Source: a virus
Taxonomy: Duplodnaviria > Caudoviricetes
Length of the DNA stretch: 64,000 nt
Virus record (IMG/VR): IMGVR_UViG_3300041964_000148
Strand: one strand, 5' to 3'
Shown: positions 1 to 64,000 of the stretch, piece by piece
Layout of the letters: every line of letters begins with the position of its first letter
Position numbering within the stretch: the stretch's first letter is position 1
Notes under the pieces: generated by a model
Database searches by the model: none
The model's input: the letters and a program-made list of their open reading frames with translations, nothing else
What the model was told of the DNA's origin: nothing
Translations under genes and position numbers: made by a program

Positions 1-1
1 A

Positions 2-316
2 CACAAACTCTTAGGATACTCAGCAGAAGAATTGGTCAACCACCTCGAATCGCAGTTTACCGAGGGCATGGCTTGGGAAAACATCGCGGTTGACCACCGC
101 ATCCCGGTAAAGGCATTCATTGACCACGACATTGTAGATATGTCGATCATCAATCACCTGAGCAACCTGCAACCACTGTTTCGAGTGGACAATCTGAGGA
201 AGGGCGATCGCTACCTCGAAGAAGATTTCCAAACCTACATGGCCCGGTTCTCCGACTTAATCACTGAAGCCTCAGCCTGTAAATACGAGCAACTTTCGTT
301 TCTCGACTTGCTGTAA
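2..316 (+). CDS. HNH-type endonuclease, C-terminal part (runs off the left edge)
   Basis: Frame open from base 2; motif W-x3-VDHRIPV...HLSNLQPL...DNLRK typical of phage HNH proteins. Confidence 0.6.
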   Translation, partial: HKLLGYSAEELVNHLESQFTEGMAWENIAVDHRIPVKAFIDHDIVDMSIINHLSNLQPLFRVDNLRKGDRYLEEDFQTYMARFSDLITEASACKYEQLSFLDLL

Positions 317-328
317 GCTACCAAAGAG

Positions 329-364
329 AAGCCCCCTAGATCTTGTTAGATCTAGGGGGCTTTT
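329..364. terminator. Bidirectional intrinsic terminator
   Basis: AAGCCCCCTAGATCT-tgtt-AGATCTAGGGGGCTT inverted repeat between convergent ORFs. Confidence 0.75.
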
Positions 365-366
365 CA

Positions 367-1161
367 TCACGAAGATACGTAATTTGCCCCAGACTGTTGA
401 ATTTTATCGGCTAGCCAATCATCGCCCTCGAACGTATTCCAGATAGGCTCCAAGTTCTCTCCTATCCCAGGAAGGAAAATACCGTCCTCCTTCTCTGGTC
501 GAACGTATTTAGTTAAAAAGTCAACAACCCAGTGGCGATCTTTACCTTTCTTCTTGTCTATTTTGTTGAAGCGTTCAACGCGCCAAATAGCGCCTTCAAC
601 AGGATCTATTGCGCCATGTCCTGAGGTAGAGATTGCCTCAATAGCCGACTCGACACTAAGAGGATCACCCATCTGGATTAGTCTTGGCATCACGAACAAT
701 CCGCCCACTCGCTTATCAAATTCTTCAAAATTGAGGCGAGTACAATTGCCTGACATAATGTCAAAAGCGACAAAAGGTTCGTGAGGCAATGCGTATCTCG
801 TGCTGTGGGCTTGGATCAGCCATTCCCCACACAGACGCTCACCTTCACCCAATACTTCAAGAAATCGCTCCTGATGAAAAAATACCCATTCAGCGAACAG
901 AGAGTGCTGTAGGTAGGGAGAGGTGGAGGCTAGGAAGCCTAATCGCTGAACGGGATGGATTTTGCCATCTAGCTTTAAAACACCTGTGTTACTACCATCG
1001 AGCTTCTCCTGGATCAGTATTCGGTCATACTCATCTCTCGCTTTCTCGGTAGCTATCCTTTGCATTCCATCATTGATCTTGCGATCGCCTGTTCCCATCC
1101 GGGAACCTTGGATGTGACCGATGGAACCGTAGTTCTTCCCTTCAAGTATTTTCGATTGCAT
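367..1161 (-). CDS. ATP-dependent RNA ligase (Rnl2-like nucleotidyltransferase)
   Basis: Motif I QEKLDGSN, III GEW, IIIa FVAFDI, IV VEGAIW, V TKYV. Confidence 0.8.
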   Translation of the reverse strand: MQSKILEGKNYGSIGHIQGSRMGTGDRKINDGMQRIATEKARDEYDRILIQEKLDGSNTGVLKLDGKIHPVQRLGFLASTSPYLQHSLFAEWVFFHQERFLEVLGEGERLCGEWLIQAHSTRYALPHEPFVAFDIMSGNCTRLNFEEFDKRVGGLFVMPRLIQMGDPLSVESAIEAISTSGHGAIDPVEGAIWRVERFNKIDKKKGKDRHWVVDFLTKYVRPEKEDGIFLPGIGENLEPIWNTFEGDDWLADKIQQSGANYVSS

Positions 1162-1218
1162 AATTTCTCCTTAATGTGCCTATAAGTTATTGAGACTGGT
1201 GGGCGAAAGAGAGCGATC

Positions 1219-1498
1219 GCACTACCTGAGCGTTACCTCCTTAATATCCTTATTCTCAAGGCGTACGCCAGCAGTTAATTTTCTAGCTCTTGCACTCATT
1301 TCTTGAGTATAAGGAACTAGTTTGGATTTATTGCCCAGGGCATCATTAACAAGAAAATCGAGAAACCGTCTCATTATTTGTGGCTCATACCAATCATCTC
1401 CTTGATGTTGGTCAACTAGAGGTCTTTGTTGTTTATCTTTCATGCTAATTACAACAGTTTTATTGCACTTACCTGAACGTTACCTCCTTAACATCCTT
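1219..1498. repeat. ~33-bp imperfect direct repeat at 1219-1251 and 1465-1498
   Basis: GCAC(T)TACCTGA(G/A)CGTTACCTCCTTAA(T/C)ATCCTT at the 3' ends of two adjacent genes (KEVTLR / KEVTFR). Confidence 0.85.
1222..1443 (-). CDS. Orphan PrlF/SohA-like antitoxin C-terminal domain protein
   Basis: FLDFLVNDALGN..LVPYTQEMS...L.AGV resembles the toxin-binding tail of PrlF-family antitoxins; no adjacent toxin. Confidence 0.5.
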   Translation of the reverse strand: MKDKQQRPLVDQHQGDDWYEPQIMRRFLDFLVNDALGNKSKLVPYTQEMSARARKLTAGVRLENKDIKEVTLR

Positions 1499-1882
1499 GA
1501 CACCATTGTTATCCTTCAGGAGTAAAACCTTGGTTCCAGCCTTGCGTTCATTCCAAAAAAAATATTCTGTAGCGATCGATCTTCTCAGGGTTTCATTTAG
1601 GTTAAGATGTCGTTCTGCTATGAGAATATTCAAGACTTTAATTAAATCCTGAGAGAAAGTAACCTCAAAATCCTGGGTTGCTGGCTGGGCATCTCCTTGG
1701 TACGCCCGTTCTAGCTGAAGGAAGGTAGTCGCAACATCTTCTGTGGATGCTAGCGGATACATATCCAAAGTCTGGGCAAACTTGAGTATTGCTTCCTTAA
1801 ACACTTCCGGTACCCGGATAGCTGTCGTGGGGAGGTTGTTCCACTTTGGGTTTTCTTGTCTTAGGTTGTCAATGTTGGGCAT
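1469..1882 (-). CDS. Putative ribbon-helix-helix/CopG-like DNA-binding protein
   Basis: PKWNNLPTTAIRVP and LNETLRRSI segments resemble small cyanobacterial RHH proteins. Confidence 0.45.
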   Translation of the reverse strand: MPNIDNLRQENPKWNNLPTTAIRVPEVFKEAILKFAQTLDMYPLASTEDVATTFLQLERAYQGDAQPATQDFEVTFSQDLIKVLNILIAERHLNLNETLRRSIATEYFFWNERKAGTKVLLLKDNNGVKDVKEVTFR

Positions 1883-1931
1883 GGTTCTTACCTATAGGGA
1901 CTCAATCCCCAGTGTACACTCGATCCCACTC

Positions 1932-2348
1932 TTATTGGTTTGACTGAAGTAGCGACTTGCCTGCACCAGCAGGTTTCTCGACTTGCATTGTTATCCCAGG
2001 TTCGGGGAGATCTTCTTTATCCAAGTCCTCGCAGAGGATGCTAACTGCATTTGCTGGTAGGTTTGAGAATGGAACCATAACTTTAAATATAGAACCACTT
2101 TCCGTGTGTTCAAAAGCACTTCTTACATCAATTCTTCCATCCAAAAACGACTGGAGTCTTTCTGGTGACACTGGGGCATACAAGAATGTATCCCCTTCCT
2201 CCAGTCTGTCCACCCAGACAGCGATGAACATCTGACCTTCTTGATTTTCGCAGGAAAACAAAGAAGGTTGATCGTAGTAAATGTAAGTTGATAGGAGTCT
2301 AAGATGCCCTAGTGTTGAATGCAGTGGTAGGCTCATGATTTTGCTCAA
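1932..2348 (-). CDS. Hypothetical protein (DUF6575-like)
   Basis: YYDQPSLFSC..FIAVWVD pattern; ATG-started ORF. Confidence 0.45.
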   Translation of the reverse strand: MSKIMSLPLHSTLGHLRLLSTYIYYDQPSLFSCENQEGQMFIAVWVDRLEEGDTFLYAPVSPERLQSFLDGRIDVRSAFEHTESGSIFKVMVPFSNLPANAVSILCEDLDKEDLPEPGITMQVEKPAGAGKSLLQSNQ

Positions 2349-2408
2349 TGACTATGCTGTCATGTTACTACATATGGCAGAGAGGACAGGAAGCGATCGC
2401 CTCCAACA

Positions 2409-2443
2409 AAAACCCCTAGATCCTATGGATCTAGGGGTTTTTC
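2409..2443 (-). terminator. Intrinsic terminator
   Basis: AAAACCCCTAGATCC-tat-GGATCTAGGGG-TTTT. Confidence 0.7.
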
Positions 2444-2473
2444 TGTATATCGCGGGATCTGTCAATCAGTCAT

Positions 2474-2887
2474 CTAGATAAGTCCATTAGCCTTACAATA
2501 CGCCCAATAGGGATGACTCTTCTCGGCTATTTTCTTTTCGATAATCGCTGCCCACTCGTGTTCATTCATCAATTTACACGCCTCATTGGTATTGCTCTTA
2601 TAAAGATCTGAGAATGGTATTTCTACATACCGATCTCGTTCATCGGGGTCTATCTCGCCTCCTTTGTACTTAAAGAGGTGCTTGTTTGGCTCAACAGAGA
2701 TTCCATAAAAGCTATAGCCCTTAACCAAGTCTTGCCATCGGTCAGGATAGCGAAGGAATAGGTAAGACACAAGATATTCCCATGTGTGGATACCTTCAAG
2801 TGACTCAAACGGGGGACATCGGTAGTCTTCTTGTGGAAATATGACCGCATCTTTTTCTTCGTTGACCTCAAACTCCACAAGAAGCAA
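2474..2887 (-). pseudogene. Probable 3' half of a phage gene interrupted by the integrated plasmid (5' half at 6250-6597)
   Basis: No convincing start (TAG 4 codons upstream); joins in frame to 6250-6597 at a 10/12-bp direct repeat. Confidence 0.55.
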
Positions 2888-3209
2888 GGCGGAGGGCTAG
2901 CGAAAAGCCCTGGTGACCCCAGAAATGCACGAGAGGGGATACCCCTCTCAGGACTCTCCCCGCGCCAGTTTTTCCGAACGGCTCTCCAGGTATTTAGGCA
3001 AGATTGGGAGGAATCATCGTCGAGCCGTTCCGATCGTTTCACTAAAACTGGCTTAACTACCGTGTAATACACGAGCAATCAACATAGTTCTGTTGTAGGC
3101 TACATTAAGTGCGACCGCGTTAAGCTGCAATAGCTAAAAACTCTTTAATACCTATTTTAAGAACACACTAGGGCTATTTATCAAGTTATGATAGAAGCAC
3201 AGAAAAACG

Positions 3210-3278
3210 TGGACGGTAGGAGAATTGAACTCCCCAGGGATAGCTGTCAAGACCTCCGCTGGTAACCATACACCGCCC
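3210..3278 (-). ncRNA. tRNA-like element (degenerate D and anticodon arms)
   Basis: 7-bp acceptor stem GGGCGGT/ACCGTCC plus discriminator A; T-arm GGGAG-TTCAATT-CTCCT; only 69 nt. Confidence 0.5.
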
Positions 3279-3283
3279 ATGTT

Positions 3284-3321
3284 TAACTAAGCGACAGCAA
3301 TCGATTGCTGTCGCTTAGTTA
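3284..3321. repeat. Perfect 38-bp palindrome
   Basis: TAACTAAGCGACAGCAATC|GATTGCTGTCGCTTAGTTA, no spacer. Confidence 0.9.
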
Positions 3322-3494
3322 TTAGATTTTTGGAATATTGAACAAACTGTGTAAACGACAAACTGAACCAGGGTCCAAGTTTATTTTCTCGCTTGTCTGA
3401 CAAATGTCTATTGCAATTTCCTTATCCCCAAATTAGCGCAACTTTTCCTAGATTGCAAGTAAAAATCCTTTTGTTACAATGCCAAAATTAATAA

Positions 3495-3830
3495 TTATCT
3501 AGGTATTTTTAAGTAATTCAATAAAGCTTCTAGCGCCCGCTTGACTGCACCTTTGTCTTTGCCTTTTCTAGTTATTTCTGAGTTATTTACAATCGATTCA
3601 GCGGCTGCAATTAACTGATTAAAATTAAGAGAATCAGTAGTCAATGCCTCTTGATCAAAAGCTCCATTTTGAGCCATTTGCTCAATTAAGTCTGCTTTTG
3701 TAATCTGCTGTATCTCTGCTGCATAGCCTATCTTTTCCCAAGTTTCATCTGTTAGACGAATACTTCTAACATGGCGATAATCCTGTGACTTAGGAGCAAA
3801 TTGTCCACTTTCTGTTCTATCTTGATTCAT
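3495..3830 (-). CDS. Ribbon-helix-helix (CopG-like) protein
   Basis: GQFAPKS..RHVRSIRLTDETWEKI...ITKADLIE; start overlaps the rep stop; paralog at 46641. Confidence 0.65.
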   Translation of the reverse strand: MNQDRTESGQFAPKSQDYRHVRSIRLTDETWEKIGYAAEIQQITKADLIEQMAQNGAFDQEALTTDSLNFNQLIAAAESIVNNSEITRKGKDKGAVKRALEALLNYLKIPR

Positions 3831-4876
3831 TAGTTTAGTGCCGTGTAATACACGGTTTGTAGTATTTCAAAGTAACTTTTTTTGTGGCGCTGCCATTCAA
3901 AGTAGAGATGCCCTTCATCAATAGAGTCTTCATCGCTGTTTTTTCCTACCAAGTCTTCTGGCTCTTGTTCTAAGGCTTTTAGGTAAGACCGTAAAACGCC
4001 GCCAACTGCTACAGTCTTGGTATTATGTAACTGCCGACTTAATTCTAAAAAGAACTCGCGGTTATATATCATGTCAGACTCTTTCACCTGATATTTTAAT
4101 ATCTCAGGGACAATCTTAATTGGATTGTGTTTCTTATGAATTGCTTTAACATGACACCTTGGATAATAATCCAACCGAGCGCATTGTTTCCAAAGCTCAA
4201 CCCACTTCTCTTGAGAAAGGTAGCTAGCCCCAAAGTAACTAGGAGGAACCATGAGTAGGCAATGGAAATGAGGATGTGCATTACCATCTTTGCCATGCGT
4301 CACTTCTACAGATTTAATCCAACCATCAGCAGGATAAATCTTAAGCTGGGTCAGACGCTGGAATGCTTGGTTCATTGACTTGAGAGTTTCCCTTAGTTCG
4401 GTAACAGGGCAATTCTTAATTGTTAGAGTTAAGAACAGCCAGCGGTGCTTAGGAAAGTCTTTTACTACCCTCGGAATGATTTTATAAGCTTTAGCCTTCC
4501 ACATCATTGAGCGCCGCCATTGGCAAACACAACAATGTCTGACTCTACAAAATCTAGCTGATGACAGTTTTAGTTTGAGAACTCCTTCTTCAAGATCTGG
4601 TGTTAATTTAAAATCTAACAACTCAGAGCAAAAGTGAATCCTCTTTGCATAATCGTCAAATTCAGTTCCTCTATAATGGGTTGCAATTTTATCGCTGTTA
4701 GCTCGATGTTCGTCCCATACTTTATCTCTTTCTGATAGATCAGATAAACGTGCTGCTTCTGTGGGCTGGACAGATTCGCCTGTTAGAGGTAAATTGAGGA
4801 TGTAGCTCTGGTCTGTTTCATGCCCAGACACAAAAAAGCCCCCCTGGTATCTAATTGGTTGTGTGGTAACTCCCAA
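3830..4876 (-). CDS. rep: Rolling-circle replication initiator, Rep_1 (pC194/pUB110) family
   Basis: CxxRxCxxCxWRRS Zn region, motif I FLTLT, HUH motif HPHFHCLL, motif III EILKYQVK; start codon uncertain. Confidence 0.9.
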   Translation of the reverse strand: MGVTTQPIRYQGGFFVSGHETDQSYILNLPLTGESVQPTEAARLSDLSERDKVWDEHRANSDKIATHYRGTEFDDYAKRIHFCSELLDFKLTPDLEEGVLKLKLSSARFCRVRHCCVCQWRRSMMWKAKAYKIIPRVVKDFPKHRWLFLTLTIKNCPVTELRETLKSMNQAFQRLTQLKIYPADGWIKSVEVTHGKDGNAHPHFHCLLMVPPSYFGASYLSQEKWVELWKQCARLDYYPRCHVKAIHKKHNPIKIVPEILKYQVKESDMIYNREFFLELSRQLHNTKTVAVGGVLRSYLKALEQEPEDLVGKNSDEDSIDEGHLYFEWQRHKKSYFEILQTVYYTALN

Positions 4877-4940
4877 TCTACCAGGGGGTTTTAATTTTTG
4901 TCAATTGACAAAGACGTTAAAACTATTAAATTTGAGCATT

Positions 4941-5273
4941 TCAGTCATTGTAATGAAATCTACATTGCAAAAGCTCAATTTTGCCCTTGTCAACTTTATA
5001 CACAAATCGATTAGCTTCATCAATTTTTCTTGACCATAAACCAGAACCTTCATGTCTTAAAGCTTCTGGCTTACCTATTCCTTCAAAAGGGTTTTTCAAT
5101 GTGCTTTCAATCAAGTCCAAAATTTTTTTTAAAGTTTTAGAGTCTTGACGTGACCAGTATTGGCACTGTTCTAAAAACTTTGGAGTTAAAACAAGCTCAA
5201 AAGTTGTTTTTTCTTTAGCTAGTTGAGTAGAGGTAGAAGCTTCTTTTTGAGATTCATTCTTCTTCTTCTTCAA
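4941..5273 (-). CDS. yoeB: Txe/YoeB family toxin
   Basis: YWS.QD.K..KKI..LI....NPFEGIGKPEAL...GLWSRKID..NR.VY...CRFHY; start may lie downstream. Confidence 0.85.
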   Translation of the reverse strand: MKKKKNESQKEASTSTQLAKEKTTFELVLTPKFLEQCQYWSRQDSKTLKKILDLIESTLKNPFEGIGKPEALRHEGSGLWSRKIDEANRFVYKVDKGKIELLQCRFHYND

Positions 5274-6597
5274 AGCCTAGCTCCTCACGCAATTCATCTA
5301 ATGTCATTGCCCGTCCTTTTCCTTCTTCTATTTCTTGCAATGCAGACTTTAAGATAATTGCATTCTTTTCTGAAAGATTAAAAAGATAATCTGTTTCATC
5401 AATGCCACCTATATCTTCTCTGTCTTTATCTCTTGCAGCAGCGCCGAACACAGAATAAGCAAACCGATGAGCCAATCTTACATAGTCGTTGTGTGATTTG
5501 ATTGTGTTTAATAGTAAGGTATTAAACGCATCCTCTTCAAAAGGCTCATTTAGTAAAAGTTCACTGTTCTTAATTTCTCCAGAAGCTAGCTCTGCCTCAA
5601 CTTTAAAAAGAACTCCATTTTTTTTCTCTTCTGGACTTAATTCAAGTTCGGCTTTTTGAAGCTTTTTTTCGATGATAGCTTGAGCCTTAAGAACAAACTC
5701 TTGACGCATTTTTATTGGGCAATAAGCCCAGTATTGTTCAACAACCTCCAAAAGCAATTCATAACCTCGTACAGTTAATGAATAAGCTTTTGCAATCTCA
5801 TCTATAAAGCGTATAGCGTCAGAAGCAGTGGGATTTGTAAATTGTAAAACTTTATTACTGCTTTGATTAATTTGATTACCTAATTGCTTGAACAAATAAG
5901 AAGCAATTTTTACTTTGCTATCCAAAATTAAGAGGATGGCATCTACCTCTAGCTTGCTTCTGCCTTTTGCTGCTGCTAGTTCAGCTTTAAAATCATGCTG
6001 TGCTCCTTCTGAACATTCAAAAATGAGGCAGCTTTCCAAATCAACAAATACAACGTCTTCAATGCCTTTCACACGTTGTTCCTCTATAAACAGACAGTAA
6101 ATTGGTAGCTTAGTATGCGCTCTTGCCCGATATGCACTTCTATATCCTTGCACAGCCTTCTCTAATGCGATCGAAAGCCACCCGATCGCCACACCACCAA
6201 CTGCCCCAACAACCAGCAACTGCAACCAGTCTGGAGCCAAAAGCAGCAGCTCCAGTCCTGCCAGCGAGAACATCTTTGTTTCGCTAGGTTTTGCAGTTCT
6301 TTTATATTCATTTTCGTCTGTATCCCATACAGTGAGCGAGTTGCACTGATGCTGACGCATCAGAGAACTCCCTAAGTATTCGAGGTCATCATCACTTACT
6401 AACTGTTCTGCAATGGTCTTCAGAAACAACCAAAACCATTTTGGTTCCTCATCCTCGGCGTAATGGTAAGGGGACAGGGAACGGAAGAAGTCAAGTGCAA
6501 CCTGCAATCCTTCTTCGTCGCCTGACCAGAATGATTTGATATGGTTTTCATCAATCTGAACAGACTTGATCAACTTAACGGCGATGGATTTTGTCAT
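5254..6597 (-). CDS. Chimeric ORF: phage gene N-terminus fused to a plasmid protein with a TM segment and YefM-like antitoxin tail
   Basis: C-terminal ETDYLFNLSEKNAIILKSALQEIEEG directly upstream of yoeB; ATG 6597 follows the AAAGCAAAATC leader; hydrophobic stretch after the junction. Confidence 0.55.
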   Translation of the reverse strand: MTKSIAVKLIKSVQIDENHIKSFWSGDEEGLQVALDFFRSLSPYHYAEDEEPKWFWLFLKTIAEQLVSDDDLEYLGSSLMRQHQCNSLTVWDTDENEYKRTAKPSETKMFSLAGLELLLLAPDWLQLLVVGAVGGVAIGWLSIALEKAVQGYRSAYRARAHTKLPIYCLFIEEQRVKGIEDVVFVDLESCLIFECSEGAQHDFKAELAAAKGRSKLEVDAILLILDSKVKIASYLFKQLGNQINQSSNKVLQFTNPTASDAIRFIDEIAKAYSLTVRGYELLLEVVEQYWAYCPIKMRQEFVLKAQAIIEKKLQKAELELSPEEKKNGVLFKVEAELASGEIKNSELLLNEPFEEDAFNTLLLNTIKSHNDYVRLAHRFAYSVFGAAARDKDREDIGGIDETDYLFNLSEKNAIILKSALQEIEEGKGRAMTLDELREELGFEEEEE

Positions 6598-6725
6598 GAT
6601 TTTGCTTTGCGTGTACATATTACTATGTTATCACATTCAATCCACCGAGATTAATGGTGAAAGATAGCGATCGCGTTCTTTATAACAAAGGTAAAATAAC
6701 ATCAGTAAATACAATCTTAATTTTC

Positions 6726-7247
6726 ATGGCTAAAGGCAAAGGTTTCTGGGGAAGAAAGGATAAAGATCAAAATAAAATAAGCGTAGAATCAATAGTTCGG
6801 GGGGACAGCCTTGAGCCTATTGTCGTGATCAAATGGGGCAAGGAAGGAGGCTACCTCGCGCCTGAAGAGGCAAGATCCCTTGCTTTGACTATCCTGGGTG
6901 CGTCCTGTGCTGCTAAATCTGATAGCGCAGTGGTCAAATTTTTCTCGTCTATTGATGGATTCGGGGTGGGGGGAGCTGCCCTTTTCCGCAAGATGCTCCG
7001 AGAATTTAGGGTACAGAATCGGGATCAAAATCTTTCAGGAATTCGGATGGTTATCGACCCTGATGAAGAGCCAATTCCGATACAAGAAGTCACGGGGCAG
7101 GCGCTCTATATGCTGGAAATGGCAGTGATGTCCGAAGTGGAGGCTTTTCTGGTTGAGTACCTCAAGCAAGAAGTGAACATGGATGAATACATGATTAATC
7201 GGGTCATTGGCGAGTTGCGTGACATCATGTATCCCAAAGAAGGATAG
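6726..7247 (+). CDS. Hypothetical phage protein
   Basis: ORF; ATG 6726 preferred; internal duplicated motif. Confidence 0.6.
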   Translation: MAKGKGFWGRKDKDQNKISVESIVRGDSLEPIVVIKWGKEGGYLAPEEARSLALTILGASCAAKSDSAVVKFFSSIDGFGVGGAALFRKMLREFRVQNRDQNLSGIRMVIDPDEEPIPIQEVTGQALYMLEMAVMSEVEAFLVEYLKQEVNMDEYMINRVIGELRDIMYPKEG

Positions 7248-7249
7248 GT

Positions 7250-7651
7250 ATGCAGTTTAGCAAAGCAGAGCCAAACGAAGATTTTCTATTGGGACGTTGG
7301 GTATCTGAAAACAATATCTGGGAGATTGGCTTCTGCCCCGTCGCCTATGGTGTTCGGGTTAGGCTCGGAAGAGTTGGCAATTATTGGGTGAATCTCGACT
7401 ATTGCGCCGGCGCCGATACAGGGTTTGCGTATGTCCTCTTGGCAACTGTAGTTTTGATCTTGTCTTATGTTCCGGAGAACATAACCGAGATAGAAGTGGA
7501 GCGGATGTTCCCTTGGTTTGAGATCAAGCCAATTAACCGAGACCCAACTTGCTGGAAGAGACTTCAAGAAATGGCAGACGAACTTATTAAAAAAGGAAAT
7601 TCAGATGACGAGCAAGCCAGGGCGCTACAACCTCAAAATCTACATGATTGA
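7250..7651 (+). CDS. Hypothetical protein
   Basis: AAGGA SD, abuts previous gene. Confidence 0.6.
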   Translation: MQFSKAEPNEDFLLGRWVSENNIWEIGFCPVAYGVRVRLGRVGNYWVNLDYCAGADTGFAYVLLATVVLILSYVPENITEIEVERMFPWFEIKPINRDPTCWKRLQEMADELIKKGNSDDEQARALQPQNLHD

Positions 7652-7865
7652 GGGACGAGGGTGGCATCGACCAGTGAAGATGATTTGGTGGATTGCGATC
7701 GCTCTCGTGACGTTGCCGTTAAGATTTATCCCGCTGTTCAAACCGCATAAGATGGTGCGGCAGAGATACAAGGTCTTGACGTTTCGTAGCTTAAAAGAAT
7801 GTAGGCTTTTGAATGGTAAAGAGATCTCGTTGGTATCGAAGATTCGGAACAGACGAAAACCCTAG
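7605..7865 (+). CDS. Hypothetical small membrane protein
   Basis: AAGGA SD before ATG 7605; WWIAIALVTLPL hydrophobic stretch. Confidence 0.45.
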   Translation: MTSKPGRYNLKIYMIEGRGWHRPVKMIWWIAIALVTLPLRFIPLFKPHKMVRQRYKVLTFRSLKECRLLNGKEISLVSKIRNRRKP

Positions 7866-7880
7866 ATTGAGAGCGATCGC

Positions 7881-8357
7881 ATGAACACGAGCAGAGAAGA
7901 AGGTTTTTACTGGGTCAAGAATTCCGCAGGAATTTACCAGATAGCATTTTGGGTCAACTCTAATTGGTTATCTGTTGGGAAGGAGAATGGACGACCAGAA
8001 GGTGATTTTGAGGTAGTGAGCGATCTCCTAGAACCATCCCCATCTAAAGTCGAGAACGACAAACCACCCTCCATCAAAAAAACAAACCTGGAAAGATATC
8101 CAGGATCTATCAAATACAAGACCAATCTCGACTACCCAAAAGAATTCTTCTTGGCTGACTTGCCGCCAAGACGCAACAATCCGAACCCGCTTCCATTGCA
8201 ACCTTTGGAGGTAGACGATTACATCCTATTACCATTCCATCCTTCAGCCGAAATATTCGCGGGGAAACACCTAACTTACAAAGTTATCCATGTGGAAGGG
8301 GATCAGGTTTCTTTAGAAGCGATAGGTTTCCGGGTAACGTTTCTGGAGAATGAATAG
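7881..8357 (+). CDS. Hypothetical phage protein
   Basis: REEGFYWVK N-terminus; in operon. Confidence 0.55.
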   Translation: MNTSREEGFYWVKNSAGIYQIAFWVNSNWLSVGKENGRPEGDFEVVSDLLEPSPSKVENDKPPSIKKTNLERYPGSIKYKTNLDYPKEFFLADLPPRRNNPNPLPLQPLEVDDYILLPFHPSAEIFAGKHLTYKVIHVEGDQVSLEAIGFRVTFLENE

Positions 8358-8603
8358 ATGGATTTTCTAATTTGGGAATGGCGGAACAGCGAACAACCAA
8401 TTGACTACTGTAGGGTCTCTTTTTTGGTTCCACTGATTGGAATCCGAAGAGGTAGAGAGAGGATTAGTGATCAAAAATGGGTTTGGGTTGGATTCATGGG
8501 AAAAACGGAATTCTCTTATGAAGCAGAAAGTGAAGTTGACTGGAGATTTAGTATTCGTGTCTTAGGGTTTGGTTTTTCTATTCACCGCCAGTGGGGCTTC
8601 TAA
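8358..8603 (+). CDS. Hypothetical protein
   Basis: Abuts previous stop. Confidence 0.5.
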   Translation: MDFLIWEWRNSEQPIDYCRVSFLVPLIGIRRGRERISDQKWVWVGFMGKTEFSYEAESEVDWRFSIRVLGFGFSIHRQWGF

Positions 8604-8650
8604 GGCGATCGCTTTATCTAAATATGTCAAGGATTTCAAGAGTTTAATCA

Positions 8651-9124
8651 ATGTCAAAACTTGCCGCTGCAACCGTTCATGAGTTTTCATATTTCTACTT
8701 TGAAGGCGACACGCTAAAAGCTGTAGACAAATGCTCTCAACTGTCAGACGACGAAAATTTGAAATTTTGCAAGCTAAGTGATGCAGTTGGATATGTTCAA
8801 AAACTAGGATGCTGTGGAATGAAACAGCATTCAATACGGAGCGAGTATCATCGCTTGTGTATTGAAGTGCTGCGTTGGGCGGTAAAAAATACGGGTCAAG
8901 TTTTCCCCGTAATTTTTAGGGGCGTTCGCTCTAATCGACCTGAATCAGAACACATGATTCTGTTTGGAACGCGAGACAAGGCGGTTGCTGCTTTCTATGG
9001 TTCAACCATTAAAGAGTATTGCAACGTTAGAGGAATTCTGGTTAAAACATCCCATGTAAAATCAGTCAAGTCTGACGATTGGAGCGAGGCAGACGATGAA
9101 GTTATATTTTTCCCAGATCTATGA
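8651..9124 (+). CDS. Hypothetical protein
   Basis: 157-aa ATG ORF. Confidence 0.55.
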   Translation: MSKLAAATVHEFSYFYFEGDTLKAVDKCSQLSDDENLKFCKLSDAVGYVQKLGCCGMKQHSIRSEYHRLCIEVLRWAVKNTGQVFPVIFRGVRSNRPESEHMILFGTRDKAVAAFYGSTIKEYCNVRGILVKTSHVKSVKSDDWSEADDEVIFFPDL

Positions 9125-9150
9125 AGCGTACAGCCTCTATCCCCGTTAAT

Positions 9151-9378
9151 TTACCACCCCATGAGAGGTTGCTCCCCCTCATGGGTGGGGCGGTTGACCT
9201 CCTTAAAGTCACCTGGGACAGCATCAGTGATATGAAGACCCGATTCAAGGGTGTGTAAGGCATCTTCCAGGGGTTTTCGACTATCGGCATCGGGGCATTG
9301 TTGAATCGCGGCTGTGAGAGCAAGAATAATCGCCCCTAAGTCCTTATCTGACAGTAACCACCATTTTTGTAATGACAT
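9151..9378 (-). CDS. Hypothetical protein
   Basis: AAGG before ATG. Confidence 0.45.
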   Translation of the reverse strand: MSLQKWWLLSDKDLGAIILALTAAIQQCPDADSRKPLEDALHTLESGLHITDAVPGDFKEVNRPTHEGEQPLMGW

Positions 9379-9436
9379 AGCGATCGCCTACCTTCTAACG
9401 TAAAATCCCCTGGGTTTAGATCCAGGGGATTCCGTA

Positions 9437-9988
9437 TTATAGGGCTTTTGGACGGGGGAACTTTGAACCCAAGAAACTCCTCATCATTGCTTGATTGCGT
9501 TTATCCCTGCTTTTGACCGATTCAGGTTCAGAAGGTGTGTCCGCCTCAAGCGCTTCCTCCATCACGGAGAACCGTGATGGAGGAATACTTAAGACAAAAG
9601 GGAAAGGGAGAGGTGACCTAGGAGGACTTAGCCTAAAAGAATGATTAGTATCGGCAATTTTGTTAATTGATCCCCCCTGCTCGGCTAAGGCAGTCAGCGC
9701 CCGCATTATGTTTCCCTGCGCGGCTATGCCAGCCATAGCCCGCCTTAGGGTTCCCTGTTCGACTATTTCAACCAACATTGCCCTTACAAACGATTGTGAT
9801 TCCCCAAGCGCCAAGGAGATTGAGGAAACTGTTTTGTTGAAATCGTAGCTGATTGAAACGGGTTCTGGAACAAACCTGCTAGGTGCGATCGCCCACCAAA
9901 CTCCATTGATCTTCTGCGGTGTATCCCAACCGTTGTTCACACACCAATCAAGGACTAACCTATCTAGTGCGTTTAGTTCTGATTCCAT
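9437..9988 (-). CDS. Hypothetical protein
   Basis: 183-aa ORF followed by a hairpin at 9404-9432. Confidence 0.55.
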   Translation of the reverse strand: MESELNALDRLVLDWCVNNGWDTPQKINGVWWAIAPSRFVPEPVSISYDFNKTVSSISLALGESQSFVRAMLVEIVEQGTLRRAMAGIAAQGNIMRALTALAEQGGSINKIADTNHSFRLSPPRSPLPFPFVLSIPPSRFSVMEEALEADTPSEPESVKSRDKRNQAMMRSFLGSKFPRPKAL

Positions 9989-10080
9989 GTCTGTTTATAA
10001 GCTATCTTCGTTTTCCCTAGAATACTTCAAATTAAGCAAAAGAATAGCCGCTTACACGGAAGCGGCTTTTTACTAGGAAT

Positions 10081-10124
10081 CCGCCAGAAAGCCCCGTACC
10101 CTTGTGGTCGGGGATGAATGGCGG
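10081..10124 (+). mobile_element. Orphan IS200/IS605-like left-end hairpin
   Basis: CCGCCAGAAAGCCCCG-tacccttgtggt-CGGGGATGAATGGCGG resembles the left ends at 32830-32880 and 53813-53858. Confidence 0.45.
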
Positions 10125-10321
10125 GAAAAAGAGATCGCACTTTTGCTCCGGAATATTCCGGAGCAAAAAAAATAACCGCCCACCAGAGGACGGTAAATGT
10201 ACTATGAGATGATCCCTATGTCGTGCTTGTAAACACTGTTGAAGTGTAGTGCATAACAAAAGGCGACAACCGTATTATACCTATTGATTGGAGTTTGACT
10301 TCTCTAGGTTGAACGCCAACA

Positions 10322-10591
10322 CTACTTCTTCTTGGGTCTACCACGGAGAACCGTGACGGACGAATCCAGCTTCTTTTTCTCAGGGAGCTGCTGAATATCA
10401 AAAATAAGCGATCGCTCTTTTAATTTCTCATTGCCCTTAAATATTTGGTTTAACAGCACTTTATTAACCTCCCAGCCAACCCCATAGTGCATCCCATCAC
10501 GAATAACGTGTTTAAGATCCTCCCATCCCAATGAGTGCATTCGATCTATTTCGGCTTTGCCTGAAACAGGGATAATGACAATATATTTCAT
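10322..10591 (-). CDS. Hypothetical protein with C-terminal RGRPKK (AT-hook-like)
   Basis: ATG ORF divergent from the terminase-like gene. Confidence 0.45.
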   Translation of the reverse strand: MKYIVIIPVSGKAEIDRMHSLGWEDLKHVIRDGMHYGVGWEVNKVLLNQIFKGNEKLKERSLIFDIQQLPEKKKLDSSVTVLRGRPKKK

Positions 10592-10627
10592 TGAACTAAC
10601 GGCTGAGGGGCAACTGGATAACGAACG

Positions 10628-11257
10628 ATGGCAAAGAAAAGGAAACGAACTAGCGGAGCGTCTGTTCCACCTCAGCCAGTTGGTAGACCGACGACACTAA
10701 CCAAGGAGCTGCAAGACAAGATAGTCGCTGCTGTAGCAGAAGGCGACTATCTTAGTGTCGCCTGTGAGCTAGTCGGAGTGCCAGGAGCAACAGGAAGAAG
10801 CTGGAAACACCAAGGATCTGGGAAGAGGCACGATCGCCCTGCCAATGAAGAGTTTGCAGCTTTCGCAACGGCTGTAGAGAAAGCTAAGGCTGAAGCTGCA
10901 CACGCAAGGGTTCAGCGAATAACAGAAGCGGCGCAAGGTCGGCGCATTATCCGCCAGAAGACTGTGACAAAAATTTCTCGTGACGCTGAAGGAAACGAGG
11001 AAACGGAGACTATAACAGAAATTGTTGAAACGACCAATTACGACTGGAGAGCTGATGCGTGGATGCTGGAACACCAATACCCTGATCTATGGGGTTCACA
11101 GCGAATGTCAGAGCTTGAGGCATGGAAAGTGCTTATTGAAGCTGGACAAGTGCCAGATGAGGTTATCGACGCCATCTTAGTTGGAGAGGAGGAACGGCGA
11201 TCGCGCATCCAAGCAGCTCTAAAGGAACCACAAGAATCGGGTTCTGAAGGTATGTGA
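10628..11257 (+). CDS. Putative terminase small subunit / HTH protein
   Basis: GRPTTLT.E..DKIV..V.EG....AC..VGV HTH and DWRADAWMLE..YP..WG motif. Confidence 0.6.
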   Translation: MAKKRKRTSGASVPPQPVGRPTTLTKELQDKIVAAVAEGDYLSVACELVGVPGATGRSWKHQGSGKRHDRPANEEFAAFATAVEKAKAEAAHARVQRITEAAQGRRIIRQKTVTKISRDAEGNEETETITEIVETTNYDWRADAWMLEHQYPDLWGSQRMSELEAWKVLIEAGQVPDEVIDAILVGEEERRSRIQAALKEPQESGSEGM

Positions 11258-11460
11258 TAAAATTGTGCAACTTTCTAATATACCAATAGTTGTAGAGCGC
11301 GAATGTATTGGAAAATATAAGCTATGTCTAAAGAGTGAGGAATGCGTAACAATTGGTGTGGATTCACTTACACTTTACGTAGAAATACGGATGGCTCAAG
11401 GTGTCTACAGGAGTAGCGTTTATATAAGTACGTGATCTACTGAAGTCTAAAAGCTAATCA

Positions 11461-11886
11461 ATGTTTATCTATCCGAGTAGTTTGAATACCAGCCATTCAG
11501 AACACTGGCGGGTTCTGCGCCAGTTTATTCTAGGCGGCGAAGAAGTCTATCTCACAGAGATAGAAGGAGATAACACATCCGGATATAGGTTCCAATATAT
11601 TTCTAATAGTGCGAGTTATCTATCGCAGTATTACCCTACAAGAGAAGCGGCAGTTGAAGGGTTGAACATAGCTCTGCTGCGATCGCTCGTCCATCGATCG
11701 CCTCACTCCCTTTTTGTGATTGATGGCACGGGGATTATCCTGTATCAATCCGAGAAAAATATTGGGCGATTTGGCTTAAAGCAGGGGAAAGATACTTGGG
11801 AGATTATTAAAACTAAAAAAACCTCTTGGATTGTCCAAGAGGTCTCTTTCAACCATTTATCTGTTTATCGAGAGGTAGATGGCTGA
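11461..11886 (+). CDS. Hypothetical protein
   Basis: 141-aa ATG ORF. Confidence 0.5.
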   Translation: MFIYPSSLNTSHSEHWRVLRQFILGGEEVYLTEIEGDNTSGYRFQYISNSASYLSQYYPTREAAVEGLNIALLRSLVHRSPHSLFVIDGTGIILYQSEKNIGRFGLKQGKDTWEIIKTKKTSWIVQEVSFNHLSVYREVDG

Positions 11887-12812
11887 CTATTACGGCGCAA
11901 GTCGAGGAGAACACTCGTCCAGTCGCCCTTGTAAATAACGGGGTCTTTATTATCAAGGAATATTGGCTGGGAGTAATCTTCCCAGCCTTTTATTTTGATC
12001 AGGACGAATGATGAGGCAACATAGTCGTCTTTGGTTAAAGAGACGCCCCGGTCGCCTTCTAGAACAAGGTTTAAGTTTTCTCCAATCCGTCCTTGATATC
12101 CATTCTCCTGTGCTGCTGTCCGAGGCTGCGCTGGCCTGCCCAGTCGATTCAAGGACTGTTCTAACCAATTCTTAAATCGATAGAACTCATCAAAATTAAA
12201 ATCCCCTACTTCCACTTCTTCTTGCTCTTTTGTCCTGCTTAATACGACAGATGGCGATGACACCGCCAGTCTATCACCGATTTCTGCTACTGAAGATAAC
12301 AGTGCCGTTCGCCCCCCTGGAGAGAGATGGCTCAACCTTTCTTTGAGAAGCTCAATTTCTGCTAACTCAAGAAGGTTGCGTTGAGGTTGGTTGTAGTTTG
12401 TAAGGACTGGAGGGGCTGGGGGGAAGAGAGCTTCTTCAAGTTCCGAAGCCTTATAAGGGCGGTTTTTGGACTTGTTCCACCAAAATCCAATGCGTACCAA
12501 GGCTTTCATCATTTCCGGATCGAAGGTCCGGCGGGCGTAGGACTTGCCTGTTCCTATGTGGAAGAATCGGTTGAGTTGGTGGCGGCTGTATTGAATCTCT
12601 TCCTCTTCGAGGGCGGAATTGATCCAATCTGTTGCCTCAGAAATGTTGCAGCATAAATTTTCTAGAGAATCTTGTACGATCTCTTGGAATAATTCAGTGT
12701 TTAATGTCATCATTCTCCTTCCCTGCTCACGAGGGATATTCAATTTGTCGTTTACTTTCATTATACGCTCCAACGCAAGCGCCCAATTGTAGCATTTAAC
12801 CGTTATTGGCAT
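11865..12812 (-). CDS. Hypothetical protein (possible regulator); start may be ~12713
   Basis: Long ORF divergent from nrdJ; AAGGAG SD before MMTLNT. Confidence 0.55.
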   Translation of the reverse strand: MPITVKCYNWALALERIMKVNDKLNIPREQGRRMMTLNTELFQEIVQDSLENLCCNISEATDWINSALEEEEIQYSRHQLNRFFHIGTGKSYARRTFDPEMMKALVRIGFWWNKSKNRPYKASELEEALFPPAPPVLTNYNQPQRNLLELAEIELLKERLSHLSPGGRTALLSSVAEIGDRLAVSSPSVVLSRTKEQEEVEVGDFNFDEFYRFKNWLEQSLNRLGRPAQPRTAAQENGYQGRIGENLNLVLEGDRGVSLTKDDYVASSFVLIKIKGWEDYSQPIFLDNKDPVIYKGDWTSVLLDLRRNSQPSTSR

Positions 12813-12882
12813 TTGCAGCTTAATGCGACCGAATTCCGTAAATTATGTCCTACAATTCGGTTGAGTACTCTTCCGGAAAATT

Positions 12883-14124
12883 ATGACCACTACACGAAAG
12901 AAAGACGCTTTCCCCACAGGGACAGCTTTGCCTGTGTTTTATCGGACATATAGCCGTGGGGGAAAGGAGTCTTGGTGGGACGTTTGTATTCGTTGCGTGG
13001 AGGGACTTGTTACGCTATCGGCAGGACACCTAAAAAAAGAAGAGCGATCGCTTCTTCTTAATTACGCACGAGAAATCAAAGCCCTGCCTTCCGGTCGCTG
13101 GCTTTGGGTTGGCGGCAAGCCTTGGGTAGAAAACCCTAAGAATTTCTCTGGGGCATATAACTGCACGAGCATCAATGTTAAGGCTTATGAGGATCAGTCT
13201 CCTTGGGCAGCCTTTGGCTGGCTTATGGAATTAGGGATGATGGGATGCGGCACCGGTGCCGTACTAGAACCAAAATACATTGACACTCTCCCACCTATTT
13301 GTAATATCCTCCAGACTAATATCCTGGGAGAGCCGGGGGAAGTTCACCCAAATGAGCGGCTAGAGGATACGGAATTTACTGTAAACCGAAACACGCTTTA
13401 TATCCTGGTGGGGGATTCGCGGGAAGCGTGGGTGGCAGCATACCAAATTATGTTAGAAGCGGCTTCTAACCCTAACCTGGGGCGGGAGCTGTTTGTCAAC
13501 ATCTATTTGGGCAACGTGCGCCCCTATGGTGAACAGCTCCAAGGTTTTGGAGGGGTCGCTAATCCAGCCAAGTTGGGTTGGATGTTTGGCGCGATCGCCG
13601 ACGTTACTAATCAAGCGGTTGGGCGACAAATGAATTCTTTAGAATGCTGTATGGCGATCGATATTGCAGCAGAGAATACTGTTGCCGGAAATGTTCGACG
13701 TTCTGCTGGGATGCGGCAAGGGAAGTACGACGATCCTAATTTTGTTGATGCCAAACTGGGGTTATATCTCCAAGATGAGGCTGGGGATTGGTATTTACCT
13801 GATGCTAGAAAGTCGGTTTTGAGAATTGCTAATCACACCCGCGTCTTCCACCACAAACCTACCTTAGAAGAGATCCAGGAAGCTGTTGCCAAGCAGTATT
13901 TCTCTGGGGAAGGGGCAATTATGTGGGCGGGAGAGGCAGTATATCGGTGCAATCGCGACTTAATTAGTGAAGGCGATCGCTCGACATTCCTGTATCTCTA
14001 TAATTTGGGCATAGAACGCGCCGAGGAGTTTTTAGCTGTTGCTTATCTTCGCTACCACGGTGTACCGTGTTCCGACGAGGAGCTGGAGCATCGAATGGAA
14101 AGATATGGGACAAATCCGTGTGGT
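12883..14124 (+). CDS. nrdJ: Class II (AdoCbl-dependent) ribonucleoside-triphosphate reductase, exon 1
   Basis: VFYRTYSR, PSGRWLWVGG, GAYNCTS, AGNVRRSA, ANHTRVF; ends NPCG. Confidence 0.92.
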
Positions 14125-15189
14125 AAATGATTTTGCCTCACGTTAAAAACCTGGCAAAATCGGTGAAGACTGAGATGTTAACGCCGAGGTAATCAGAGGA
14201 ATTAAAGAGCTTCTGACACCGTAGAGAGTAGAGATTGAACCTAATCCCATCAAGGATAAGACTAGAAAATCTCCACGAGTGCCGGGGCATAGAGCATGGG
14301 TCTATGCAAAACGTACTCCGAACTACATTTTTTGTGGTAGCCCTGATATGATTTTAATGCAAAATCTTGAGGAGCTAATCAATGAAAAATGCGCCATACA
14401 TGGATAAAGAACACCTCAGTTCATTGATAGCTTTAGGTATGACTGCTTCCGAGATAGGTAAACAATATGGTGTTCATAGAGGGACAATCGACTACTGGTG
14501 TAGTAAATTCTCTTTGACTATTTATAAGCAACATGGTCAAAAAAGGATTTATACGTTCGATGAAACTTTTTTCACTTGTATTGACTCAGAAGAAAAAGCA
14601 TACATCTTGGGCTTCATTATGGCTGATGGATTTATTGAAAGCAGTGGCAGAGCGCTCACTATTACCCTAAACAAACGAGACGCTGATTTACTTGAGAAGA
14701 TTAAACAGTGTCTTAAGGCAAATATACCGTTAGCTATCAAAGGAAAGGAAAAGCAGTTCAGGGCTTTAACATTCTGCTCCAAAAGAATTGTGGCAGATCT
14801 TGCACACTTTTCAATTGCAAGAAATAAAACAAAAACCTTGAAGTTCCCTGACTTAGCTAGCCGTCTATATTCCCATTTCTTGCGTGGCTATTTTGATGGA
14901 GATGGACATATAGGCTACCGACAATGTGCCTTAACTGTAGGAAGCGCGAGTTTTCTAGAGGGTTTGTTGAACTTTCTTTGGGAATCGCACGGTTTTAGAC
15001 CGTGGATAGGGAATAGAACAACGTACTATCATTTACAATTCAATAAAAAACAGTCTCCATTTATCAACTGGCTGTACGCCGACGCTAGGATTTACTTGGC
15101 TCGAAAGTATGAGAGGTTTGATACATATTGGCGCAGCGAACATGAAGCTGTAGAACTAGAGGATAAAGAGCCTTTAGGGTAACAAAATG
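14125..15189 (+). ncRNA. Group I self-splicing intron (1065 nt)
   Basis: 5' exon ends in U (GGT) pairing with GCC of P1; IGS AATGATTT complementary to 3' exon AAATCATT (P10); P7 GAGTA/TACTC; terminal G; splicing restores NPCG|EIIG. Confidence 0.9.
14382..15182 (+). CDS. Intron-encoded LAGLIDADG homing endonuclease with N-terminal HTH
   Basis: Two motifs AYILGFIMADG and HFLRGYFDGDG; GAGGAG SD. Confidence 0.88.
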   Translation: MKNAPYMDKEHLSSLIALGMTASEIGKQYGVHRGTIDYWCSKFSLTIYKQHGQKRIYTFDETFFTCIDSEEKAYILGFIMADGFIESSGRALTITLNKRDADLLEKIKQCLKANIPLAIKGKEKQFRALTFCSKRIVADLAHFSIARNKTKTLKFPDLASRLYSHFLRGYFDGDGHIGYRQCALTVGSASFLEGLLNFLWESHGFRPWIGNRTTYYHLQFNKKQSPFINWLYADARIYLARKYERFDTYWRSEHEAVELEDKEPLG

Positions 15190-16323
15190 GAAATCATTGG
15201 CTCCAATTTTCACTGCAACTTATCGGAGGTTCATCTCAATCAAATTGACCCGCACAACTTAAAAGAGCAGGAGGAGGCGTTTACGGTAGGGGCATTAAGC
15301 GTGGCGATACTTCTGCAACACAAGTTCCCAAGTCCTGTCTACCAGCGATCGCGTGAATTAGATCCTATCGTTGGCGTTTCCTGTACCGGGATGTTCGACT
15401 TTTTCGTTAAGCGTTTTGGGTATCGCTGGCTGGAGTGGTGGGAAGCTGGGCGACCAAGACAGTGGGGCAATGAAGTTATGTCACCGTCTCCTGGAGAAAA
15501 TTTCAGTCAATCAACAGTCAATGAATTTGAACATGAATCTGAGTACTTTATTGCTTATGAATCTTGGTATCTAAATTGGTGGCGAGGGATTGTTGAAACT
15601 AAGGTGTGGGAGTATTGCGATCGCAGTAATCTTAAGCGCCCAAATCGCTGCACAACTCTCCAACCTAGTGGGACAAAATCTCTTCTAACCGGGGCATCTC
15701 CCGGCTGGCATCCACCTAAGGGGCAGAGGTTCATTCGTCGGATAACGTGCGATCGGAATGACCCTGTTGCTCTAGCTTGTTTGGACTATGGCTATAAGGT
15801 GGTGCCGGCTCAAGGGGATAAGGATGAAAACGGCTATCTTCTTAACGACCCATTTGACCCCCGCTGTACAGAGTGGTTGGTAGAGATCCCCTGCGAGGTT
15901 TCTTGGGCAAATATGCCTGGGGTTGAAGATATTGATGTTAGTCGATTTAGCGCCCTAGCCCAAATTGATTTCTATATGCAGGTGCAAACGCATTATGTTC
16001 GACATAACACCAGCGCGACTATTGAGCTACGTGAGGAGGAAATTGAGTCTGTAGCCCAGCGAATTTATCAAGCAATCCAAAATGACGAGGGGTATATTTC
16101 CGCCTGCCTCTCAGCCCGATTTGACGCTCACGAGGCATTCCCCAGGTTGCCGTTTGAGCCTATCGACAAGGCGACGTATGAGCAGATGGTGAGGGACGTG
16201 GAAGAGCGACGCATTGTAGAGGATTTCCATGAGGCGTTGGCGAAGCGCCAGGAGGAATCGGCTTATATTCGTAGTTCATCGGGTCCGGCTGGGTGTGATA
16301 GCGACAAGTGCTTGATGTCGTAG
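15190..16323 (+). CDS. nrdJ: Class II RNR, exon 2
   Basis: FHCNLSEVHL, CTTLQPSGTKSLLTGASPGWHP, HNTSATIE, C-terminal GCDSDKC. Confidence 0.92.
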   Translation, partial: EIIGSNFHCNLSEVHLNQIDPHNLKEQEEAFTVGALSVAILLQHKFPSPVYQRSRELDPIVGVSCTGMFDFFVKRFGYRWLEWWEAGRPRQWGNEVMSPSPGENFSQSTVNEFEHESEYFIAYESWYLNWWRGIVETKVWEYCDRSNLKRPNRCTTLQPSGTKSLLTGASPGWHPPKGQRFIRRITCDRNDPVALACLDYGYKVVPAQGDKDENGYLLNDPFDPRCTEWLVEIPCEVSWANMPGVEDIDVSRFSALAQIDFYMQVQTHYVRHNTSATIELREEEIESVAQRIYQAIQNDEGYISACLSARFDAHEAFPRLPFEPIDKATYEQMVRDVEERRIVEDFHEALAKRQEESAYIRSSSGPAGCDSDKCLMS

Positions 16324-16395
16324 CACAGAGGTTGGTGTTACCATTTATTCATGAGTTTAAGTTTGTGTAGCGTCGTAGCTATAACTTCTGCGAAT

Positions 16396-16424
16396 AAGCG
16401 CCTATCGGACAGTAGGCGCTTTTT
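16396..16424 (+). terminator. Intrinsic terminator
   Basis: AAGCGCCTA-8nt-TAGGCGCTT plus T run. Confidence 0.7.
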
Positions 16425-16502
16425 GTTGCCCTGTGCTACTATTTACGCAATGTCATAATGTTTAAGACTTAAGTTGCCACTATTCAAGCGTGAACAAGAG
16501 TC

Positions 16503-16532
16503 AAAGCGCCTAATGCCCGTTAGGCGCTTTTT
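16503..16532 (+). terminator. Intrinsic terminator (sister of 16396)
   Basis: AAAGCGCCTAA-6nt-TTAGGCGCTTT plus T run. Confidence 0.7.
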
Positions 16533-16618
16533 CATGCCTCTATTTGACTTAATCTAATACGTTAGAATGTATATAGGTATACAAAATATACCTGTTAAAT
16601 ACAAAGCAAAACCAGATT

Positions 16619-16951
16619 ATGATCCTAACCAATACAGACTACATAAGCTTGGGTTCAGCCCCAAGTTCGGAAACTTGTGCCGCCCTTTGTGCTCCCAATT
16701 ACGAAGAACAGGTAGCCAAAGAATGTAAAGTTTACATTAGCTATCTTAAGCGTCTTTTCCCAATCCCAGAAAGTTTGAATGGGGAAGTAGGATTTAAAAA
16801 GAAGTCGTTTAGTCACGACTTCGGCACTTACTACGAAGTATGCGTAGTCTATTCCGTAGACAACCCAAAAGCGCAAAAATATGCCAACAAGGTTGAAGGG
16901 AATATGCCAGAAGACTGGGACGAACAAGCAAAGGAGGAACTAGCAGCATAA
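16619..16951 (+). CDS. Hypothetical phage protein
   Basis: HDFGTYYEV motif; AAAGCAAAA leader; terminator at 16980-17020. Confidence 0.65.
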   Translation: MILTNTDYISLGSAPSSETCAALCAPNYEEQVAKECKVYISYLKRLFPIPESLNGEVGFKKKSFSHDFGTYYEVCVVYSVDNPKAQKYANKVEGNMPEDWDEQAKEELAA

Positions 16952-17059
16952 TAGCTGCTCTGCCTATTAATATTTAGCAAAACACCCCACTGATCACGAT
17001 GATCGGTGGGGTGTTTTTTGTTTGTAACGGGCTTGGTCTGAGGTAGGATTGATTTAACT

Positions 17060-17761
17060 TTGAGGGAACGATTGCACACCAAACCCAAACTCAAAATATC
17101 TATGAAAGGTTTTGGACAACCATTGCACACAAAAGACTACAAAAACGTTTATCAGCAAATAGACTTTTTAGTTCGCAGCGTAAAAAGCGGAAGTACTCGT
17201 GAACATATACCAATGTTTATGACCTCGTTGAAGCGAAAAACCGTCCTTTCTCAGGTCATAAACGAAATCGCTCAACGCTACCCCGAATACTATCTACAAG
17301 CAATGATGATTGAGCAAACGCCGTGTGCGATTGTCACTCCTCTTGTAAAAAATGACAAGTTCTCTTCATACACATGGACTGAGTTGTCATCACGAACAGG
17401 CAAGTGGCTAGTAATGGCTTCTCCACCAGGGGCATGGGATTGTCGTTGCTTAACAGTGTGGAAAGAGGAAGATAAGGCTAATGAAATTTGCGAGTCAATA
17501 TTTGACCGTATATCTAGGATGCCGTTATTCGACTGGCAAAAAGGACGCGGGGAATACATGAGGTTACTTAGGTCGCTACCGATGGATGACGATTCCATTA
17601 TTGGATTAATTGACACGAAAACGGGTAAAACCATCAATTTTGATAGCCAAATACAAGAGCGACTTCTTCCCATTTGGAACCAATCACTAATTGGAGATAG
17701 CGACGCTGGGAACCAACTAAAGGCGGCGCTCAATCAGTTAAGGCACGAAACCTTGGATTGA
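17060..17761 (+). CDS. Hypothetical protein (start probably ATG 17102)
   Basis: Long ORF; MKGFGQ start. Confidence 0.55.
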   Translation: MRERLHTKPKLKISMKGFGQPLHTKDYKNVYQQIDFLVRSVKSGSTREHIPMFMTSLKRKTVLSQVINEIAQRYPEYYLQAMMIEQTPCAIVTPLVKNDKFSSYTWTELSSRTGKWLVMASPPGAWDCRCLTVWKEEDKANEICESIFDRISRMPLFDWQKGRGEYMRLLRSLPMDDDSIIGLIDTKTGKTINFDSQIQERLLPIWNQSLIGDSDAGNQLKAALNQLRHETLD

Positions 17762-17836
17762 ACTGAGTTGATCTTGATGATTAGCACGGTGTTTTTGTGG
17801 CGCTTAAAATTAACTTAACTTTGAGGGAGCGATCGC

Positions 17837-18337
17837 GTGTTCACCCAACAAGAAAAAGAGACATTGCTAGAGGGCATCCAGCTTCTGGATGCCTTCATTT
17901 CCTCACCAGAGGAACAGAAAAGGCTAACTGAGTTAAGTACCAAGGTAACTGTGGCAGCCAGTCCCCAACCCCCTGCCCTTAGCCAAATAGAGCAATTTGA
18001 AAGGGCGTGTATCGATAACGGGTTTGGTTATCGCAATAAGGAAAATGCGATCGCCAAATTCAGGGAAGAATTCGAGGAACTCCTTGTTGCTATTGAGTCC
18101 GAATCCAAAGAAAGACAGGAAGAAGAACTAGGCGATCTGCTGTACGTAATTGCCAGTGTCTGCCGTCTGTATGAGTTGAGTACAGGCGCAGCGGGGCAGA
18201 AGATCATTACCAAGTTACAGAAAAGAATCAGGTTGATGGGAATGCTTTCCCCTGTCCCTTTGGGCGAACTCTCGGATAAGGCTCAAACAAATTTGTTGAG
18301 GATCGTCAAGTCGTCACAGGAGGTACAAAATGACTGA
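17837..18337 (+). CDS. mazG: MazG-like nucleotide pyrophosphohydrolase
   Basis: KFREEFEEL...EEELGDLLY...KL.KR all-alpha NTP-PPase motif. Confidence 0.75.
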   Translation: MFTQQEKETLLEGIQLLDAFISSPEEQKRLTELSTKVTVAASPQPPALSQIEQFERACIDNGFGYRNKENAIAKFREEFEELLVAIESESKERQEEELGDLLYVIASVCRLYELSTGAAGQKIITKLQKRIRLMGMLSPVPLGELSDKAQTNLLRIVKSSQEVQND

Positions 18338-18842
18338 AGAATATACTCAATTGTCGTTAATTCCAGGGACTGCGCCTCAGAATTTTATTGCCCCACTTGC
18401 CCCTGAGCAGAATGAACCAAAACCTGTAAAATCTAAGTCCAAAAAGAGACAGCTTCGACAAGGGGATTGTGTGGAGACACCATCTGGGGCAAGAGGGATT
18501 GTAATGCTAGTAAGTCCACTAGGAGATTGCTATGTAGAGGTGGGAGGGAATCCCTTTATCTACCTGCAATCCGACCTAACCCGATTGCCTATATCAGTTA
18601 TTTCCCTGGAGCTGACCCTGCACCAAATAGGTATCGAACTGTATGCCTATCGCAAGGCACTTTCCTCGACAGTTGACGAGGAAATTAGGGCATCTCTAGA
18701 AAAGGCATTGGCAGTGAGAGAAAAGTTCTTTCAGGTTGCCAAAAGGGAGTATCAACTACAGTGCGATCGCATCAGCATTTATGACGGTAGACGCTCTAGA
18801 GGCTTTGTTATCCCTTGGATTAGCTCAAGTCATGCCTACTAG
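18330..18842 (+). CDS. Hypothetical protein
   Basis: AGGAGG SD; overlaps mazG stop. Confidence 0.6.
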   Translation: MTEEYTQLSLIPGTAPQNFIAPLAPEQNEPKPVKSKSKKRQLRQGDCVETPSGARGIVMLVSPLGDCYVEVGGNPFIYLQSDLTRLPISVISLELTLHQIGIELYAYRKALSSTVDEEIRASLEKALAVREKFFQVAKREYQLQCDRISIYDGRRSRGFVIPWISSSHAY

Positions 18843-19254
18843 GTAGGGTGTCTCTTGATCTAGCTAGGCTTCGGTTCACCTAGCGGAAACAGGAAGCCAC
18901 TAGCACTTGCCGTATCTGACATGACAATCGTTTTCAGGGCATTCTGCCCACGATCACATCTAAAAGTCAGCCTATCACGAAAAAGCCGAGTCCGTTCTTC
19001 TTTGTCCAGAACCCGTTTGCCATAATCTAAACTCAGTTTAATACCTTTTACTGGAACAGCTTCTGCTGCTCGGTTTGCAGCTCTGAAACTTTCTTGTTGG
19101 CGAGAACCCAGGTTATTTGACTTCCCGCATTGACTGCGGGAAGTTTCATCTTTGTTATACCTTGTTTCAATGTTGCCCTGCGCTAATTCCAGACAAAAAA
19201 AGCCCAGACTCTTAAGAGCCTGGGCTTATGTTTGTTCAACCACCAAGAAGGTTG

Positions 19255-19644
19255 TTAGACGCTTAATACGCGACTAATCGTTTCGGCGGTAAATTTATAC
19301 TCCTGACCTGTCTCCAGGTTTTTGGCGAGTATGGGGTACTTGCTGGAACGAATTTTTGCTCCCACAATTTTATATAGTTTGCCTTCTAGGCTGAACTCTT
19401 GTCCCAAGTGTTCGGGCTTCAACCCCCAGATTTCGGCATAGTCCTGGAAATCTTTAGCCTCTTTCCGGAGGACTTCTCCAGTCTTATCAACCACAGCACC
19501 TTCTATTTTTGCGGTGAAGTGTTGACCTGAGAAAGAACAGTTTCCTAGTTTTAGTCCTATTTTGTGCCTGTGAGCGATCTCAGCAAGAGCTTTGTTTATC
19601 TCGACTGATAAGGTTTGGAGATTTGATTTTGTAAATTGGTCCAT
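19255..19644 (-). CDS. Hypothetical phage protein
   Basis: ATG ORF; terminator at 19196-19228. Confidence 0.6.
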   Translation of the reverse strand: MDQFTKSNLQTLSVEINKALAEIAHRHKIGLKLGNCSFSGQHFTAKIEGAVVDKTGEVLRKEAKDFQDYAEIWGLKPEHLGQEFSLEGKLYKIVGAKIRSSKYPILAKNLETGQEYKFTAETISRVLSV

Positions 19645-19767
19645 GTTACGTATCTATGTGTGGATACTACAATTGTAACATTTCAGTAATACACAAAAAC
19701 GTATCACGGTTCTCCGTGACGAGCGATATTTCAACATCCCCCCCTCAAGGGGGGATGTTAAGTGGAG

Positions 19768-20094
19768 TTAGTTATCAGTTTTTTTGATCATATCTGCGAC
19801 CTCACTCCAAACAACACCAATAGCTTCTGCTGTGCAGCCCCTCTCCTGTAGTCCCTTCCATGTTCCGGAAGAGTACCTGCGATTAGTAATCTTTGGCAAA
19901 AACTCATCCATCACCTTCACAGGTAATTTGAACTTATTACACAGTTCTCCTAAGTGCCTTGGAGCAAACTTTCCATCGCGTTCAACAATCTCGTTGAATG
20001 CGGCAAGGATAGCCTCGCGATCGCTTTCCAGTATTTCTTTGCGCCGAGAAAAGTAGTCCTTGCCGCGCAGTCCATACAGCCTGTGTTGTGTCAT
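19768..20094 (-). CDS. Hypothetical protein
   Basis: ATGA-coupled to 20091-20354. Confidence 0.6.
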   Translation of the reverse strand: MTQHRLYGLRGKDYFSRRKEILESDREAILAAFNEIVERDGKFAPRHLGELCNKFKLPVKVMDEFLPKITNRRYSSGTWKGLQERGCTAEAIGVVWSEVADMIKKTDN

Positions 20095-20354
20095 TTGCGA
20101 TCGCCTATTAATTCTGAATACGGAATTTCACTGGGTCTTCTTCCTGTTCTCCATGTTCTATTAAGCCAACTTTCAAGGCTTTTGATTGATTGTTCTCTAT
20201 CCTCAGCAGTGCCTCGAATAAATTCCATCAAAAGCTCAGACTCTACCCTTTTGTTTCCATTCTGAAAAAACTGAAGTTCTCCCTCTAGTTTTAAGAAGCG
20301 CATGAGTTGGTCTTTGCTTATTGTTCCATCTGTCATTATTGTTCCATCTGTCAT
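20091..20354 (-). CDS. Hypothetical protein
   Basis: ATGA-coupled on both sides. Confidence 0.55.
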   Translation of the reverse strand: MTDGTIMTDGTISKDQLMRFLKLEGELQFFQNGNKRVESELLMEFIRGTAEDREQSIKSLESWLNRTWRTGRRPSEIPYSELIGDRK

Positions 20355-20587
20355 TCGTGATCGTCCTCCTCGGTCAATTCCTGTGACTGCCCTGCATCGA
20401 CAAAAGCCTCATTTGGCGCTGGCGTCCCCACCTTGATCAGCAACCAGCCAATCCGAATGGTGTACCCGTGCCTAGTTTCTTGCTGCCATCTCCAGTAAGA
20501 AAAGAACCCGAACACTCCAATGGCAGGGAACTTACTCCAGTCGAAAGCAAGGCTTGGCTTTAATTCTGATTTCGGCTTAATGTTCAT
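20351..20587 (-). CDS. Hypothetical protein
   Basis: Operon member. Confidence 0.5.
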   Translation of the reverse strand: MNIKPKSELKPSLAFDWSKFPAIGVFGFFSYWRWQQETRHGYTIRIGWLLIKVGTPAPNEAFVDAGQSQELTEEDDHE

Positions 20588-20634
20588 TTGCGATCGCGTT
20601 GCGCTGTTTGTAGCAGCGCAACGCTTTATTTTTA

Positions 20635-21492
20635 CTAGTTTGGGTCTTTAAGGAACAAAGATCCGGGTAGATAATTAAACAACTCTGTGAGAGTTTCTTT
20701 CAAGATTTGTCGGCGCGATTTACGAAGTCTGGTTAAATCCAGATGAGGATCATCATGGAACCTCACCACACCCTTTTCCTGAAGGGTTTTGCCGACTGTA
20801 TTCTTAACAAAACCACCCTCTTTTGCTGCCGTCTGCTCAACAAATTCCAGTGGAAACCCTACTGCGTCAGATTTCAGGTACACAATTACTCCCGTCTTGG
20901 GGACAAAGAATAGAGCGATCGCATAGTCAACATATTCACCATCAATCAGTTCAATCCCATTTTCAATGGCAAAGTAGGCTTCGCCTCGTGGATCTATTTG
21001 CCATGCAGACAGCGCTCTATTGACAGCTCCCCGCAGTATTTCTACCTCACCTACTGGTTGCTCGTTAACTCCCGACTCGGCTCCCTTGATTCCTATAACA
21101 GCCGCATTAAGCTGGGATTCGTTTACAGCGTCCTGTAAAGCACCAACTTTGACCTTACTTTGACTACCCAAGAAGAAACTAATTGGACTATTTCTGACTT
21201 TAAGAGATGGTCGGGGTTTTTCTGCTTTTAGTCTTGCTGCTTTTAGTTTTTCGGAAACACGATCTTGAAGACTTCTCGGAGGATTTTCTAAATCTGTTTT
21301 AACGCCACATTCAGGACAATCAAAAGTGACAAAGTAATCTGTCTCGTCACGAACAGTTGAGCTTGTTTGATACAAATCTTCCTCGTCTACTAATAATTCT
21401 GCTCCACAACCTCCACCTCCGTTCCCTTGCCCAGTGCATATAGCCTTTGTACTCCAGCCTTTTTGTCCTGAACCTTGTTTTAGTACTTTCAT
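20635..21492 (-). CDS. Zn-ribbon domain fused to YjjX-like (DUF84) ITP/XTPase
   Basis: GS.SKVK..A, ESGVNEQPVG..E...GA.NRA, AIENGI, R..IL; N-terminal C..GGCG / CPEC. Confidence 0.7.
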   Translation of the reverse strand: MKVLKQGSGQKGWSTKAICTGQGNGGGGCGAELLVDEEDLYQTSSTVRDETDYFVTFDCPECGVKTDLENPPRSLQDRVSEKLKAARLKAEKPRPSLKVRNSPISFFLGSQSKVKVGALQDAVNESQLNAAVIGIKGAESGVNEQPVGEVEILRGAVNRALSAWQIDPRGEAYFAIENGIELIDGEYVDYAIALFFVPKTGVIVYLKSDAVGFPLEFVEQTAAKEGGFVKNTVGKTLQEKGVVRFHDDPHLDLTRLRKSRRQILKETLTELFNYLPGSLFLKDPN

Positions 21493-21544
21493 GGTTTCAC
21501 CTAATTACTACTAAGTTCTTGGTTTCTTGTTAACTATCTAGAAT

Positions 21545-21811
21545 CTATAGTCCTCCTAGTAAATGCTCACTTTGTCTGTAGTCAGAGTGTGCTTCGTCTA
21601 CATCGAACTCGATGCCAAGAGAGTTAGGATGCCCCATTGAACCAAGATAAAGCTTTACTTCTATTTGGTCGTCTTTGAGTCCAGGGAAATCAGACTTAGC
21701 AATAGCTGCCAATACCTTTACATCCTCAAATGTTTTTACGTGCGAAGCCGTTATCTGGCAACGATGCTGTTTTTGCCACTTCAATAATATGCGGTCAGAT
21801 TTTTGTGTCAT
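21545..21811 (-). CDS. Hypothetical protein
   Basis: GAGGTG SD. Confidence 0.5.
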   Translation of the reverse strand: MTQKSDRILLKWQKQHRCQITASHVKTFEDVKVLAAIAKSDFPGLKDDQIEVKLYLGSMGHPNSLGIEFDVDEAHSDYRQSEHLLGGL

Positions 21812-21856
21812 TTCTTCACCTCGTAAATGTTTTCACAATCAATTGCGATCGCCTCA

Positions 21857-22090
21857 CTAAAGACTGGCTAAATAGTCTCTAACTGCATTCTTAATCTCTA
21901 ATTCGTCCTCAGTAGCTCTCCAGTCAGTCCACATATGCAGTCTCTTTGCCTTGGGGCTTTTGTTGTTTCTGTAATAAAACACATCGAGCGTCTGAGTTCT
22001 GATTGTTTCGGTAACTTTCGCCTGGTTAATGAGGGGATAGCGAATGTGGACTATTCTTATTTCTGCCTTAGTTATTTCTGCCTTAGTCAT
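21857..22090 (-). CDS. Hypothetical protein
   Basis: Operon member. Confidence 0.45.
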   Translation of the reverse strand: MTKAEITKAEIRIVHIRYPLINQAKVTETIRTQTLDVFYYRNNKSPKAKRLHMWTDWRATEDELEIKNAVRDYLASL

Positions 22091-22106
22091 TTCTTGCCTT
22101 CAGTAA

Positions 22107-22502
22107 TTAGGATTCAGCCAGTTTACTTAAAAGGGAAAACGCCCTCAGACTAGCGATTTTGATCAGTTCGGACTTAGCTTCGTCGCCTAAAGACTGAAGC
22201 TTGCCGATGATTCTGCGCTTGTCTTCCTCTTCCAGTAACTCTTCTAGTACCGGAATCATGTTGGATGGCTCTAGCTTCACTCGACTGCGCGAAGACGCAA
22301 TCATCAAGGCGTCTATGTCTCTTTCGATTAAGTGAGATTCCTGAAGTTGTCTTTCAACTTCAGGATTAGTTGATGGGGCAAAAGATGCTCGGAAATCGTT
22401 AATTAATTGTTGCTCTTCTGGTGTCATAAATTTGTTGAATGGTATGTGGGCAAGAACGATAGTGGGCGATCGCAGCATTGGGCAAATCCGAGCCGTAGTC
22501 AC
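22107..22502 (-). CDS. Hypothetical protein (start probably ~22427)
   Basis: Operon member. Confidence 0.45.
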   Translation of the reverse strand: MTTARICPMLRSPTIVLAHIPFNKFMTPEEQQLINDFRASFAPSTNPEVERQLQESHLIERDIDALMIASSRSRVKLEPSNMIPVLEELLEEEDKRRIIGKLQSLGDEAKSELIKIASLRAFSLLSKLAES

Positions 22503-22543
22503 TATGGCTCGGATTAATACTCACAGCTTGCGAATGTTTTGGT

Positions 22544-22840
22544 TCATGATTTTGGTCTGTGAAAAAAGAACATTAAGTCACCCGAATAGAAAATATCATC
22601 ATCGTCTTGTTCGACTGGCTTAACAATTGGAAGAAACTGAGTTGAATGAAGTCTCCACCCATCTTTTGCATACTCGTTCATAAATTCAGTTACGAGCGTT
22701 GAGGCTGTTTCTTCGTTATGGCATAGTTTAACGGCAAGGTACTCTTCTTTGACTGGACTACGAGTTTTCTCTGCGTCAGCCTTCTCTTCTTCTTCTTTAA
22801 CGAGGCGATTGAATTTCTCTTCATGTGATTCAACTGACAT
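22544..22840 (-). CDS. Hypothetical protein (DUF4177-like)
   Basis: MNEYAKDGWRL motif; GGAGG SD. Confidence 0.5.
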   Translation of the reverse strand: MSVESHEEKFNRLVKEEEEKADAEKTRSPVKEEYLAVKLCHNEETASTLVTEFMNEYAKDGWRLHSTQFLPIVKPVEQDDDDIFYSGDLMFFFHRPKS

Positions 22841-22870
22841 TGTATTCCTCCGCTACTTTTTGATGGGATA

Positions 22871-23182
22871 CTATATGTCAAGAAAAGTACTTTTTGGAAT
22901 AGCTAGCCACCCATCGGCAGGTAAAATTCCCCCCCTATCTTTGGGAATGGAAAGAGCCGCACCTTTTTCGTCGGTAAAATGCAACTGACAACTAGCACAC
23001 CCCTCAAATTTCCAAGTTCCGTAGTTCGCGTATCTCATTCCAGTGCCGACACTATCGGCAGCCGCAAGCTCGTAATATTCGCCTATTTTTAGTGAAACTG
23101 GGATTGCTACGGGTGTTAGTTTTTCGGGCGGCAGTTCATCCGGTAATGCATCATCGTCGATATTGTATCCTTTGTAGGTCAT
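22871..23182 (-). CDS. Hypothetical protein
   Basis: AAGGAAG SD before ATG 23182. Confidence 0.5.
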   Translation of the reverse strand: MTYKGYNIDDDALPDELPPEKLTPVAIPVSLKIGEYYELAAADSVGTGMRYANYGTWKFEGCASCQLHFTDEKGAALSIPKDRGGILPADGWLAIPKSTFLDI

Positions 23183-23301
23183 AGCTTCCTTAGTAACGCA
23201 GTAAAATGATTGTAACAAATACGGTATCATCTATGAGCCAACCAAAATTACAGCCTGATTGGGCGGCGATCGCAAACTGATCAATAGTAATGGCCCCGTA
23301 G

Positions 23302-23347
23302 CCACATCCTCTTAGAATCCCTCGTCTTTTAAGCGAGGGAGATGTCA
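23302..23347 (+). mobile_element. Orphan IS200/IS605-like right end
   Basis: ACATCCTCTTAGAATCCCTCG-tcttttaag-CGAGGGAGATGTCA closely matches the right end at 52395-52440. Confidence 0.55.
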
Positions 23348-23380
23348 TACTAAGGCTTAATTCGCCAAGTTTTAAAGCAG

Positions 23381-23650
23381 ATGTTGGATCTTGAAGAGTT
23401 CGGTGTCACATGGAGAGAATTGTCCGAGATCTCTTATAGCGCGACAAGTATATTAGAAGAAAACGCCCCCAGGTGGGACGAACTAACTTATCAGCAACAA
23501 TTACTTATTGAAATAGGCTTGCGCCAAGTACAAGCTGCCGCTAATAGACAAATCAAGTCAGCAGAGTATTGGCGCGATTTTGTCAAAAATCGATTGGAAA
23601 CGAGGTTAATGGTTTCAGGGGCAAGCAATCAGAGGGATAGATTGAGATAA
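23381..23650 (+). CDS. Hypothetical protein
   Basis: TAATG-coupled to the endolysin. Confidence 0.55.
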   Translation: MLDLEEFGVTWRELSEISYSATSILEENAPRWDELTYQQQLLIEIGLRQVQAAANRQIKSAEYWRDFVKNRLETRLMVSGASNQRDRLR

Positions 23651-25146
23651 TGTCGCCAATTTCGCTCTCTGCCCTAAAACCCGAATACCAGAAACTCTGG
23701 GACACCTGCACTATCAACCCAGAATCTAAGAAAGAAGCGGAAGGAATAGTAGCCCGAATACTCGCTCAGAAATCTCGCTATCAATCTATCGCATCCTCAA
23801 TCGGCTGCCCCTGGGAATTTGTTGCCGTAATTCACAACATGGAGGCAAGCTTAAACTTTAACTGCCACCTGCACAACGGTGATCCGCTTAGTGGGTATAC
23901 CTACAACGAACCCCCCAATCGTCCAGCTCATGGTAAGCCACCTTTCACTTGGGAAGAAAGTGCCGAGGATGCGCTGAAGTTAATGCAAATAGATCAAGTC
24001 AAGGATTGGTCAGTTACCGGGAGACTGTTTCAAGGAGAGCAATATAACGGTTGGGGATACCGCCTATACCATCCAGAAGTTCTAACCCCTTATTTGTGGA
24101 GTGGAACTAGCCATTACGTCCGAGGCAAATATGCCTCGGATGGCTACTTTGATCGAAATCTAAAAAGTGAACAAATAGGCATCGTGCCATTGCTCAAGCT
24201 CTTGTCAAGCAACGCGAACACCCAACAGCAACCTATTGCAAAAATGACGACAGAATTATTAAAGGGCGGCGCTTGCAAGTTGCGGATAGAGAAAGATGCA
24301 TACCTTACTCAAGCGCCTATTCCAGCACTAGAGTTAAAGACAAGCGATCGCATACTTCGTGTTCGGGCAGGGACTATATTGCCCGTACTAGCTTGGCGAC
24401 AAGTAGGGGCAGGATTCCTGGTCGTGACCTTTGGCAAAACCCTTCGAGGGTACAACACCTGGCACGTCAGAGAAGAGGATGTAAGAATGTCGCCCCTCGT
24501 GCCCAAACTCCCGGTTCAAATTGCGGCGAAGCCAGTTGTTCCAGGTGATTTATCCAGTTTGCCGGGGGACAAAATCATCCGATTCCTGCATAGCCGCGAC
24601 TTCCGGGTCCGGGCGCTCAACATCGTGTACCTCGTTGGCGCTTCGGCAGAGGACTGGTCACCGATACCCAACTTAGTAGATGGCTGGAACGACGTTCGTT
24701 GCGTGGTTCGCGACAATGGCGAGGTACTTGGGAGCTGGCAAGCAACGACAGATCCGGGGGAACATTACCTAGAGAATCCCATGAACCCACTGGGATGCGC
24801 CATTGTCGCATTAGGGCAGCACAAAGATGCTTGGGAGATTGGGGAACACAAAGCTGGACATTGGGGATTAGTTCAGTGTGGAGATCTAGTAATTTATCGC
24901 GACCAGCTCGCAACCGGAGTGCGATCGGGTCACACTGTTCGGGCAGGGGCTGAGTGTGGACTGAACCACCACGGGACTGGCGAACGAGATGGAGACCCAA
25001 ACTCAATCGGGTTTTGGAGCGCTGGTTGCTGCGTTGGGCTGTATCGAAAATCTCACGATAAATTTATGGATTTGTGCAGACATTCGGGCAACTCAACTTT
25101 TGACGCTACCCTGATTGATGGAGCAACACTATACAACTTTCGTTAA
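23650..25146 (+). CDS. Modular endolysin (lysozyme-family N-terminal domain plus further domains)
   Basis: IHNME..LNF..HLHNGDPL, E.YNG.GY, PYLWSGT..Y..GKY..DG motifs. Confidence 0.75.
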   Translation: MSPISLSALKPEYQKLWDTCTINPESKKEAEGIVARILAQKSRYQSIASSIGCPWEFVAVIHNMEASLNFNCHLHNGDPLSGYTYNEPPNRPAHGKPPFTWEESAEDALKLMQIDQVKDWSVTGRLFQGEQYNGWGYRLYHPEVLTPYLWSGTSHYVRGKYASDGYFDRNLKSEQIGIVPLLKLLSSNANTQQQPIAKMTTELLKGGACKLRIEKDAYLTQAPIPALELKTSDRILRVRAGTILPVLAWRQVGAGFLVVTFGKTLRGYNTWHVREEDVRMSPLVPKLPVQIAAKPVVPGDLSSLPGDKIIRFLHSRDFRVRALNIVYLVGASAEDWSPIPNLVDGWNDVRCVVRDNGEVLGSWQATTDPGEHYLENPMNPLGCAIVALGQHKDAWEIGEHKAGHWGLVQCGDLVIYRDQLATGVRSGHTVRAGAECGLNHHGTGERDGDPNSIGFWSAGCCVGLYRKSHDKFMDLCRHSGNSTFDATLIDGATLYNFR

Positions 25147-25158
25147 AAATTAGAATTT

Positions 25159-25617
25159 ATGCCTACTCAGCAACTATCTCCTTCTCAATGGGTCGTTGAT
25201 ATTTCTGCCCTTTCCAACGCGGCAGGAAATTTCCTCTCCTTGGCTGGAGGCACCATAACTACAGTTGTTTCTGTTGCAGCAGTCGCTGCTGTAGTGGGAA
25301 TTTGCGTTATTAACAACAAAGATTTACCCCCTTGGGCGCAGGTAGCCTTGGGGACAGGTACTGTAGCTGGGGTTGTTTACGATCCCAAGAAAGATCAGAC
25401 AAGAATTCATCAAGAATTCCAGCAGCCAGTGGACAATGCCTCAATTGCCACAGCACCCAATTCCTCCACAAATACAGAGCTGCGAACTGCTCCTGATATC
25501 AGCGTAATGCGATCGCAACCTTCCCCACCTCCCGATCCTGAATGGTTACAGGATAGTAACGAGTTGGACGACAGTGGGGAATGGTTGACACCTAAGGAAC
25601 TTGCAATGATGGGTTAA
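25159..25617 (+). CDS. Putative holin/membrane protein
   Basis: Hydrophobic segments; directly after the endolysin. Confidence 0.45.
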   Translation: MPTQQLSPSQWVVDISALSNAAGNFLSLAGGTITTVVSVAAVAAVVGICVINNKDLPPWAQVALGTGTVAGVVYDPKKDQTRIHQEFQQPVDNASIATAPNSSTNTELRTAPDISVMRSQPSPPPDPEWLQDSNELDDSGEWLTPKELAMMG

Positions 25618-25832
25618 GGTGTTAAATAGTAACAGTAGTAACGTATCCACGCTGTCCTGACGGGCATCGTGGTTTTTAATGCGTGTTTCGTAGTAAATTT
25701 GAAAACGATCGCATCCTTTGAGACAAAACGCCGGATGCGATCGCTATCCACACACATAAGGAATAAAAACTCATGTCATAACAATTATATCGGCGTATTA
25801 TTTTTCGGCAAACTCCTCACCACACACACACT

Positions 25833-27902
25833 ATGCAACAAACACTAGAAAAACCTTGGCTAATTGGATTTCGACTCTACCAACTAGACCTTCGGAGAGA
25901 AATTATAAAAGCCTGGAGAGAAGGCGCACAGAGGATACTGGTTCAACTTTGTACTGGTGGTGGCAAAAGCATGATTATTCGTTCATTCCAGCTAGAGCTG
26001 TGGCTGAAGGGCAAGAAAGTTCTGCTGGTTTGTCAAGATACTGGGATACTGACTCAGTTGTTAAGCCATGCGATTGAGTCTGGTATTCCTCAAGATCAGG
26101 TAGGGGTTCTAAAAGCCTGGAAAAGTGGCGAATATCCCCTTGAATTGCACAAGCCTATGCAGATTGCAATGGTTCAAAGCCTGACTAACAATTGGGAAGA
26201 ATTAACGTCGGGGACACATCCCCTTGCCCCCGATTTAATCCTAATTGATGAGTGCCATCATTGCGACAGCCAAAATAATTACTTCCAGCTTTGGGAGCAA
26301 TTTCCAGAGGCGAAAATACTAGGTTTGTCGGCTACTCCTGCCCGTCCCAACGGTCACGGCTTCTACTATCCAGAGGAAGAAGGGCAAGATAGAAAGTATT
26401 TATTTGATCGGCTCATTCTAGGAGTGCCAAAGCGATCGCTCATTGACCAAGGGTTTCTGCCAGAGTGCGGAACTTACTTTGCTCTAACCCCCAGTCTCAG
26501 AGGCGTGGCAAAGAAAAGAGGGGAATTCAGGGTAACAGGTGCTAATGGACTAGAGTCCCGATACAACAATGCCACTATTCGGGGTGATGTCATTCGTGCT
26601 TGGCGGGAGTTCGTTTACGACAGATTCGGTGCTGCTCCTACTATGTGCTATGGGGTGAGTGTTGCTCACATCAAAGACATCGCTGCTGATTTTAGAGCAA
26701 ACAATATCCCCGCTGTGGCTTTGCACGGGAAAATGGGCAGGGGTGAGCAGGCTAAAGTCCTGAAGTCATTTATCGCAAGAGAAGCGGTTATTTTGTGCCT
26801 GTGCGGCATGGGTCAAGAAGGCTTTGATCTGGCTACCCTAGCTAAGTCAATGGGGCTAGAAGCCGAAAACGTATTTTGCGTGATCAAGGCATTGGCAACA
26901 ACAAGCCTTGTTAAAAACTCACAGCTAGATGGACGAATACGAGGCATAGACTTAATGCGATGGAATTGGCGGCAATTGCCCGAAAAGGTTGAGGTTATTG
27001 AGACAGATCAACCAATAAATCAACCACAAGCAACAGACGCAGTTCTAGGAGGTTCTCGCTCACCGATTCATGGGGCAATGGTGCTAGGTGGAATGGCAGG
27101 GGTTGAATCGCTGCTCAAATCGAAGGATATAGGCGGAAGGGTAGCGGGAATTAAGAAGGTTCTGGCAATGTCCAGGCTTGACTTGTTGGAGCCTTTCTTA
27201 GTGCCAGGGAACGAAGACCCCTCCCCACAGGTTCAGGCGTTAGTTGAAACCATCCTAGATCATAAGGGGTTAGCTTCTGTGGGCAAGCTGCTTTACGGCG
27301 TGATAATCGACTGCGGCAACAATTTTGTCCGCCACGAAGTATACGACGCCGAACATGAATGGAGTTTGGAGGGGGTCACAGTTAGACCTCTTAATAGCAA
27401 GCAGTGTCCGGAGTGCAGCCTGGTTGGCTTGAAAGCCAACCTAAGCAAATGCCCAAATTGTGGTCACGTTTTCTCTAAAGAAAAAGTCGAAGAAAACAGC
27501 CAAACCCCAGCAGGCGAAGGGGCGACTATTAGCCAAGATAAAGAATGCCAAATGGCGCTATTAGACAAGGAGGCTTGGCGCTCTTGGAAAGAGTTAATGA
27601 AGGAAAAACGTAGCAACTATGTCGCGCTGACAGAATTTATTATGTCGGGCGCACCGATACCAGAAATAGCAAGAGCTGGAAGGCAATGTAAAACACAGAA
27701 AGGTATACCTTATAAGAAATATGCCATTTACAGTCTTTGGCTTGGTTGCCAGCGCAAAATTCATGGGCAACTTTGGCTCCCCACTTTAGAAGCATTAGAA
27801 GAGTGGTGCAATGCTTTCGGCTACAGAAGGGGAATAGCTAGGGACTGGATGGCTGAATGTGAAGAATATGTTACAAAAAGAAAAACCCCTTTGCTCTTCT
27901 AA
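25833..27902 (+). CDS. SF2 DEAD/DEAH helicase with C-terminal Zn ribbon
   Basis: TGGGKS, DECHH, SATP, QLDGR, CPEC...CPNC. Confidence 0.85.
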   Translation: MQQTLEKPWLIGFRLYQLDLRREIIKAWREGAQRILVQLCTGGGKSMIIRSFQLELWLKGKKVLLVCQDTGILTQLLSHAIESGIPQDQVGVLKAWKSGEYPLELHKPMQIAMVQSLTNNWEELTSGTHPLAPDLILIDECHHCDSQNNYFQLWEQFPEAKILGLSATPARPNGHGFYYPEEEGQDRKYLFDRLILGVPKRSLIDQGFLPECGTYFALTPSLRGVAKKRGEFRVTGANGLESRYNNATIRGDVIRAWREFVYDRFGAAPTMCYGVSVAHIKDIAADFRANNIPAVALHGKMGRGEQAKVLKSFIAREAVILCLCGMGQEGFDLATLAKSMGLEAENVFCVIKALATTSLVKNSQLDGRIRGIDLMRWNWRQLPEKVEVIETDQPINQPQATDAVLGGSRSPIHGAMVLGGMAGVESLLKSKDIGGRVAGIKKVLAMSRLDLLEPFLVPGNEDPSPQVQALVETILDHKGLASVGKLLYGVIIDCGNNFVRHEVYDAEHEWSLEGVTVRPLNSKQCPECSLVGLKANLSKCPNCGHVFSKEKVEENSQTPAGEGATISQDKECQMALLDKEAWRSWKELMKEKRSNYVALTEFIMSGAPIPEIARAGRQCKTQKGIPYKKYAIYSLWLGCQRKIHGQLWLPTLEALEEWCNAFGYRRGIARDWMAECEEYVTKRKTPLLF

Positions 27903-28001
27903 ATCGTAATATGAAGGCGATCGCAAAGCGCAGGTCGCCTTCCCTCGGATGTTCGCTTTTCAGTGAAATTAGATAGCTCAAAAAAGTAGTGGAAGACCCC
28001 A

Positions 28002-28634
28002 ATGAAAATTAACAGTTTGACGTTTCAAACAACCCCTTGTAGCGACGGGCGCATGGCTTTTATGTGTCCTGAACTTGGGATCTGTGAACTTCTGCCCGAT
28101 GATCCTGATGAGGATGAGGGTATTGTCTACAGAGTTGCAGACCTAGCGACAGTATGTGAGGAAGCCCTAGTTTTCCTCTGGGACGCTAAAGCACTAGAGG
28201 AGACCCCAGCCCTAGTTGAACTACTTAAAAGCATTGATTTAGATGACGCCAGGGAGGGCATTAACTCCTCCCGCGAGGAATGGGCAATCGAGAGCAATTA
28301 TCCAGCTCTAAAAACCCACTGGAACAGGAGAGTGGCAATCCCTTATATAAGGTGGGAGATGCCACAAGAAGATCGGTACGTTTCAAAAGCAGACTTTGCG
28401 ATCGCTATCGCAAATTGGGAACAAGAAAAGGAAGCAGAGAAAGAAGCATGGGAGATACTGCTCTGCAAAGGTAAAGATGATCAAAGGTGGATCGACTGGA
28501 TTCACTGGGTAACAAAAAAATTACTTCCAACTTATCAAAAGAAGTACCGGAAGAAGGTTTGGGAGGAGTGGGAAAAGGTTGGTTTACCAGTTTTGCCGTT
28601 TGAAGAGACTTTGAAGAGAAAAAAACCACTATAA
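28002..28634 (+). CDS. Hypothetical protein
   Basis: 210-aa ORF followed by terminator 28641-28676. Confidence 0.6.
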   Translation: MKINSLTFQTTPCSDGRMAFMCPELGICELLPDDPDEDEGIVYRVADLATVCEEALVFLWDAKALEETPALVELLKSIDLDDAREGINSSREEWAIESNYPALKTHWNRRVAIPYIRWEMPQEDRYVSKADFAIAIANWEQEKEAEKEAWEILLCKGKDDQRWIDWIHWVTKKLLPTYQKKYRKKVWEEWEKVGLPVLPFEETLKRKKPL

Positions 28635-28640
28635 CCAAAT

Positions 28641-28676
28641 AAAAACCCCCTTGATCGTGTTGATCAAGGGGGTTTT
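28641..28676. terminator. Bidirectional terminator
   Basis: AAAACCCCCTTGATC-gtgtt-GATCAAGGGGGTTTT between convergent genes. Confidence 0.75.
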
Positions 28677-28697
28677 CAGAATTAAAGAGACTTGCAT

Positions 28698-30530
28698 TTA
28701 ACCAGCGATCGCTCTCATCTGCCGAGCCTCTTCCAGCTCCTGTTTTAATTGCTCAATTTCCCGTTCCTTTTGAGCTAACTGCGCCTCAATTGCCTGTGCC
28801 TGCTCAGAAAGAAACTGTTCATTCAGGATTTTATTCTCGTTCTCCTTCCTGAGTTCTTCATTTTCTGCCTGTAACTCACTCACCTGTAATCGCAGAAGAG
28901 TATTTAGATTTTGTACATTTTCTACCTCCTCCCTGGAAATTTTTTCTGGCTTCTCCCCTGTCTGCTTTCTAGGCTTTGGGTTGAAACGGAACTTGTATTT
29001 GTCCTCCCAGTTCTCCTCGGTGGAAACTGATTTGATCGTTTCAGAGATCGCCTTTTTGGTCAGCTCTGGCGCAGATTCAATAACGAGTTTCTTCGCCTCC
29101 AAAATTTCCTCTTCCTCAGCGTCTCTGAAGGTATCCATCCTTCTCAACTCCAAGGCTGCCGCATCGGACATCCCCTTGACCTTCACCTGAATATCCTGAT
29201 CTACTAGGGGTAGTAACTCACGCCGCTCTTGTTCGGCATTAGCCTTTTCCCTCGCACTGTTGGGACGATAAGGGAATCCTTCCTCGTCGTGAAGGCGCCG
29301 ACACATTTGCTCAAAAGTGCCGTATTCTTGGGACTTCCGGCGATTATCATTCTGGAAAACAACAAACTTGAGTTCCCACAGGTAGTCTGTCACCGCTTCG
29401 GAAAAAGGCTGGCTTATTTCGATCAACTTAACGGCGATCGCCCGACACTTCCTCTCATGTTCTGAGGTAAGGAAAGTCCAGTCCTCGCCCTCTTCCCCTT
29501 CTTCCTCTGTTACCTCTGCAATAGAGTCATCCAACTTCTTACAGTCACTATAAGAAGTTCCATCACTTTCCTCTTCCTCTGTTTCAGGATCTGTCTCAGG
29601 AGCGGCTTCCTCAACTGCTGCCGGTTGTGCAACTACTTCTGTTACTTGTAATTTGCTCACCACAGGGGAGCGTGGCGTAAATTGAAGTAAGTTACTTTTC
29701 GTTGGTTCTGGAGGCGTAAAGATCACTTCAATGGGGGCAAAATCATCTTCCTCTTGATCTTCTTCTCGATCCTCTTCCGGATCATCTAAGAAATCTTCTA
29801 AAAACCGTCCTTCTAGCCCTAACTCTCCCTCTATTTCCGGATATTCTAAGAAGTCTTCTTCGAGTTCTTCTAGGGGTTCTTCTGGGAGCAACTCTTCAAC
29901 AAAATCAGTAATTTCTGAGATTAGTTCCGGCATCGACACTTCGTTTGTCGCCTCAGCCTCTTCAAGAGGCTCAGCCCCAGCCCCCTGAAAAGGGGCAATT
30001 TCATCTTCTACTTCTAGCAATTTATCCAAAAGGGCTTGAGCCTCAGCCTGATCTTTTACAAACTTCGTTGATTGAATAGGATCTTGCCCTTTAATGTCAA
30101 AGCGCATTCCACTGGCAGTTACCGAGGCGATCGCCTTTACTCCCCTAGCCTCTACTGTTTGTTTTTTGGTGGGACGTAGGAACCGATCCTCAACCCACTT
30201 CTTATTCCAATTCCCACTAGGAGAAATAACGTTGCAGTAAGCTTTACCTTTATAAAAATCATCTACAGGATCATGCTGAATCACTTCAGCAAAAAAACCT
30301 GTGTGGTCGCCCCGATCATCGAAAATACTAAGGATTTCCCCAATTTTAAGTTTCTCAACTTCCTTTAAGGAAACTGAAGGTACCCAGTCTACTGTTCGCA
30401 GATCTTTACTGTAATTAGTGAGTTCACAACGAATTTGGTCTTTTTTCCCTTTTTCGATTACACGAGCATAATAGCCCTTATATTGCCCCTTAAGAACGCG
30501 ATTTATAGGACTTGCTGTAGTTGTAGACAT
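28698..30530 (-). CDS. Large acidic protein with C-terminal coiled coil
   Basis: 610-aa ORF; E/D-rich centre. Confidence 0.7.
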   Translation of the reverse strand: MSTTTASPINRVLKGQYKGYYARVIEKGKKDQIRCELTNYSKDLRTVDWVPSVSLKEVEKLKIGEILSIFDDRGDHTGFFAEVIQHDPVDDFYKGKAYCNVISPSGNWNKKWVEDRFLRPTKKQTVEARGVKAIASVTASGMRFDIKGQDPIQSTKFVKDQAEAQALLDKLLEVEDEIAPFQGAGAEPLEEAEATNEVSMPELISEITDFVEELLPEEPLEELEEDFLEYPEIEGELGLEGRFLEDFLDDPEEDREEDQEEDDFAPIEVIFTPPEPTKSNLLQFTPRSPVVSKLQVTEVVAQPAAVEEAAPETDPETEEEESDGTSYSDCKKLDDSIAEVTEEEGEEGEDWTFLTSEHERKCRAIAVKLIEISQPFSEAVTDYLWELKFVVFQNDNRRKSQEYGTFEQMCRRLHDEEGFPYRPNSAREKANAEQERRELLPLVDQDIQVKVKGMSDAAALELRRMDTFRDAEEEEILEAKKLVIESAPELTKKAISETIKSVSTEENWEDKYKFRFNPKPRKQTGEKPEKISREEVENVQNLNTLLRLQVSELQAENEELRKENENKILNEQFLSEQAQAIEAQLAQKEREIEQLKQELEEARQMRAIAG

Positions 30531-31213
30531 AGTTGGCTCTCTGTTGTTTGTATTTGGTTATCAACTTGCACTGGTATATCTAGACCGAGAAACTTGTTGT
30601 GCCCGCGAACGACCGCTCTGTTGTTCCGGTGATGTAATGCTGATGCTCCATCTAGGGCGATCGCTTCTTCATGTACCCCAGGTTCGCCCTTCCTGGGAGA
30701 AGTGGTGTAACCCTTGTGCTGGGCTAAACCGTACATGGAAAACTGAGGCCAGGACGCAAGGCGAGTGATTAGTTCGTCGCGCCATTCTTTGGCAATAATC
30801 GACGCAGCAGCGATCGCACAAATTTTGGTATCCCCTTTTATCACTGCCGATTGCCGACGCTTACCTATTCCTGGGATGAGGTTGCGTCCATCAACAAAGA
30901 TTTGATCAGCATTGATATTAAGCCCTTCAACCGCCCGCTTCATTGCCAAGAGGGATGCTCGGCAAATATCGCCTTCGTTAATTTCCCTGACTGAGCCTAC
31001 GCCAATCTTGTAACGCCCTATCTCCTTGAGTAAGGGGACAAGAACAGAGCGTTGTTTTGGGGAACGTTGTTTTGAGTCCCTCCCCTCGTACTTGCCCCAT
31101 TCCAGTACCTTTTCCAACTCCTGAAGATGTTCGGGAAGCGGACTATAGGCACAAGCTACGACAGGACCAAAGGCGGGCCCTAAGCCGACTTCATCTACGC
31201 CAATTAAAATCAT
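30503..31213 (-). CDS. rnhB: Ribonuclease HII
   Basis: GVDEVGLG, DSK, VDG, KGD, IAAASIIAK, HKGY. Confidence 0.88.
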   Translation of the reverse strand: MILIGVDEVGLGPAFGPVVACAYSPLPEHLQELEKVLEWGKYEGRDSKQRSPKQRSVLVPLLKEIGRYKIGVGSVREINEGDICRASLLAMKRAVEGLNINADQIFVDGRNLIPGIGKRRQSAVIKGDTKICAIAAASIIAKEWRDELITRLASWPQFSMYGLAQHKGYTTSPRKGEPGVHEEAIALDGASALHHRNNRAVVRGHNKFLGLDIPVQVDNQIQTTESQLCLQLQQVL

Positions 31214-31400
31214 CAGAACACCTCCGATGCGGGAAACTCAGTGTCCTTAGATCTGAGAGGAACGCACGGTAGCGGTTTTAACCGCCTACAGTCTTTAGAA
31301 TCCATATCCATAACCATCCTTTTGGTGAATTTGCTGACAATATTTATATTTTCTCCGTCACGGTTCTCCGTGATGAATGTAATGAACTGCTGCCAGTGCC

Positions 31401-32654
31401 TTACGGCTCAGGCAGTTTCTGACGCTTCTTTTCCCACGCTTGCTGAAAGCCTCCACAATGTTTAGTTGTGGGTTTTTCAGTAGAGGCTTGAGATCCACGT
31501 TTGTCGAGCGTCGTTCCAACGCCCGTTGCCCATATTAGGCAAACTTTAGCTGAGGCTACATCTCTGTCTTCGACACAGCCGCAAGGACATTGATGTAGTC
31601 GTTCAGCCAGTGTTTTAGGTTTGACTTGCCAGCAGTCAGGACATCGTTGAGAAGGCTTGAGTGTCTTAGTTGGAGCTTTCAGAAATACCCCATCAGCTTC
31701 ACCTAATTTGTACTCCAGCATTCCCCCCAAAATTCCCCAACCTACATCCAAAATGGAGCGGTTTAGCCCAGACTTCTGTCGCTTCCGCTTTCCCTTCTTG
31801 GCTTTTTTAGTCATCCCCTTGATGTTGAGTTTCTCTGTCACGACCATGCTGTTACTGCTTACTATCTGTGTCGTGACCTGATGCGCCCAGTCTTGACGTT
31901 GATTAGTCGCTTTGCGCTGCAACTTATTGACTTTAGACTGAGCTTTTTTCCAGCGTTTTGATCCCTTAATCTTTTTCTTGAAATTGGGGCTACGTTTCCG
32001 ACGCTTCTGTTTAGATGCCGCTCTGATTTTCTCTTGAGTTGCACCCAAGAAGCGAGGATTTTCTATTTTGGTTCCATCGCTACAAGCGACGGCTGTTAGA
32101 GTGCCAAAATCAATGCCAATTGCACCCGTTCCGGTTTCTCGGACTGGCTCACATTTGACGGTGATTGAGGCATACCATTTGCCTTGTCGGTACACGATGG
32201 TGCAAGTTGTTGGGATTCCCCAAGTTCTTGCCTTTCCTCTCATCTGAATTTGCCCTAAGTTAGACAGTTCCAGATAGCCGTTGTCACCCGTGGTGTGTGC
32301 TTTCCAACCAGGTGCCGCTGGGTAAGTCCATCCACTATAACGACGAATTGACTTGAATCGGGGGTATCCTCCCAAGCCTTTGAAGAACCGCTCGTAAGCC
32401 ATGTCAACCCGTTTAAGGGTAGCCTGTAGGGCTTGGCTTCCTAGCTCTTTGTACTCTGTCCAGACCGTCTTGAACTCAGGTAATGAGTTTTGTTGGTCGT
32501 AGTAGGTAACTGATTTCCCAAAACGTTGATATTGCGTCTTCTTGTTGTACAGCGCTGCATTATAAAGGTCTTTATGTAAACGCCTCCAATAGCTCAACTT
32601 TTGGGCTTGAGCAATGGAAGGATAAAGACGAAAGGTGCAACGACGGGTTATCAT
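31401..32654 (-). CDS. tnpB: RNA-guided endonuclease TnpB
   Basis: FRLYP HTH, RuvC D (GIDFG), E (VTEKL), D (DRDVAS), CPDC..CPCG. Confidence 0.92.
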   Translation of the reverse strand: MITRRCTFRLYPSIAQAQKLSYWRRLHKDLYNAALYNKKTQYQRFGKSVTYYDQQNSLPEFKTVWTEYKELGSQALQATLKRVDMAYERFFKGLGGYPRFKSIRRYSGWTYPAAPGWKAHTTGDNGYLELSNLGQIQMRGKARTWGIPTTCTIVYRQGKWYASITVKCEPVRETGTGAIGIDFGTLTAVACSDGTKIENPRFLGATQEKIRAASKQKRRKRSPNFKKKIKGSKRWKKAQSKVNKLQRKATNQRQDWAHQVTTQIVSSNSMVVTEKLNIKGMTKKAKKGKRKRQKSGLNRSILDVGWGILGGMLEYKLGEADGVFLKAPTKTLKPSQRCPDCWQVKPKTLAERLHQCPCGCVEDRDVASAKVCLIWATGVGTTLDKRGSQASTEKPTTKHCGGFQQAWEKKRQKLPEP

Positions 32655-32682
32655 GATGCCAGTATAACGTCAGAGTAAGGTC

Positions 32683-32826
32683 ATGAAGAAGCTAACTGTT
32701 CGATTTTCTGATAGCGAGTACAAGAGCCTGACTCAACAGAGTATTGATGTTGAGCGTTCTCTGAACGAGATTGTCCGAGAAGCCGTTAGAGAATATATAA
32801 AGAATCAGACTTCCCCACAGCATTGA
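32683..32826 (+). CDS. 47-aa ribbon-helix-helix protein inside the IS
   Basis: MKKLTVRFSDSEY..L......ERSLNEIVREAVREY; below the ORF-track cutoff. Confidence 0.65.
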   Translation: MKKLTVRFSDSEYKSLTQQSIDVERSLNEIVREAVREYIKNQTSPQH

Positions 32827-32854
32827 TTCGCTTTCATCCCCCAGTGCCTTCGGC

Positions 32855-33982
32855 TCAGGGGGATTTCCCGCTCACACTTGTTAAGCGTTCTTTGAGTACA
32901 GCAAATGCGATCGCTCCCACCTGAGGGACAATGGCATTTCCCAATACAGATACCTGGCTGTTCATGAGACCTCGTGCCTCCATATACTCTTTTAGAGTTT
33001 GGTCAAACTCTTGCTTGAGTTCTTGATATTCGCTTGCGCCCTCTCCTTCAAGGCACTCAGCTTGTCGATCAAATTTTTTGTGGTAGGCTCGCTTGAGTTG
33101 ATCATACTCTCTTCGATCTGCTGGTGATAGGGCTTTAATTTCTCTTGGAGAAAGTTCAACCGAGCCACGAGGCTCCCTTGTAAAACTGGGCATTGTGGAT
33201 GCGGTGAGCCACCCATCAAGGTCTGGGTGTCGCAAGAGATATCCGCCCAAGTTGGCGGGTAGCCCATCATCGCTGCCACAAAGTAAGGGTTGAGGGTAGT
33301 GTCCTTTGTCGTTAAATTCAGTAGGGAGTACTTTCTCCTGTTTTTTGCCTCCGCCACTGAGCCGCCCCGTGAGAGACCGGCTGTTGGCGTAGGCAATAAT
33401 CCATATTCGCGCTCGAAGGTGGGTTCCTCCCACTCCAATGCGGAATCTTTTTTCTTTACCTCGGCTAGAGCCTGTTTCCAAATGGGCGCATGGTACAGTT
33501 CCCCATTCGACATCGAACCCCAGCTCGTCCAGGTCTCGCAAAATTCCCTTGAAAAATTCTCCAGATTCGGAAGATAGCAATCCAGGGACGTTTTCCAGCA
33601 CCGCCCATCTGGGCTGAACTTCGCGAAGGATTCGCCGAATCTCAGGCCATAAGTCCCGCTCGTCTTCCGAAGCCTTTTTCTTGCCGAGGACTGCGTGGGG
33701 TTGGCAAGGGAAGCCGCCGGAGATTCCGTCGATCCTAGGGACTCCCAATTGTCGAAGAGATTCAACTGTAACATCGCATACATTTTTAATTAAAGGAATG
33801 CCAGGGAACCTAAGTGACAACAATTCTTGGCAGTAATCATCATTATCACATACAGCAACTGTCTCAAGTCGAAGATCATTGTCATCCCCTTCTCTACTAA
33901 TGGATTCTGCCAGGAGGAATCCTCCTCCTCCAGAACACAAATCCAACACGTAGTGGGTGTTCTCGTCCTGTAATAGCTTCAT
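32855..33982 (-). CDS. C5-cytosine DNA methyltransferase, alpha chain (motifs I-VIII, X)
   Basis: DLCSGGGG, GGFPCQ, ENV, R.RIWI, GNAIVP; no motif IX in this frame. Confidence 0.85.
   Translation of the reverse strand: MKLLQDENTHYVLDLCSGGGGFLLAESISREGDDNDLRLETVAVCDNDDYCQELLSLRFPGIPLIKNVCDVTVESLRQLGVPRIDGISGGFPCQPHAVLGKKKASEDERDLWPEIRRILREVQPRWAVLENVPGLLSSESGEFFKGILRDLDELGFDVEWGTVPCAHLETGSSRGKEKRFRIGVGGTHLRARIWIIAYANSRSLTGRLSGGGKKQEKVLPTEFNDKGHYPQPLLCGSDDGLPANLGGYLLRHPDLDGWLTASTMPSFTREPRGSVELSPREIKALSPADRREYDQLKRAYHKKFDRQAECLEGEGASEYQELKQEFDQTLKEYMEARGLMNSQVSVLGNAIVPQVGAIAFAVLKERLTSVSGKSP
32992..33774 (-). CDS. Nested alternate-frame beta chain (TRD plus motif IX)
   Basis: LLPTPTA...LNPYFVAAMMGYPPTW; conserved with 34083-35003. 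Confidence 0.72.
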   Translation of the reverse strand: MLQLNLFDNWESLGSTESPAASLANPTQSSARKRLRKTSGTYGLRFGESFAKFSPDGRCWKTSLDCYLPNLENFSREFCETWTSWGSMSNGELYHAPIWKQALAEVKKKDSALEWEEPTFEREYGLLPTPTAGLSRGGSVAEAKNRRKYSLLNLTTKDTTLNPYFVAAMMGYPPTWADISCDTQTLMGGSPHPQCPVLQGSLVARLNFLQEKLKPYHQQIEESMINSSEPTTKNLIDKLSALKERAQANIKNSSKSLTKL

Positions 33983-35208
33983 TTTTCCTCCTTAAGTGCT
34001 GACAAACGTTCCTTAAGTACAGCAAATGCGATCGCTCCGACATGAGGGACAATCGCGTTCCCGAATATCGATAGCTGGGTATTTATTGCCTTTTTAAGTT
34101 CTTTGTACTCGTTAAGCTTGAGCAAGAATTGCTCCTGGAATTGGCAATATTGGTTTGCGCTCTCTCCTTCAAGGCACTCAGCTTGTCGATCAAATTCCTT
34201 ATCGAAGGCTCGTTTGAGTTTCTGATATTCGCTTCGATCTTCTGGTGAAAGGGATCTAATTTCTCCTGGAGTGAGTTCAATTGAACAACGCACCTGCCGA
34301 AAGAAGCAGGGGATTGTGGATGCGGTGAGCCACCCATCAAGGTCTGGGTGTCGCAAGAGATATCCGCCCAGGTTGGGGGGTAGCCCATCATCACCGCCGA
34401 AAGGTAAGGATTGAGGCATCTGCTCTCTTGATGTGGGGTCATCAGCCGGACAAAGCGACTCAACCCCACTGACCCATTTACTCCTTGGTTGCTGATCTTC
34501 CTTGGTGTTCCATTTCTTGTGAAATAGATCTTCGTATTCTCGTTGAAGACCGCCGCCATTGTGGCATCGGATGCCGTTGGGGTAGGGATCAGGGTTTTGA
34601 TGATTTGTCGCAGCCCCTTCCCCTTGAAGGTGGCGGTAAGCGACAATCCAGACTCGCTCTCGGAGATGAACTCCTCCAGCTCCAATAAACTCGTTAGGGC
34701 TTGCTTCCATATAGGCGCAGGAAATAACTCCCCACTCAACATCAAACCCCAGTTGGGCAAGATCTCCAAATATTCCTCGTAGGAACCGTCCAGCGTCCGT
34801 TCTAAATAGCCCTGGGACATTTTCAAAAACCGCCCAGATGGGCTGAACTTCGCGAAGGATTCGCCGAATCTCCGGCCACAAGTCCCGTTCGTCTTTAGAG
34901 CCTTTTTTCTTGCCGGCGACGCTATGGGGCTGGCAGGGGAATCCGCCGCAAATTCCGTCGATTTTGGGGATTCCCAATTGTCGAAGAGATTTAGTTGTGA
35001 CATCGGATATATCTGGGATGACAGGGATGTGGGGAAATCTTAGCCTTAATACATCCTGACAATTTTCGTTGTTATCGCACACAACTACCGTCTCCAGCCG
35101 CAGGGCGTTTTTAGCCTGCTGGGAGATGGCTTCCGCTAGGATAAATCCTCCTCCTCCAGAGCATAAATCCATTACGTAGTGGATGTTTTCGTCATGTGAC
35201 AGGCTCAC
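33979..35208 (-). CDS. C5-cytosine DNA methyltransferase, alpha chain (paralog)
   Basis: DLCSGGGG, GGFPCQ, ENV, RERVWI, GNAIVP. Confidence 0.85.
   Translation of the reverse strand: MSLSHDENIHYVMDLCSGGGGFILAEAISQQAKNALRLETVVVCDNNENCQDVLRLRFPHIPVIPDISDVTTKSLRQLGIPKIDGICGGFPCQPHSVAGKKKGSKDERDLWPEIRRILREVQPIWAVFENVPGLFRTDAGRFLRGIFGDLAQLGFDVEWGVISCAYMEASPNEFIGAGGVHLRERVWIVAYRHLQGEGAATNHQNPDPYPNGIRCHNGGGLQREYEDLFHKKWNTKEDQQPRSKWVSGVESLCPADDPTSREQMPQSLPFGGDDGLPPNLGGYLLRHPDLDGWLTASTIPCFFRQVRCSIELTPGEIRSLSPEDRSEYQKLKRAFDKEFDRQAECLEGESANQYCQFQEQFLLKLNEYKELKKAINTQLSIFGNAIVPHVGAIAFAVLKERLSALKEEK
34083..35003 (-). CDS. Nested alternate-frame beta chain (TRD plus motif IX)
   Basis: 306-aa open frame wholly inside alpha; PTPTASD...LNPYLSAVMMGYPPTW. 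Confidence 0.75.
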   Translation of the reverse strand: MSQLNLFDNWESPKSTEFAADSPASPIASPARKKALKTNGTCGRRFGESFAKFSPSGRFLKMSQGYLERTLDGSYEEYLEILPNWGLMLSGELFPAPIWKQALTSLLELEEFISESESGLSLTATFKGKGLRQIIKTLIPTPTASDATMAAVFNENTKIYFTRNGTPRKISNQGVNGSVGLSRFVRLMTPHQESRCLNPYLSAVMMGYPPTWADISCDTQTLMGGSPHPQSPASFGRCVVQLNSLQEKLDPFHQKIEANIRNSNEPSIRNLIDKLSALKERAQTNIANSRSNSCSSLTSTKNLKRQ

Positions 35209-35848
35209 TTTTTACCTCCACGACAGAGGAACATGGGAGACTTTTTTGTCCCGGAATCGTGCCTATAAAGCTGTTCCAAGCGTCCAAATCGGTTTTGATG
35301 ACATCCAGTTGCTTTGGATCTTTAGCCTCCCAGCGCACTGCCTTAACCCCTCCAGGAAAATGAAATTCAACGACCAAGGGGTTCAACTCATACCCACCCC
35401 AGCATCTTGTAAAACTGATCCCAGGAAATAGTTCTAGTAAGTATTTTTGCGCCTTGTCTTTTTCTTCTTGAATCCTCTTGGACTTAGCATTGAAGTCTGC
35501 TTGGCAGTCTCGACTACAAAACGCGACCTTTCTATTGAACTTCGGTTCTAGAGGTTCCCAACGCTCATCCTCCTCTTCATTGTTTTTGGACACGTTACAA
35601 AAGCAATGAGGACACTCAAAAGTCCAACCATCGTTGTACAGGATCTCCGCTGGGACATACCCCAGTGCCGCGTAGTGATCGTATTCAGGTAGCCGCTCAA
35701 CCTTGAGGATTTCCGGTTCACTCCACAATTTACAGGCTCCTGCCACCGCCGCTTGCGCTTTTTCTAGGGCAAAAACAATATCCGCCCCCTCTTCCTCATC
35801 TTCCACATACCAAGCTACTGAAGCTGTCGGATTCACTAAATCATTCAT
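35192..35848 (-). CDS. Hypothetical phage protein with Cys motifs
   Basis: GWTFECPHC...FCS..C. Confidence 0.6.
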   Translation of the reverse strand: MNDLVNPTASVAWYVEDEEEGADIVFALEKAQAAVAGACKLWSEPEILKVERLPEYDHYAALGYVPAEILYNDGWTFECPHCFCNVSKNNEEEDERWEPLEPKFNRKVAFCSRDCQADFNAKSKRIQEEKDKAQKYLLELFPGISFTRCWGGYELNPLVVEFHFPGGVKAVRWEAKDPKQLDVIKTDLDAWNSFIGTIPGQKSLPCSSVVEVKSEPVT

Positions 35849-36719
35849 AATTTGTCTCCGTCACGGTTCTCCGTGATGAACTATCTAACTGGTATTTTTT
35901 GATCAATAAATCCAACTTGTCGGCGATAAAGTTGGGATAGCACATCTCCTGTGCGCCATCAAAGACCGTCCATAACTGCCACCAAGCCGTTAGATCCATC
36001 TCTCCTTCGCGCTCTAGAAAAATATCGGCTTCCTCTTCCACCCCATAGGCATTAAGGCTGTAGAACAAAGGGGCAGAACAGCGATCGCAAACTCTCCGAC
36101 CATCGGCTATTTCCAGGCTGAACCTGTGAGGCTTGATTGTGTAGTAGGAACTACTCCACCAATACCCCCACTGGCAAAGTCTCCACAGAGTATCTGCAAG
36201 CTTATAATGCTGCCGGGATAGCAACATACAGGCGTAAATCAAGCTACTCCGAGTTCGGGTTATGAAACTACTTGCACAATCCCAGCAGTATTCTTCCCCA
36301 GTATCTTTGAGGAACCGCTGGTCGAGGTAATAAGGGTCTGAGATATTCACCCCCCTGGATAGCTCCTGAAGTCGCTCAAAAGCTTCCTCAAGTCTAGACA
36401 CTCGCTCTGGTGATGCATTTCTCTTGGGATAAACATCATGCTGCAACCAAACTTTGGCTGCCCTAATATCTACGATCAGGTCTTTGACTAGGTAAAGGAA
36501 CCTGTCCCCCGCAGGGATTCTTGGAGGGGTGATTTGTTCACGCAGTAGTTGCGATCGCGTTGCGAGGTTTGCTAAATCAAACCCACTCAAATCCAACCAA
36601 GGGTATAGGGGTTCATAGGTGCGAACCTTCCGCCGGGATTCTTCCTGCTCAACTATTTCAATTTCGGAACTTATTCGGTTTAATTGCCGGATTAACGTGT
36701 CTAAGACTGGTGATCTCAT
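35841..36719 (-). CDS. Hypothetical protein with CxxC pairs
   Basis: CWDC, CDRC; operon member. Confidence 0.6.
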   Translation of the reverse strand: MRSPVLDTLIRQLNRISSEIEIVEQEESRRKVRTYEPLYPWLDLSGFDLANLATRSQLLREQITPPRIPAGDRFLYLVKDLIVDIRAAKVWLQHDVYPKRNASPERVSRLEEAFERLQELSRGVNISDPYYLDQRFLKDTGEEYCWDCASSFITRTRSSLIYACMLLSRQHYKLADTLWRLCQWGYWWSSSYYTIKPHRFSLEIADGRRVCDRCSAPLFYSLNAYGVEEEADIFLEREGEMDLTAWWQLWTVFDGAQEMCYPNFIADKLDLLIKKYQLDSSSRRTVTETNYE

Positions 36720-36753
36720 TTTTACTTTGTCATGAACCTCTGTTGTGTAGCTT

Positions 36754-38352
36754 TTAGAACTCGTAGATTGCTATTATTCTTCCCTGCTCGTCATAGTCGG
36801 CACAGTACTCCTCGTTTTCCTCAATAAACTTCTGAGCTTGGGTTTGGACAGATATATCAACTCGAAACACCGAGTCTTCCAGCGCTGCTTTTAATCGGTC
36901 GAGAACTGCCTCAGGTGAAGATGGTGGCGGAGCCTTGGGCAAAGTTCGCTTCCGAGCTAGCTCTGCTATCTGCTGGAATATTAGCTTTGAACCCGCAGCG
37001 GCGTGTTGTTGATCTTCCTCTGTTATTTGCTTTGGTTTCCACTCGTTATGATTTTCTACGCCTTGTGGCAGGACAGGGGTTTTTGTAATGTCTCGTCCTG
37101 ACAGTGTTTCGGATTTGGATACCCCTGTTTGAGGCATTGGTGATCGCACAGCTTCTAGATTGGTCTCTAGATACTCCTTCTCATCGTCAGGTACAACTCC
37201 ACCACTGGCTATACGCTGTGCAGCACTTTCATAGTGGTGGTTGAAGGTTAGAGAGTAGGTTCTCCACCTCAAAGAAATTTTGTCTGGTTCATTAAAGAAA
37301 TTACTAATGACAGCTTCTTCGGCATCATAAACGGACGAGTATGTCCACTTCTTCATCCACTCCTGAGCTTTCCATCTGACAAACTCACCCTTAAACTCGT
37401 TATTTCGATTTAGCCAGGGTGTCTCACCTTCACAGTACACAAGGTTAGGATGCACCTCGCGCCTTCGATCCTGCCTCCACTTTGTAGATTCAGAGACTTT
37501 TTTATCTGTTATCACAGCAGCGGCGGAATTTTTATCTTCACCAGGAGTTTCTATTGCTTGCAAAGGAATGACCTCAATTTGTGGATCTTTTGACAGGGTG
37601 TTGCTTGGAGTTTCTTCTTCCGGTTCCGGAATCTCAAATCCAAATTGCTTTTCTTTCGCAGCCCTAGGGTTATTGCCGATAGATCTTGGATTGGTTCCAA
37701 CAGCCCTAGGGTTATTACCGATAGCTCTTAAATTAGTTCCATCTTCTCTTTTTCCTGATTTACTTCCCCCTTCTTTTTTTTCCCCGCTTGCGGGGTTAGG
37801 GGGGTTGATCTGATGAATAGATCTAATTTCTGATCTATTCATAGATGATGGTCCACCCAGCGGATGCTCCATCATCTCCTGGGTGGATGGTCGATCATCC
37901 TCTGAGTGGATACTCTCATTTTCAGGATCATCCATTTTTGGCACTATCTGATTTCTCGACGTTACAGCCGTTTTAGAGGCATTCATGATTAACTCACCGA
38001 TTGTCTCTGGATTGGGTCTGTAAAACTTAGTTTGATTCCATTGACCCGATAAAAACTGACCCGATATCAAGTAACCCTTATCTTCAATATTTAAAAGTAG
38101 CCGTTGAAGTTTGCGGGGGTTCCCCAAGCACGGATACATCTCACTCCACTCTTGGTAAGTGGCAGCAGTCCACCACTCGTCATCGTGGTAGTACTTTTCC
38201 CTGCCAGTGATCGCATTGTTTTGACACCAATCTTCTATGATTTCAAGTAGCAAAGCCTCAAGTACTCCAATTTGGTTCGCCATTCCCCACACCAGCTTGG
38301 TAAAAGGAAGACGATGGAGGGACTTGTAGGCAGCTACAGCAGCCGTAGTCAT
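36754..38352 (-). CDS. Putative phage replication initiator
   Basis: N-terminal wHTH-like region (W...TY.EW....P.....R.L..L...GYL...TKFYR) followed by a low-complexity, repeat-bearing linker. Confidence 0.55.
   Translation of the reverse strand: MTTAAVAAYKSLHRLPFTKLVWGMANQIGVLEALLLEIIEDWCQNNAITGREKYYHDDEWWTAATYQEWSEMYPCLGNPRKLQRLLLNIEDKGYLISGQFLSGQWNQTKFYRPNPETIGELIMNASKTAVTSRNQIVPKMDDPENESIHSEDDRPSTQEMMEHPLGGPSSMNRSEIRSIHQINPPNPASGEKKEGGSKSGKREDGTNLRAIGNNPRAVGTNPRSIGNNPRAAKEKQFGFEIPEPEEETPSNTLSKDPQIEVIPLQAIETPGEDKNSAAAVITDKKVSESTKWRQDRRREVHPNLVYCEGETPWLNRNNEFKGEFVRWKAQEWMKKWTYSSVYDAEEAVISNFFNEPDKISLRWRTYSLTFNHHYESAAQRIASGGVVPDDEKEYLETNLEAVRSPMPQTGVSKSETLSGRDITKTPVLPQGVENHNEWKPKQITEEDQQHAAAGSKLIFQQIAELARKRTLPKAPPPSSPEAVLDRLKAALEDSVFRVDISVQTQAQKFIEENEEYCADYDEQGRIIAIYEF
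37659..37742. repeat. Tandem 21-bp units (ABAB, 2 x 42 bp) encoding G(T/N)N(P/L)R repeats
   Basis: CAGCCCTAGGGTTATT(G/A)CCGA / TAG(A/C)TCTT..ATT.GTTCCA. Confidence 0.8.
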
Positions 38353-38405
38353 GAATTCTCCTTGTTATATCGTCTGGTTTTGTAGGTACTTTGATGAATG
38401 ATGTA

Positions 38406-39044
38406 TTACAACAATTCCTTTTGCATGACAAGTAAAACAAATGCCTCTATTAGCCCAAGGACGTAATAGTAAATTTCCTCAAATACGGCTTCCTCAAAAC
38501 CGTAAAGATAAAAAGAGGATTTAACTCTTTCTGGTACCACGCTTGTAAGAAAAGGATACGCTTGCTCTAGCTGCCCCCTTTCTGTCACTACACCATAAGC
38601 CCTTGAGATTAGGTCGTGGAACCCAGAAAGGTGGGCTTCGGTAAATTTGTGATCAATTGGATCTCCTGCGTGATCTGTCAGTAGGTTTTTAAGGAATTCC
38701 TTGAACCAGCCTTCGATAACTGCCATATTGACCACTGATCCAACGCAAAATGCGGCGAGATTGGCTTTCCTCTCTTCTTCATTAAATTCAAACCAATCGC
38801 CACGAACCCGATATTCTTTTAAAAGCCTATGCCAGTATGTCTCGTCAGATGGGGCGTCCACTGTCCAAAACGAATCGATAATTTTCAGTGGATAGGGCGA
38901 TTGATTTTGTAAAGTCTGGTGTCTCGCTATAGGTTTAACGCTGCGCCCAATCTTGTAGCGATTGGTTCCAACTGCGTGAATCAAATAAACCCAGCCTTCA
39001 CGTCCTACTGAAATATCCTCTAGTCTTATTATTTTGCCCATCAC
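38406..39044 (-). CDS. GIY-YIG / T5orf172 (MUG113-like) domain protein
   Basis: GWVYLI...YKIGRS..P..R...LQ..SP...E...H......RGDWF. Confidence 0.75.
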   Translation of the reverse strand: MMGKIIRLEDISVGREGWVYLIHAVGTNRYKIGRSVKPIARHQTLQNQSPYPLKIIDSFWTVDAPSDETYWHRLLKEYRVRGDWFEFNEEERKANLAAFCVGSVVNMAVIEGWFKEFLKNLLTDHAGDPIDHKFTEAHLSGFHDLISRAYGVVTERGQLEQAYPFLTSVVPERVKSSFYLYGFEEAVFEEIYYYVLGLIEAFVLLVMQKELL

Positions 39045-39096
39045 AAAACCTCTTTGGCGATCGCCAGTGTAATTGCATCAATAGGATCGTCAATAT

Positions 39097-39291
39097 TCAT
39101 CCTTTACCTCCTGACACGTCTTCTGCCTGCACATTGATCGCCGTGCAGTGTTTATGGGACTTGCTAAACTCCTTGCTCATAGCTAACCAGAGTTCTAGAG
39201 GCACTGGAGTGTTGGGCTGATAATGCCCGCCACATCGCTTGCACCTAAAGTCTAAATTTGGGGTTGTGACAACCCAATCTTGTTTACTCAT
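39097..39291 (-). CDS. Small Cys/His protein
   Basis: CKRCG...HKHC; ATGA-coupled. Confidence 0.5.
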   Translation of the reverse strand: MSKQDWVVTTPNLDFRCKRCGGHYQPNTPVPLELWLAMSKEFSKSHKHCTAINVQAEDVSGGKG

Positions 39292-39596
39292 CCTTCTCCC
39301 TCTGCATCCACTGCATTTAATCGAGCATCCAACTCTTCCTGGCTCTTGATGTCCCCAAGCAACTCTGTGCTGTTAACATCAATGCCTATTCTGGTGAGAT
39401 GCTCTGTGAACAGTTGTTGCACTTCCGGCTCACAGTGCGCCATCGCATCTACCCATGTTGGGCTTCGCTTGTTAGCGTTGGCAAATGTGAATCGGTAGTA
39501 GAATGAGGTCGCATCGTGCGGGGACTCAGGAGAATGCTCGACCGCACAAATTCTGCATTTATTTGGGGCAGGAGGTACTACTTGCCAGTCGGTCAT
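39288..39596 (-). CDS. Hypothetical phage protein
   Basis: C..CA..H....PH...S.YY...PTW.DA.AHC; AGGAGG SD. Confidence 0.6.
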   Translation of the reverse strand: MTDWQVVPPAPNKCRICAVEHSPESPHDATSFYYRFTFANANKRSPTWVDAMAHCEPEVQQLFTEHLTRIGIDVNSTELLGDIKSQEELDARLNAVDAEGEG

Positions 39597-40391
39597 GCCA
39601 AACCTCCTACAGCGATTTGCTGCAAGTAGATATCTTGGATCATTTTGCTATTCCTTTTAGTGCAAACTTTTTTCCGCATACTGGGGCGGAAGTAGAGTTC
39701 TAAAATTAAGAACTTCATTGGAACAAATCTGAATACTTGTCGGCAAGGCAAAAAATGCCCTATAATACTTTCCATAGCGCTCCGCTTATCGCAATTAAGT
39801 GGACTTAACTCGCTTCCTGAAAGGCCTCTTTAGATGGTCAGATCTAAAGCCCCGCCTGGGAGCGAATCTTTTCAAAAATGATAGCACATTCTTTGTGTGT
39901 GGATTTATGCAAGCAAGAAGGCTTCGCTCTTGCATACCTGCCCAAAAAACTGTACTATTAAATACTGAAGGCACTAATGCGCCTCGAAGAAAAAGCATAT
40001 ATTAATCCTTAGATGCAGACACCCCTCGGTGTCTTTTTTTTGTTTATATAGGAATTTTAGGCTTACCTCGGAAAATGGGCAACCCTTTTTTAACTATGCC
40101 CACGCGATCGCTTGGGGTTACAGTACCGCGTTACAATCTTCGTCTAACATTTCATTCGATATGGGGGTGATAGGTAGAATTATGTGTTTGCAGAAACTTG
40201 GTTAAGTACAGTTCTGGCGATTGTCACTAAAGGCAAAAAAACTCTGAAGACGTTACAGGATTAGGGTTTTGGCGGCTGGCAGTTTGAGGTAAAAGTAATT
40301 GACCACCCAACTCTCGCCTTTATTTATGCGATCGCACTTCACCTGGGTTGATGTTACAATCCGGGAAGTCTTGTGAAAAATTTATCGCATT

Positions 40392-41237
40392 ATGCAAACC
40401 AAAAAGAATTCCTCAGCGGCAGACCGCAAGGATGTTGCCTTGCTCTTTACGTCGGATTTAATCGAAGCCCTTCTCAAAGGAACGAAAACCCAGACCCGCA
40501 GAATAATCAATCCTCAGCCTGTCCTAGAAGACGGGATTTGGATGTGGAAGCGAAAAGGTGAAACCCCCATTCCGTTAGTGAATCAATCCTTGTCCATGCT
40601 GGCAGAAAGTCGGTATCAGGTAGGTGATCGCCTCTACGCTAAGGAGTCGATGTATCTCGACAAGGACGATCTCGGCGAGGGCGACTGTTGGTATTACGAT
40701 TTAGATAAGAAGAAAGTTATGGTTTCGCGGGAAGACGAAGGAGCCATGCTTGCCTGGGCGCACCATAAGCAGACGACTACTCAAAGCGCTCTATTCATGC
40801 CGCGATGGGCAGCCCGAACTTGGAGGGAGATTGCAGAAGTTAGCGTTCAGCGTATAGGTGATATCAGCGAGGAAGATGCGATCGCCGAAGGGATTGTCCC
40901 ACTGATATACAGGGCTTCAGCCGAAGGACACTATGTTCGCTACTATCATTACGAGTATCAGACGTACCATACAACCTACGACGGGGACGGGGCGCGGCAA
41001 AGCTTCCGAACACTCTGGAACCAAATCAACGGAAAATGGACAGCCATTCGGAAGAACATGGACGGCGGCGAAACCAAAAAAAAGGAGTTGTCGCATTATA
41101 TTTCGTACCCTTGGAATGAGGAGGATATTAAGGACAAACCCGATGTTCGTAACAAAAATATCCCTTTTCTCGCTTGCCCGAACCCTTGGGTCTGGGCGAT
41201 AAAATTCACCACGGTTCTCCGTGACGAAGGAAAATAA
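40392..41237 (+). CDS. ASCH/PUA-like phage protein
   Basis: L.G.KTQTRR, GDRLY.KE, FMPRWAAR, DA.AEG, NPWVW. Confidence 0.7.
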   Translation: MQTKKNSSAADRKDVALLFTSDLIEALLKGTKTQTRRIINPQPVLEDGIWMWKRKGETPIPLVNQSLSMLAESRYQVGDRLYAKESMYLDKDDLGEGDCWYYDLDKKKVMVSREDEGAMLAWAHHKQTTTQSALFMPRWAARTWREIAEVSVQRIGDISEEDAIAEGIVPLIYRASAEGHYVRYYHYEYQTYHTTYDGDGARQSFRTLWNQINGKWTAIRKNMDGGETKKKELSHYISYPWNEEDIKDKPDVRNKNIPFLACPNPWVWAIKFTTVLRDEGK

Positions 41238-42622
41238 TGATTTTCGCATCTCTTTTCTCTGGGTTTGGATTGGCAGATATCGGAGCCAAATTGGCAGGTT
41301 GCGAATTGGCTTGGGGGATCGAATTGGATGAGGCGATCGCAGAAATTTCTCGCCAACTAGGACACCGAGTCCTGTGCCAGTCCGTAACCGAAACTGATTT
41401 TAGTAAGCTGGAAAAGCCCGACATTCTTTGGGTTTCCCCACCGTGCCCAAATTTTTCTGTGGCAAAGCAGGGCGCTAAAGAAACTGCCCTCGACATTGAG
41501 CTAGCTAATGCTGTAGTTAATGCGATTTCAATCCTAGAGCCGAAATATTTCATCTTGGAAAATGTCGAGGCGTACAAGCGAAGCAAATCCTTGAGAATCA
41601 TTGAGGACAAGCTTTACAGCCTTGGCTACTGGATTGATCGGCAGGTATTTAATTCTGCTGATTTTGGGGTTCCTCAAACTCGCAGACGTTTAATTGTCCG
41701 TGCGGTTAGGCATGGCTTCGTTCCGCAAATGCCCCAAGCGCAAAGCTGGTTAGGCTGGTATCAAGCTATAGAAGACCTTTTGCCAGATCTCCCAGAAACA
41801 ACGCTTGCAAAATGGCAAAGGGATAGGCTGGGGGCTGCTTTTGAAAAAGGACAGGATATTGATGGGGACTTGTGGATCGGTGGCTCAAACTGCTCGGAAA
41901 GTTTCTTGCAGTTTGCCATAGATAATCGCCCAACTATCCCTGGGATAAGGAAAAGGGGGCAGCCGTTGCCTACAATTCCTGCCGATGTCGCCACCAATAG
42001 TAAGGCTAGAGCAATTCTAGTTCCTGGAGGAAATGCAAGTAGTTTTCCTATCCGTGCAGACCACCAACCGGCTGCAACCGTCGGAGATACACATCGGACG
42101 GGGAATAGACCAAAAGCTGTCCTTGTCTGTGGTATTGGAAACAGAGGAGAATCTTTGTCAACCCGACAAGACGAGGAGCCAGCTCTCACTGTTACAGGTG
42201 GGCATCAAGCTCTAAGAGCTATGCTCATCCAATCCAAAAACCCCAATCAGGAGTATGGGAACGGAATAAGGGAAGGTGGAGAACCTGCCCAGACTGTAAT
42301 CACAGATGGCAAACCTAGTCACCAATTAAAGGCGGTACTGATCGATGTCAGCAATATAATTCGTGATTGTACTGTCCGACAGATGGATGAGCCATCGTTT
42401 ACCATTACAGCCGAAAAGATGCGTCGCCCAATTTCAACCCCAAAGGCGATTCTGGAATCGGCAAGAATTGTGCAAATGAGTTCTCGCTGTCTGGCACGGT
42501 TTCAAACCTTGCCGGATTGGTACGAACTTCCCGTTAAAAATGCTTTAGCTTGCAAGGGGATTGGGAATGGAGTCCCTTGTAATATGTCCGAACAAATCGT
42601 GCGATCGCTAATAGGAAGTTAA
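41237..42622 (+). CDS. C5-cytosine DNA methyltransferase with repeated TRD-like units
   Basis: SLFSGFG, SPPCPNFS, ENV, QTRRR, ARFQTLPD, IGNGVP. Confidence 0.88.
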   Translation: MIFASLFSGFGLADIGAKLAGCELAWGIELDEAIAEISRQLGHRVLCQSVTETDFSKLEKPDILWVSPPCPNFSVAKQGAKETALDIELANAVVNAISILEPKYFILENVEAYKRSKSLRIIEDKLYSLGYWIDRQVFNSADFGVPQTRRRLIVRAVRHGFVPQMPQAQSWLGWYQAIEDLLPDLPETTLAKWQRDRLGAAFEKGQDIDGDLWIGGSNCSESFLQFAIDNRPTIPGIRKRGQPLPTIPADVATNSKARAILVPGGNASSFPIRADHQPAATVGDTHRTGNRPKAVLVCGIGNRGESLSTRQDEEPALTVTGGHQALRAMLIQSKNPNQEYGNGIREGGEPAQTVITDGKPSHQLKAVLIDVSNIIRDCTVRQMDEPSFTITAEKMRRPISTPKAILESARIVQMSSRCLARFQTLPDWYELPVKNALACKGIGNGVPCNMSEQIVRSLIGS

Positions 42623-42624
42623 AA

Positions 42625-43587
42625 ATGAGCAAAACCTCGATTCAATGGACTGGTAGATCTTGGGGTTATCAGCAGGGCTGCTCTCCAAAGAGTCCCGGTT
42701 GCCCCAACTGCTACGCCGAAAAGATTGCCAAGCGATTGGCGAAGAATCCCAATGTCCCCCAGTATACGGATGAAATTGCCCTTTGGAACGGTGTCATGAA
42801 TCTCCATATCCCCGGACTTGTGGAGCCGCTGCTACAGAGAAAAGGGACGACATGGTTTCCGAGTATGACTGATCCTTTCCACCCAAACGTACACAACGAA
42901 TGGATTGGACTGGCAATTTTAGTAGCAGCACTTTGCCCACAACATCGATTTTTGATGTTAACTAAGCGCCCAGAGGGAATCTTGGAGTGGCTTAATTCAT
43001 CTGTTTGTGACGAATTCAGCCAATCTGGAGGAGCCTTTGCTGCATTGGCGCTGCACTGGATGTCTCAATGTGGGCTAGAAGATTGGTGGGATTTACTTGA
43101 GGATGCAATCTCTCGGTATCCGCGTACAGACACCTATGAGAACTTCCCCATCCCCAATACCTGGCTCGGTGCATCAGTTGAAGACCAAAAAAGAGCTGAC
43201 GAGCGGATGCCACTGATGCACGAACTTAAGAAAAAGGGCTGGCACACGTTTATTTCGGCGGAACCCCTCTTGGAGAAGGTGGATTTGCACCTCGACAAGT
43301 ACCCAGTTGACTGGGTAATCATTGGCGGCGAATCTGGCAACAAATCGCGAACTTTTAATCTTAACTGGGGGCGATCGCTTATTCAACAATGCCAGGATAA
43401 TGGAATTGATGTGTTTTTCAAGCAGATGGGGGGCAATGCCACCGATTCTGTTCCCTACATACCAGGAACTTTAGCAGAGTCAGTGAGCTGGCAAGTAGAA
43501 TTTAAAGATAAAAAGGGAGGGACACTGGAGGAATGGCCGAGAGAGTTTCAGATTCGGGAAGTTCCGAAGATTCTACAGATAGCGTAG
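42625..43587 (+). CDS. DUF5131 / Gp37Gp68 radical-SAM-like protein
   Basis: IQWT, GC...SPGC.NCYA, LTKRP, SAEPLL, WVIIGGESG, FFKQ. Confidence 0.85.
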   Translation: MSKTSIQWTGRSWGYQQGCSPKSPGCPNCYAEKIAKRLAKNPNVPQYTDEIALWNGVMNLHIPGLVEPLLQRKGTTWFPSMTDPFHPNVHNEWIGLAILVAALCPQHRFLMLTKRPEGILEWLNSSVCDEFSQSGGAFAALALHWMSQCGLEDWWDLLEDAISRYPRTDTYENFPIPNTWLGASVEDQKRADERMPLMHELKKKGWHTFISAEPLLEKVDLHLDKYPVDWVIIGGESGNKSRTFNLNWGRSLIQQCQDNGIDVFFKQMGGNATDSVPYIPGTLAESVSWQVEFKDKKGGTLEEWPREFQIREVPKILQIA

Positions 43588-43844
43588 TGCATCGCTGCCA
43601 CGCCAAAGGTTGTAAGCGTCCGATCGCGGCAAGGTTCCTAATGTGTTACAAACACTGGGGCATGGTTCCTTTGGCTTTGCAATGTCAGATTTATGCTGCT
43701 TATAGACCGGGACAAGAGGTTGACAAGCAGCCATCTAAAAAATACTTAGGCGCGATAAAAAAGGCGATCACTGAAGTTGCTCGACGAGAAAATCCCAGAT
43801 CTTATTTCCCCAAGCAATCAAAGGCAAAGGTGGTAGATGGCTGA
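43587..43844 (+). CDS. Small Cys/His phage protein
   Basis: H.CHA.GC...MC..HW; GTG overlaps the previous stop. Confidence 0.55.
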   Translation: MHRCHAKGCKRPIAARFLMCYKHWGMVPLALQCQIYAAYRPGQEVDKQPSKKYLGAIKKAITEVARRENPRSYFPKQSKAKVVDG

Positions 43845-44127
43845 TTATTTCGATTCGTTCGGGACACTTGCCCGCCGCATCTATTCATCCCCTGTTGTAA
43901 CCTATGGCGCTCCGATAGATCAGGGAAAAGTTGTCGCTAAGGCAATTTACGATGGCACCCTGCTTCCCAGCTTCATCCACGAAAACGGCGGTGATTATAA
44001 ACAGTATCCTCAATTTCTGGTTGATAATCGCATTGGCTCTGTGTTCGACGATTTAGAGGAAGGGCAGCAGGTTGTGGTGGGGCAAGGCAAGAGTAGCGAT
44101 CAGTTCTCTCAGCATTCGGAAGCCTGA
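43837..44127 (+). CDS. Hypothetical protein
   Basis: Overlaps previous stop; terminator 44148-44189. Confidence 0.5.
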   Translation: MADYFDSFGTLARRIYSSPVVTYGAPIDQGKVVAKAIYDGTLLPSFIHENGGDYKQYPQFLVDNRIGSVFDDLEEGQQVVVGQGKSSDQFSQHSEA

Positions 44128-44186
44128 GTTTTAAAGGGCTGTGGCACAAAAAAGAAGGGTCTGCGAAAAATGCAGACCCTTCTTTT

Positions 44187-44666
44187 TTATTTGGTGGGTT
44201 CAGGTACAGAGTCAATATCGGCATCAATAGTTTCATCTGTCTCGATCAATCGATACTGGTAATAAAGAGTTACTTTTGTTCGGTGGGGTTCAACATGGAT
44301 CAATTCGACCTGGTAGAAACGCCCGTTTACCCAAAAGAAGGAGTTTTCGTCTACATCCTTGGGGGAAAAGTTGATTGGAAATATGTAGGCACTTTCCTCA
44401 GAATCCTTAATGCTACCGGTGCCTTGATTGATGGCGATCGCACTCAACTTAGTAGTAATTGTCCATCCTTCAAGCTTGCGGCACGTCCATCCGTATACGG
44501 CTGCTGCCCCATATTCTGGTTGAGCTTTCTCGATTATCCCTTTTTTGCATATTCGGATATCGTCGCCCTTTTCGTTCTTGCAATCTATTAGGGCTTGGAG
44601 ATCAAACCAGGATTGTGATTGTTGGGCAAGCCAATTGTTCATAATAAGATCGGGAGTCCTACACAT
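44187..44666 (-). CDS. Hypothetical protein (possible head-tail connector)
   Basis: Beta-rich C-terminus; adjacent to tail-completion-like gene. Confidence 0.45.
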   Translation of the reverse strand: MCRTPDLIMNNWLAQQSQSWFDLQALIDCKNEKGDDIRICKKGIIEKAQPEYGAAAVYGWTCRKLEGWTITTKLSAIAINQGTGSIKDSEESAYIFPINFSPKDVDENSFFWVNGRFYQVELIHVEPHRTKVTLYYQYRLIETDETIDADIDSVPEPTK

Positions 44667-44675
44667 TAGTCGCTT

Positions 44676-45212
44676 GTGCCTAAAATTAGTCTAACCGTCC
44701 AACGCAATAACTACCCCCTACTTCGCACCCACATCACAGAAATTGAGAAAGAAGTGCCACGGCTGGGGCAGAGGTGGGCAAGGGAATCGGCACAGTTTTT
44801 TGACGACACCTATCGCGATCGCTTGGCAAGTCAAGGTAGAGGTGGGCAGCCTCCGCCTTTGAGTTCGGTCACACGACATCTCTACCGACGGCTGGGAGAA
44901 CCCAATGGTAGTGGCATCCGCAACCATATAGAACTGACTTACAATCAGCAGGAGAATACTTTTACAGCTACGTTGGGCATCCCCCAGGGGCGTCCTACTA
45001 TCGTCGCCAAAGTCCAAGATCAAGGAGCCACAATCCGCGTCACGCCACGGATGCGTGGTTTTTTAGCTGTTCATGGAGTTTTCCTGAAGGCGACGACGAC
45101 CCATATCCAAATCCCAGCGCGGCATTCTTGGGAGTATTCCTTGCGGGATGCCAAGGAAGAAGCTAAACGTAAGCTTAAAAACTTTTGGATTGACCTACAA
45201 CGCCAGGTGTAG
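44676..45212 (+). CDS. Putative virion morphogenesis / tail completion protein
   Basis: PPLS..T, Q..GATI.VTP.MR.FL...G..L...T..I.IPAR. Confidence 0.6.
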   Translation: MPKISLTVQRNNYPLLRTHITEIEKEVPRLGQRWARESAQFFDDTYRDRLASQGRGGQPPPLSSVTRHLYRRLGEPNGSGIRNHIELTYNQQENTFTATLGIPQGRPTIVAKVQDQGATIRVTPRMRGFLAVHGVFLKATTTHIQIPARHSWEYSLRDAKEEAKRKLKNFWIDLQRQV

Positions 45213-45219
45213 GCACAAA

Positions 45220-45251
45220 AAAACTCATCACGGTTCTCCGTGATGAGTTTT
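45220..45251. terminator. Bidirectional terminator built on the dispersed palindrome
   Basis: AAAACTCATCACGG-TTCT-CCGTGATGAGTTTT between convergent genes. Confidence 0.7.
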
Positions 45252-45285
45252 ATTCAGAAAGCTGTTGGCATCAAATTACAGGATT

Positions 45286-45630
45286 CTATTCTTCCCAGAT
45301 TGGCTTCCAATGTCCTGGGCATGGATTTTCCCCTGGTTCTATGTAGCCACAGAATAGAGCTGGATCTTCATCCTGATGATCCTCATCCCCAACGAATTCA
45401 ACCTCTGCTGCGGGCGTAGGGATATGACAGCCCGAAGTTAAAACAAGCCCAATAATGGCATTGCTTCTTTCCTGTTTCATCCAATCTTCTGCATCCCAGT
45501 CCCGCACTAGCGCCCAAGCAACTAGTGGAACTTTAAATAAGGTCTTATCTTCTTGGTGTTGAAACACGGCGCACCATCCGTTGGCGGATGTAATAGAAAG
45601 AATATCCTGAGAATTCAGTGATGGAGGCAT
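45286..45630 (-). CDS. Hypothetical protein
   Basis: TAAAGCAAGATC leader; PLVAWALV motif. Confidence 0.6.
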   Translation of the reverse strand: MPPSLNSQDILSITSANGWCAVFQHQEDKTLFKVPLVAWALVRDWDAEDWMKQERSNAIIGLVLTSGCHIPTPAAEVEFVGDEDHQDEDPALFCGYIEPGENPCPGHWKPIWEE

Positions 45631-45727
45631 GATCTTGCTTTAAATGAATTACTCCTATTTTAACGTAATTTAACATACAATAAAGCCCTCAACACGTAGC
45701 TGTGTTGAGGGCTTTATTGTGGGAAGG

Positions 45728-46525
45728 TTACTCTATAATTACTTCGTATCCAACGGCATCAGCGAGTTGCTGTGCCAAAGATGATTCATTTTGTGAGCTG
45801 ATCGTAGGCGTATATTCCCTTCGTAGTACGCTCTTCTGCTCGTCATTAATGTCGTGGCGGAAGTATGTCATACTGGCTTCTCCACGAAGCAGGATGTCTT
45901 CATAGAGACATCGGTAGACATAATCGTCATAGCTCCAGCCATACGCCCAGAAGCTGCCTTCATCCGTATTTTCGTCAGGATAAAAGACTCCATCTTCGGT
46001 CAATTGTTCGTAACAGTCAGTGTCAATCTCCCAGCCGTTCCCGACCAGATCTTCAAACAATTCGTAGGATGCATCAACTGGTAGCTTCTTAAAAAGGTCA
46101 TTGAGTTCCTCCAAAGCCGCTGGGGTTGGGTATATGGTGAGAGAGCGATCACATTCTAATACGATCGAAATATAGTGCCCCATCGCAATAGTTATTCTCT
46201 GTGGAATTGGAGTTGGCTCCAAAAATACATCAGGATCATCTGACCCAGTAAAATGCTGGAAGAGTAAGTACGCAGACATACTCATGGATGGTGGCAACTG
46301 TGATCTCTGCCATTCCTTTGCCGTAGTATCGCCTTCTCCTTTGCACCCTGATGGGAATGCAAGGATAGGGGTCTCTTCGGCTCTCCAACCAAACCCAAGA
46401 GGGTTGTACTGAGCAGTTAAGTACCCTTTTTCATTAATTGAAAGAGGGTTTTTCCAGAGATTGCTTTCCATGTTCCGCCAGCGGTAAAATCGACGGCGCA
46501 ACATTTGATCCAATTTATTTGGCAT
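45728..46525 (-). CDS. Hypothetical acidic protein
   Basis: TATAAT upstream, TAAAGCAAAATC leader, terminator 45680-45719. Confidence 0.65.
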   Translation of the reverse strand: MPNKLDQMLRRRFYRWRNMESNLWKNPLSINEKGYLTAQYNPLGFGWRAEETPILAFPSGCKGEGDTTAKEWQRSQLPPSMSMSAYLLFQHFTGSDDPDVFLEPTPIPQRITIAMGHYISIVLECDRSLTIYPTPAALEELNDLFKKLPVDASYELFEDLVGNGWEIDTDCYEQLTEDGVFYPDENTDEGSFWAYGWSYDDYVYRCLYEDILLRGEASMTYFRHDINDEQKSVLRREYTPTISSQNESSLAQQLADAVGYEVIIE

Positions 46526-46640
46526 GATTTTGCTTTAAAAGTGACTACTTTCATTATAACGTAATATGACGTACAAGCGGAAAGCCTCTACAGAGTTTTC
46601 TGTTGTGCAATAATAGTTTTACCCGCGTGTTACTGGGGTT

Positions 46641-46964
46641 ATGGTAAAACAAAATCGGTTGGACAATGGTACTTTTGCTCCTAAGTCATCTGAACGTAGA
46701 GAAGTTAGAACCTTGCGGGTGACTGATAAAACTTGGCAAGTTTTAGGTGGGATAGCCCAGTCAATGGATATCACTCGTGCTGACCTCTTTGAGGAACTAG
46801 TTGCTAGTGGGGCAATTGAACAATGGGGAAGTGTCAAAAATGAAATAGAACATCTTAAAAAGGAGCTTCAAGAACTAGCTGTTGAGAAGGAAAGCCTAAC
46901 TCGACAGATTACTACATTGCGAAATAAAAAAGTTGAGTATTTTCAGCCTAGATTGTTTGATTAA
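46641..46964 (+). CDS. RHH protein with coiled coil
   Basis: GTFAPKS..R.VRTLRVTD.TW; paralog of 3495-3830. Confidence 0.6.
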   Translation: MVKQNRLDNGTFAPKSSERREVRTLRVTDKTWQVLGGIAQSMDITRADLFEELVASGAIEQWGSVKNEIEHLKKELQELAVEKESLTRQITTLRNKKVEYFQPRLFD

Positions 46965-47029
46965 ATACACGAATAAGCGGGTGCAAAGAAAAAAACCAGT
47001 TGTATTGCAAGCTATGATCTACAAAAAAT

Positions 47030-47893
47030 ATGACCTTTTTTATCGGCGTTCACGACGTGACCGATGCCATCCTTTTTGGCAATTGTATGATTTCTGTGAA
47101 CCGCCTCAAGGCAACTAAGGGAAGATCTAACTGGTATTGTTGGCTCAAATGGTATTGGGGCAGCGATCGCACTAAACCCTTCAAGTCAAGGCAATCAACA
47201 AGGAAGCGAACCGCGAGGAAAGCTCCTTTCCCTGTGAAGAACTGGATTCTCGATTCTGGGGCATTTACGTGCCTCGAAACGATGGGAACACAAATGTGTA
47301 TTGCAGAATATGTATCCCTGATTGAATACTGGCATCAGCATGGCAATTTATTAGCCATTGTTACTCAAGATTATATGTGTGGGCAGTTCATGCTGGAGAA
47401 GACGCGCCAAACCGTGGAGGTTCACCAGCGCTTGACTGTCTACCGTTACGATGCAATTCAAAAATTACTGAATGCTCGTGGGATAAACGTATATCAAATG
47501 CCCGTTCTCCAAGGATATCAACCAGAAGAATATGTAGAACATATCCGACTATATGGCGATCGCCTGAAGTCGGGGATGTGGGTTGGGGTTGGCAGTGTTC
47601 GCGACCGAAATGACAAGCCTAAAGAATTAGAGGCAGTATTTCTCGCTATTCGTAGGGAGCTTAAGGCGCAGGGGCTAGAAGATATCAAGCTCCACGGGTT
47701 TGGATTAAAGGAGAAGGCTCTTAAACATCCTCTTGTTGACGCTTTGGTCGATACTACCGACTCAATGAGTTGGGAATACGATGCGGGGAGAAAGAATGTG
47801 AGGGGTGATAAACGTCGGGCATTGGGAGTTCAATACGAACAAAAAATGAATGGGCGATCGCGCCAATTAGTACTCACTGATTTGTTTGTATAA
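47030..47893 (+). CDS. tRNA-guanine transglycosylase-fold protein (DpdA-like candidate)
   Basis: WILDSGAFT, QDYMC, PVLQG, GVGSV, LHGFG, DSMSW. Confidence 0.7.
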   Translation: MTFFIGVHDVTDAILFGNCMISVNRLKATKGRSNWYCWLKWYWGSDRTKPFKSRQSTRKRTARKAPFPVKNWILDSGAFTCLETMGTQMCIAEYVSLIEYWHQHGNLLAIVTQDYMCGQFMLEKTRQTVEVHQRLTVYRYDAIQKLLNARGINVYQMPVLQGYQPEEYVEHIRLYGDRLKSGMWVGVGSVRDRNDKPKELEAVFLAIRRELKAQGLEDIKLHGFGLKEKALKHPLVDALVDTTDSMSWEYDAGRKNVRGDKRRALGVQYEQKMNGRSRQLVLTDLFV

Positions 47894-47951
47894 CTTTTGT
47901 TACAATTAGGGAAACACAGTACTCTGTGATCTAATTTTTTAAGGCAAAACC

Positions 47952-48644
47952 ATGCAAGAGAAAGTCGAAGTTAAATTACTGCTCGACCAGTACCAAATCG
48001 AATTAATTCGAGACTGGGTTAAGGGAGCGCAGGACAACCTGCACGACCAAAACAATGGCTGGGAGTGGGGCATCAATGCCCCAGCGAATTACAACGAGGA
48101 GCATTTAATGCGTTATGGCACAACCTCGCACGAGGAGGCTCAAGGTCTACTTGAGGACATCACACATCAATTGCCGCCAACACAAGATCAGGAATTGGTT
48201 GCTACTGAAAAAGAGAAAAATATGCACTGCATGGAATGCAACTATATATGGAACGCCCATGAAGAGTGGAAGCCAGAGCTAACTTGTCCTCAGTGTGACA
48301 GTGGGGACATTGCAAGCACGACTCCCAGCCAGCTCTCAGACCAATTATTGGATGAAGTAGAGCCATTAATAGTAGGCTGGGTCAAGTATTGCGAAGGCAA
48401 ACTACTGCAAATTGACGGCACTGTGTGCAGCACAAGCGATATTGAAGTTTTACTAAAAGATACAATTCCGACAAAAGACGGCTCAGAAATTGTTGCCTGC
48501 TCTCTAGAGATTCCAGGTGTACCTAACCCTTGGTCAGCAACCGATGATTGTTTTGGCTATGAGTACGATCAAAAGAAAGACAGGACAACGTATCATTTCT
48601 ACGGGAAAACTGCCGAGCTACTAAGGAAATTGTTCTCGGTGTAG
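47952..48644 (+). CDS. Hypothetical protein with Zn ribbon
   Basis: CMEC...CPQC; GGCAAAACC leader. Confidence 0.6.
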   Translation: MQEKVEVKLLLDQYQIELIRDWVKGAQDNLHDQNNGWEWGINAPANYNEEHLMRYGTTSHEEAQGLLEDITHQLPPTQDQELVATEKEKNMHCMECNYIWNAHEEWKPELTCPQCDSGDIASTTPSQLSDQLLDEVEPLIVGWVKYCEGKLLQIDGTVCSTSDIEVLLKDTIPTKDGSEIVACSLEIPGVPNPWSATDDCFGYEYDQKKDRTTYHFYGKTAELLRKLFSV

Positions 48645-48771
48645 ATCTTGGAAACCTTTGATCGCGTAAAATAACAACAACTTACAAAACCCGCTGGGTG
48701 ATTTATTCACCCAGCGGGTTTTGCTTTTTCTCATCACGGAGAACCGTGACGAACACCATATTCTTATAAAA

Positions 48772-50997
48772 ATGCCTAATCCTCTACCTCTCAAGTCGCA
48801 TACCCTCCAGATCAAGCCCATCCCCCCAGCTTCACCAACAAAACCCGCAGTCCCCCTGGCTGAAGAGTTTGACCTCAATTCCCGCGCCACAATCCGAATG
48901 TTTCAACTGGCGCGGAAACAGGGGTGGAAAACACTGCCCAAAGTGGAGGTCGTTTCAGGGAAATTGAAAATCAATGGGGAGGCGATCGCGCGCGCTTACC
49001 CATCTGAATCAATCCCGATTAACGCCACCATCTCTATCCCCCCTTTGGATAATCCAACTGCGATTATTAAGCGGGATGACTATTTGTCCCTTGTTGTGGT
49101 CGGCACAGAAGTTGGCGTGGCGCAGGATGCCAGCATTGGCAAAAGTTTCAGATATCGTGACCCACAAACCAAACAGATGGCAATCGCGCCTCCAGGGACT
49201 GAGAATTCCAGGGAGTATCGTTCCTTTTGGCTGCTGGCTTTAAGTGGGCAACCCCTTACACCGGAAGATATTCTGGGTTCAACGAGCTTGGAAGCGAGTG
49301 GCGATCGTCGGGTTGCGATCGTTAACAATTTCGACTCAGGTTTCTTAGTTGCGCCTGGGCTGCGATATTGGGCAGCAGACCCCAACTGGACAAGTGGGCT
49401 GGCGTATACACTCTTGCCGGAGTGTATTGAAGTTCTGCCAATTTGTACAATTAAGAGAATCCAAAACTTCGTTGAAGATGGTTCAACCCAAGGGTTTGGG
49501 GGAGAAGCGCCTCTTACTAATGATCTTATTTCACCCCTAGCGTCCCTCGAACTAGGCGACCTGAAAACAGAGGTTGAGCGGCGGGTTTTAGAAATTTGTG
49601 CTGGAATACCGGGACGGGGCAAGACCAATAAGCGGATTATTCTTAATTTAAGTGCAGGGCAAGCCGGGGGAAATCCTGGTCGTGCTGGGGTAGCTGCTTC
49701 GTCGCCCAACGGAAGTTATTGCATGGGCAATGATCAGCGGGTTAGCTTTACTAATGAGCAGATTACCCAGACGCTGGGGGTTCAGATAGTTGTCGCGAGT
49801 AACGATGGGTCTGGGAAGGCACGATTAGCTGTTGGCTTGAACACGAATGCCCCTCTAGGCTCTATTTTTAGCCCCGACCGGACTCAACACCGCATCTACT
49901 CGACAGATGGGGTTGAGCAATCATCATTGGGTTCTTTCAGTAACCTGGGTGGCAACGGTTCATTACAGTGGGTGGCGGGGGAAAACTCCTCAATCCGTCC
50001 TGGCAGTACCGTTTTCTTCGTGCCGGCAATCATTTATCCCAGTGGCAGCGGTTTCTCTGTTCCTCTTTCCGTCGCCGAACGTGCTTGGTACGGGCAAGGG
50101 GCGGTGACGGCGGCGTTGTCGCCGGAGAATGTGCGGTTTGGTCTGCACAACGACTTGGATGCCTTTGAGTCGCCGGCGAAAGGGGAGCCGTACATCGTAA
50201 TTTATGGCAGTGAGCGAATGGCGCTGCACTATATCTATAAGTTGGTCACTGTGACGGCTGACCCTAATGGGGTAGTTTCTATCCCCTTGGCAGAACGCGG
50301 CTGTTTTGCCTTTATCCAGGGGACTCAAGGGCGAATTGATGCCCCAGCCTACAAAGGAGTTCCATCCGGAAAGACTGTACAGGCACTCGTATACTACCCA
50401 CCGAGAAGCCAGGAAACATGGCAGTTGCAGTTGAAGTACCCTGAGTATCAGGGAATTGGTGCGTCTGACCCAGCATTCCTCAATGGGGCAACTATTGCCA
50501 GTCCTGTTCAGCAGTTTATCCACACGCAAGGGGGTGGATTGTCTGTTCATGCTGTTAACGCAGTTCTCCGCGAAAGTTGTGTAGCCTCCCATCTACCTCG
50601 TGTAGAATCGGCTGTGGCTGCACACGAATTCAACGCCCCAATTCAGATATCGGGTGAAGCGTACAACGGACCCATCACGTTCCGGGGCGATATCCCTCTA
50701 CTCCCAGCCCGGAACTTAGTATTTCCTAGCCCTGGACAAGTGCTGGAAGTGAAGACAGTGGCTGGAACGAGAGAGCGATCGCTTAACGTTGCCCTCTACT
50801 CCAATGGGTATCCTTTAGGCTTCCGCGCCTCGGTTCTGGCATCTCGTAGTCCCTTTCAAGTGTTCGTGGCATTTGCTGTGAAGAAAAGGGATGTGACGCG
50901 GTTGGTGATTATTACCCACAACTGCCGTGGCGCGGCTGGAGAGGATGTAATATTGGATGCAGGACAAGAAAGCGCAATTGATATTTTTGAATTATGA
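48772..50997 (+). CDS. Large hypothetical protein, probably virion/tail-associated
   Basis: 741-aa G/S/P-rich, beta-rich ORF; ATG 48772 lies after the hairpin. Confidence 0.6.
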   Translation: MPNPLPLKSHTLQIKPIPPASPTKPAVPLAEEFDLNSRATIRMFQLARKQGWKTLPKVEVVSGKLKINGEAIARAYPSESIPINATISIPPLDNPTAIIKRDDYLSLVVVGTEVGVAQDASIGKSFRYRDPQTKQMAIAPPGTENSREYRSFWLLALSGQPLTPEDILGSTSLEASGDRRVAIVNNFDSGFLVAPGLRYWAADPNWTSGLAYTLLPECIEVLPICTIKRIQNFVEDGSTQGFGGEAPLTNDLISPLASLELGDLKTEVERRVLEICAGIPGRGKTNKRIILNLSAGQAGGNPGRAGVAASSPNGSYCMGNDQRVSFTNEQITQTLGVQIVVASNDGSGKARLAVGLNTNAPLGSIFSPDRTQHRIYSTDGVEQSSLGSFSNLGGNGSLQWVAGENSSIRPGSTVFFVPAIIYPSGSGFSVPLSVAERAWYGQGAVTAALSPENVRFGLHNDLDAFESPAKGEPYIVIYGSERMALHYIYKLVTVTADPNGVVSIPLAERGCFAFIQGTQGRIDAPAYKGVPSGKTVQALVYYPPRSQETWQLQLKYPEYQGIGASDPAFLNGATIASPVQQFIHTQGGGLSVHAVNAVLRESCVASHLPRVESAVAAHEFNAPIQISGEAYNGPITFRGDIPLLPARNLVFPSPGQVLEVKTVAGTRERSLNVALYSNGYPLGFRASVLASRSPFQVFVAFAVKKRDVTRLVIITHNCRGAAGEDVILDAGQESAIDIFEL

Positions 50998-51248
50998 ACA
51001 ACAACGAAGAAACAATCGAAATCCCAAAGTCTATTGTCATGGAAGTAATGGAGAATCTTCAAAAAACATATGGGTTGCTAAAAAGCACGGAGAAGGTTGA
51101 GGAAAAGGTTCTACCACTTCGGGTAGGGCGTGCAACGGAACTAACTCAGGTGACTCTCAAGAATTTGTCGCAGGTTATCCCGGAATTGAAGGACAAGCCG
51201 GTAGAAAAGTTGCTCCAAGAAGGTATAGACCTAGCTGAAGAGCAATAA
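50994..51248 (+). CDS. Hypothetical protein
   Basis: ATGA-coupled. Confidence 0.5.
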   Translation: MNNNEETIEIPKSIVMEVMENLQKTYGLLKSTEKVEEKVLPLRVGRATELTQVTLKNLSQVIPELKDKPVEKLLQEGIDLAEEQ

Positions 51249-51257
51249 TCAAAATAA

Positions 51258-51491
51258 TCAAGCAACCTGAGATTGAGATTGCAGAACAGAGGCAGTCGGC
51301 ACTAACTTCCAGCCGGACTGCCTTAATTTTTGATAAGTTGCCCACCCTTTTGAGCCACGAGCAATGCGACAATCTGGTACAGCGTATTGTCTCAAGCTCG
51401 TATAGGGAACCCAATGACTCTCACTTGTAACTTTTAGATGGAGGATTTTCTCGGAATTTCCGCCTAGGGGAGCCAACCAACACATTTGCAT
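51258..51491 (-). CDS. Cyanobacterial-type hypothetical protein
   Basis: W.PY....VPD....SKGWATYQ.L...GW. Confidence 0.55.
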   Translation of the reverse strand: MQMCWLAPLGGNSEKILHLKVTSESHWVPYTSLRQYAVPDCRIARGSKGWATYQKLRQSGWKLVPTASVLQSQSQVA

Positions 51492-51616
51492 AAATTTCGT
51501 CCAAAATTTACATCAGATTAGCGTATTCTTGAGACTGAAGAAATAACATTTTGCGAAGATTCTGAGAGAAAAAATGAGTGGCAAGCCCTCGTGGCTTGCC
51601 ACTTGGCGAAACAAGA

Positions 51617-51895
51617 TTAACTATTGATTACATCAGGGTGGGGTATGCTCCAAACATCATCCAAAACCTCTAATTCATCGGTGTCGTCAATTGTTGTGTG
51701 ATCTCCATCACCCCAAAAACAAATTATTTGCCCTGATCGCCATTCTGAACTTAAACTTTCGCACAGCCGCATACAAACGCCTATATCACCTTGACATGGA
51801 TTAATCATTCGCACTCTGACACAAGGTTGAATGTAATCAACCCTCTCGTCAGAAGAACTCCAACTCATAAATTCTTTGAACTCTGCACCTGTCAT
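51617..51895 (-). CDS. Hypothetical protein
   Basis: ATG ORF followed by a hairpin. Confidence 0.45.
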   Translation of the reverse strand: MTGAEFKEFMSWSSSDERVDYIQPCVRVRMINPCQGDIGVCMRLCESLSSEWRSGQIICFWGDGDHTTIDDTDELEVLDDVWSIPHPDVINS

Positions 51896-51990
51896 GTGTC
51901 TTTTCCCTAAACATCAATTGGTTATGCTCTCGCTTATCGGCAACCCTAGTGGGATTTGTCTCTTAGCGCAAACAAATTGTTACAATTGTA

Positions 51991-52398
51991 TTGAAGTTAT
52001 GGACAAAAAGACATGGTAGCATTTTGGGAAATGGCTTGTTAGTGGTCTACCACTTACAGGAAGAAGTCTTTGTGTATTTTGACTTCTGTTGTTTCAATCC
52101 CACTGATTTTGGTTCTTTTAGGGGATTTTATTCTGATCTGGCAATTGGATATGAACAGTTGCCAACTCCGTCAACAATTAAAGATTTTCGGCTTAAATTA
52201 CAGGCGATCGCTAATGGTCAAACATTCACAGGATGGAAAGGAGGCAGCTACAATATGGACGGAGACTCAAGGATATGGGTCGCAAATTCAGGAGAGGCAA
52301 CTGAAACAGTATTGATTGACGCTATATATATCCCCGACAACGAACGGTTAGTACTAAAGACCGACTATTTTCCCTATTCGGAAGTCCACTGGGGTTGA
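51991..52398 (+). CDS. Hypothetical phage protein (start uncertain)
   Basis: SFRGFYSDLA...F.GWKGG.Y.M. Confidence 0.55.
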   Translation: MKLWTKRHGSILGNGLLVVYHLQEEVFVYFDFCCFNPTDFGSFRGFYSDLAIGYEQLPTPSTIKDFRLKLQAIANGQTFTGWKGGSYNMDGDSRIWVANSGEATETVLIDAIYIPDNERLVLKTDYFPYSEVHWG

Positions 52399-53858
52399 CG
52401 TACTCCCTCGGCTGAAGCACGAGGGATTCTCAAAGGATGTTACGAGGCAGGCTGAAGCCGTGCCTCTCCACCCTTTTTCCTGCTTCGCAGACTCTTAACT
52501 AGACCGTTGCCAGTCCCCGTCAGACCGTCTCCACAGGCAATTTCTTCCACGCTGCGTCCCAGCGCAGAGATCCCTCTATTGCGGATCACTTGTGCTGCTG
52601 CCACATCCCGATGGGTTGTGTAGCCGCATTCAGGACAAGCATGAAGCCTGTCGCTTAGTTCTTTCTTTCCGGTATGCGTATCGCATTGAGGACACACTTG
52701 CGAGGTGTAATCCTTATTCACCTTATCGAAGTAAACACCCCGTTTCCAGCACACCCATTGCAGAATTGAAACGAACTGTCCAAATCCAGCATCAAGGGTA
52801 TGTTTACCAAGCATCCCTTTTGCCCAAGTGCGGAAGTTGATATCCTCAACAAACAGCATTCCAGCTTCGTCACAAAGTTTGTGAGCCAACTTGAAATGCC
52901 AGTCTTTACGAGTGTCCGCAATGCGCTGGTGCAATCGTGCAATTTTCCGAGTGAGCCTGTGCCGATTATTTGAGCCTTTCTGCTTGTGCTTCAGCCTGCG
53001 TTGCAGCAATGTCAGCTTGCGTTGCAGTTCTTGAAGGAAACGAGGGCGTTCAATCAGCGCTCCATCAGACGTTGCAGCAAATTTGTCTAACCCTAAATCA
53101 ATCCCCCTCGGATGCCCACTAGGGACAGGATCAGGTATATTTACATCACATTCAAGCGTGAACATCAGGAAGTACCCCGAAGCCTTACGAACCACCCGAA
53201 CCTGCTTCACGATAAAGCCGTCCGGGATGTCGCGAGACTTGACGTATTCCACCCACCCCAACTGTGGCAATTTGATTTGACTCCCCTTCAAGAATTGAGA
53301 CTTACCCAACTGCGGATACACAAATGAGCGCATCCGATATCGGTTCTTGAATCGGGGAAACCCCAGACCTTTGCGCTTCATGTCGATAAAAGCGGTTTCC
53401 AGCTTTCTCAGAACTTGCTGCAACACCTGAGCATTCACAGTTTTAAGTTCTCTTAATTGCTCTTTTGCCAGTGTTAGAGACTTGGCTTGAGCGTTGTAGT
53501 TAGGGTAAGGTTCATCAGCCGAGATGATGTACTCAGAAATGATGGAGCAAGCATTTACCGGACATTTACGAGAATTAATCCAGTCTTTGCGTTCACGTAA
53601 AGCAAAGTTCCAGACTTTTCGACACACCATTAAAGTGTGTTCGATTAGCTGGACTTGCTCATCTGTCGGCATTGCTTTGTACTCGTAAGTTAGGGTTAAC
53701 ACTGCTTTCACCTCCTTCTACAAATCATACCCTAGCTTTGTAGAAGTTGAGACAAAGCGTAAATACTCTTACGATTAAACCCGGACAAACAGAGGGCTAA
53801 AGCCCTGAGTTAGCTTTCATCCCCCGGTTGAAACGCGGGGGTTCTCAGCATCTTTTCG
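52395..53858 (-). mobile_element. IS200/IS605-family (tnpB-only) element
   Basis: Left end after TTTAT (53859-53863) with hairpin 53821-53841; right-end hairpin 52404-52426 ending TCAA. Confidence 0.85.
52440..53711 (-). CDS. tnpB: RNA-guided endonuclease TnpB
   Basis: GIDLG, VEDI, TSQVCPQC...CPEC, HRDVAAA. Confidence 0.92.
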   Translation of the reverse strand: MKAVLTLTYEYKAMPTDEQVQLIEHTLMVCRKVWNFALRERKDWINSRKCPVNACSIISEYIISADEPYPNYNAQAKSLTLAKEQLRELKTVNAQVLQQVLRKLETAFIDMKRKGLGFPRFKNRYRMRSFVYPQLGKSQFLKGSQIKLPQLGWVEYVKSRDIPDGFIVKQVRVVRKASGYFLMFTLECDVNIPDPVPSGHPRGIDLGLDKFAATSDGALIERPRFLQELQRKLTLLQRRLKHKQKGSNNRHRLTRKIARLHQRIADTRKDWHFKLAHKLCDEAGMLFVEDINFRTWAKGMLGKHTLDAGFGQFVSILQWVCWKRGVYFDKVNKDYTSQVCPQCDTHTGKKELSDRLHACPECGYTTHRDVAAAQVIRNRGISALGRSVEEIACGDGLTGTGNGLVKSLRSRKKGGEARLQPAS

Positions 53859-54033
53859 ATAAAAAGTTGCCAATAAGCGATCGCACACCCTTCCTTCCAT
53901 CACAACCGACAAACCCACCGAAGCTGCATTCGGTGGGCTTTTGCTTTCATCACGGAGAACCGTGACGATGAAAAGTCACTTTTAAACTTTAGTACTTCGT
54001 TATAATACATATAGACGTTATTTAAAGCAAATC

Positions 54034-54564
54034 ATGAATTGGTCAATAAAGAACACTGTTGCTGAATCCCTTCGGCTACCAGTAGGAGAAAGGTTTTCCC
54101 CTGGAGGCTTCAGATGTGAGGATATGCCCGATATGACAGAAGAAGCGGCAGAATACCTAATTAAAAAGGATTGGGAAGGTGAAGTTAGAACACAATCAGA
54201 AATAATAGTTATTGCTCGATTATTAGGAGCATTTGAAGGATATATCGATTTCTTGTTAGTCCCAAACCCTGAAACTATTACACCTCAACCAAAGAGTAGT
54301 AAAGATCCTCTTGGGAGCGTAATGGGAGAAAAAAGACAGTTACTGGCGCATCAAATTATTAAAAGATGGCAGCCTTTATTTGGCTCAGGATGCTTTCCAG
54401 ATGCCAGGTTTATGGCTGATCTAATTGACGAATATATTCGGATTGATGAACAGGGCTTACTAAGTGAGATTCTTACTGGTAGAGCCTTTGAAGATGTCCC
54501 GAATTGGTTGATTCTACACCACCTCTGCGAAGTGGCACGAGTTTACTACTCAAAACACAGGTAA
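54034..54564 (+). CDS. Hypothetical protein
   Basis: TATAAT at 54001, TAAAGCAAATC leader, terminator 54583-54622. Confidence 0.65.
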   Translation: MNWSIKNTVAESLRLPVGERFSPGGFRCEDMPDMTEEAAEYLIKKDWEGEVRTQSEIIVIARLLGAFEGYIDFLLVPNPETITPQPKSSKDPLGSVMGEKRQLLAHQIIKRWQPLFGSGCFPDARFMADLIDEYIRIDEQGLLSEILTGRAFEDVPNWLILHHLCEVARVYYSKHR

Positions 54565-54653
54565 TAACTTCGCGATCACTTGAAATAACCCCCCGAAAAT
54601 ATTTTTCGGGGGGTTATTTTTTTCGCCACGGTTCTCCGTGATGAACAACACAA

Positions 54654-54884
54654 CTACCAAAACTCATTGCCAACAGGTGACCCCCAATCCGTTGGTCTAT
54701 GGCAATTCTCTGGGGTCACTCCCTCTAATAACTCTTCCAACGTATAGCTCGGCACTTGAGATTTTTTAATCTCAACCAATGTTACCGATTCAACTTCTCG
54801 CAGCATTGCCGCGATTTGTGAGCTAATCTGTTGAGGAAACTCCGATTCAACACAGACCTTAATAATCAAAGTTGTTTCTGCCAT
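54654..54884 (-). CDS. Orphan protein with MazE/PemI-like antitoxin tail
   Basis: YTLEELLEGVTPENCH...DWG.PVG.E.W; no AbrB fold apparent; no mazF nearby. Confidence 0.65.
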   Translation of the reverse strand: MAETTLIIKVCVESEFPQQISSQIAAMLREVESVTLVEIKKSQVPSYTLEELLEGVTPENCHRPTDWGSPVGNEFW

Positions 54885-54935
54885 GAGGCGACTTCCCTCT
54901 TAACAATAAAGCAATTGTAGCAATCAATTAATGCG

Positions 54936-57806
54936 ATGCCCTATTCTCGTCGAGTCTATGACCTGCTCCCCATTTTTGCGAGAATGGTGGATGAAGAACG
55001 CGGACTATTGCGCCATATTTGCGACTGGGGCATCCAGCCGGAACTGGATGAACTCTATTCCAAAATCCAGCTTCAAGAGTACTTCTACAATCCAGACCAC
55101 CCTGCGAGTTGGGGACATCTAGACTGGCTTGGGCAATTTGTCGGGCTTGGCATCCTAGACGGGCATTGGCTCGGAGTCGGACTTAAGCCCAGTTGGTCGA
55201 TCGCCACAAAAGTCGATGTTATTAAGCGGGCATGGAATTACTGGCAGATTAAGGGAAGTGAGGCAGGTATTCGGGAGGCGATCACAATGTGGCTGCGCTT
55301 CCAGGATAAAAGTCGCCTCATCCTCCACCTTCCCTTTGGCACGATTCCGACGGATGAACCACCCAACTGGCACGGATGGAATACTCCTTATGATATTTCC
55401 CTCAACCAAACTTTTCCTGAGAAGCAGCGGATGGGTTGGGGGAATTATTGGGGCAATCATCACCAGCCGGACTACTATACCCTGCAAGCCGATTGGGAGT
55501 GGGAGTGGGGACAGTTAGTTGATTCCGGTGGGGGCGACTACGCGGGGGAACCCTGGCAAGACAGGGCAAATGAGGATGGAGAAATTGTCCGCGAACTCGA
55601 CTATGTAGCGCCGCCTGATATTTACATGGAACGCTCACGCCTGGGCGATCGCGAACTATGGATGCATTTTTATCTCAAGGAGTCTGAGTGGAACCGCATC
55701 TTCCCTGATATCTTTGAGCTAAATCTTGAAACTATCCCCATAACCACAACTGCTTCTGTATTTGGTTGGCTCCAAGGAATCCGGCAACCTGCCATTCAAC
55801 CATTAATCCAAGCTCCTCAGTCGATTGAGGACATGACGGTAACGGAGATTGAGTTTGATGGGATGCAGTGGGGGCAGCTACTGGCAACCGAGGGTTGGGT
55901 ACTGCCGGGGGGCGCCTGGGCTTATGCCGGAACTTTATGGCCTTTTGATGTTGCCGACCCCTACACGACGATAGAAACAGTAGAGTCCAAAATTGAGTGG
56001 GGCGTGTGGGAACCGGAACTGTGGGATGGGCAGCCGTGGGGAGCGGTGATTGGAGAAGCTGTAAATCATGAATCTCTCTCAATTTTCTTAGATGATTTAC
56101 AGCCGATGCCGACCCTGAAAGGTGAGACGTTGAGCATTGAGACGAGGGACTTGCCTTATTACTCAGAGGCTGCCCCTAATTACTGGTACGCTCCCTGGGA
56201 AGAGCGAATAATAACTGAAACGGTTACGGTGCAGCATCCTGGGACTGGGTGCTTGGAGGGCATTCCAATTAAGTTTGATTCCACTCCCGACATCCTGACT
56301 ATATCTTTAGGGCGATCGCTCTCCCAAGTGACGAACCAGCTATTTGTCCCCTATGAGGAACCGGGGGAACCCAGGGTCGTTCCAAACGACTCAGTAGAAA
56401 CACTGAGTATCAGCATTCCTCGCCCTGATTCTGGAGGATTCACTAATGCCTCCGCGCAGGTTCAGACGGTGGAGAGTGGGATCTGGATGGATGCCTTATT
56501 TTTTGATATGGGAGGAACTGTTGAGCCACCATTTGCTCCTGCCTACGTAGAACGAAGTATGCCGATTGATGGCTTTGACTTGGGAAATGTCGAGGGATTC
56601 CAGCCGGGAAGAACCCAAGGAAATTACCCTATCCCACCTGGATTTGAGGAAGCGGTGATTATTGAAAATGACTTTTTCTCGCACTCCTCCCTTGAGGGAG
56701 AAACCTTAAGTGCAGGGGATCTGACCGACTTGATAATCCCGACAACACGCACACAGATGGAGATGGTAGAGCCAGTTGGTATTGCAACCTATGGCGGTGA
56801 GTACGAGGAGTATTCGTACTACTACGATTCTGGCTTTACTGGGGATATCAGTGAGGTAGCTATCCCAATGCAGACACTGAGCATCAACACCTCTCAATGG
56901 GCGGCTGTCGAGACACTCTCCGCTACACCGGAGGTTGACGGGTATCTGTGCAATGTTTTTGCCGGATGGAGCACCCTAACCCCGACGAGCATTAATCAGT
57001 ACAAGGTGGAACCGGAAGGGGAGGATAGCTCAATATTTGAAGCCTATCCCCTACTTGCCCAAGCCATTGATGGGGAAAGCTGGAAGTTGCTGGTAGAGAC
57101 AGAAGAAGAATTCTATATCCTTCAACCTGTAACGATGTTCTGGAAGGAACGGGGGCGGCAAATTCCGATTGGGAAGGAAGTAAGGCGATCGCAAATCTTC
57201 TCGTTTGAGGAAGGGATGACGGACTTGTATTTGGAGTTTGTCTTCCAGCCAAAAGTTGACACCTACATTCACTCTGCCTCGCTGTCGTTGGCGGGTAAGC
57301 TGATCCAGCATCAAAACTACTACTACAAACTCAACGCGCCCGACGAGGCGTATATTGGGTTCGTTTTTGATGTGCCGTTCCGGTTGCCGAGTGGCGCCGG
57401 TTCACCGCAAGAGGAAGTACTACTCGAAGAAATTCTGCCCAACTTAACCCAGGAGCTATTACAGCTTGCTGGATTACCTACTAACTCTGGGTTAGTACCT
57501 ACGCCTGTGATTACTACCTTGCCGACTGAGCCTGTTGTTTCCCCCGAAAGTTTGACAGATATCTTGCGATCGCTTCGTGATTTGATCCGTGAAAAAGGTG
57601 GAGATAAGCACTTCCCGTTCACAATTGAATTGCCAAGTACAGATGTGGAAATTGTCCATAATTTGGGCAAGTATCCGTCTGTGACGTTCATAGATACTGT
57701 TGATGGCGAAGGTAATAAGTCTTACGGAGATGTTAGATACATTGACCGAAATACGATTGTTATTTCGTTCTCTGATCCAACTATTGGGCGAGTGTTCTGC
57801 AATTAA
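54936..57806 (+). CDS. Putative tail/baseplate wedge protein (P2 gpI-like N-terminus)
   Basis: LLP.F...D....L...LDWLGQFVG...KGSE.GI..AI; C-terminal HNLGKYPSV domain. Confidence 0.6.
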   Translation: MPYSRRVYDLLPIFARMVDEERGLLRHICDWGIQPELDELYSKIQLQEYFYNPDHPASWGHLDWLGQFVGLGILDGHWLGVGLKPSWSIATKVDVIKRAWNYWQIKGSEAGIREAITMWLRFQDKSRLILHLPFGTIPTDEPPNWHGWNTPYDISLNQTFPEKQRMGWGNYWGNHHQPDYYTLQADWEWEWGQLVDSGGGDYAGEPWQDRANEDGEIVRELDYVAPPDIYMERSRLGDRELWMHFYLKESEWNRIFPDIFELNLETIPITTTASVFGWLQGIRQPAIQPLIQAPQSIEDMTVTEIEFDGMQWGQLLATEGWVLPGGAWAYAGTLWPFDVADPYTTIETVESKIEWGVWEPELWDGQPWGAVIGEAVNHESLSIFLDDLQPMPTLKGETLSIETRDLPYYSEAAPNYWYAPWEERIITETVTVQHPGTGCLEGIPIKFDSTPDILTISLGRSLSQVTNQLFVPYEEPGEPRVVPNDSVETLSISIPRPDSGGFTNASAQVQTVESGIWMDALFFDMGGTVEPPFAPAYVERSMPIDGFDLGNVEGFQPGRTQGNYPIPPGFEEAVIIENDFFSHSSLEGETLSAGDLTDLIIPTTRTQMEMVEPVGIATYGGEYEEYSYYYDSGFTGDISEVAIPMQTLSINTSQWAAVETLSATPEVDGYLCNVFAGWSTLTPTSINQYKVEPEGEDSSIFEAYPLLAQAIDGESWKLLVETEEEFYILQPVTMFWKERGRQIPIGKEVRRSQIFSFEEGMTDLYLEFVFQPKVDTYIHSASLSLAGKLIQHQNYYYKLNAPDEAYIGFVFDVPFRLPSGAGSPQEEVLLEEILPNLTQELLQLAGLPTNSGLVPTPVITTLPTEPVVSPESLTDILRSLRDLIREKGGDKHFPFTIELPSTDVEIVHNLGKYPSVTFIDTVDGEGNKSYGDVRYIDRNTIVISFSDPTIGRVFCN

Positions 57807-57875
57807 AACTAAGGTTGCAAAATGTTACGATAATAGTACGCCCCTATCGGGCAACATTCTATTCAAAGCAAAACT

Positions 57876-58856
57876 ATGAACACAAGAAAAAGATTTGATG
57901 CGGTTATTCAATACGAAGATCGTGTTGAATACCGAGATGAGTACTGGTTAGTAATTGACGGGAAAATTGCAAGCCGTAGATTTTATGAAGGAGTCTGTGA
58001 AAGCGGTCTTACACCCTTAGAAGTAACGACTGCAATAAACGCAGCCCTTGCATCTGTGGGTTCCAAAGCCCTGACTTTTGAAACCTTAGATTGGACAGAA
58101 AAGATAAACGATGCCGCCCAATACTTTGGGTGTGATGAGCGAACTGCGCTTGAAAAATTGCTGGAAGAACGCAATGCGGCAACAATCAATGAAGTCGAGA
58201 AGGTAACTCCAGAAAAAGTATCAGAAATGGAACTTGCTGTGAAGATCGTCTTCACAGATCCAATCCAGGATACGGAAAAAGTAATGCAGAACGTCTGCGA
58301 CGCTTTAAAGTATCAAGTAGAGTATGGATTGGGGTTAGTTGCTGAGGACGAAGAAGAAGGTTGCACCCAAACTGTTGTTGCGGCATTCCAAGGTAAGGAA
58401 TATCTTGCCCTAAACTATCGACCAACGCCAAAATTGTTGACTGACGAAGAGTATCTGAGGCTCTCTCGTCTCTTTTTCGGTACAACTAAGCCAACAGCAA
58501 GACTGTTCCGATTCCACCCTGGAACAGCCGAGCTAATGAAAAGAGCGGATCGTTACAGGGATGCATTGCAATCTTTAGAATACGAAGAGTTCTGCCGAAC
58601 TCTGTCGGAGCTAACTAGCACCCCGCAGCCTTTCACTGTAGACGGGCTGACGGCAAACTGGAATGTTGTTTACCACTATGTAAACAATCCCCAACAATCG
58701 TCTCTTCTTCTTGTAGAGATATTAGAAGCCGCTAACGCAATCGTTGATCTTCCGATTACACCTGAAGTAATTGACTCACTGGATATCAGTGAACAAGCGA
58801 AGGTTGAATTGGTTGGTAAAGGGTTGGCAATTATTTGGTTTAAAACCCAGATTTGA
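57876..58856 (+). CDS. Hypothetical protein with FTDP domain
   Basis: AAAGCAAAACT leader; domain shared with the next two genes. Confidence 0.65.
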   Translation: MNTRKRFDAVIQYEDRVEYRDEYWLVIDGKIASRRFYEGVCESGLTPLEVTTAINAALASVGSKALTFETLDWTEKINDAAQYFGCDERTALEKLLEERNAATINEVEKVTPEKVSEMELAVKIVFTDPIQDTEKVMQNVCDALKYQVEYGLGLVAEDEEEGCTQTVVAAFQGKEYLALNYRPTPKLLTDEEYLRLSRLFFGTTKPTARLFRFHPGTAELMKRADRYRDALQSLEYEEFCRTLSELTSTPQPFTVDGLTANWNVVYHYVNNPQQSSLLLVEILEAANAIVDLPITPEVIDSLDISEQAKVELVGKGLAIIWFKTQI

Positions 58857-58920
58857 GGCTAACAAAAGGTAAGGAATATCTTGTCGCCAACTATCGACCA
58901 ATCCAACAAGAGGACAAAAC

Positions 58921-59148
58921 ATGGATAACCCAAGAGTATCAAAAGTAAAAATCGAGCTGCAAATTGACTTTACAGATCCTGTTGAAGGCGCGGAACAAGT
59001 GATGGAAGGCACTTGTGAAGCACTCCGAAAGCTATTGCAAGAGCGTGGGCTAATTCTTGATGAAATAGAAATCGGTACAATGGATTTTCGCGAATCGGGG
59101 AAACATACCTCGATATGGCAGTTAAACACTAAGCCCTCCGAAAATTAA
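58921..59148 (+). CDS. Hypothetical protein with FTDP domain
   Basis: GAGGA SD; I.FTDP...E.V. Confidence 0.55.
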   Translation: MDNPRVSKVKIELQIDFTDPVEGAEQVMEGTCEALRKLLQERGLILDEIEIGTMDFRESGKHTSIWQLNTKPSEN

Positions 59149-59271
59149 GCCGATCACGCTTAAAAACAAACCCGCCTAAGTAATCATTTGGGCGGGTTTT
59201 GTATTTGCATAAATGTTAAAATCAAAGTATGGCTACAAGCCTAATTAGTGCAGCCTTTTTAAAGCAAAACT

Positions 59272-59868
59272 ATGAGCGAACCAAAAGTATCGGAAGCGGA
59301 AATTGTAGGAATGGAAGTTGTTGTGAAGATCGTCTTCACAGATCCAATTCAGGCTCATAATACGGGTGAAGTCTTGGAGCATATTACTCAAGCTCTCCAA
59401 CGTGAGATAGCTAATTGCGGACTTACTCCTGATGACGAAGAATCCTCTGTCGAGAGTGTTTCCTTGGAATACTCAGGAAGTAAAACCCTTGTGTGGAGTT
59501 GTTCTAGTTCTACTGAAAATATCGAAGATGCCAACGAAAAAAGTTTTAGCATCCCAGCCGAAGCGTACTCGGATGATTGTCTTGTAAAGATAAAATTTGA
59601 CGCAGTGGACTACATCAAAAATGCTGATGTAGAAGCATTACAAGCCTTAATAAATTGTGGTTGGGGTGGTGACTACCCAGGCGATTATGTCGCTAAATAT
59701 TACGAAGATGGGGTACTCAAACCCCTATTCGACTACCTTGACTCCATTAAGGACATCCACTCTAAAAAAGATCAGCGTGGCTTTGAGTGCTACGTAGATG
59801 GGTACCAAGCACAGAAGTGGCTAGCAGCTAATCGCCTCGAAGTATTCAATAAATTGAGTCCCTTCTAA
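59272..59868 (+). CDS. Hypothetical protein with FTDP domain
   Basis: AAAGCAAAACT leader. Confidence 0.65.
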   Translation: MSEPKVSEAEIVGMEVVVKIVFTDPIQAHNTGEVLEHITQALQREIANCGLTPDDEESSVESVSLEYSGSKTLVWSCSSSTENIEDANEKSFSIPAEAYSDDCLVKIKFDAVDYIKNADVEALQALINCGWGGDYPGDYVAKYYEDGVLKPLFDYLDSIKDIHSKKDQRGFECYVDGYQAQKWLAANRLEVFNKLSPF

Positions 59869-60020
59869 ATTGAAGTGGAGCAAATATTCGAGGACTGAAG
59901 ATTTATTTAGCGATCGCGTTGCCTCTACTTAGGGTAGAATGACCCTGAGAAAACCAACAAAGCCCGTCGGGTGATTTATTCACTCGACGGGCTTTGTCGT
60001 ATTACAGAGGTTTTTACGCT

Positions 60021-60464
60021 GTGCCTCGTTATTCCAATACACTCGAAGTCCGCTTTAATGTAGTCGAGGAGCATCGCTGGGAAGTTTACCAGGAGATGCC
60101 CAGCGTTGCTCAGTTGGGTGCCAGTGAGGCTCTCAAGCGCGACGGCTGGGTCTTTTTTGTCCGAGACAGCGATCGCATCGTTCCGTATTATTTCGATGCC
60201 AGTAGCCTAACTATTTACCCATTTACAGGCAATGTTGTCGTTGCCCCTCGGAAACTTAGGACACGCATCGGCAATGGGACAGATCGAGAATTTATCGTTA
60301 ACCACGGGTTCAACTCTTTGGATGTTGATGCGTCGGCATGGGAGTTTGTCGCAACTCGTAGGTACAGAATTGAATGTAATATCTTTAAGGTAGATGAAAA
60401 TAGTATAGGTTTTGAGTTTTCCGAGCCGCCGACACAGGATGCTATCGAAGTTTTGATCGGTTAG
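60021..60464 (+). CDS. Putative tail-fibre-associated protein
   Basis: IG.G....F.V.H.....DV...F..PP domain; GTG 60021. Confidence 0.5.
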   Translation: MPRYSNTLEVRFNVVEEHRWEVYQEMPSVAQLGASEALKRDGWVFFVRDSDRIVPYYFDASSLTIYPFTGNVVVAPRKLRTRIGNGTDREFIVNHGFNSLDVDASAWEFVATRRYRIECNIFKVDENSIGFEFSEPPTQDAIEVLIG

Positions 60465-60478
60465 ATTAAGGCACAAAA

Positions 60479-60513
60479 AAAGCCCCCACCAGGATTTCCT
60501 GGTGGGGCTTTTT
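60479..60513. terminator. Bidirectional terminator
   Basis: AAAGCCCCCACCAGG-attt-CCTGGTGGGGCTTTT. Confidence 0.75.
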
Positions 60514-60548
60514 AATATTTAGTGCCTGTTATTTGGCTTCAAAAAAGT

Positions 60549-61532
60549 TTAAGCACTGGCTACAGTTTTCTTAATTACTGTAAGAACTTCTTCGGGGGAG
60601 AGTAGAGATGCATATCCCTGTTCACTTCCTCCTACTTCAGAGTTCCCACCCCAACGCTTCTCAACCTCTTCCTCTCCCCGCTTTTGGGATTCAAGGAAAT
60701 TGAGTTCGTCAAAGACAGCTTGAGAATTCCAAGTCGCCTCTGGCGAATAGCGGCCAATAGTGTACTTGAGATGTGGCTCAAATTTGCCATTCGCCGTAAA
60801 TTCGGGGTTGTATGCGATCGCATACTTGCCGAAGCGGTAGGCATAACCTGTCGCCCCAATATGCGCTGATTCTACGACAGCGATGTCGCCATCAACGGCA
60901 ATGAGTTTGGATGCCTTGAATGCATCCATTTTTGTTTTGATGCCCTTTTCGCGGCTACCCTCTGGTTCAACACCAGCGATAAGCCACTTCAGGACATTTA
61001 CAACCTTTTGCTTAACTCCGACAGAATCGACTGCTCGTTCACGCACATAGGAGTGCATGGCAATTAGCGGATCTTTCTGGAGTTTTTCTGCATACTCCTC
61101 TGAAGACATTTCTGTCTGTGATTCTCGTACCCAGCCCCCCTTGTCGGATTTGTCCACAAGGGCAATTCGTTGAACGAAATCTCCATCAGGCTGGACACCC
61201 AGCTCATCAAAGCTTAACTGTCCATGCTTTTTAAGGAGGACTGCGGCGGCGCAGTACGCATCCAGATCTTCTTTGCCGATAAATACGGCACTGTCATGAG
61301 GTACTCGCCAGAAATGTCCGTCTGTGAACATTTCGATGGCAAAGGCCGCCGCGCTATATGGCTTATTACTTCCATCATGCTGAGGATCGATATTGAAATC
61401 CAAGGCATCAACTGCCCAAGGATAGGCTTCGGCTCCAAAGCATAAGCAGTCATATTCCTTCTTGATGCGCTCAATGAGAGCGACATCTTCGGCTTGATTG
61501 CGGGGGTTTAGGACGTAGAATGTAATGCTCAT
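60549..61532 (-). CDS. Hypothetical protein, possibly DHH/DHHA1-like phosphoesterase
   Basis: ATG 61532 after the AAGCAAAACCC leader; DLD and WGG...GGS motifs; function weakly supported. Confidence 0.55.
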   Translation of the reverse strand: MSITFYVLNPRNQAEDVALIERIKKEYDCLCFGAEAYPWAVDALDFNIDPQHDGSNKPYSAAAFAIEMFTDGHFWRVPHDSAVFIGKEDLDAYCAAAVLLKKHGQLSFDELGVQPDGDFVQRIALVDKSDKGGWVRESQTEMSSEEYAEKLQKDPLIAMHSYVRERAVDSVGVKQKVVNVLKWLIAGVEPEGSREKGIKTKMDAFKASKLIAVDGDIAVVESAHIGATGYAYRFGKYAIAYNPEFTANGKFEPHLKYTIGRYSPEATWNSQAVFDELNFLESQKRGEEEVEKRWGGNSEVGGSEQGYASLLSPEEVLTVIKKTVASA

Positions 61533-61572
61533 GGGTTTTGCTTGATCACGGAGAACCGTGACGATAGTTTTT

Positions 61573-61625
61573 GCTCCCTCACTATTTTTCACCCAGGCTT
61601 GGGACTGGCGTCGGCTAGTTTAAGC
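61573..61625 (-). ncRNA. Twister ribozyme (type P1)
   Basis: GCU-UAA-ACUA-GC-CGACG-CCAG-UCCCAAGC-CUGG-GUGAAAAA-UAGU-GAGGG-AGC: P1, P2, P4 and both pseudoknots. Confidence 0.85.
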
Positions 61626-61665
61626 GGCTCCCCCAAGGGGAGCCTAACTTTCATTAAACTGAGAT

Positions 61666-62154
61666 TTACTTTGATAACTTATTTACCCATTGAAGCTGTG
61701 GGTTTTGCTCTCTAAAGGCAGAATCCCATTTATATCGCCCCATTTCTGGATGGTATGGAAAGTCATTTTCCCACCACACAGAGATACATTTTTTTAGCGA
61801 TTCTAAGGTTATCATTCCTTCTACTGATGGAACACTATACCCAGAAGCCGCAGATGACTGTATTTGGGAACAAGGTATTGCTTTGAAATTAATTCCCCGC
61901 TCTAAACATCGCGAGATAATTTCCCCTAAAGCAAATATGGAATCTCTTCCAAAATCTAAAGATAGGCAATTTTGAGATTCTTGATATCGAACCTGAGAAG
62001 TGTAACTAAGAAGACTGCTATCTGGTAACTGTGTCGCAGTTCCATGATAATCGTCGTCTTCGTCTATTTTGGGAGCAAACGAGGGAAATACCTGAAATAC
62101 TGCTTCTTTCGCTAGCTCTGAATTTTCTAAGAATAAAAATCTGGCTGAAAACAT
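61666..62154 (-). CDS. Hypothetical protein
   Basis: GCAAAACC leader; flanked by twisters. Confidence 0.65.
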   Translation of the reverse strand: MFSARFLFLENSELAKEAVFQVFPSFAPKIDEDDDYHGTATQLPDSSLLSYTSQVRYQESQNCLSLDFGRDSIFALGEIISRCLERGINFKAIPCSQIQSSAASGYSVPSVEGMITLESLKKCISVWWENDFPYHPEMGRYKWDSAFREQNPQLQWVNKLSK

Positions 62155-62174
62155 GGTTTTGCATTATAAATTTT

Positions 62175-62226
62175 GCTCCCTCTGCATTTTTATCCAGGCT
62201 GGGGACTGGCATTGGCTGCATTAAGC
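62175..62226 (-). ncRNA. Twister ribozyme (type P1)
   Basis: GCU-UAA-UGCA-GC-CAAUG-CCAG-UCCCCAGC-CUGG-AUAAAAA-UGCA-GAGGG-AGC; P2 covaries with the other copies. Confidence 0.82.
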
Positions 62227-62251
62227 GGCTCCCAAGGGAGAGCCTTTACAT

Positions 62252-63277
62252 TTATATGAGCGCTTCGTGGGCGATCGCATTAATGTAAGCGATCGCATCC
62301 TCGTAGGTTGGGCGAGATGGGTACTCGTGAACCCCTATTTTTAGCTCAAACAGGGAAACTGGTTCCCCGAACGGGTCATTTGGGTTCTGCACCCTCGGAC
62401 TTTTGCTTGTCGAGTGGCAGTATCGATCAAATAGGATGTATTTTTCTAACGTCCCTCCTTGGAGGAAGCGCTCAACGTCTTCCTCAAATGTTCGGTCTTT
62501 TGGAATAGAGTATTCTACTCCTTGAGTCCAAAAAGACTTGGACTGAACAAGGGGCATTGCTAACTTTACATGGCGTTTGCCAAGTTCAGTTGCCGCTAAA
62601 TCCCAGAAAACTGCCAAGGCTTGTAGTAACTCTTCCGAGAGATCTTCTCGGTCTAGATTTAAACTGGACAACGGATGCCCAATAACTTCATGATTGCCGT
62701 ATCCTGTCCAGCGACAGTAATCCAACAAAAATTCCTCAGGGTTTTCGGGGACAACCCATCCCCATTTAATCGCTAGAAGAAGACCTTCTGCGATCGCCCA
62801 TCCTACCGAATTGTTGGGGCAGTGAAGCAATCGCTGCGTCAGTCGCCCCTCTTGGGCGGCTTCAAGACTGTCATTGTTCTGGTAGCTTGTCCAGCACCAG
62901 GCCCAAGCTACAAGAGAACTTCGTAAATGTGCATGGGCGAAGTTGGGTGTATAGTTTAGGGCAATTACATCGAATATTGTTGTCCAGTAGCCCCACTCTG
63001 CTATTTCCGCCAACTTCCCCCATCCCATTTGGTTATGGGGATCGGGCAGATCGTATATCGGCTTCTCGAATATCGCGTATTCGCTTATTCCAGTTGCAAT
63101 TCGTGCAATTTCTCGCACCTTTTCCGGATGTTCGTCGTCGCAGCAGGCAAGCAGATATCTTGCCGCGAATGACAAGTCACTTCCGTCTTCCAACGCTGCT
63201 ATCTTCTCGATCTCTTCAATATGGCGATTGTTGATAATTGAGGCGATCATTCGTTCGATTTTTTCTTCAGATTGCAT
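62252..63277 (-). CDS. Hypothetical protein
   Basis: AAGCAAAACC leader; flanked by twisters. Confidence 0.7.
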   Translation of the reverse strand: MQSEEKIERMIASIINNRHIEEIEKIAALEDGSDLSFAARYLLACCDDEHPEKVREIARIATGISEYAIFEKPIYDLPDPHNQMGWGKLAEIAEWGYWTTIFDVIALNYTPNFAHAHLRSSLVAWAWCWTSYQNNDSLEAAQEGRLTQRLLHCPNNSVGWAIAEGLLLAIKWGWVVPENPEEFLLDYCRWTGYGNHEVIGHPLSSLNLDREDLSEELLQALAVFWDLAATELGKRHVKLAMPLVQSKSFWTQGVEYSIPKDRTFEEDVERFLQGGTLEKYILFDRYCHSTSKSPRVQNPNDPFGEPVSLFELKIGVHEYPSRPTYEDAIAYINAIAHEALI

Positions 63278-63376
63278 GGTTTTGCTTGATCACGGAGAAC
63301 CGTGACGATAGTTTTTGCTCCCTCACTATTTTTCACCCAGGCTTGGGACTGGCGTCGGCTAGTTTAAGCGGCTCCC
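63278..63376. repeat. 99-bp identical direct repeat of 61534-61632
   Basis: Covers leader, palindrome, twister and one hairpin arm. Confidence 0.9.
63317..63369 (-). ncRNA. Twister ribozyme (type P1)
   Basis: Identical to 61573-61625. Confidence 0.85.
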
Positions 63377-63394
63377 AAGAGGGAGCCTATGTTG

Positions 63395-63976
63395 TTAGTT
63401 GTAAATAGAAGAGATATCCAAAATCTCATCTATCTTTTCCTGGTCTAATCCGATAATTTCGCGTTGTTTATAATAGCGGAAATTATCATTTTCAGACATG
63501 AATTGGATGCGTTCAGCAATAGGGAGGCGAATGATTCGCTCATACGTTACTGGTAGTAGTATGTAGAAATCGTCTGAACTGAACTCAGGGTCATACCCTA
63601 AATCATCTTCGTCTGAAGAGATCCAACACGCTAGCCCAGCTTCCATTTGAAGTTTTTTTTCTACCTCGAAAACTACTTCAGATATTCCAGCCTTTCCAGA
63701 TGAAAAACAATGCCAGTCATAAGGCGCGTTATCTGATTTGTATAGGTTCGCGAACCTGTTGTCTGGAATGTCTTCGTTGCAGTGAAAAGATGCTGCTATG
63801 CCTTGGCTTCCCATCATTCCATTCCAGTGGAGCTGAATGTTTTGAACCACAATTTTTCGATTGAACAAATCCAGCATGAGCTGAATTTCTTGGTCGGTTA
63901 CGAAATGGCGCTTTATTTGACGCATTTGGTGATGTGCTTCGTATTTGTACTCGTACATTAGAATTTTCCCTTTCAT
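63395..63976 (-). CDS. Hypothetical protein
   Basis: AGCAAAACC leader; followed by hairpin plus twister. Confidence 0.65.
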   Translation of the reverse strand: MKGKILMYEYKYEAHHQMRQIKRHFVTDQEIQLMLDLFNRKIVVQNIQLHWNGMMGSQGIAASFHCNEDIPDNRFANLYKSDNAPYDWHCFSSGKAGISEVVFEVEKKLQMEAGLACWISSDEDDLGYDPEFSSDDFYILLPVTYERIIRLPIAERIQFMSENDNFRYYKQREIIGLDQEKIDEILDISSIYN

Positions 63977-64000
63977 GGTTTTGCTGATTTTCTCAATTGG

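What the first reader, a model, noticed from the sequence alone, without database searches (positions are those of the whole stretch)
2474..6597. A 3.36-kb rolling-circle plasmid appears to have integrated into a phage gene, splitting it in frame
Seen: rep, RHH, yoeB and antitoxin lie in an AT-richer block bounded on the minus strand by TGCTGCTTTTGG (6248-6237) and TGCTTCTTGTGG (2886-2875), 10/12 identical and in the same codon phase. Removing the 3362 bp joins MTKSIAVK...MFSLAGLE to LLLVEFEVNEEK...KANGLI, one 253-aa ORF with the phage leader. No integrase is present. Inference: microhomology cointegration of a free plasmid, possibly a hitchhiker kept by its TA module.
Basis: partly seen in the sequence, partly recalled or inferred. 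Interest (0 to 1): 0.7.

Follow-up and report, generated by a model that had tools for sequence, protein, structure and literature searches.

The report
Rolling-circle plasmid inserted in phage gene
A 3.5-kb rolling-circle plasmid with a toxin-antitoxin pair lies inside a gene of a large phage-like genome, opened exactly at its probable replication nick site; a sister plasmid occurs both free and inserted the same way elsewhere, which suggests the plasmid's own replication protein pastes it into other DNA as an IS91-type transposon would.

Summary
The core of the finding holds; the junctions, size and mechanism do not.

**What is there**
- A Rep_1 (pC194/pUB110-type) plasmid is integrated on the minus strand. 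It carries a membrane-anchored antitoxin-tail protein, YoeB, Rep and a small RHH-like ORF.
- Relatives place the boundaries at 6380 and 2878 (4-nt ambiguity). The insert is 3503 bp, not 3362 bp.
- Joining the two ends rebuilds ...CCGCCTTGCTTCTTG|AATACTTAGGGAG. Free relatives carry this sequence uninterrupted (L004, and L016, a closed 5589-bp circle).

**Support**
- The flanks join in frame to a 214-aa ORFan (...SDDD-L-VEFEV...). No intact copy exists in the protein databases searched.
- The integrated form is identical in at least 9 contigs from several samples and assemblers, so it is not a chimera.
- A second, independent event: the L016 plasmid is inserted in L015, opened at the same nucleotide. 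There the split host gene matches intact homologs seamlessly, with no duplication and no deletion.

**Mechanism (inferred)**
The bases 5' of AATAC are CTTG, GTTC or CTCG. These are the IS91-family tetranucleotides. I infer that the HUH Rep inserts the plasmid by strand transfer at its nick site.

Other first-stage notes of this scan cover the same stretch.

The parts
6381..6618 (-). 5' part of the interrupted host (phage-like) gene: 78 codons plus the first base(s) of the junction codon. Start is ATG 6618 or ATG 6597.
   Evidence: ORF list. Its only homolog is P0014, residues 82-157, E about 1e-6 to 2e-17. Plasmid homology begins abruptly at 6384/6380.
2878..6380 (-). Integrated rolling-circle plasmid, 3503 bp. 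It runs from 5'-AATACTTAGGGAG (6380) to ...CCGCCTTGCTTCTTG-3' (2878). Each boundary can slide by up to 4 nt because CTCG (6384-6381) resembles CTTG (2881-2878).
   Evidence: The joined ends equal the uninterrupted sequence of free relatives L004 (1 mismatch) and L016. GC is 39.5% against 45%. 80% DNA identity to L005 over 4907-3173, 93% to L002.
6335..6384 (-). Probable double-strand origin: nick-like site CT(C/T)G^AATACTTAGGGAG followed by an inverted repeat (stem about 6373-6335).
   Evidence: AATACTTAGGGA is invariant in every relative, with a sharp break of homology just 5' of it. The hairpin folds with z -3.5. Its sequence differs in the window, L005 and L004 but it still pairs.
5254..6273 (-). 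Plasmid gene for a 339-aa protein: N-terminal transmembrane helix, helical middle, C-terminal antitoxin-like tail. In the integrated state the frame is open upstream to the host ATG, giving the 454-aa fusion ORF 5254-6618.
   Evidence: Homologs P0004, P0012 and P0013 start at query residues 119-120. Substitutions avoid codon position 2 only downstream of ATG 6273; the leader shows 16/14/16 and so looks non-coding. Tail: RelB-like E 0.0043 and complex model.
4941..5273 (-). YoeB/Txe-type toxin gene, overlapping the end of the antitoxin-tail gene. The true start is uncertain; the domain begins at residue 30.
   Evidence: PF06769 E 2.2e-29; TIGR02116 E 1.1e-23.
3830..4876 (-). rep, a Rep_1 (pC194/pUB110-family) HUH initiator, full length. 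Gene callers use a 333-aa start.
   Evidence: PF01446 E 1.8e-80 over profile positions 2-253 of 253. HPHFH and EILKY motifs are visible in the translation. 92% aa identity to the Rep of free plasmid L016; 61-64% to Planktothrix and Crinalium plasmid Reps. Promoter-like TTGACA-18-TAGATT at 4904-4875.
3495..3830 (-). 111-aa ORF after rep, conserved in all relatives.
   Evidence: No Pfam, NCBIfam or PHROG hit better than E 0.0099. A 111- to 113-aa ORF follows rep in L004, L005, L015 and L016.
2878..3321 (-). Non-coding, structured end of the plasmid: perfect 19+19 palindrome (3284-3321), tRNA-like element (3210-3278), a CTTGATA (3179-3185) that is not conserved, a 156-nt element shared with L003/L005 (2918-3073), and the pre-nick sequence CTCCGCCTTGCTTCTTG (2894-2878). 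Candidate single-strand origin region.
2474..2877 (-). 3' part of the interrupted host gene (134 codons). It has no start codon of its own: the GTG and TTG used by gene callers are made wholly or partly of plasmid bases.
   Evidence: The database holds only the truncated 134/137-aa form. A terminator-like hairpin follows at 2408-2442.

Best explanation
A small pC194-type (Rep_1) rolling-circle plasmid of a cyanobacterial lineage was linearised at one defined phosphodiester bond: CTTG^AATAC, immediately 5' of a conserved AATACTTAGGGA box and an inverted repeat. I take this site to be its double-strand origin. The unit-length plasmid was inserted into a protein-coding gene of a phage-like replicon of at least 245 kb, at the host sequence ...GATGATGACCTCG^TGGAGTTTGAG. 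No target duplication is seen and, by analogy with the sister event, no loss of host bases; here the gene simply rejoins in frame. The gene was split after about codon 79. The most likely agent is the plasmid's own HUH Rep: bound to the 5' end at the nick, it transferred the displaced single strand to a nick-site look-alike (CTCG) in single-stranded phage DNA, as IS91-family transposases do. Shown: the boundaries, the reconstructed circle junction, reproducibility across assemblies, the in-frame rejoining, and a second independent and precise insertion by a sister plasmid. Inferred: that the site is the origin, that Rep did the cutting and joining, and that the intact rep and YoeB/antitoxin genes are still active and help retain the insert.
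For: (1) Boundaries. Plasmid homology starts at 6384/6380 in every relative, whatever lies upstream. The window's right end ...CCGCCTTGCTTCTTG plus its left start AATACTTAGGGAG equals the uninterrupted sequence of L004 (1 mismatch) and of L016, a contig with a 141-nt terminal overlap and hence a 5589-bp circle. (2) Not an artefact. L006-L014 are 99.98-100% identical to the window and come from JGI, ENA and Logan assemblies of different samples; 8 of them span the left junction and 5 span the right one. (3) Split gene. The flanks are on one strand and join in frame. The 3' piece has no start codon of its own. The 5' piece's only homolog ends its domain at the junction. (4) Second event. L015 carries the L016 plasmid (99.9% identity) opened at the same bond. 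Its rejoined 350-aa host gene aligns without a gap to intact homologs P0040-P0043 (PVV|REIACH against PVT|REIVCH), and the right flank alone scores E 6e-23. (5) Nick-site character. The conserved box is followed by an inverted repeat that differs in sequence but still pairs in three lineages; pC194-family origins have such a variable Rep-binding repeat (PMC5037232). The four bases 5' of AATAC are CTTG, GTTC, CTCG, GTGA, TTGA or TTTA, always with T at position 2. IS91-family elements insert without duplication at CTTG/GTTC, less often CTCG, also always with T at position 2 (PMC13181058). (6) Rep is full length with HUH and E-x3-Y motifs. The catalytic Tyr and Glu of pC194 RepA are spaced the same way (PMC5703833).
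Against: No nicking or strand transfer was measured, and the site is called the origin by likeness only. The box was not found in more distant cyanobacterial Rep_1 plasmids. A classical CTTGATA lies elsewhere in the insert (3179-3185), though it is not conserved in L005. pC194-type Reps have one catalytic tyrosine whereas IS91 transposases have two, so the chemistry of a complete insertion is not established for this family. For the window's own gene there is no intact homolog and no empty site in any database. The sole homolog adds only 3 bits across the join. A small host deletion at the insertion cannot be excluded. L015 and L005 carry an extra 36-nt partial copy at the left junction that simple unit-length transfer does not explain.
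Confidence: 0.6

Rival explanations
1. Random illegitimate, microhomology-mediated cointegration of plasmid and phage DNA, with no role for a site-specific nuclease.
For: No integrase or transposase is in the insert. Only 2-4 nt of similarity (CTCG/CTTG) lie at the two junctions. Single-stranded plasmid intermediates are known to be recombinogenic (PMC5703833).
Against: Two independent insertions by plasmids that differ (about 82% DNA identity over rep and the 111-aa ORF; Rep 92% aa identity), into unrelated genes, open the circle at the identical bond. The L015 insertion is exact to the base, which is unusual for end joining.
Confidence: 0.13
2. The same plasmid site is cut and joined by a host- or phage-encoded enzyme acting in trans, for example an IS200/IS605-type Y1 HUH transposase that recognises subterminal hairpins, or a Xer-type recombinase at a plasmid resolution site.
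For: A hairpin lies 8-12 nt from the break. IS605-family TnpB genes are in the window at 31401-32654 and 52440-53711. Insertion without duplication next to a short specific sequence also fits IS200/IS605.
Against: No TnpA (Y1) gene was seen among the ORFs profiled. Nothing shows a matching right-end hairpin conserved between the window and L016. Xer-type exchange needs a shared core in the target and leaves it at both junctions; the targets GACCTCG^TGGAG and GTGGTTC^GCGAG share no core with the plasmid site. The flanking tetranucleotides fit a pC194/IS91-type HUH enzyme, and the plasmid encodes one.
Confidence: 0.15
3. The flanks are not halves of one gene. Either two neighbouring host genes were truncated by an insertion that also deleted DNA, or the phage acquired the plasmid module by recombination together with foreign flanking DNA.
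For: No intact homolog of the joined 214-aa protein exists in 1.8 billion representatives or 5.8 billion clusters. P0014 resembles only the 5' piece and ends 9 residues after the junction; the join adds only 3 bits.
Against: Same strand and in-frame join at boundaries fixed independently by plasmid homology. The 3' piece is coding right up to the junction with no start, ribosome-binding site or intergenic DNA. The sister event is a precise split of a single gene.
Confidence: 0.1
4. Assembly chimera between a phage contig and a co-occurring plasmid.
For: Related plasmids are abundant in the same communities, and some contigs break inside the insert at about 4533 and at the palindrome.
Against: Both junctions are spanned identically in contigs from different samples and three assembly pipelines. 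The junctions are not repeats shared with other plasmids.
Confidence: 0.02

Closest known systems
IS91-family rolling-circle transposons (IS91, IS801, IS1294)
   Same: An HUH enzyme. Insertion without target duplication. The fixed element end is joined 3' of a tetranucleotide CTTG/GTTC (also CTCG) with T at position 2. Subterminal palindromes lie next to the cleavage site. Single-stranded circular intermediates (PMC13181058, compared).
   Different: Here the mobile unit is a whole autonomously replicating plasmid with a single site acting as both start and end, not an element with distinct oriIS and terIS. The enzyme is a Rep_1 initiator (PF01446), not the two-tyrosine IS91 transposase. Transposition was not demonstrated.
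pC194/pUB110-family rolling-circle plasmids, including small cyanobacterial ones (Synechocystis pCA2.4/pCB2.4, Planktothrix PLAM_p, Crinalium pCRI9333.08)
   Same: Rep_1 initiator with HUH and Glu/Tyr motifs, small size, nick-like CTTG^A site with an adjacent inverted repeat, structured region upstream, abrupt cassette junctions between relatives (PMC5703833, PMC5037232). From my own knowledge: the pC194 nick site was shown in the 1980s by Michel and Ehrlich to be a hot spot of illegitimate recombination.
   Different: The plasmid is found integrated, at unit length and exactly at the nick-like site, in a phage-like genome in nature. Its nick box (CTTG^AATACTTAGGGA) differs from the classical CTTGATA. 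It carries a YoeB module with an unusual membrane-anchored antitoxin.
YefM-YoeB / Axe-Txe type II toxin-antitoxin modules
   Same: A YoeB-family toxin gene overlaps the end of an upstream gene whose C-terminal about 45 residues are predicted to wrap the toxin.
   Different: The upstream protein is 339 aa with a transmembrane helix and a long helical region instead of the Phd/YefM DNA-binding domain. There is no Pfam or PDB sequence match. Relatives share the leader and membrane anchor but pair with different downstream genes of 135 or 123 aa.
DSO-gene-SSO cassette mobilisation between staphylococcal rolling-circle plasmids (qacC, lnuA)
   Same: Sequence identity between relatives breaks at or near the nick site, and modules bounded by nick-site copies move between plasmids. 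L003 and L005 contain several AATAC-bounded units (PMC5037232).
   Different: That model relies on homologous recombination into another rolling-circle plasmid. Here the recipient is an unrelated gene of a large phage-like genome.

Membership tests
pC194/pUB110-family (Rep_1) rolling-circle plasmid | Rep_1 initiator domain, full length | tested here: met
   PF01446 E 1.8e-80, profile positions 2-253 of 253.
pC194/pUB110-family (Rep_1) rolling-circle plasmid | HUH metal-binding motif and catalytic Glu-x3-Tyr | tested here: met
   HPHFH and EILKY read directly in the translation. Spacing as for pC194 RepA Glu210/Tyr214 (PMC5703833). Not aligned residue by residue to pC194.
pC194/pUB110-family (Rep_1) rolling-circle plasmid | Double-strand origin with a CTTG^A-type nick site and adjacent Rep-binding repeat | tested here: inconclusive
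   CTTG^AATACTTAGGGA plus a hairpin is conserved in the close family but not found in distant relatives. No nicking data.
pC194/pUB110-family (Rep_1) rolling-circle plasmid | Existence as a free circle with single-stranded intermediates | tested here: inconclusive
   Free circles exist for relatives: L016 closed, L004 nearly closed. No free copy of the window's own plasmid was found. Single-stranded DNA is not testable here.
IS91-family rolling-circle transposon | Two-tyrosine HUH transposase of the IS91 type | tested here: not met
   The only HUH protein is Rep_1. Pfam lists no IS91-type transposase domain.
IS91-family rolling-circle transposon | Insertion without target-site duplication, 3' of CTTG/GTTC/CTCG | tested here: met
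   L015: exact to the codon, target GTTC^. Window: CTCG^, in-frame rejoin. Compare PMC13181058.
IS91-family rolling-circle transposon | Distinct oriIS and terIS ends | tested here: not met
   Both ends of the insert derive from one continuous site in the circle.
YefM/Phd-YoeB type II toxin-antitoxin pair | YoeB-family toxin | tested here: met
   PF06769 E 2.2e-29; TIGR02116 E 1.1e-23, above cut-off.
YefM/Phd-YoeB type II toxin-antitoxin pair | Phd/YefM antitoxin domain in the upstream protein | tested here: not met
   No Pfam hit, no PDB sequence hit. Only a sub-threshold RelB-like match to the last about 30 residues.
YefM/Phd-YoeB type II toxin-antitoxin pair | Antitoxin tail binds the toxin | tested here: inconclusive
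   Complex model score 0.62, best control 0.00. The mark was reached by 58 of 80 solved complexes and 2 of 110 mismatched pairs. Runs share at least 81% of contacts; partner pLDDT at least 57. The pass may come from likeness to solved YefM-YoeB structures.
Integrase-mediated integrative element or prophage-like island | Tyrosine or serine recombinase and an att core repeated at both junctions | tested here: not met
   No recombinase among the insert's ORFs. No shared core at the junctions.

The most novel reading that the evidence does not exclude
Ordinary pC194-type (Rep_1) plasmids of cyanobacteria act in nature as transposons of themselves. Their replication initiator inserts the unit-length plasmid, precisely and without duplication, next to CTTG/GTTC/CTCG tetranucleotides in other replicons, including phage genomes that can then carry the plasmid between cells. 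This would be a living intermediate between rolling-circle plasmids and IS91/Helitron-type transposons.
Probability: 0.4. Interest if true: 0.75.

Novelty: new variant of a known kind. Interest (0 to 1): 0.6.

Why it matters
Rolling-circle plasmids, IS91-like elements and Helitrons are thought to share ancestry through their HUH enzymes. Natural cases in which a replicating plasmid behaves like such a transposon are scarce. Here two independent, base-precise insertions by sister plasmids are opened at the same bond, and one has its free circle on record. Together they give a concrete, testable system: one Rep, one about 50-nt site, defined targets. The case also shows a route by which a non-mobilisable plasmid and its toxin-antitoxin module can ride in a large phage genome, and how such an insertion creates fusion reading frames that mislead gene callers (454 aa here, 577 aa in L015). 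For annotation, the "chimeric antitoxin" and the "134-aa hypothetical protein" are products of this insertion.

Tried and rejected
- **Longer homologs of the 3' piece:** none. The near-length search found only the truncated protein itself. IMG/VR scan: nothing.
- **Exact-pattern scans for the predicted empty site:** Metagenome contigs and viral contigs gave nothing.
- **Exact-pattern scans for the element start:** Metagenome contigs, viral contigs and genome contigs gave nothing. These collections do not even return the window's own contigs, so the blanks carry no weight.
- **No G000 genome is held**.
- **P0014 as a bridge across the join:** the alignment does extend through my junction (...DD-L-VEFEV against ...DD-T-VEFEI), but the gain is only 3 bits, because the plasmid's first residues (LEY) resemble VEF. 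I therefore treat it as weak.
- **CTTGATA at 3179-3185 as the origin:** rejected as the main candidate. It is not conserved in L005 and neither junction lies there.
- **Nick box in distant cyanobacterial Rep_1 plasmids:** not found.
- **Rfam:** nothing above threshold.
- **PDB sequence search with the antitoxin tail:** nothing.
- **L023 as a simple circle:** rejected. Its ends are only 82% identical, so it is two related units in tandem.
- **Translated leader (6380-6274):** rejected. Substitutions are spread evenly over codon positions.
- **Phage and plasmid DNA searches with the whole block:** only rep and yoeB matches in plasmids, none in phages. The terminase-like protein has no tblastn match in the phage collection.

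Full report
**What is in the sequence**

On the minus strand between 6618 and 2474 lie, in order:
- a 454-aa ORF (5254-6618);
- a YoeB toxin gene (4941-5273; PF06769 E 2.2e-29);
- rep (3830-4876; Pfam Rep_1 E 1.8e-80, full profile);
- a 111-aa ORF (3495-3830) with no family match;
- about 600 nt without ORFs;
- a 137-aa ORF (2474-2887) with no family match.

The block is AT-richer than its surroundings: 39.5% GC against about 45%. At the DNA level rep resembles small cyanobacterial rolling-circle plasmids from Planktothrix, Crinalium and Synechocystis (pCA2.4). At the protein level identity is 61-64% to the first two and 49% to pCA2.4.

A search of 1.8 billion representative proteins with the 454-aa ORF found homologs that run straight across the proposed junction at residue 124. 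P0001 aligns to residues 98-454 and P0002 to 74-454. Others (P0004, P0012, P0013) begin at residues 119-120.

So 6248-6237 lies inside a plasmid gene, whose real start is most likely ATG 6273 (MFSLAGLELLLLAPDW..., a transmembrane helix). Downstream of that ATG, substitutions against relatives avoid codon position 2. Upstream they are spread evenly (16/14/16), so the 107-nt leader is not coding.

A 10/12 match between two 400-nt end regions is expected by chance: 6 observed, 6.0 in shuffles.

**The real boundaries**

DNA comparison with related plasmid contigs (L002-L005, L015, L016, L021-L030) gives two fixed points.
- **Left side.** Homology starts abruptly at 6384/6380, at (CTCG)AATACTTAGGGAGTTCTCTG, whatever lies upstream in each relative.
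- **Right side.** Homology runs to ...CTCCGCCTTGCTTCTTG, ending at 2878.

In free relatives the two ends are contiguous.
- L016 has a 141-nt terminal overlap and is therefore a closed 5589-bp circle. It reads ...CTCCGCCTTGCCTTG|AATACTTAGGGAG.
- L004 starts and ends inside rep with about 14 codons missing, so it covers nearly a whole circle of about 3.2 kb. Its gene order matches the window's insert. It reads ...CCGCCTTGCTCCTTG|AATACTTAGGGA.
- Joining the window's ends reproduces the L004 sequence with one mismatch.

The insert is therefore 6380..2878, or 3503 bp. Each boundary can slide by 4 nt because CTCG (6384-6381) resembles CTTG (2881-2878).

**Is a gene split?**

With these boundaries, which were fixed without reference to reading frames, the flanks join in frame...GAT GAT GAC CTC G|TG GAG TTT GAG, read as ...SDDD-L-VEFEV.... 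The product is 214 aa, or 207 aa from the second ATG.

The 3' piece is coding right up to the junction and has no start codon of its own. The TTG and GTG used by gene callers are built wholly or partly from plasmid bases.

The 5' piece has a single homolog, P0014. Its matching domain ends at the junction (...GDD-T-VEFEI-PND*). The join improves that alignment by only 3 bits, so I count it as weak support.

No uninterrupted version exists among the proteins searched, so the gene is an ORFan. I put the split-gene reading at about 0.85.

**Not an assembly artefact**

L006-L014 are 99.98-100% identical to the window. They come from JGI, ENA (megahit) and Logan assemblies of different samples; the longest contigs on record that carry these proteins are 243-245 kb. 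Eight of them span the left junction and five span the right junction. No empty-site variant turned up.

The pattern scans for an empty site were uninformative, because the scanned collections do not return even the window's own contigs.

**The host replicon**

It looks like a large phage.
- A terminase large-subunit homolog (phrog_675, E 2.5e-14) lies about 6 kb beyond the window's start.
- Endolysin-like and GH19 genes, a split class II ribonucleotide reductase, methyltransferases and a queuine-tRNA-ribosyltransferase-like gene are nearby.
- There is no match to any phage in the reference collection.

I did not examine structural genes myself.

**A second, cleaner event**

The L016 plasmid is also found integrated, at 99.9% identity, in a 40-kb contig (L015). 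It is opened at the same bond.
- Left junction: host ...CCTGTGGTTC|AATACTTAGGG...
- Right junction...CCGCCTTGCCTTG|GCGAGATTG... host.

The flanking host ORF rejoins in frame to 350 aa. It aligns without any gap to four intact homologs of 371-393 aa: PVV|REIACH against PVT|REIVCH. The right flank alone scores E 6e-23.

That insertion is therefore exact to the base, with no duplication and no deletion. It also creates a read-through fusion ORF (P0016, 577 aa), like the 454-aa ORF here. The only irregularity is a 36-nt partial copy of the start of the element at the left junction. L005 has the same feature.

**Mechanism**

Two different plasmids were cut at the identical bond and inserted into unrelated genes. 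Over the rep and 111-aa-ORF segment they are about 82% identical at the DNA level; their Reps are 92% identical at the protein level. This argues against random end joining.

The site has the anatomy of a pC194-family double-strand origin.
- It has a conserved nick-like box (CTTG^A...).
- The box is followed by an inverted repeat whose sequence differs in the window, L005 and L004 lineages but still pairs. This fits the description of a variable Rep-binding repeat in that family (PMC5037232).
- A highly structured region lies just upstream in the circle, where single-strand origins usually sit.

The four bases joined to the fixed AATAC end are:

| Tetranucleotide | Where |
|---|---|
| CTTG | native circles L016 and L004 |
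| GTTC | L015 host; a plasmid lineage seen in seven loci |
| CTCG | window host; L005 |
| GTGA | the 36-nt duplication |
| TTGA | L021 |
| TTTA | L003, L021 |

T is at position 2 every time. IS91-family elements use an HUH enzyme and leave no duplication. They insert at CTTG or GTTC, less often CTCG, also always with T at position 2 (PMC13181058).

The plasmid's Rep is full length and has the HUH and Glu-x3-Tyr motifs (PMC5703833).

My best reading (0.55-0.6) is this: Rep, attached to the 5' end at the nick, transferred the displaced strand to a look-alike site in single-stranded phage DNA. None of this chemistry has been measured. The rivals are a trans-acting hairpin-specific enzyme, random illegitimate recombination and a non-split gene; they are scored in their own section.

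**The cargo**

The tail of the 339-aa protein gives only a sub-threshold RelB-like match (E 0.0043) and no PDB sequence match.

A complex model places its last about 45 residues on YoeB. The score is 0.62 against a best control of 0.00. The mark was reached by 58 of 80 solved complexes and by 2 of 110 mismatched pairs. The runs share at least 81% of contacts, and the partner's pLDDT is at least 57. Because YefM-YoeB structures are solved, this shows likeness rather than binding.

Relatives share the leader and membrane anchor but have different middles and different downstream partners.

It remains untested.

**Verdict**

- The thing is real: a unit-length Rep_1 plasmid inserted at its nick-like site into a gene of a phage-like genome.
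- It is a new variant of known kinds (rolling-circle plasmids, HUH-mediated insertion), not a new category.
- Its value lies in the matched free and integrated pair and in the IS91-like target signature, which make a Rep-as-transposase hypothesis directly testable.

Noticed in passing
window 3210-3278 (-): A tRNA/tmRNA-like element (acceptor-like stem plus a T-arm with GTTCAAT loop). It is 100% identical between the window and L005, while the surrounding plasmid DNA is only about 80% identical. The neighbouring palindrome has changed on both arms. Rfam gives only a weak tmRNA match (11.5 bits, E 0.13). Possibly part of the single-strand origin.
   Followed up: partly
L015:4120-4155 and L005:161-196: A 36-nt partial copy of the element start (AATAC...CGTGA, ending inside the hairpin's 3' arm) sits directly in front of the full copy at two different left junctions. 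Simple unit-length insertion does not explain it. It could be a second aberrant strand transfer.
   Followed up: partly
window 5254-6618 and L015:3315-5048: In both independent insertions the plasmid lies in the same orientation and reading frame as the target gene, so a host-plasmid fusion ORF (454 aa, 577 aa) runs through the non-coding leader into the antitoxin-tail gene. The chance expectation is about 1 in 36. It could reflect selection for antitoxin expression from the host promoter.
   Followed up: partly
L005/L022 (9.5 kb), L003, L023: These plasmid contigs contain two or more units, each beginning with the AATACTTAGGGA box (for example L005 at 197 and 6553; L003 at 2765 and 3967). They look like head-to-tail cointegrates or cassette arrays of related plasmids joined at the nick-like site.
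   Followed up: partly
P0001-P0004, P0009-P0011, P0016 (relatives of window 5254-6273): A family of plasmid proteins shares a conserved leader and transmembrane N-terminus, but the middle and C-terminal parts are unrelated. They are followed by different small genes (YoeB, or 135-aa or 123-aa ORFs). This suggests a modular, membrane-anchored antitoxin scaffold paired with different toxins.
   Followed up: no
window about 4533-4539 and about 1410: Several independent contigs end at these points (L013 at 4533; L008 and L010 at 1410). The 93%-identical relative L002 loses similarity at 4539, inside rep. This indicates co-occurring variants that share only part of the sequence.
   Followed up: no
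window 12883-16323 (+): A class II ribonucleotide reductase is split into two ORFs (12883-14130 and 15187-16323). Between them lies a 266-aa ORF (14382-15182) that has a faint LAGLIDADG match in the precomputed annotations. This is presumably an intron or intein with a homing endonuclease.
   Followed up: no
L001 (2092 nt, Logan SRR27231841): The only homolog of the interrupted gene's 5' domain (P0014) lies on a small contig with a 27-nt terminal direct overlap, so it may be a circle of about 2.07 kb. It comes from the same sample as plasmid L004.
   Followed up: no
window 31401-32654 (-) and 52440-53711 (-): Two TnpB/OrfB_IS605-type genes are present; no adjacent TnpA was seen, though the neighbouring ORFs were not profiled.
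   Followed up: no

Follow-up and report, generated by a model that had tools for sequence, protein, structure and literature searches.

A dispersed 14-bp palindrome in a large cyanobacterial phage-like genome as a candidate recognition site for a dimeric protein

The window analyzed here is a 64,000-nt stretch of a ~240-kb cyanobacterial phage-like genome, in which one 14-bp palindrome recurs at a density of about one site per 5 kb. Exact search for CACGGAGAACCGTG returns 12 matches, six on the plus strand (starting at 9563, 10342, 48735, 53951, 61547 and 63291) and six on the minus strand (19705, 31359, 35862, 41210, 45229 and 54627). None is expected, and 100 shuffles of the window sequence contain none. 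The motif is over-represented at exactly the 12 dispersed positions of the original prediction, which had put the chance expectation far below one and the spacer AGAA as fixed; both statements hold, all copies being exact. The window phage uses a single fixed asymmetric version, CACGGA-GA-ACCGTG, with an invariant AGAA center. No copy with one mismatch occurs in the window, and a search allowing up to two mismatches adds only 14056 (CACGGTGTACCGTG), a perfect palindrome (14056..14069, CACGGT-GT-ACCGTG) in a ribonucleotide reductase exon whose membership in the family is uncertain. Since a 16-mer form with up to three mismatches also gives no further sites, the window copies are perfect or missing. 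Two more exact copies lie just outside the window (L351 14112 and L351 20491), one of them inside a gene. With its many copies, invariant inverted arms and short center, the motif has the form of a dispersed dyad-symmetric phage repeat.

The flank consensus of the window copies extends over ~22 bp as TCAT-core-ACGA, and positions ±2 are recurrently asymmetric (A versus C). The flanks are therefore not simply symmetric, and the earlier description of outer arms varying roughly symmetrically has to be corrected. The spacer and ~4 bp of flank are identical across all window-phage copies, an identity that a plain symmetric dimer does not require and that points to an added copying or homogenizing process.

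The individual copies have the following settings. Copy 1 (9563..9576, plus strand) lies inside a 183-aa minus-strand ORF, where it is read as SRFSVM, and its arms reach 14 bp (CCTCCAT.../...ATGGAGG). Copy 2 (10342..10355, plus) falls in the final 11 codons of a minus-strand gene that encodes 89 aa (VTVLRG); it is 270 nt upstream of the terS-like gene. Copy 3 (19705..19718, minus) is intergenic, 16 nt past a G/C hairpin, and has a T-run after it. Copy 4 (31359..31372, minus) is orthologous to a site upstream of RNase HII in a relative, phage 4 (L355 10869), and an IS (tnpB1 plus RHH) is inserted immediately 5' of its core. Copy 5 (35862..35875, minus), orthologous to L355 9712, occupies the final 11 codons of a 292-aa gene (SRRTVTE), 13 nt ahead of the next start codon. 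Copy 6 (41210..41223, minus) occupies the final nine codons of a 281-aa gene (TTVLRD), 13 nt ahead of the start of a C5-methylase; it is kept in the related sequence L341, has a center variant in L342, and coincides exactly with a mosaic breakpoint between the window and L341. Copy 7 (45229..45242, minus) is the core of a bidirectional terminator with 14-bp arms (A-run/T-run) between convergent genes. Copy 8 (48735..48748, plus) begins 11 nt past the stem of a strong bidirectional terminator (48685-48723), and one metagenome variant carries G->A at 48746. Copy 9 (53951..53964, plus) begins 13 nt past a terminator stem (53914-53937), where tnpB2 and a 176-aa gene diverge. Copy 10 (54627..54640, minus) is flanked by convergent genes, and a C6/G6 terminator hairpin stands 13 nt away. 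On the minus-strand mRNA, copy 11 (61547..61560, plus) stands 11 nt past a twister-P1-like element and 14 nt before an ATG. Copy 12 (63291..63304, plus) repeats this twister, motif and leader cassette of ~100 nt before an unrelated gene. The twister-like elements 11 nt before both copies are full-length twister-P1 matches (E=1e-7) that score below Rfam's gathering score.

The placement of the copies is strongly biased. Eight are intergenic, three fall within a gene's final 12 codons and one is internal, so that 11 of the 12 are intergenic or within a gene tail (P=3e-6 for intergenic, P=1e-8 for intergenic or tail). Some copies stand 11-16 nt past terminator stems and others 11-15 nt before start codons. 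In the window phage and its relatives, at least nine sites have a start codon 11-15 nt past their end (copies 5, 6, 11 and 12; L342; L345 9491; L355 4851, 9712 and 10869), and NN-GGAGG often follows the motif directly; this spacing, taken with NN-GGAGG, could indicate a role at the mRNA level rather than that of an operator. Several sites lie between convergent genes, where an operator of initiation makes no sense, and most overlap no recognizable promoter, which likewise counts against an operator. A simple intrinsic terminator was rejected as the identity of the motif, a GC stem with a T-run being found only at copy 7 and weakly at copy 3, while copies 8, 9 and 10 adjoin separate terminators rather than forming them. 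Orientation is independent of transcription: about five copies are AGAA-sense and six TTCT-sense, and the stabler TTCT-sense hairpin (-13.1 versus -8.6 kcal/mol for AGAA-sense) is not preferentially on the mRNA strand. Such free orientation, combined with a mix of intergenic and intragenic copies, is what characterizes dispersed dyad repeats. It also bears out the earlier reading that the 6/6 strand split has no relation to gene strand, and the contexts then listed (intergenic DNA, gene 3' ends, one terminator and two twister leaders) all stand on inspection.

The palindrome is conserved in relatives, including at orthologous junctions; a lack of such conservation, together with that of a binding protein, had been named beforehand as evidence against the idea. 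In three related phage lineages the motif takes the form CACGG-N4-CCGTG, the arms being invariant and the center variable (AGAT, ATGT, AGTT, ACTT or ATAT), and the general form across lineages is CACGGA-NN-TCCGTG. A set of 31 sites from the window phage, L341, L342, phage 3 and phage 4, selected for perfect arms, keeps the CACGG/CCGTG arms constant while the center varies, with no compensatory arm changes. Phage 4 has 10 copies in 19.7 kb with several centers side by side. Some of its sites are at gene junctions orthologous to those of the window, with other centers and unrelated flanks, and orthologous sites are kept across about 46-52% protein divergence. In the tail of the 292-aa protein, S/P-R-x-S/T-V is kept in all homologues, the DNA site being confirmed in L355; further persisting sites lie upstream of RNase HII and in the tail of the 281-aa protein, whose orthologous end in phage 3 has a hairpin of different sequence. 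As judged from these alignments, the half-sites are under long-term purifying selection and the center is lineage-specific.

Turnover of the sites proceeds by substitution. Orthologous places differ between phages without change of length, and gained or lost sites show neither indels nor target duplications; the ortholog alignment that had been proposed as a check for insertion thus reveals none. Sites decay by CpG transitions. One site present in a relative and missing from the window differs at 7/14 positions in flanks of 79% identity, and the sole SNP of a 14.4-kb strain comparison falls within a motif copy. A second related family, TCCCAG-GATA-CTGGGA, is two changes away with arm complementarity kept; such complementarity-keeping changes also fit a hairpin, an observation that goes against an operator.

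The motif is phage-specific and is not a host repeat. An 18-mer form searched in 185,579 species genomes gave single chance hits only, none titled as a cyanobacterium. The general form CACGGANNTCCGTG occurs at most twice per genome, in 15 of 401 Cyanobacteriota genomes, and its reversed control in ~22 of the 401, which places it at chance level in Cyanobacteriota. An equal density on host chromosomes, the mark of a host repeat, was seen in no sampled prokaryotic or cyanobacterial genome. Since the motif is absent from host chromosomes at such density, HIP1 or another host oligonucleotide signature is rejected; HIP1 (GCGATCGC) is separately abundant and, as originally stated, unrelated to the palindrome. 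The palindrome is also absent beside rep, so that a Rep_1 rolling-circle origin (dso) was discarded. A CTTGAT-containing sequence does adjoin rep at 3815-3828, and we take it to resemble the nick site of the pC194 family.

We tentatively read the motif as the site of a dimeric protein, likely a genome-wide silencing or insulating operator, and give this reading appreciable though less than even credence. Invariant half-sites, a free center and free orientation fit recognition of double-stranded DNA by a dimer, and constant arms with a variable center and no compensation form the half-site pattern of a DNA-binding dimer rather than that of an RNA stem. Protein binding, the dimeric state and an effect on transcription are what we infer. 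The reader would be a sequence-specific dimeric protein encoded by large cyanobacterial phages or phage-plasmid-like elements. Its ancestral site would be the 14-bp palindrome CACGGA-NN-TCCGTG, from which the asymmetric version fixed in the window phage, CACGGA-GA-ACCGTG with its preferred flanks TCAT/ACGA, would derive. Sites would be retained where they are least harmful, in intercistronic spacers, in last codons and just past terminators. The bound protein would most likely affect transcription over the whole genome, as a silencer or insulator of the element's many operons, and in this would be comparable to the dispersed C1 operators of P1, the stoperators of Cluster A mycobacteriophages or the 12 KorB sites of RK2. 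In this form, the dimeric-protein part of the original prediction is favored, and its specific parS/KorB suggestion is not.

Pfam and PHROG screens of ~110 ORFs identified no binding protein. Generic DNA-binding candidates in this set are a 47-aa RHH protein, a 240-aa XRE-HTH protein, an 88-aa RHH protein and the terS-like HTH, none of which could be linked to the motif. An RHH gene divergent from an XRE-type HTH gene has one copy in its 5' leader. A sigma-70 gene is near this region and an actin-like partition gene is found in a relative; together with the RHH and XRE-HTH genes they suggest that the element is temperate or plasmid-like in lifestyle; P1, a phage-plasmid of this kind, is known to have dispersed operators.

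A fairly unlikely but substantial alternative is that the palindrome works as a small RNA hairpin at cistron boundaries, placed immediately before the ribosome-binding site or at 3' ends. The hairpin could be the target of a stem-specific protein that binds or cuts it by a Csy4-like logic, or could be an insulator or stabilizer. Palindromic arms would give an equal stem in both orientations, copies 7 and 1 reach 14-bp stems, and phage 3 keeps a differently sequenced hairpin at the end of the 281-aa gene. The start spacing of at least nine sites and the frequent NN-GGAGG after the motif also suit such a role. Two copies follow twister-like ribozymes in the duplicated leader cassette. Ribozymes serve this phage in the processing of at least one operon, and in synthetic RiboJ insulators, too, the hairpin comes after the ribozyme. 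Nevertheless, the 31 perfect-arm sites show neither arm covariation nor G·U variation, and the loop varies between lineages. Within the window phage the loop is invariant, yet it would appear as AGAA or UUCU at random, which indicates that the constraint acts on the duplex. Moreover, transcription does not favor the stabler strand, a copy within a long ORF would cut or obstruct the very message that carries it, and some copies stand just past strong terminators, where RNA should be scarce.

It is unlikely that the motif is primarily a selfish or homogenized palindrome, nicked or cut site-specifically and then repaired from another copy, so that homing-like short-patch conversion makes the copies uniform, overwrites older sites and any function is secondary. 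Such conversion would account for the asymmetric center and flank preference common to the verified window-phage copies, whereas orthologous phage 4 sites differ, and for the 26 nt that copies 4 and 5 have in common (TTCAT-core-ACGGAGA). It would also suit the lack of relics with one to three mismatches, the lost site that is more diverged than its flanks and the SNP that hits a copy. But the gained and lost sites lack indels and target duplications, no nuclease is tied to the motif, phage 4 tolerates several centers side by side, and arm conservation at orthologous places over long divergence argues for function.

Recombination junctions for exchange of gene cassettes between related phages, comparable to PeSL cassettes, boundary sequences or integron attC, are improbable. 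The case for them is clearest at copy 6, where window-L341 identity rises from 60-80% over the 281-aa gene to 98-100% within ~6-10 nt of the site, and where the methylase gene follows directly in the window and L341 but is missing from L342 and L343. In phage 4, methylase genes are bracketed by sites, and sites in general lie at gene ends. This remains a single clear breakpoint, however; the other two (~40400 and ~39140) have no motif, and gene boundaries are expected as breakpoints regardless. Deletions and inversions, too, would be promoted by some 40 identical repeats that point both ways, and no recombinase is tied to the motif. We hold just as little confidence in a combined scheme, in which the palindrome would be a binding and cleavage or nicking site, the ~40 sites would evolve in concert through repair, and the breaks would favor cassette swaps. 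If true, the phage would have, as part of its genome, a system of the integron-attC or homing kind.

That the sites form a distributed centromere or a condensation system, on the model of parS/ParB or KorB, is highly improbable. The density of ~1 per 5 kb and the palindromic form do resemble the 12 KorB sites of RK2, and the element has plasmid-like genes, but no ParB/Srx-family protein was found among ~110 ORFs in and near the window (~82 kb of the ~240-kb genome), which leaves this part of the original prediction unsupported. The REP-like mobile hairpin of the same prediction, in the form of REP/RAYT-type elements or IS200/IS605 end remnants (PATE-like), is scarcely credible. In its favor, the window and its surroundings contain three TnpB genes, the right end of one IS adjoins copy 4, and phage 3 has a Y1 transposase. 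But copy 4 is an old phage site beside which the IS inserted later, and the hairpins at the ends of the resident IS differ from the motif (CTGAGCCG(T)AAGGCACTG, and a C5/G5 hairpin then ATGAAAGC). Four of the 12 window copies are in coding sequence (three gene tails and one internal), sites differ by substitution, their gain and loss involve no indels, and 82 kb of the window phage yielded neither a Y1 transposase nor a RAYT. IS200/IS605 terminal hairpins were accordingly rejected for want of sequence identity with the resident LE/RE hairpins, and REP/REPIN-RAYT elements because the region read has no Y1 HUH gene, some copies are coding and there are no discrete insertion units.

Among known systems, REPs are imperfect hairpins of 20-40 nt, extragenic, often paired and mobilized by a Y1 HUH enzyme. 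The cyanophage motif resembles REPs and REPINs as a short conserved species-specific palindrome found in both orientations at gene ends and near terminators, but its unit is 14-22 bp, it occurs also in coding tails, its turnover is free of indels and no RAYT was seen. The KorB operators (OB) of RK2 comprise 12 sites. KorB and P1 C1 operators number ~12-20 near-identical sites over a 60-94-kb replicon, likewise about one per 5 kb, and in both systems a plasmid-like element has many of its operons under one global regulator; no ParB-family or C1-like protein was found among our screened ORFs. P1 C1 operators are asymmetric and overlap promoters, whereas most cyanophage sites are at cistron junctions or past terminators.

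The closest published analogue is the 17-bp dyad repeat of Cluster O mycobacteriophages, TGTTCGG-NNN-CCGAACA, present in 34 copies (Cresawn et al. 2015, PMC4351075). Its arms are invariant, its center is mostly uniform but asymmetric (TTT/AAA), about one third of copies are inside genes, no orientation rule or promoter tie exists, and binding of a dimeric protein was predicted; its function is unexplained and no link to rearrangements was reported (PMC4351075). Both repeats have tens of copies, invariant arms and a short asymmetric center, and both are mostly intergenic or at gene ends. They differ in host and sequence, and Cluster O is denser (1 per 2 kb). The cyanophage palindrome adds arm conservation across lineages, lineage-specific centers, persistence at orthologous places and decay by CpG transition, and, in contrast to the Cluster O report, one mosaic breakpoint falls on a site.

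Stoperators of Cluster A mycobacteriophages are ~20-35 dispersed sites, mostly in short intergenic gaps, that silence the prophage; they are lineage-specific and co-evolve with their reader protein, a repressor of the gp71 type (PMC9283540, PMC3029335). They are asymmetric 13-mers, bound by a monomer and oriented with transcription (PMC9283540, PMC3029335). The cyanophage motif shares their dispersal through the genome, preference for short intergenic gaps and lineage-specific sequences, but it is (quasi-)palindromic, follows no orientation rule and is known here from sequence alone. Assignment to the stoperator class was rejected, as the six plus and six minus copies are unrelated to gene strand. 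The SAS/ESAS motifs of Cluster K mycobacteriophages are asymmetric and strictly start-linked, a few bases upstream of starts (PMC3203893). They too are short and conserved just upstream of starts, whereas only part of the cyanophage sites precede starts, the others being post-terminator, convergent or intragenic.

Perfectly conserved palindromes dispersed over the genome have been known in few phage groups, Cluster O mycobacteriophages above all, and have gone unexplained for a decade; they are now found in very large cyanobacterial phages or phage-plasmid-like elements as well. The comparative data narrow the options and make a reader of CACGGA-NN-TCCGTG directly searchable, and the site itself is a handy metagenome marker for recognizing this group of large cyanobacterial phages. 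A global silencer as reader would explain how so many operons on a ~240-kb element can be kept silent; were the reader instead a nuclease or recombination factor, a previously unrecognized route to phage mosaicism would come to light.

The 64-kb window contains 12 exact copies of the 14-mer palindrome CACGGAGAACCGTG, six per strand, as stated in the original prediction (copies 1 to 12 at 9563, 10342, 19705, 31359, 35862, 41210, 45229, 48735, 53951, 54627, 61547 and 63291), compared with an expectation of 0.00 from shuffled sequences. It is the commonest 14-mer of the window; HIP1, GCGATCGC, is the one other word with strong over-representation. Allowing up to two mismatches adds a single site, CACGGTGTACCGTG at 14056, and a 16-mer search with up to three mismatches found no further sites in the window; copies in the window are thus either perfect or absent. 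The flanks extend the consensus to TCAT-core-ACGA, with a recurrent A versus C asymmetry at positions -2/+2 that is linked to which way the AGAA centre is oriented, and perfect arms reach 14 bp in copies 1 and 7. The DNA of the same phage that reaches downstream past the window (L351) has two more exact copies, at 14112 and 20491, and no palindrome was found in the 10 kb separating these from the window. Another hairpin, GTGAAGATCGTCTTCAC (58239 and 59323), was rejected as a dispersed element, as it sits in paralogous coding sequence.

The possibility of a host repeat, which the original prediction expected to reveal itself by equal density in host chromosomes, was assessed in two genome collections, and no such density was found. 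The pattern RTCACGGAGAACCGTGAY, covering nine of the 12 copies, gave 86 isolated matches in 185,579 prokaryotic species, each represented by one genome, with no contig holding more than one match and no match in records titled as a cyanobacterium; the lone match within the cyanobacterial phylum is in a Melainabacteria MAG. Among 401 genomes sampled evenly across the phylum Cyanobacteriota, the general form CACGGANNTCCGTG is present in 15, with at most two sites per genome, and a reversed control pattern in about 22 (a count of table rows). These are chance-level counts, which argues against a host repeat. In viral contigs the 14-mer gave single chance matches only, among the matches listed, and the 18-mer single matches only; the 18-mer likewise gave single matches only in metagenome contigs, among the matches listed. 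By blastn, none of the loci fetched from these 14-mer and 18-mer searches, the one in prokaryotic species included, shows a relationship to the window.

Relatives of the window phage were located via proteins whose genes carry or adjoin a copy of the palindrome. In the tail of the gene for a 281-aa protein, where the window has copy 6, lineage L341 (71% protein identity) carries the identical motif and lineage L342 (54%) has CACGG-AACT-CCGTG. A 40-kb contig of a third phage (phage 3) contains CACGG-AGAT-CCGTG twice, once per strand, and CACGG-ATGT-CCGTG once. A fourth phage (phage 4), which shares gene order with the window in the region of the initiator, 292-aa, methylase and RNase HII genes, has 10 copies in 19.7 kb, with centres AGTT/AACT (seven), ACTT/AAGT (two) and ATAT (one), as well as two copies of the variant TGCGG-AACT-CCGTG. 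All 31 perfect-arm sites have identical arms and vary only in the centre; the relatives read CACGGA-NN-TCCGTG and every copy in the window phage reads CACGGA-GA-ACCGTG. The centre (core positions 7-10) includes GAAC/GTTC in the window phage and phage 4 and GATC in phage 3, words known as phosphorothioation consensus sites; the resemblance is probably a coincidence. Three junctions that hold the motif are orthologous between the window and its relatives, namely the 292-aa tail, the region upstream of RNase HII and the 281-aa tail, and the 292-aa protein tail reads S/P-R-x-S/T-V in five of five homologues, with a DNA-level match in the phage 4 contig L355. Since the motif is kept in relatives, the lack of conservation that would have spoken against the original prediction is not seen, and the palindrome is a real, non-host, conserved feature of these phages. 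A distant relative carries a 19-mer palindrome of its own, GCTGAG-CAAATTT-CTCAGC, on both strands and in coding as well as intergenic DNA (L336 631, 6373 and 11842; L340 18646), with three exact copies in ~29 kb of one phage contig and one variant with centre AAAATTT.

Site turnover proceeds by substitution, not by insertion or excision of a unit. Where phage 3 has a site before its homologue of the 156-aa gene, the window has TACAGAGGTTTTTA, of equal length and differing at seven of 14 positions, in surroundings with 79% identity between the two phages. A phage 4 site that separates the initiator gene from a 293-aa gene corresponds to ACAGAGGTTCATG in the window. Both relics show CpA in place of the arm CpG. 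The sole SNP of a 14.4-kb comparison of two metagenome strains is a G to A change at 48746 (11913 in the strain variant L325), which falls in copy 8 and turns CCGTG into CCATG. C5 methylation by phage methylases may be the source of these CpG transitions. The only insertion-like case concerns two leaders with twister-like elements, which are ~19 nt longer than the third such junction.

Intergenic DNA, one of the settings named in the original prediction, makes up 9.9% of the window and holds eight of the 12 copies (P=3e-6). A further three fall in the final 12 codons of a gene (intergenic and tail positions together, P=1e-8), and one is internal to a gene. Copies 8, 9 and 10 begin 11-13 nt past strong terminator stems and copy 3 begins 16 nt past a hairpin; the site at L345 17270 in phage 3 has the same layout. 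Copy 7 forms a bidirectional terminator of its own. Other sites have their end 11-15 nt upstream of a start codon (copies 5, 6, 11 and 12, the L342 site, L345 9491, and L355 4851, 9712 and 10869), often with a Shine-Dalgarno-like GGAGG two bases after the motif. As noted in the original prediction, orientation bears no relation to the transcribed strand. The bias in position may mean that selection favours places that tolerate a fixed word of 14 bp.

An Rfam scan of the window at gathering thresholds gave no match; three full-length matches to twister-P1 at gene junctions, all on the minus strand (61572-61626, 62174-62227 and 63316-63370), score 44-48 bits against a gathering value of 67, with E from 1e-7 to 6e-9. 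Two of the three are part of a ~100-nt cassette (twister, palindrome and leader) that is duplicated, with identical sequence, before two unrelated genes. The recurrent leader AAGCAAAACC(C)ATG stands directly 5' of several starts, in place of a Shine-Dalgarno sequence (61530-61546, 62155-62170 and 63278-63290 in the window; 20515-20533 in L351).

Judged by how its sequence varies, the palindrome is most probably a DNA site that a protein binds: invariant arms without compensatory or wobble changes, a lineage-specific centre and free orientation are the signature of a dimeric protein on duplex half-sites. The opposite is expected of an RNA hairpin, in which stems covary and the loop is conserved. 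The "loop" of the window phage is invariant yet would be displayed as AGAA or UUCU at random, and the TTCT-sense RNA, more stable through the flank asymmetry (-13.1 vs -8.6 kcal/mol), is not exploited. A hairpin acting at the RNA level is therefore unlikely, although a second family in phage 3 does keep complementarity: TCCCAG-GATA-CTGGGA (L347 8615, 10705 and 14516; L343 ~10795), with arms two changes from CACGG/CCGTG, a partial copy of which stands in for copy 6 at the end of the 281-aa homologue.

All copies in the window phage share one centre and one flank preference, whereas the phage 4 sites orthologous to window copies have other centres and unrelated flanks. This uniformity points either to a reader, that is, a protein binding the palindrome, with extended asymmetric specificity, or to a homogenising process; a selfish or homogenised palindrome would account for it, and we consider that explanation somewhat less probable still than the RNA hairpin. 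Recombination junctions would fit the 281-aa gene (40400-41200), a diverged cassette with 60-80% identity to L341 in a background of 92-100%, whose right breakpoint lies at copy 6 with identity rising to 98-100% within a few bases, but this is a single case located at a gene boundary. These features, and the two further palindrome families of relatives, leave the RNA-hairpin and selfish-palindrome readings some weight.

For the protein-binding site, several readers were considered. The 532-aa initiator-like protein was rejected, since the window phage and phage 4 differ in the N-terminal domain of this protein but have identical arms. This protein (36754-38352, minus strand) has a replication initiator/DnaD-like N-terminal domain, swapped across relatives (P0001, P0002 and phage 4), and a conserved C-terminal part. 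Rep_1, a full-length HUH rolling-circle initiator of pC194/pUB110 type (3830-4876, minus strand; E=2e-80), was also rejected: a nick-site-like sequence and a different small hairpin lie beside its gene, and the palindrome is absent there. The adjoining sequence (3815-3828) contains CTTGAT and resembles the pC194-family nick site, and the 13-nt hairpin CGTGTAATACACG occurs at 3842-3854 and 3061-3073. Rep_1, encoded here in a large phage genome, is also kept in phages 3 and 4. The 292-aa Cys-rich protein, whose gene always carries the site in its tail (copy 5 in the window), has an AlphaFold model with pLDDT 45.7, too low for use, and no homology to the protein at the same position in a phage with a different motif. 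For a 240-aa XRE-HTH protein no homologue was found in the partial sequences of relatives, and no ParB-like protein was found in the portion of the genome read.

The insertion sequence IS-1, directly 5' of copy 4, suggested that a TnpB1 guide would read into that copy; TnpB1 was rejected as a general reader, as the other copies lack a likely TAM. IS200/IS605 ends were dismissed because both TnpB elements of the window have other terminal hairpins, and copy 4 is not an IS product, since comparison with phage 4 places the insertion of IS-1 just 5' of an older site. IS-1 (31373-32862, minus strand) comprises tnpB1 and a divergent 47-aa RHH gene and is inserted between a methylase gene and copy 4, so positioned that its guide would start in or just before the palindrome; its terminal hairpins, CTGAGCCG(T)AAGGCACTG, differ in their outer stems and keep complementarity. 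Between copy 4, which is accompanied by a remnant Shine-Dalgarno and start region, and the RNase HII start codon the window has a ~130-nt segment (31214-31345, minus strand) that is extra relative to phage 4 and has no Rfam match.

The window phage encodes terS-like and endolysin-like proteins, a ribonucleotide reductase interrupted by a LAGLIDADG gene, three C5 methylases, DpdA, RNase HII, Rep_1, YoeB and two TnpB proteins; close outside the window are a sigma-70 gene, a third TnpB, and a divergent pair formed by an XRE-type HTH gene and an RHH gene. The sequence recurs in several metagenome assemblies at 99.98-100% identity, including contigs of 237 and 243 kb that probably represent the whole genome. 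The contigs in this size range are ENA ERZ27286124 k141_176067 and JGI 3300018910 Ga0193598_1000012. No GenBank phage matched 24 kb of the sequence by megablast, and a protein homology search of viral contigs with the 956-aa protein found nothing. A temperate or plasmid-like lifestyle is hinted at by these genes, and one palindrome falls within the leader of the RHH gene that faces away from the XRE-HTH gene. On these two grounds we tentatively propose, as a possibility at somewhat under even chances, that the palindrome would serve as a genome-wide silencing or insulating operator, analogous to the dispersed P1 operators, stoperators and KorB sites.

In Cluster O mycobacteriophages TGTTCGG-NNN-CCGAACA is found 34 times; the arms never vary, the centre is asymmetric and mostly uniform, orientation follows no rule, one-third of the copies are in genes and the function is unknown (PMC4351075). 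Our palindrome fits this description in each respect, in another host and another group of phages, and belongs to a known, unexplained kind of phage repeat. Beyond the Cluster O case, the comparison presented here adds evidence for long-term conservation of the half-sites together with lineage-specific centres.

Follow-up and report, generated by a model that had tools for sequence, protein, structure and literature searches.

Tandem gene-inside-gene loci for putative two-chain C5 methyltransferases in a cyanobacterial phage- or plasmid-like element

The window (the whole 64,000-nucleotide stretch of DNA analysed here) is from a cyanobacterial phage- or plasmid-like element. It carries two tandem genes, alpha2 and alpha1, coding for C5 methyltransferase large-domain chains. 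Each of them wholly contains a second reading frame, beta2 and beta1 respectively, on the same strand and in the +1 frame, with offsets of 205 and 199 nt. The alpha1 ATG overlaps the alpha2 stop codon (ATGA), and AAGGAGG precedes the alpha1 start at 33987-33993. The features are as follows:

35215-35219, minus strand: Shine-Dalgarno sequence GGAGG, 6 nt 5' of the alpha2 GTG (sequence inspection)
33979-35208, minus strand: alpha2, large-domain chain of a C5 methyltransferase, 409 aa from a GTG (ORF listing)
35143-35169, 34927-34947 and 34807-34824, minus strand: alpha2 motifs I, IV and VI
34648-34668, 34378-34392 and 34045-34062, minus strand: alpha2 motif VIII, DDGLP and motif X
34083-35003, minus strand: beta2, nested +1-frame chain, 306 aa, MSQLNLF start (ORF, homologues and codon data)
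34393-34623, minus strand: alpha2 spacer (residues 196-272), DNA of the beta2 recognition module as read in the alpha frame
34416-34592, minus strand: beta2 recognition module 'B' (PTPTASDA...NENT...NGTPRK.SNQGV.GSVGLSRF; module dissection)
34368-34415, minus strand: beta2 motif IX (LNPYLSAVMMGYPPTW; homology to locus L019 and predicted contact with alpha motif X)
34060-34325, minus strand: dual-coded helical extension of copy 2, alpha2 residues ~314-383 and beta2 residues 227-306 on overlapping DNA
32855-33982, minus strand: alpha1, second large-domain chain, 375 aa, ATG start
33917-33943, 33698-33718, 33578-33595, 33401-33421 and 32924-32941, minus strand: alpha1 motifs I, IV, VI, VIII and X
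32992-33774, minus strand: beta1, nested +1-frame chain, 260 aa counted from the conserved MLQLNLF start
33295-33396, 33247-33294 and 32995-33204, minus strand: beta1 'C'-like recognition module, motif IX and C-terminal extension
31382-32880, minus strand: TnpB (IS605 OrfB-type) insertion in the interval between alpha1 and the RNase HII gene (Pfam OrfB_IS605, Cas12f1-like_TNB)
41237-42622: conventional C5 methyltransferase, the third in the window

In beta2, an N-terminal domain is followed by a single 'B' recognition module and then by motif IX, and the chain ends in a helical C-terminal extension; for beta1, an additional in-frame ATG at 33783 would give an ORF (32992-33783) of 263 aa. Both betas carry PTPTA and LNPY....MMGYPPTW. 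The alpha2 spacer is predicted to be disordered, varies across relatives and is unalignable among alphas, and the DNA of beta2 motif IX reads in the alpha frame as a conserved DDGLP..LGGYLL element. The TnpB insertion substitutes for the final alpha1 codons and is missing from the otherwise near-identical contig L069, as found by BLAST against the window.

Both alpha chains matched only the first part of PF00145: profile positions 3-149 of 324 for alpha1 (E 5.9e-29) and 3-180 of 324 for alpha2 (E 1.2e-33, residues 12-208). Motifs I (AdoMet binding), IV (PCQ, with the catalytic Cys), VI (ENV) and VIII are ordered on one chain in both alphas, and motif X, GNAIVP, which is invariant in alignment A3, lies at residues 383-388 of alpha2 and 348-353 of alpha1. 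No TRD and motif IX were found between VIII and X on the alpha chain; motif IX and the PTPTA modules are present in the +1 frame only. Folded alone with AF2, alpha2 had high pLDDT at residues 1-195 and 311-409 and values below 50 at 199-310, and its model matched M.HhaI in Foldseek over the large domain only (E 4.5e-14, about 210 columns). When the alpha profile was compared with the PDB it matched M.HhaI, residues 12-175 (E 1.6e-42), and the match of motif X was weak. According to these data, the initial annotation was correct in describing alphas that carry motifs I-VIII together with X and lack a TRD and motif IX, as well as nested same-strand ORFs of 260 and 306 aa with PTPTA and LNP/MMGYP, which the ORF listing and the motif coordinates reproduce. 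Its observation that the betas differ mainly between PTPTA and LNP also held when beta1 and beta2 were compared.

The beta chain had no match in Pfam or NCBIfam, none in the PDB either as a profile or as fragments, and a search of the ESM Atlas by features gave nothing usable; its sole library match was phrog_1008, 'DNA methyltransferase'. The beta profile matched 49,419 representative proteins at E<=1e-3, tblastn with beta2 gave 2 weak records in phages and 6 in plasmids, and megablast of window positions 30000-40000 against plasmids gave no match. Modelled alone, beta2 reached a mean pLDDT of 60, with its N-domain below 50, which is too uncertain for a fold search. Motif IX was anchored through L019, because the comparison of the beta profile with the conventional methyltransferase of the window (hhalign) gave no significant match and P0030 had no match in Pfam. 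In L019, the alpha frame itself contains the stretch that matches the beta profile, and this stretch falls inside a PF00145 match that covers profile positions 3-321 of 324. The variants L019-L021 and L023 all have motif IX in the alpha frame and the TRD alone out of frame; they may have either a TRD-only beta or a recoding mechanism. In this regard, the earlier proposal that a nested beta supplies motif IX was right in the layout and in the placement of IX, but it was too narrow, since the data support that beta gives, besides an N-terminal domain, the entire small domain with its recognition modules and motif IX.

The openness of both frames was compared with codon shuffles. Synonymous shuffles that preserved alpha introduced about 8 stops in the beta frame and were stop-free in 1/3000 cases for copy 1 and 0/3000 for copy 2, and shuffles that preserved beta introduced 9-12 stops in the alpha frame and were never stop-free (0/3000). 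With at most 1/3000 stop-free shuffles per test, the claim that both frames stay open in both paralogs is borne out quantitatively. The third sense frame has 16 stops in copy 1 and 24 in copy 2, and the conventional methyltransferase at 41237-42622, used as an in-window control, has 23 stops in its +1 frame. Furthermore, codon-position divergence was computed across five clade members. Divergence at the alpha wobble position was 0.57-0.58 in alpha-only regions and 0.33 over motifs IV-VIII, where the N-domain is encoded, and the pattern reversed over the spacer/TRD (beta wobble 0.45 vs alpha wobble 0.24). Divergence thus peaks at the beta wobble over the spacer, and therefore beta, not alpha, is the constrained frame there. 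In the helical extension the wobble divergences were 0.36/0.37, with the alpha wobble at 0.37. These data show that both frames are under purifying selection. For the beta C-terminal extension alone the chance of being stop-free is not small (0.11-0.18 per sequence), so the case for this part depends on conservation and codon-position data and not on openness. The conserved beta start M.QL.LF was found in most loci, and in L066 the +1-frame ATG is retained while the alpha residue changes from D to N. Both alphas have a Shine-Dalgarno sequence and none was recognisable at the beta1 or beta2 starts; a scan for internal promoters and terminators gave nothing above the shuffled expectation. We infer that beta is translated.

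A beta-only peptide pattern retrieved 52 IMG/VR phage loci; in 52/52, beta is read in frame f+1 relative to the frame f that holds alpha motifs I-VIII. For a set of 56 loci, the length of the beta ORF is 117-514 codons, with a median of 241; in 51 of them the alpha frame runs across beta free of stops, and the +2 frame has 6-31 stops. The same alpha/+1-beta layout was found in L001, L002, L059-L062, L064 and L066, in the Nostoc flagelliforme plasmid pNFSY06 and in Bacteroides phage BS-TP4. An untranslated beta frame that is interrupted in homologs had been named at the outset as a result that would count against the nested gene, and the layout proved conserved in all of these loci. Its presence in all 52 loci and in each of the close relatives that were examined makes it a property of a very large family, not a peculiarity of this locus. 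Gene calls for the relatives in RefSeq, GenBank and JGI list alpha only, as the initial annotation had anticipated for standard annotation, and we found no literature description of the family-wide nested layout. In two metagenomic variants, L004 and L006, the pieces are combined across frames in other ways, with differences by indels; assembly errors or mutations are the probable cause, as BS-TP4, a relative of both, shows the plain layout in its complete genome. For the same reason, phase variation or programmed slippage was considered for these two variants and rejected as unsupported.

The modelling of alpha together with beta that had been proposed was carried out for copy 2. The alpha2 and beta2 complex prediction scored 0.86, and the best of 3 controls scored 0.00; the mark used was reached by 58/80 solved complexes and by 2/110 mismatched pairs, a calibration that holds only roughly for this prediction, which used custom alignments. 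Contact agreement between runs was at least 68% and partner pLDDT at least 62. The lowest-error predicted contacts join alpha 378-388 with beta 199-208, and a further predicted contact joins alpha 324-371 with beta 227-289, segments for which helices were also predicted in each chain folded alone. This pass may partly reflect model memory of single-chain C5 methyltransferase structures, since alpha and beta amount to the two parts of an already known fold, and we take the prediction to support binding between alpha and beta without showing it. The clade-specific stretch is predicted to encode helices in both frames that pack together, and it is particular to this window.

The tandem pair is likewise particular to this window; two further metagenomes confirm it (91% and 99.8% identity), and L069 has the alpha1 copy, 99.8% identical at the DNA level. 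Syntenic relatives have one gene instead of the pair. The alpha1 and alpha2 chains are 54% identical, and alpha1 is sister to alpha2 in the tree on a long branch (0.5). Module 'B' is common to L001, L002, L062, L064, L066, P0006, P0008 and L012. Beta1 lacks this module, which all close relatives have, and the C-like module of beta1 is degenerate. Also particular to this window, beta2 has one and beta1 the other of two modules (B+C) that are joined in a single chain in L066. Across the family each beta has 1-5 PTPTA-led modules, with module types common to distant loci, and phage loci often have betas with a single module (162-190 aa). Cyanobacterial loci and those of Bacteroides phages share conserved recognition modules and a conserved motif IX. 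Because the two betas hold different modules (B vs C-like), the two enzymes probably methylate different sequences. Residues of the predicted interface are 64% identical between the paralogs vs 54-61% elsewhere, which is uninformative on pairing specificity and speaks neither for nor against subunit swapping.

We consider it likely that each unit produces two polypeptides from one DNA stretch that form an M.HhaI-like two-chain C5 methyltransferase. In this model, alpha (frame 0) would give the catalytic large domain with motifs I-VIII, then a disordered spacer and then motif X. Beta (frame +1) would start some 20 codons upstream of motif IV, at the conserved internal ATG; its N-terminal domain would be overprinted on alpha motifs IV-VIII and followed by one PTPTA-led module and motif IX. 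By carrying the recognition module and motif IX it would supply the small DNA-reading domain that alpha lacks. The chains could be held together by contacts of beta motif IX with alpha motif X and of the beta N-domain with the edge of the alpha VII-VIII sheet, and in the cyanobacterial clade by an extra helical bundle whose two halves would come from the same DNA in two frames. The two tandem units would be translationally coupled and would have originated by local duplication, and duplication of a nested gene would necessarily have copied alpha and beta together. Both units and the conventional methyltransferase at 41237-42622 could protect the element from host restriction. We infer that activity depends on the heterodimer as an obligate form and that its role is anti-restriction.

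Two other readings of the overlap were weighed. A single polypeptide could be made by recoding, with a +1 shift into the frame of the module and motif IX and a shift back for motif X. The order of motifs on the DNA (I-VIII, TRD, IX, X) is indeed that of a normal C5 methyltransferase, the TRD alone is out of frame in L019-L021 and L023, and L004 and L006 combine pieces in other frames. However, this would require two opposite frameshifts, upstream of any point where a shift would be useful the beta frame already has about 100 open and conserved codons and a conserved ATG start, and the alpha frame is open through the whole TRD in 51/56 loci; the open upstream beta frame and the open alpha frame both count against recoding because recoding requires neither. 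The plain genome of BS-TP4 reduces the weight of L004 and L006, and M.EcoHK31I chains are described as working when expressed from separate plasmids. We therefore regard recoding as very improbable. Equally improbable, in our view, is that the beta frame is nonfunctional and a by-product of alpha and DNA constraints, with alpha alone being the enzyme (or a TRD-less, non-specific one). The absence of matches in curated family libraries and the PDB and of a Shine-Dalgarno sequence ahead of the beta starts would agree with it, and some of the N-domain similarity is forced by alpha, DSPASP being the +1 reading of GFPCQP. Against this, about 8 beta-frame stops are expected from the alpha-preserving shuffles, the control methyltransferase has its 23 stops in the +1 frame, spacer substitutions concentrate at the beta wobble position, the alpha spacer is predicted to be disordered and is unalignable, and the modules and motif IX are kept from cyanobacterial to Bacteroides phage loci.

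The two-chain reading could also apply to copy 2 alone, with copy 1 a duplicate in decay from which the greater part of the recognition region is gone. The long branch of alpha1, the missing B module and degenerate C-like module of beta1, the TnpB insertion at its 3' end and the sufficiency of one gene in syntenic relatives all fit such decay. We nevertheless find it unlikely, since both frames of copy 1 are intact vs 8-9 stops expected, all catalytic motifs are retained, the copy has a strong Shine-Dalgarno sequence of its own and a coupled start, single-module betas of the size range given above are common in phage loci, and the pair is kept in the two other samples.

A wider reading is offered tentatively, and we regard it as less likely than not. 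Here alpha would be a generic catalyst that can take different betas as specificity subunits, similar to HsdS in type I enzymes, and PTPTA-led modules would be independent recognition cassettes, gained and lost through recombination at PTPTA-coding repeats. The tandem pair would then be a B+C enzyme, as in L066, split by duplication and reciprocal module loss into two enzymes of one module each, with cross-assembly retained. The clade-specific helical 'zipper', its partner helices coming from two frames of one DNA stretch, would have evolved to hold the chains.

In the family of this locus a nested second chain is the rule, and the beta profile finds roughly 49,000 representative proteins. Gene annotation thus under-reports a protein that probably sets the methylation target of these mobile-element enzymes, in which case it would be mistaken to read specificity from the alpha 'variable region'. 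Within one genetic background the tandem pair amounts to a natural experiment, with two alphas, two single-module betas and a syntenic relative that has both modules, and it allows beta specificity, module independence and subunit swapping to be tested directly. Additionally, it is a long and clean case in which the same nucleotides encode two proteins that are predicted to interact, with two predicted partner helices among the parts so encoded, and is useful for the study of overlapping-gene evolution.

Among known systems, the multispecific C5 methyltransferases of Bacillus phages (SPR, phi3T and rho11s types) are single chains with a variable number of tandem recognition modules. The present enzymes resemble them in having a recognition region made of tandem modules, 1-5 per beta, and differ in their probable two-chain make-up. 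The large domain is like that of M.HhaI and other single-chain C5 methyltransferases (PF00145; PDB 10mh, 2z6q and others) and the predicted packing of IX and X fits the single-chain fold, but the small domain would be a separate +1-frame polypeptide, unlike in M.HhaI-type enzymes, and nothing equivalent to the beta N-terminal domain or the helical bundle is present in the solved structures compared.

M.AquI of Agmenellum quadruplicatum (target CYCGRG; Karreman and de Waard 1990, as cited in PMC3404938) is a natural two-chain cyanobacterial C5 methyltransferase with motif IX on another chain than the large-domain motifs. According to the same source, its first chain ends within the variable region and its second chain has IX and X, whereas in the window X is in alpha. 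Locus L003 has an M.AquI-like split, with an alpha that ends after VIII and a beta made of N-domain, TRD, IX and X that overlaps alpha IV-VIII.

The closest comparison is M.EcoHK31I of E. coli HK31 (target YGGCCR; Lee, Kam and Shaw 1995, as cited in PMC2836561 and PMC3404938), an enzyme for which such a layout was demonstrated experimentally and which is cited in the literature as an exception among C5 methyltransferases. Its beta is nested in the alpha gene in another frame, both chains are required, the beta N-terminus matters for association, and both sources place the TRD in alpha (PMC2836561, PMC3404938). Comparing the layouts by these descriptions, the window units are similar in having beta wholly within the alpha gene on the same strand in another frame, motifs I-VIII and X in alpha and motif IX in beta, and the beta N-domain in the interface, here as predicted. 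The window units depart from M.EcoHK31I as described in that beta holds the recognition modules, with the alpha 'variable region' predicted to be a disordered spacer, in that the betas have 260-306 aa vs 176 and a C-terminal helical extension, and in that there are two tandem units.

The ORF listing resolved the tandem C5 methyltransferase large-domain chains, alpha1 (copy 1) and alpha2 (copy 2), into adjoining ORFs, each of which fully contains a same-strand ORF in another frame, as the initial annotation had claimed.

Genes of the tandem pair
33979-35208, minus strand: alpha2, 409 aa, GTG start
32855-33982, minus strand: alpha1, 375 aa, ATG start
34083-35003, minus strand: beta2, 306 aa, wholly inside alpha2
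32992-33783, minus strand: beta1, 263 aa, wholly inside alpha1, with the conserved MLQLNLF start at 33774

Each beta lies in the +1 frame of its alpha, at an offset of 205 nt in copy 2 and 199 nt in copy 1. GGAGG is found 6 nt ahead of the alpha2 GTG, the alpha2 stop overlaps the alpha1 ATG (ATGA), which is preceded by AAGGAGG, and no recognisable Shine-Dalgarno sequence was present upstream of either beta start. The PF00145 (Pfam) match is confined to the first half of each alpha, and neither beta1 nor beta2 had any match in Pfam or NCBIfam. Motifs I, IV (GGFPCQP), VI (ENVPGL), VIII and X (GNAIVP) were found on the alphas, and the betas carry PTPTA and LNPY....MMGYPPTW, in agreement with the initial reading. 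In the +1 frame the alpha catalytic motif GFPCQP reads DSPASP, a conserved beta motif (SLANP in beta1; window 34926-34943 and 33697-33711), so part of the apparent conservation of the beta N-domain is forced by alpha; this domain may have originated by overprinting.

The openness of both frames in both paralogs, already remarked upon from the sequence, was far from what chance would give. When synonymous codons were permuted with the alpha protein kept (3000 shuffles per test), the beta frame acquired around 8 stops and was stop-free in 1/3000 (copy 1) and 0/3000 (copy 2) shuffles, and when the beta protein was kept the alpha frame acquired 9-12 stops and was stop-free in 0/3000. The third sense frame contains 16 and 24 stops in the two copies, and 23 interrupt the +1 frame of the control, a conventional single-chain C5 methyltransferase of the same window (41237-42622). 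Furthermore, we compared codon-position divergence pairwise among five clade members (both window copies and the close relatives L062, L064 and L066), where alpha wobble is the beta second position and beta wobble is the alpha first position.

Codon-position divergence by region (TRD, target recognition domain)
Alpha-only regions: alpha wobble 0.57-0.58; alpha first position 0.25-0.26 (beta frame absent there)
Motifs IV-VIII / beta N-domain: alpha wobble 0.33; beta wobble 0.25
Alpha spacer / beta TRD: alpha wobble 0.24; beta wobble 0.45
DDGLP / motif IX: alpha wobble 0.18; beta wobble 0.27; remaining position only 0.05
Helical extension: alpha wobble 0.37; beta wobble 0.36

Judged by this pattern, beta is under purifying selection over its whole length and is the dominant frame across the TRD.

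Folded alone, alpha2 was predicted confidently at 1-195 and 311-409, with pLDDT <50 at 199-310, and it matched M.HhaI over the large domain only, both of which are consistent with a beta-dominant TRD segment. Prediction of the alpha2-beta2 complex from our alpha (A3) and beta (A4) alignments, a check proposed by the initial annotation, gave a score of 0.86, the best of three controls scoring 0.00. In calibration 58 of 80 solved complexes attained this mark, as did 2 of 110 mismatched pairs, counts that apply only approximately here because our own alignments were used. The runs shared at least 68% of contacts, with a partner pLDDT of at least 62. Each chain is one half of a fold for which many single-chain structures have been solved, so this pass may partly reflect likeness; the model supports alpha2-beta2 binding but does not show it. 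Among the predicted contacts, those of lowest error paired motif X of alpha (378-388) with motif IX of beta (199-208), and residues 156-159 and 180-181 of alpha with residues 85-88, 139 and 205 of beta. Contact was also predicted between alpha 324-371 and beta 227-289, helical segments that are encoded by overlapping nucleotides and were predicted to be helical in the singly folded chains as well. This helical extension is restricted to the cyanobacterial clade, the gap between motifs IX and X being 60-90 nt in most phage loci versus 350 nt in the window pair. The beta extension would be stop-free by chance with a probability of 0.11-0.18 per sequence, which makes openness alone weak evidence, and it is conservation together with the codon-position data that argues for a real extension.

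A beta-only peptide pattern retrieved 52 IMG/VR loci, with alpha motifs I-VIII in frame f and beta in f+1 in 52/52. Among 56 non-duplicate loci the beta-frame ORF is 117-514 codons long (median 241); in 51 of them no alpha-frame stop falls within it, and the +2 frame holds 6-31 stops. Motifs most often run IV (frame 0), IX (frame +1), X (frame 0), and M..QL.LF opens most betas some 15-35 codons upstream of where motif IV is read in +1. Nested pairs were also present on the contigs of the homologous proteins P0005 and P0007 (L001, L002), and the beta2 homologues include beta-like proteins standing free. The expectation that standard annotation would miss the beta genes was borne out by plasmid pNFSY06 of Nostoc flagelliforme and by Bacteroides phage BS-TP4 (complete genome), both with an alpha/+1-beta layout and only alpha annotated. 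At pNFSY06 111876-112889 (strain CCNUN1, L059), RefSeq lists only 'DNA cytosine methyltransferase'; the unannotated +1 ORF of 244 codons has an MTSQLSLF start, PTPKA, a motif IX variant and the C-terminal extension, and alpha motif IV reads PCPDF, not PCQ. With the beta profile 49,419 representative proteins passed E<=1e-3, of which 9,758 also passed E<=1e-30, those sampled being unnamed or 'hypothetical', and the betas matched the PHROGs family phrog_1008, 'DNA methyltransferase'. By these sequence comparisons the nested alpha/+1-beta layout is a property of the family.

Several loci vary this layout. In L003 alpha ends after motif VIII, and beta holds the N-domain and TRD as well as both IX and X. 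Motif IX is instead read in the alpha frame in L019-L021 and L023, leaving the TRD modules alone in +1, for which a TRD-only second chain and a recoding mechanism would both fit. This subfamily (L019 2454-3497) has a full-length PF00145 match, covering profile positions 3-321 of 324 in the L019 alpha frame, and a +1 ORF of 148-178 codons holding PTPTA recognition modules. Within L019 the beta profile picks out the LNP....LMGYP segment, whose position inside the PF00145 match ties the beta motif to Pfam motif IX. Other frame combinations occur in the Bacteroides-phage-like loci L004 (3001-4289), L006 (2298-3469) and L042 (2485-3302), where indels shift frames, for example fusing motifs I-III to the beta frame or bringing three frames into use. 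Assembly errors, mutations or regulated slippage may account for them; since indels set L004 and L006 apart from BS-TP4 (L060), whose complete genome keeps the plain layout, errors or mutations are probable for these two. The L001 (5937-9503) beta ORF, of 511 codons, begins before the alpha gene and ends 330 nt past it with a long extra C-terminal region, overlapping by 4 nt a 656-aa protein with a Dam-type (MethyltransfD12) domain.

The beta TRD region is modular family-wide, with one to five PTPTA-led modules of recurring types. In the beta chains of L001-L066 (A4) modules start (L/W)PTP(T/x)A, and types are common to cyanobacterial and Bacteroides phage loci. This organization suggests cassette shuffling via recombination at repeated PTPTA-coding words. 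Beta2 carries a single 'B' module, a type that all close relatives share, and beta1 a single, degenerate 'C'-like one; in L066 the syntenic lone gene reads B then C, and the series is B, D and C in L001 and P0006. A deletion running from one PTPTA-coding repeat to another would take out precisely one module while leaving both frames intact, and the beta1 sequence looks like the product of such an event. Between paralogs, predicted interface residues were neither more nor less conserved than the rest (64% versus 61% identity in alpha, 64% versus 54% in beta) and the motif IX/DDGLP stretch is 94% identical in DNA, which makes alpha/beta cross-assembly between copies plausible.

Close relatives (55-61% identity) have a single, also nested, methyltransferase gene in the same neighbourhood, in the order ~290-aa gene (123-130 aa in L066/L067), methyltransferase, RNase HII and ~470-550-aa gene, versus two at the syntenic place in the window. 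The alpha2-to-alpha1 junction recurs in the independent contig L068 (91% identity), and alpha1 is directly followed by RNase HII in the metagenome contig L069 (99.8% identity), indicating that the tandem is real and that the TnpB gene at 31382-32880 is a later insertion. This TnpB-only (IS605 OrfB-type) element, absent in L069, lies between alpha1 and RNase HII and replaces the last few alpha1 codons; a second TnpB gene is located at 52440-53711. The alpha tree places alpha1 on a long branch as the sister of alpha2 (support 94/94), which fits a local duplication with copy 1 changing faster. Because beta lies inside alpha, duplicating the specificity chain necessarily copies the catalytic chain.

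Neighbouring features also include a ResIII helicase, Rep_1 and an endolysin-like protein.

Further neighbours of the pair
35192-35848: phrog_8514
36754-38352: replication-initiator-like protein
38406-39044: T5orf172 protein

The methyltransferase at 41237-42622 (461 aa) is a conventional single chain with IX and X in one frame, so that the element carries three cytosine methyltransferases; a DUF5131 protein follows it (window 41237-43587). No restriction endonuclease family was matched among the neighbouring ORFs scanned against Pfam and PHROGs. The context suggests a cyanobacterial phage or plasmid, with methyltransferases of an orphan, self-protective kind. Elsewhere, at 12883-16323, a 415-aa ORF matched only ribonucleotide reductase fragments (alpha domain, class II insertion domain) and adjoins a 378-aa ORF with zero matches and a 266-aa ORF; this may be a split or interrupted reductase gene.

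In M.EcoHK31I beta is nested in alpha, alpha carries motifs I-VIII plus X, beta carries IX, and both chains are needed (PMC2836561, PMC3404938). It is the proven precedent for the window pair, and the nesting and motif split that the initial annotation had likened to it stood, whereas a beta supplying motif IX alone did not, as the TRD also lies in beta. The M.EcoHK31I TRD is assigned to alpha (PMC2836561, PMC3404938); this difference, drawn from its description only, may be real or may stem from how positions were assigned in 1995. M.AquI, whose second chain carries both IX and X (PMC3404938), is split differently from the window pair, in the manner of L003. Nested two-chain enzymes are not new in principle; the novelty of this locus lies in its tandem arrangement, in the way modules are divided between the two betas and in a helical extension encoded in two frames.
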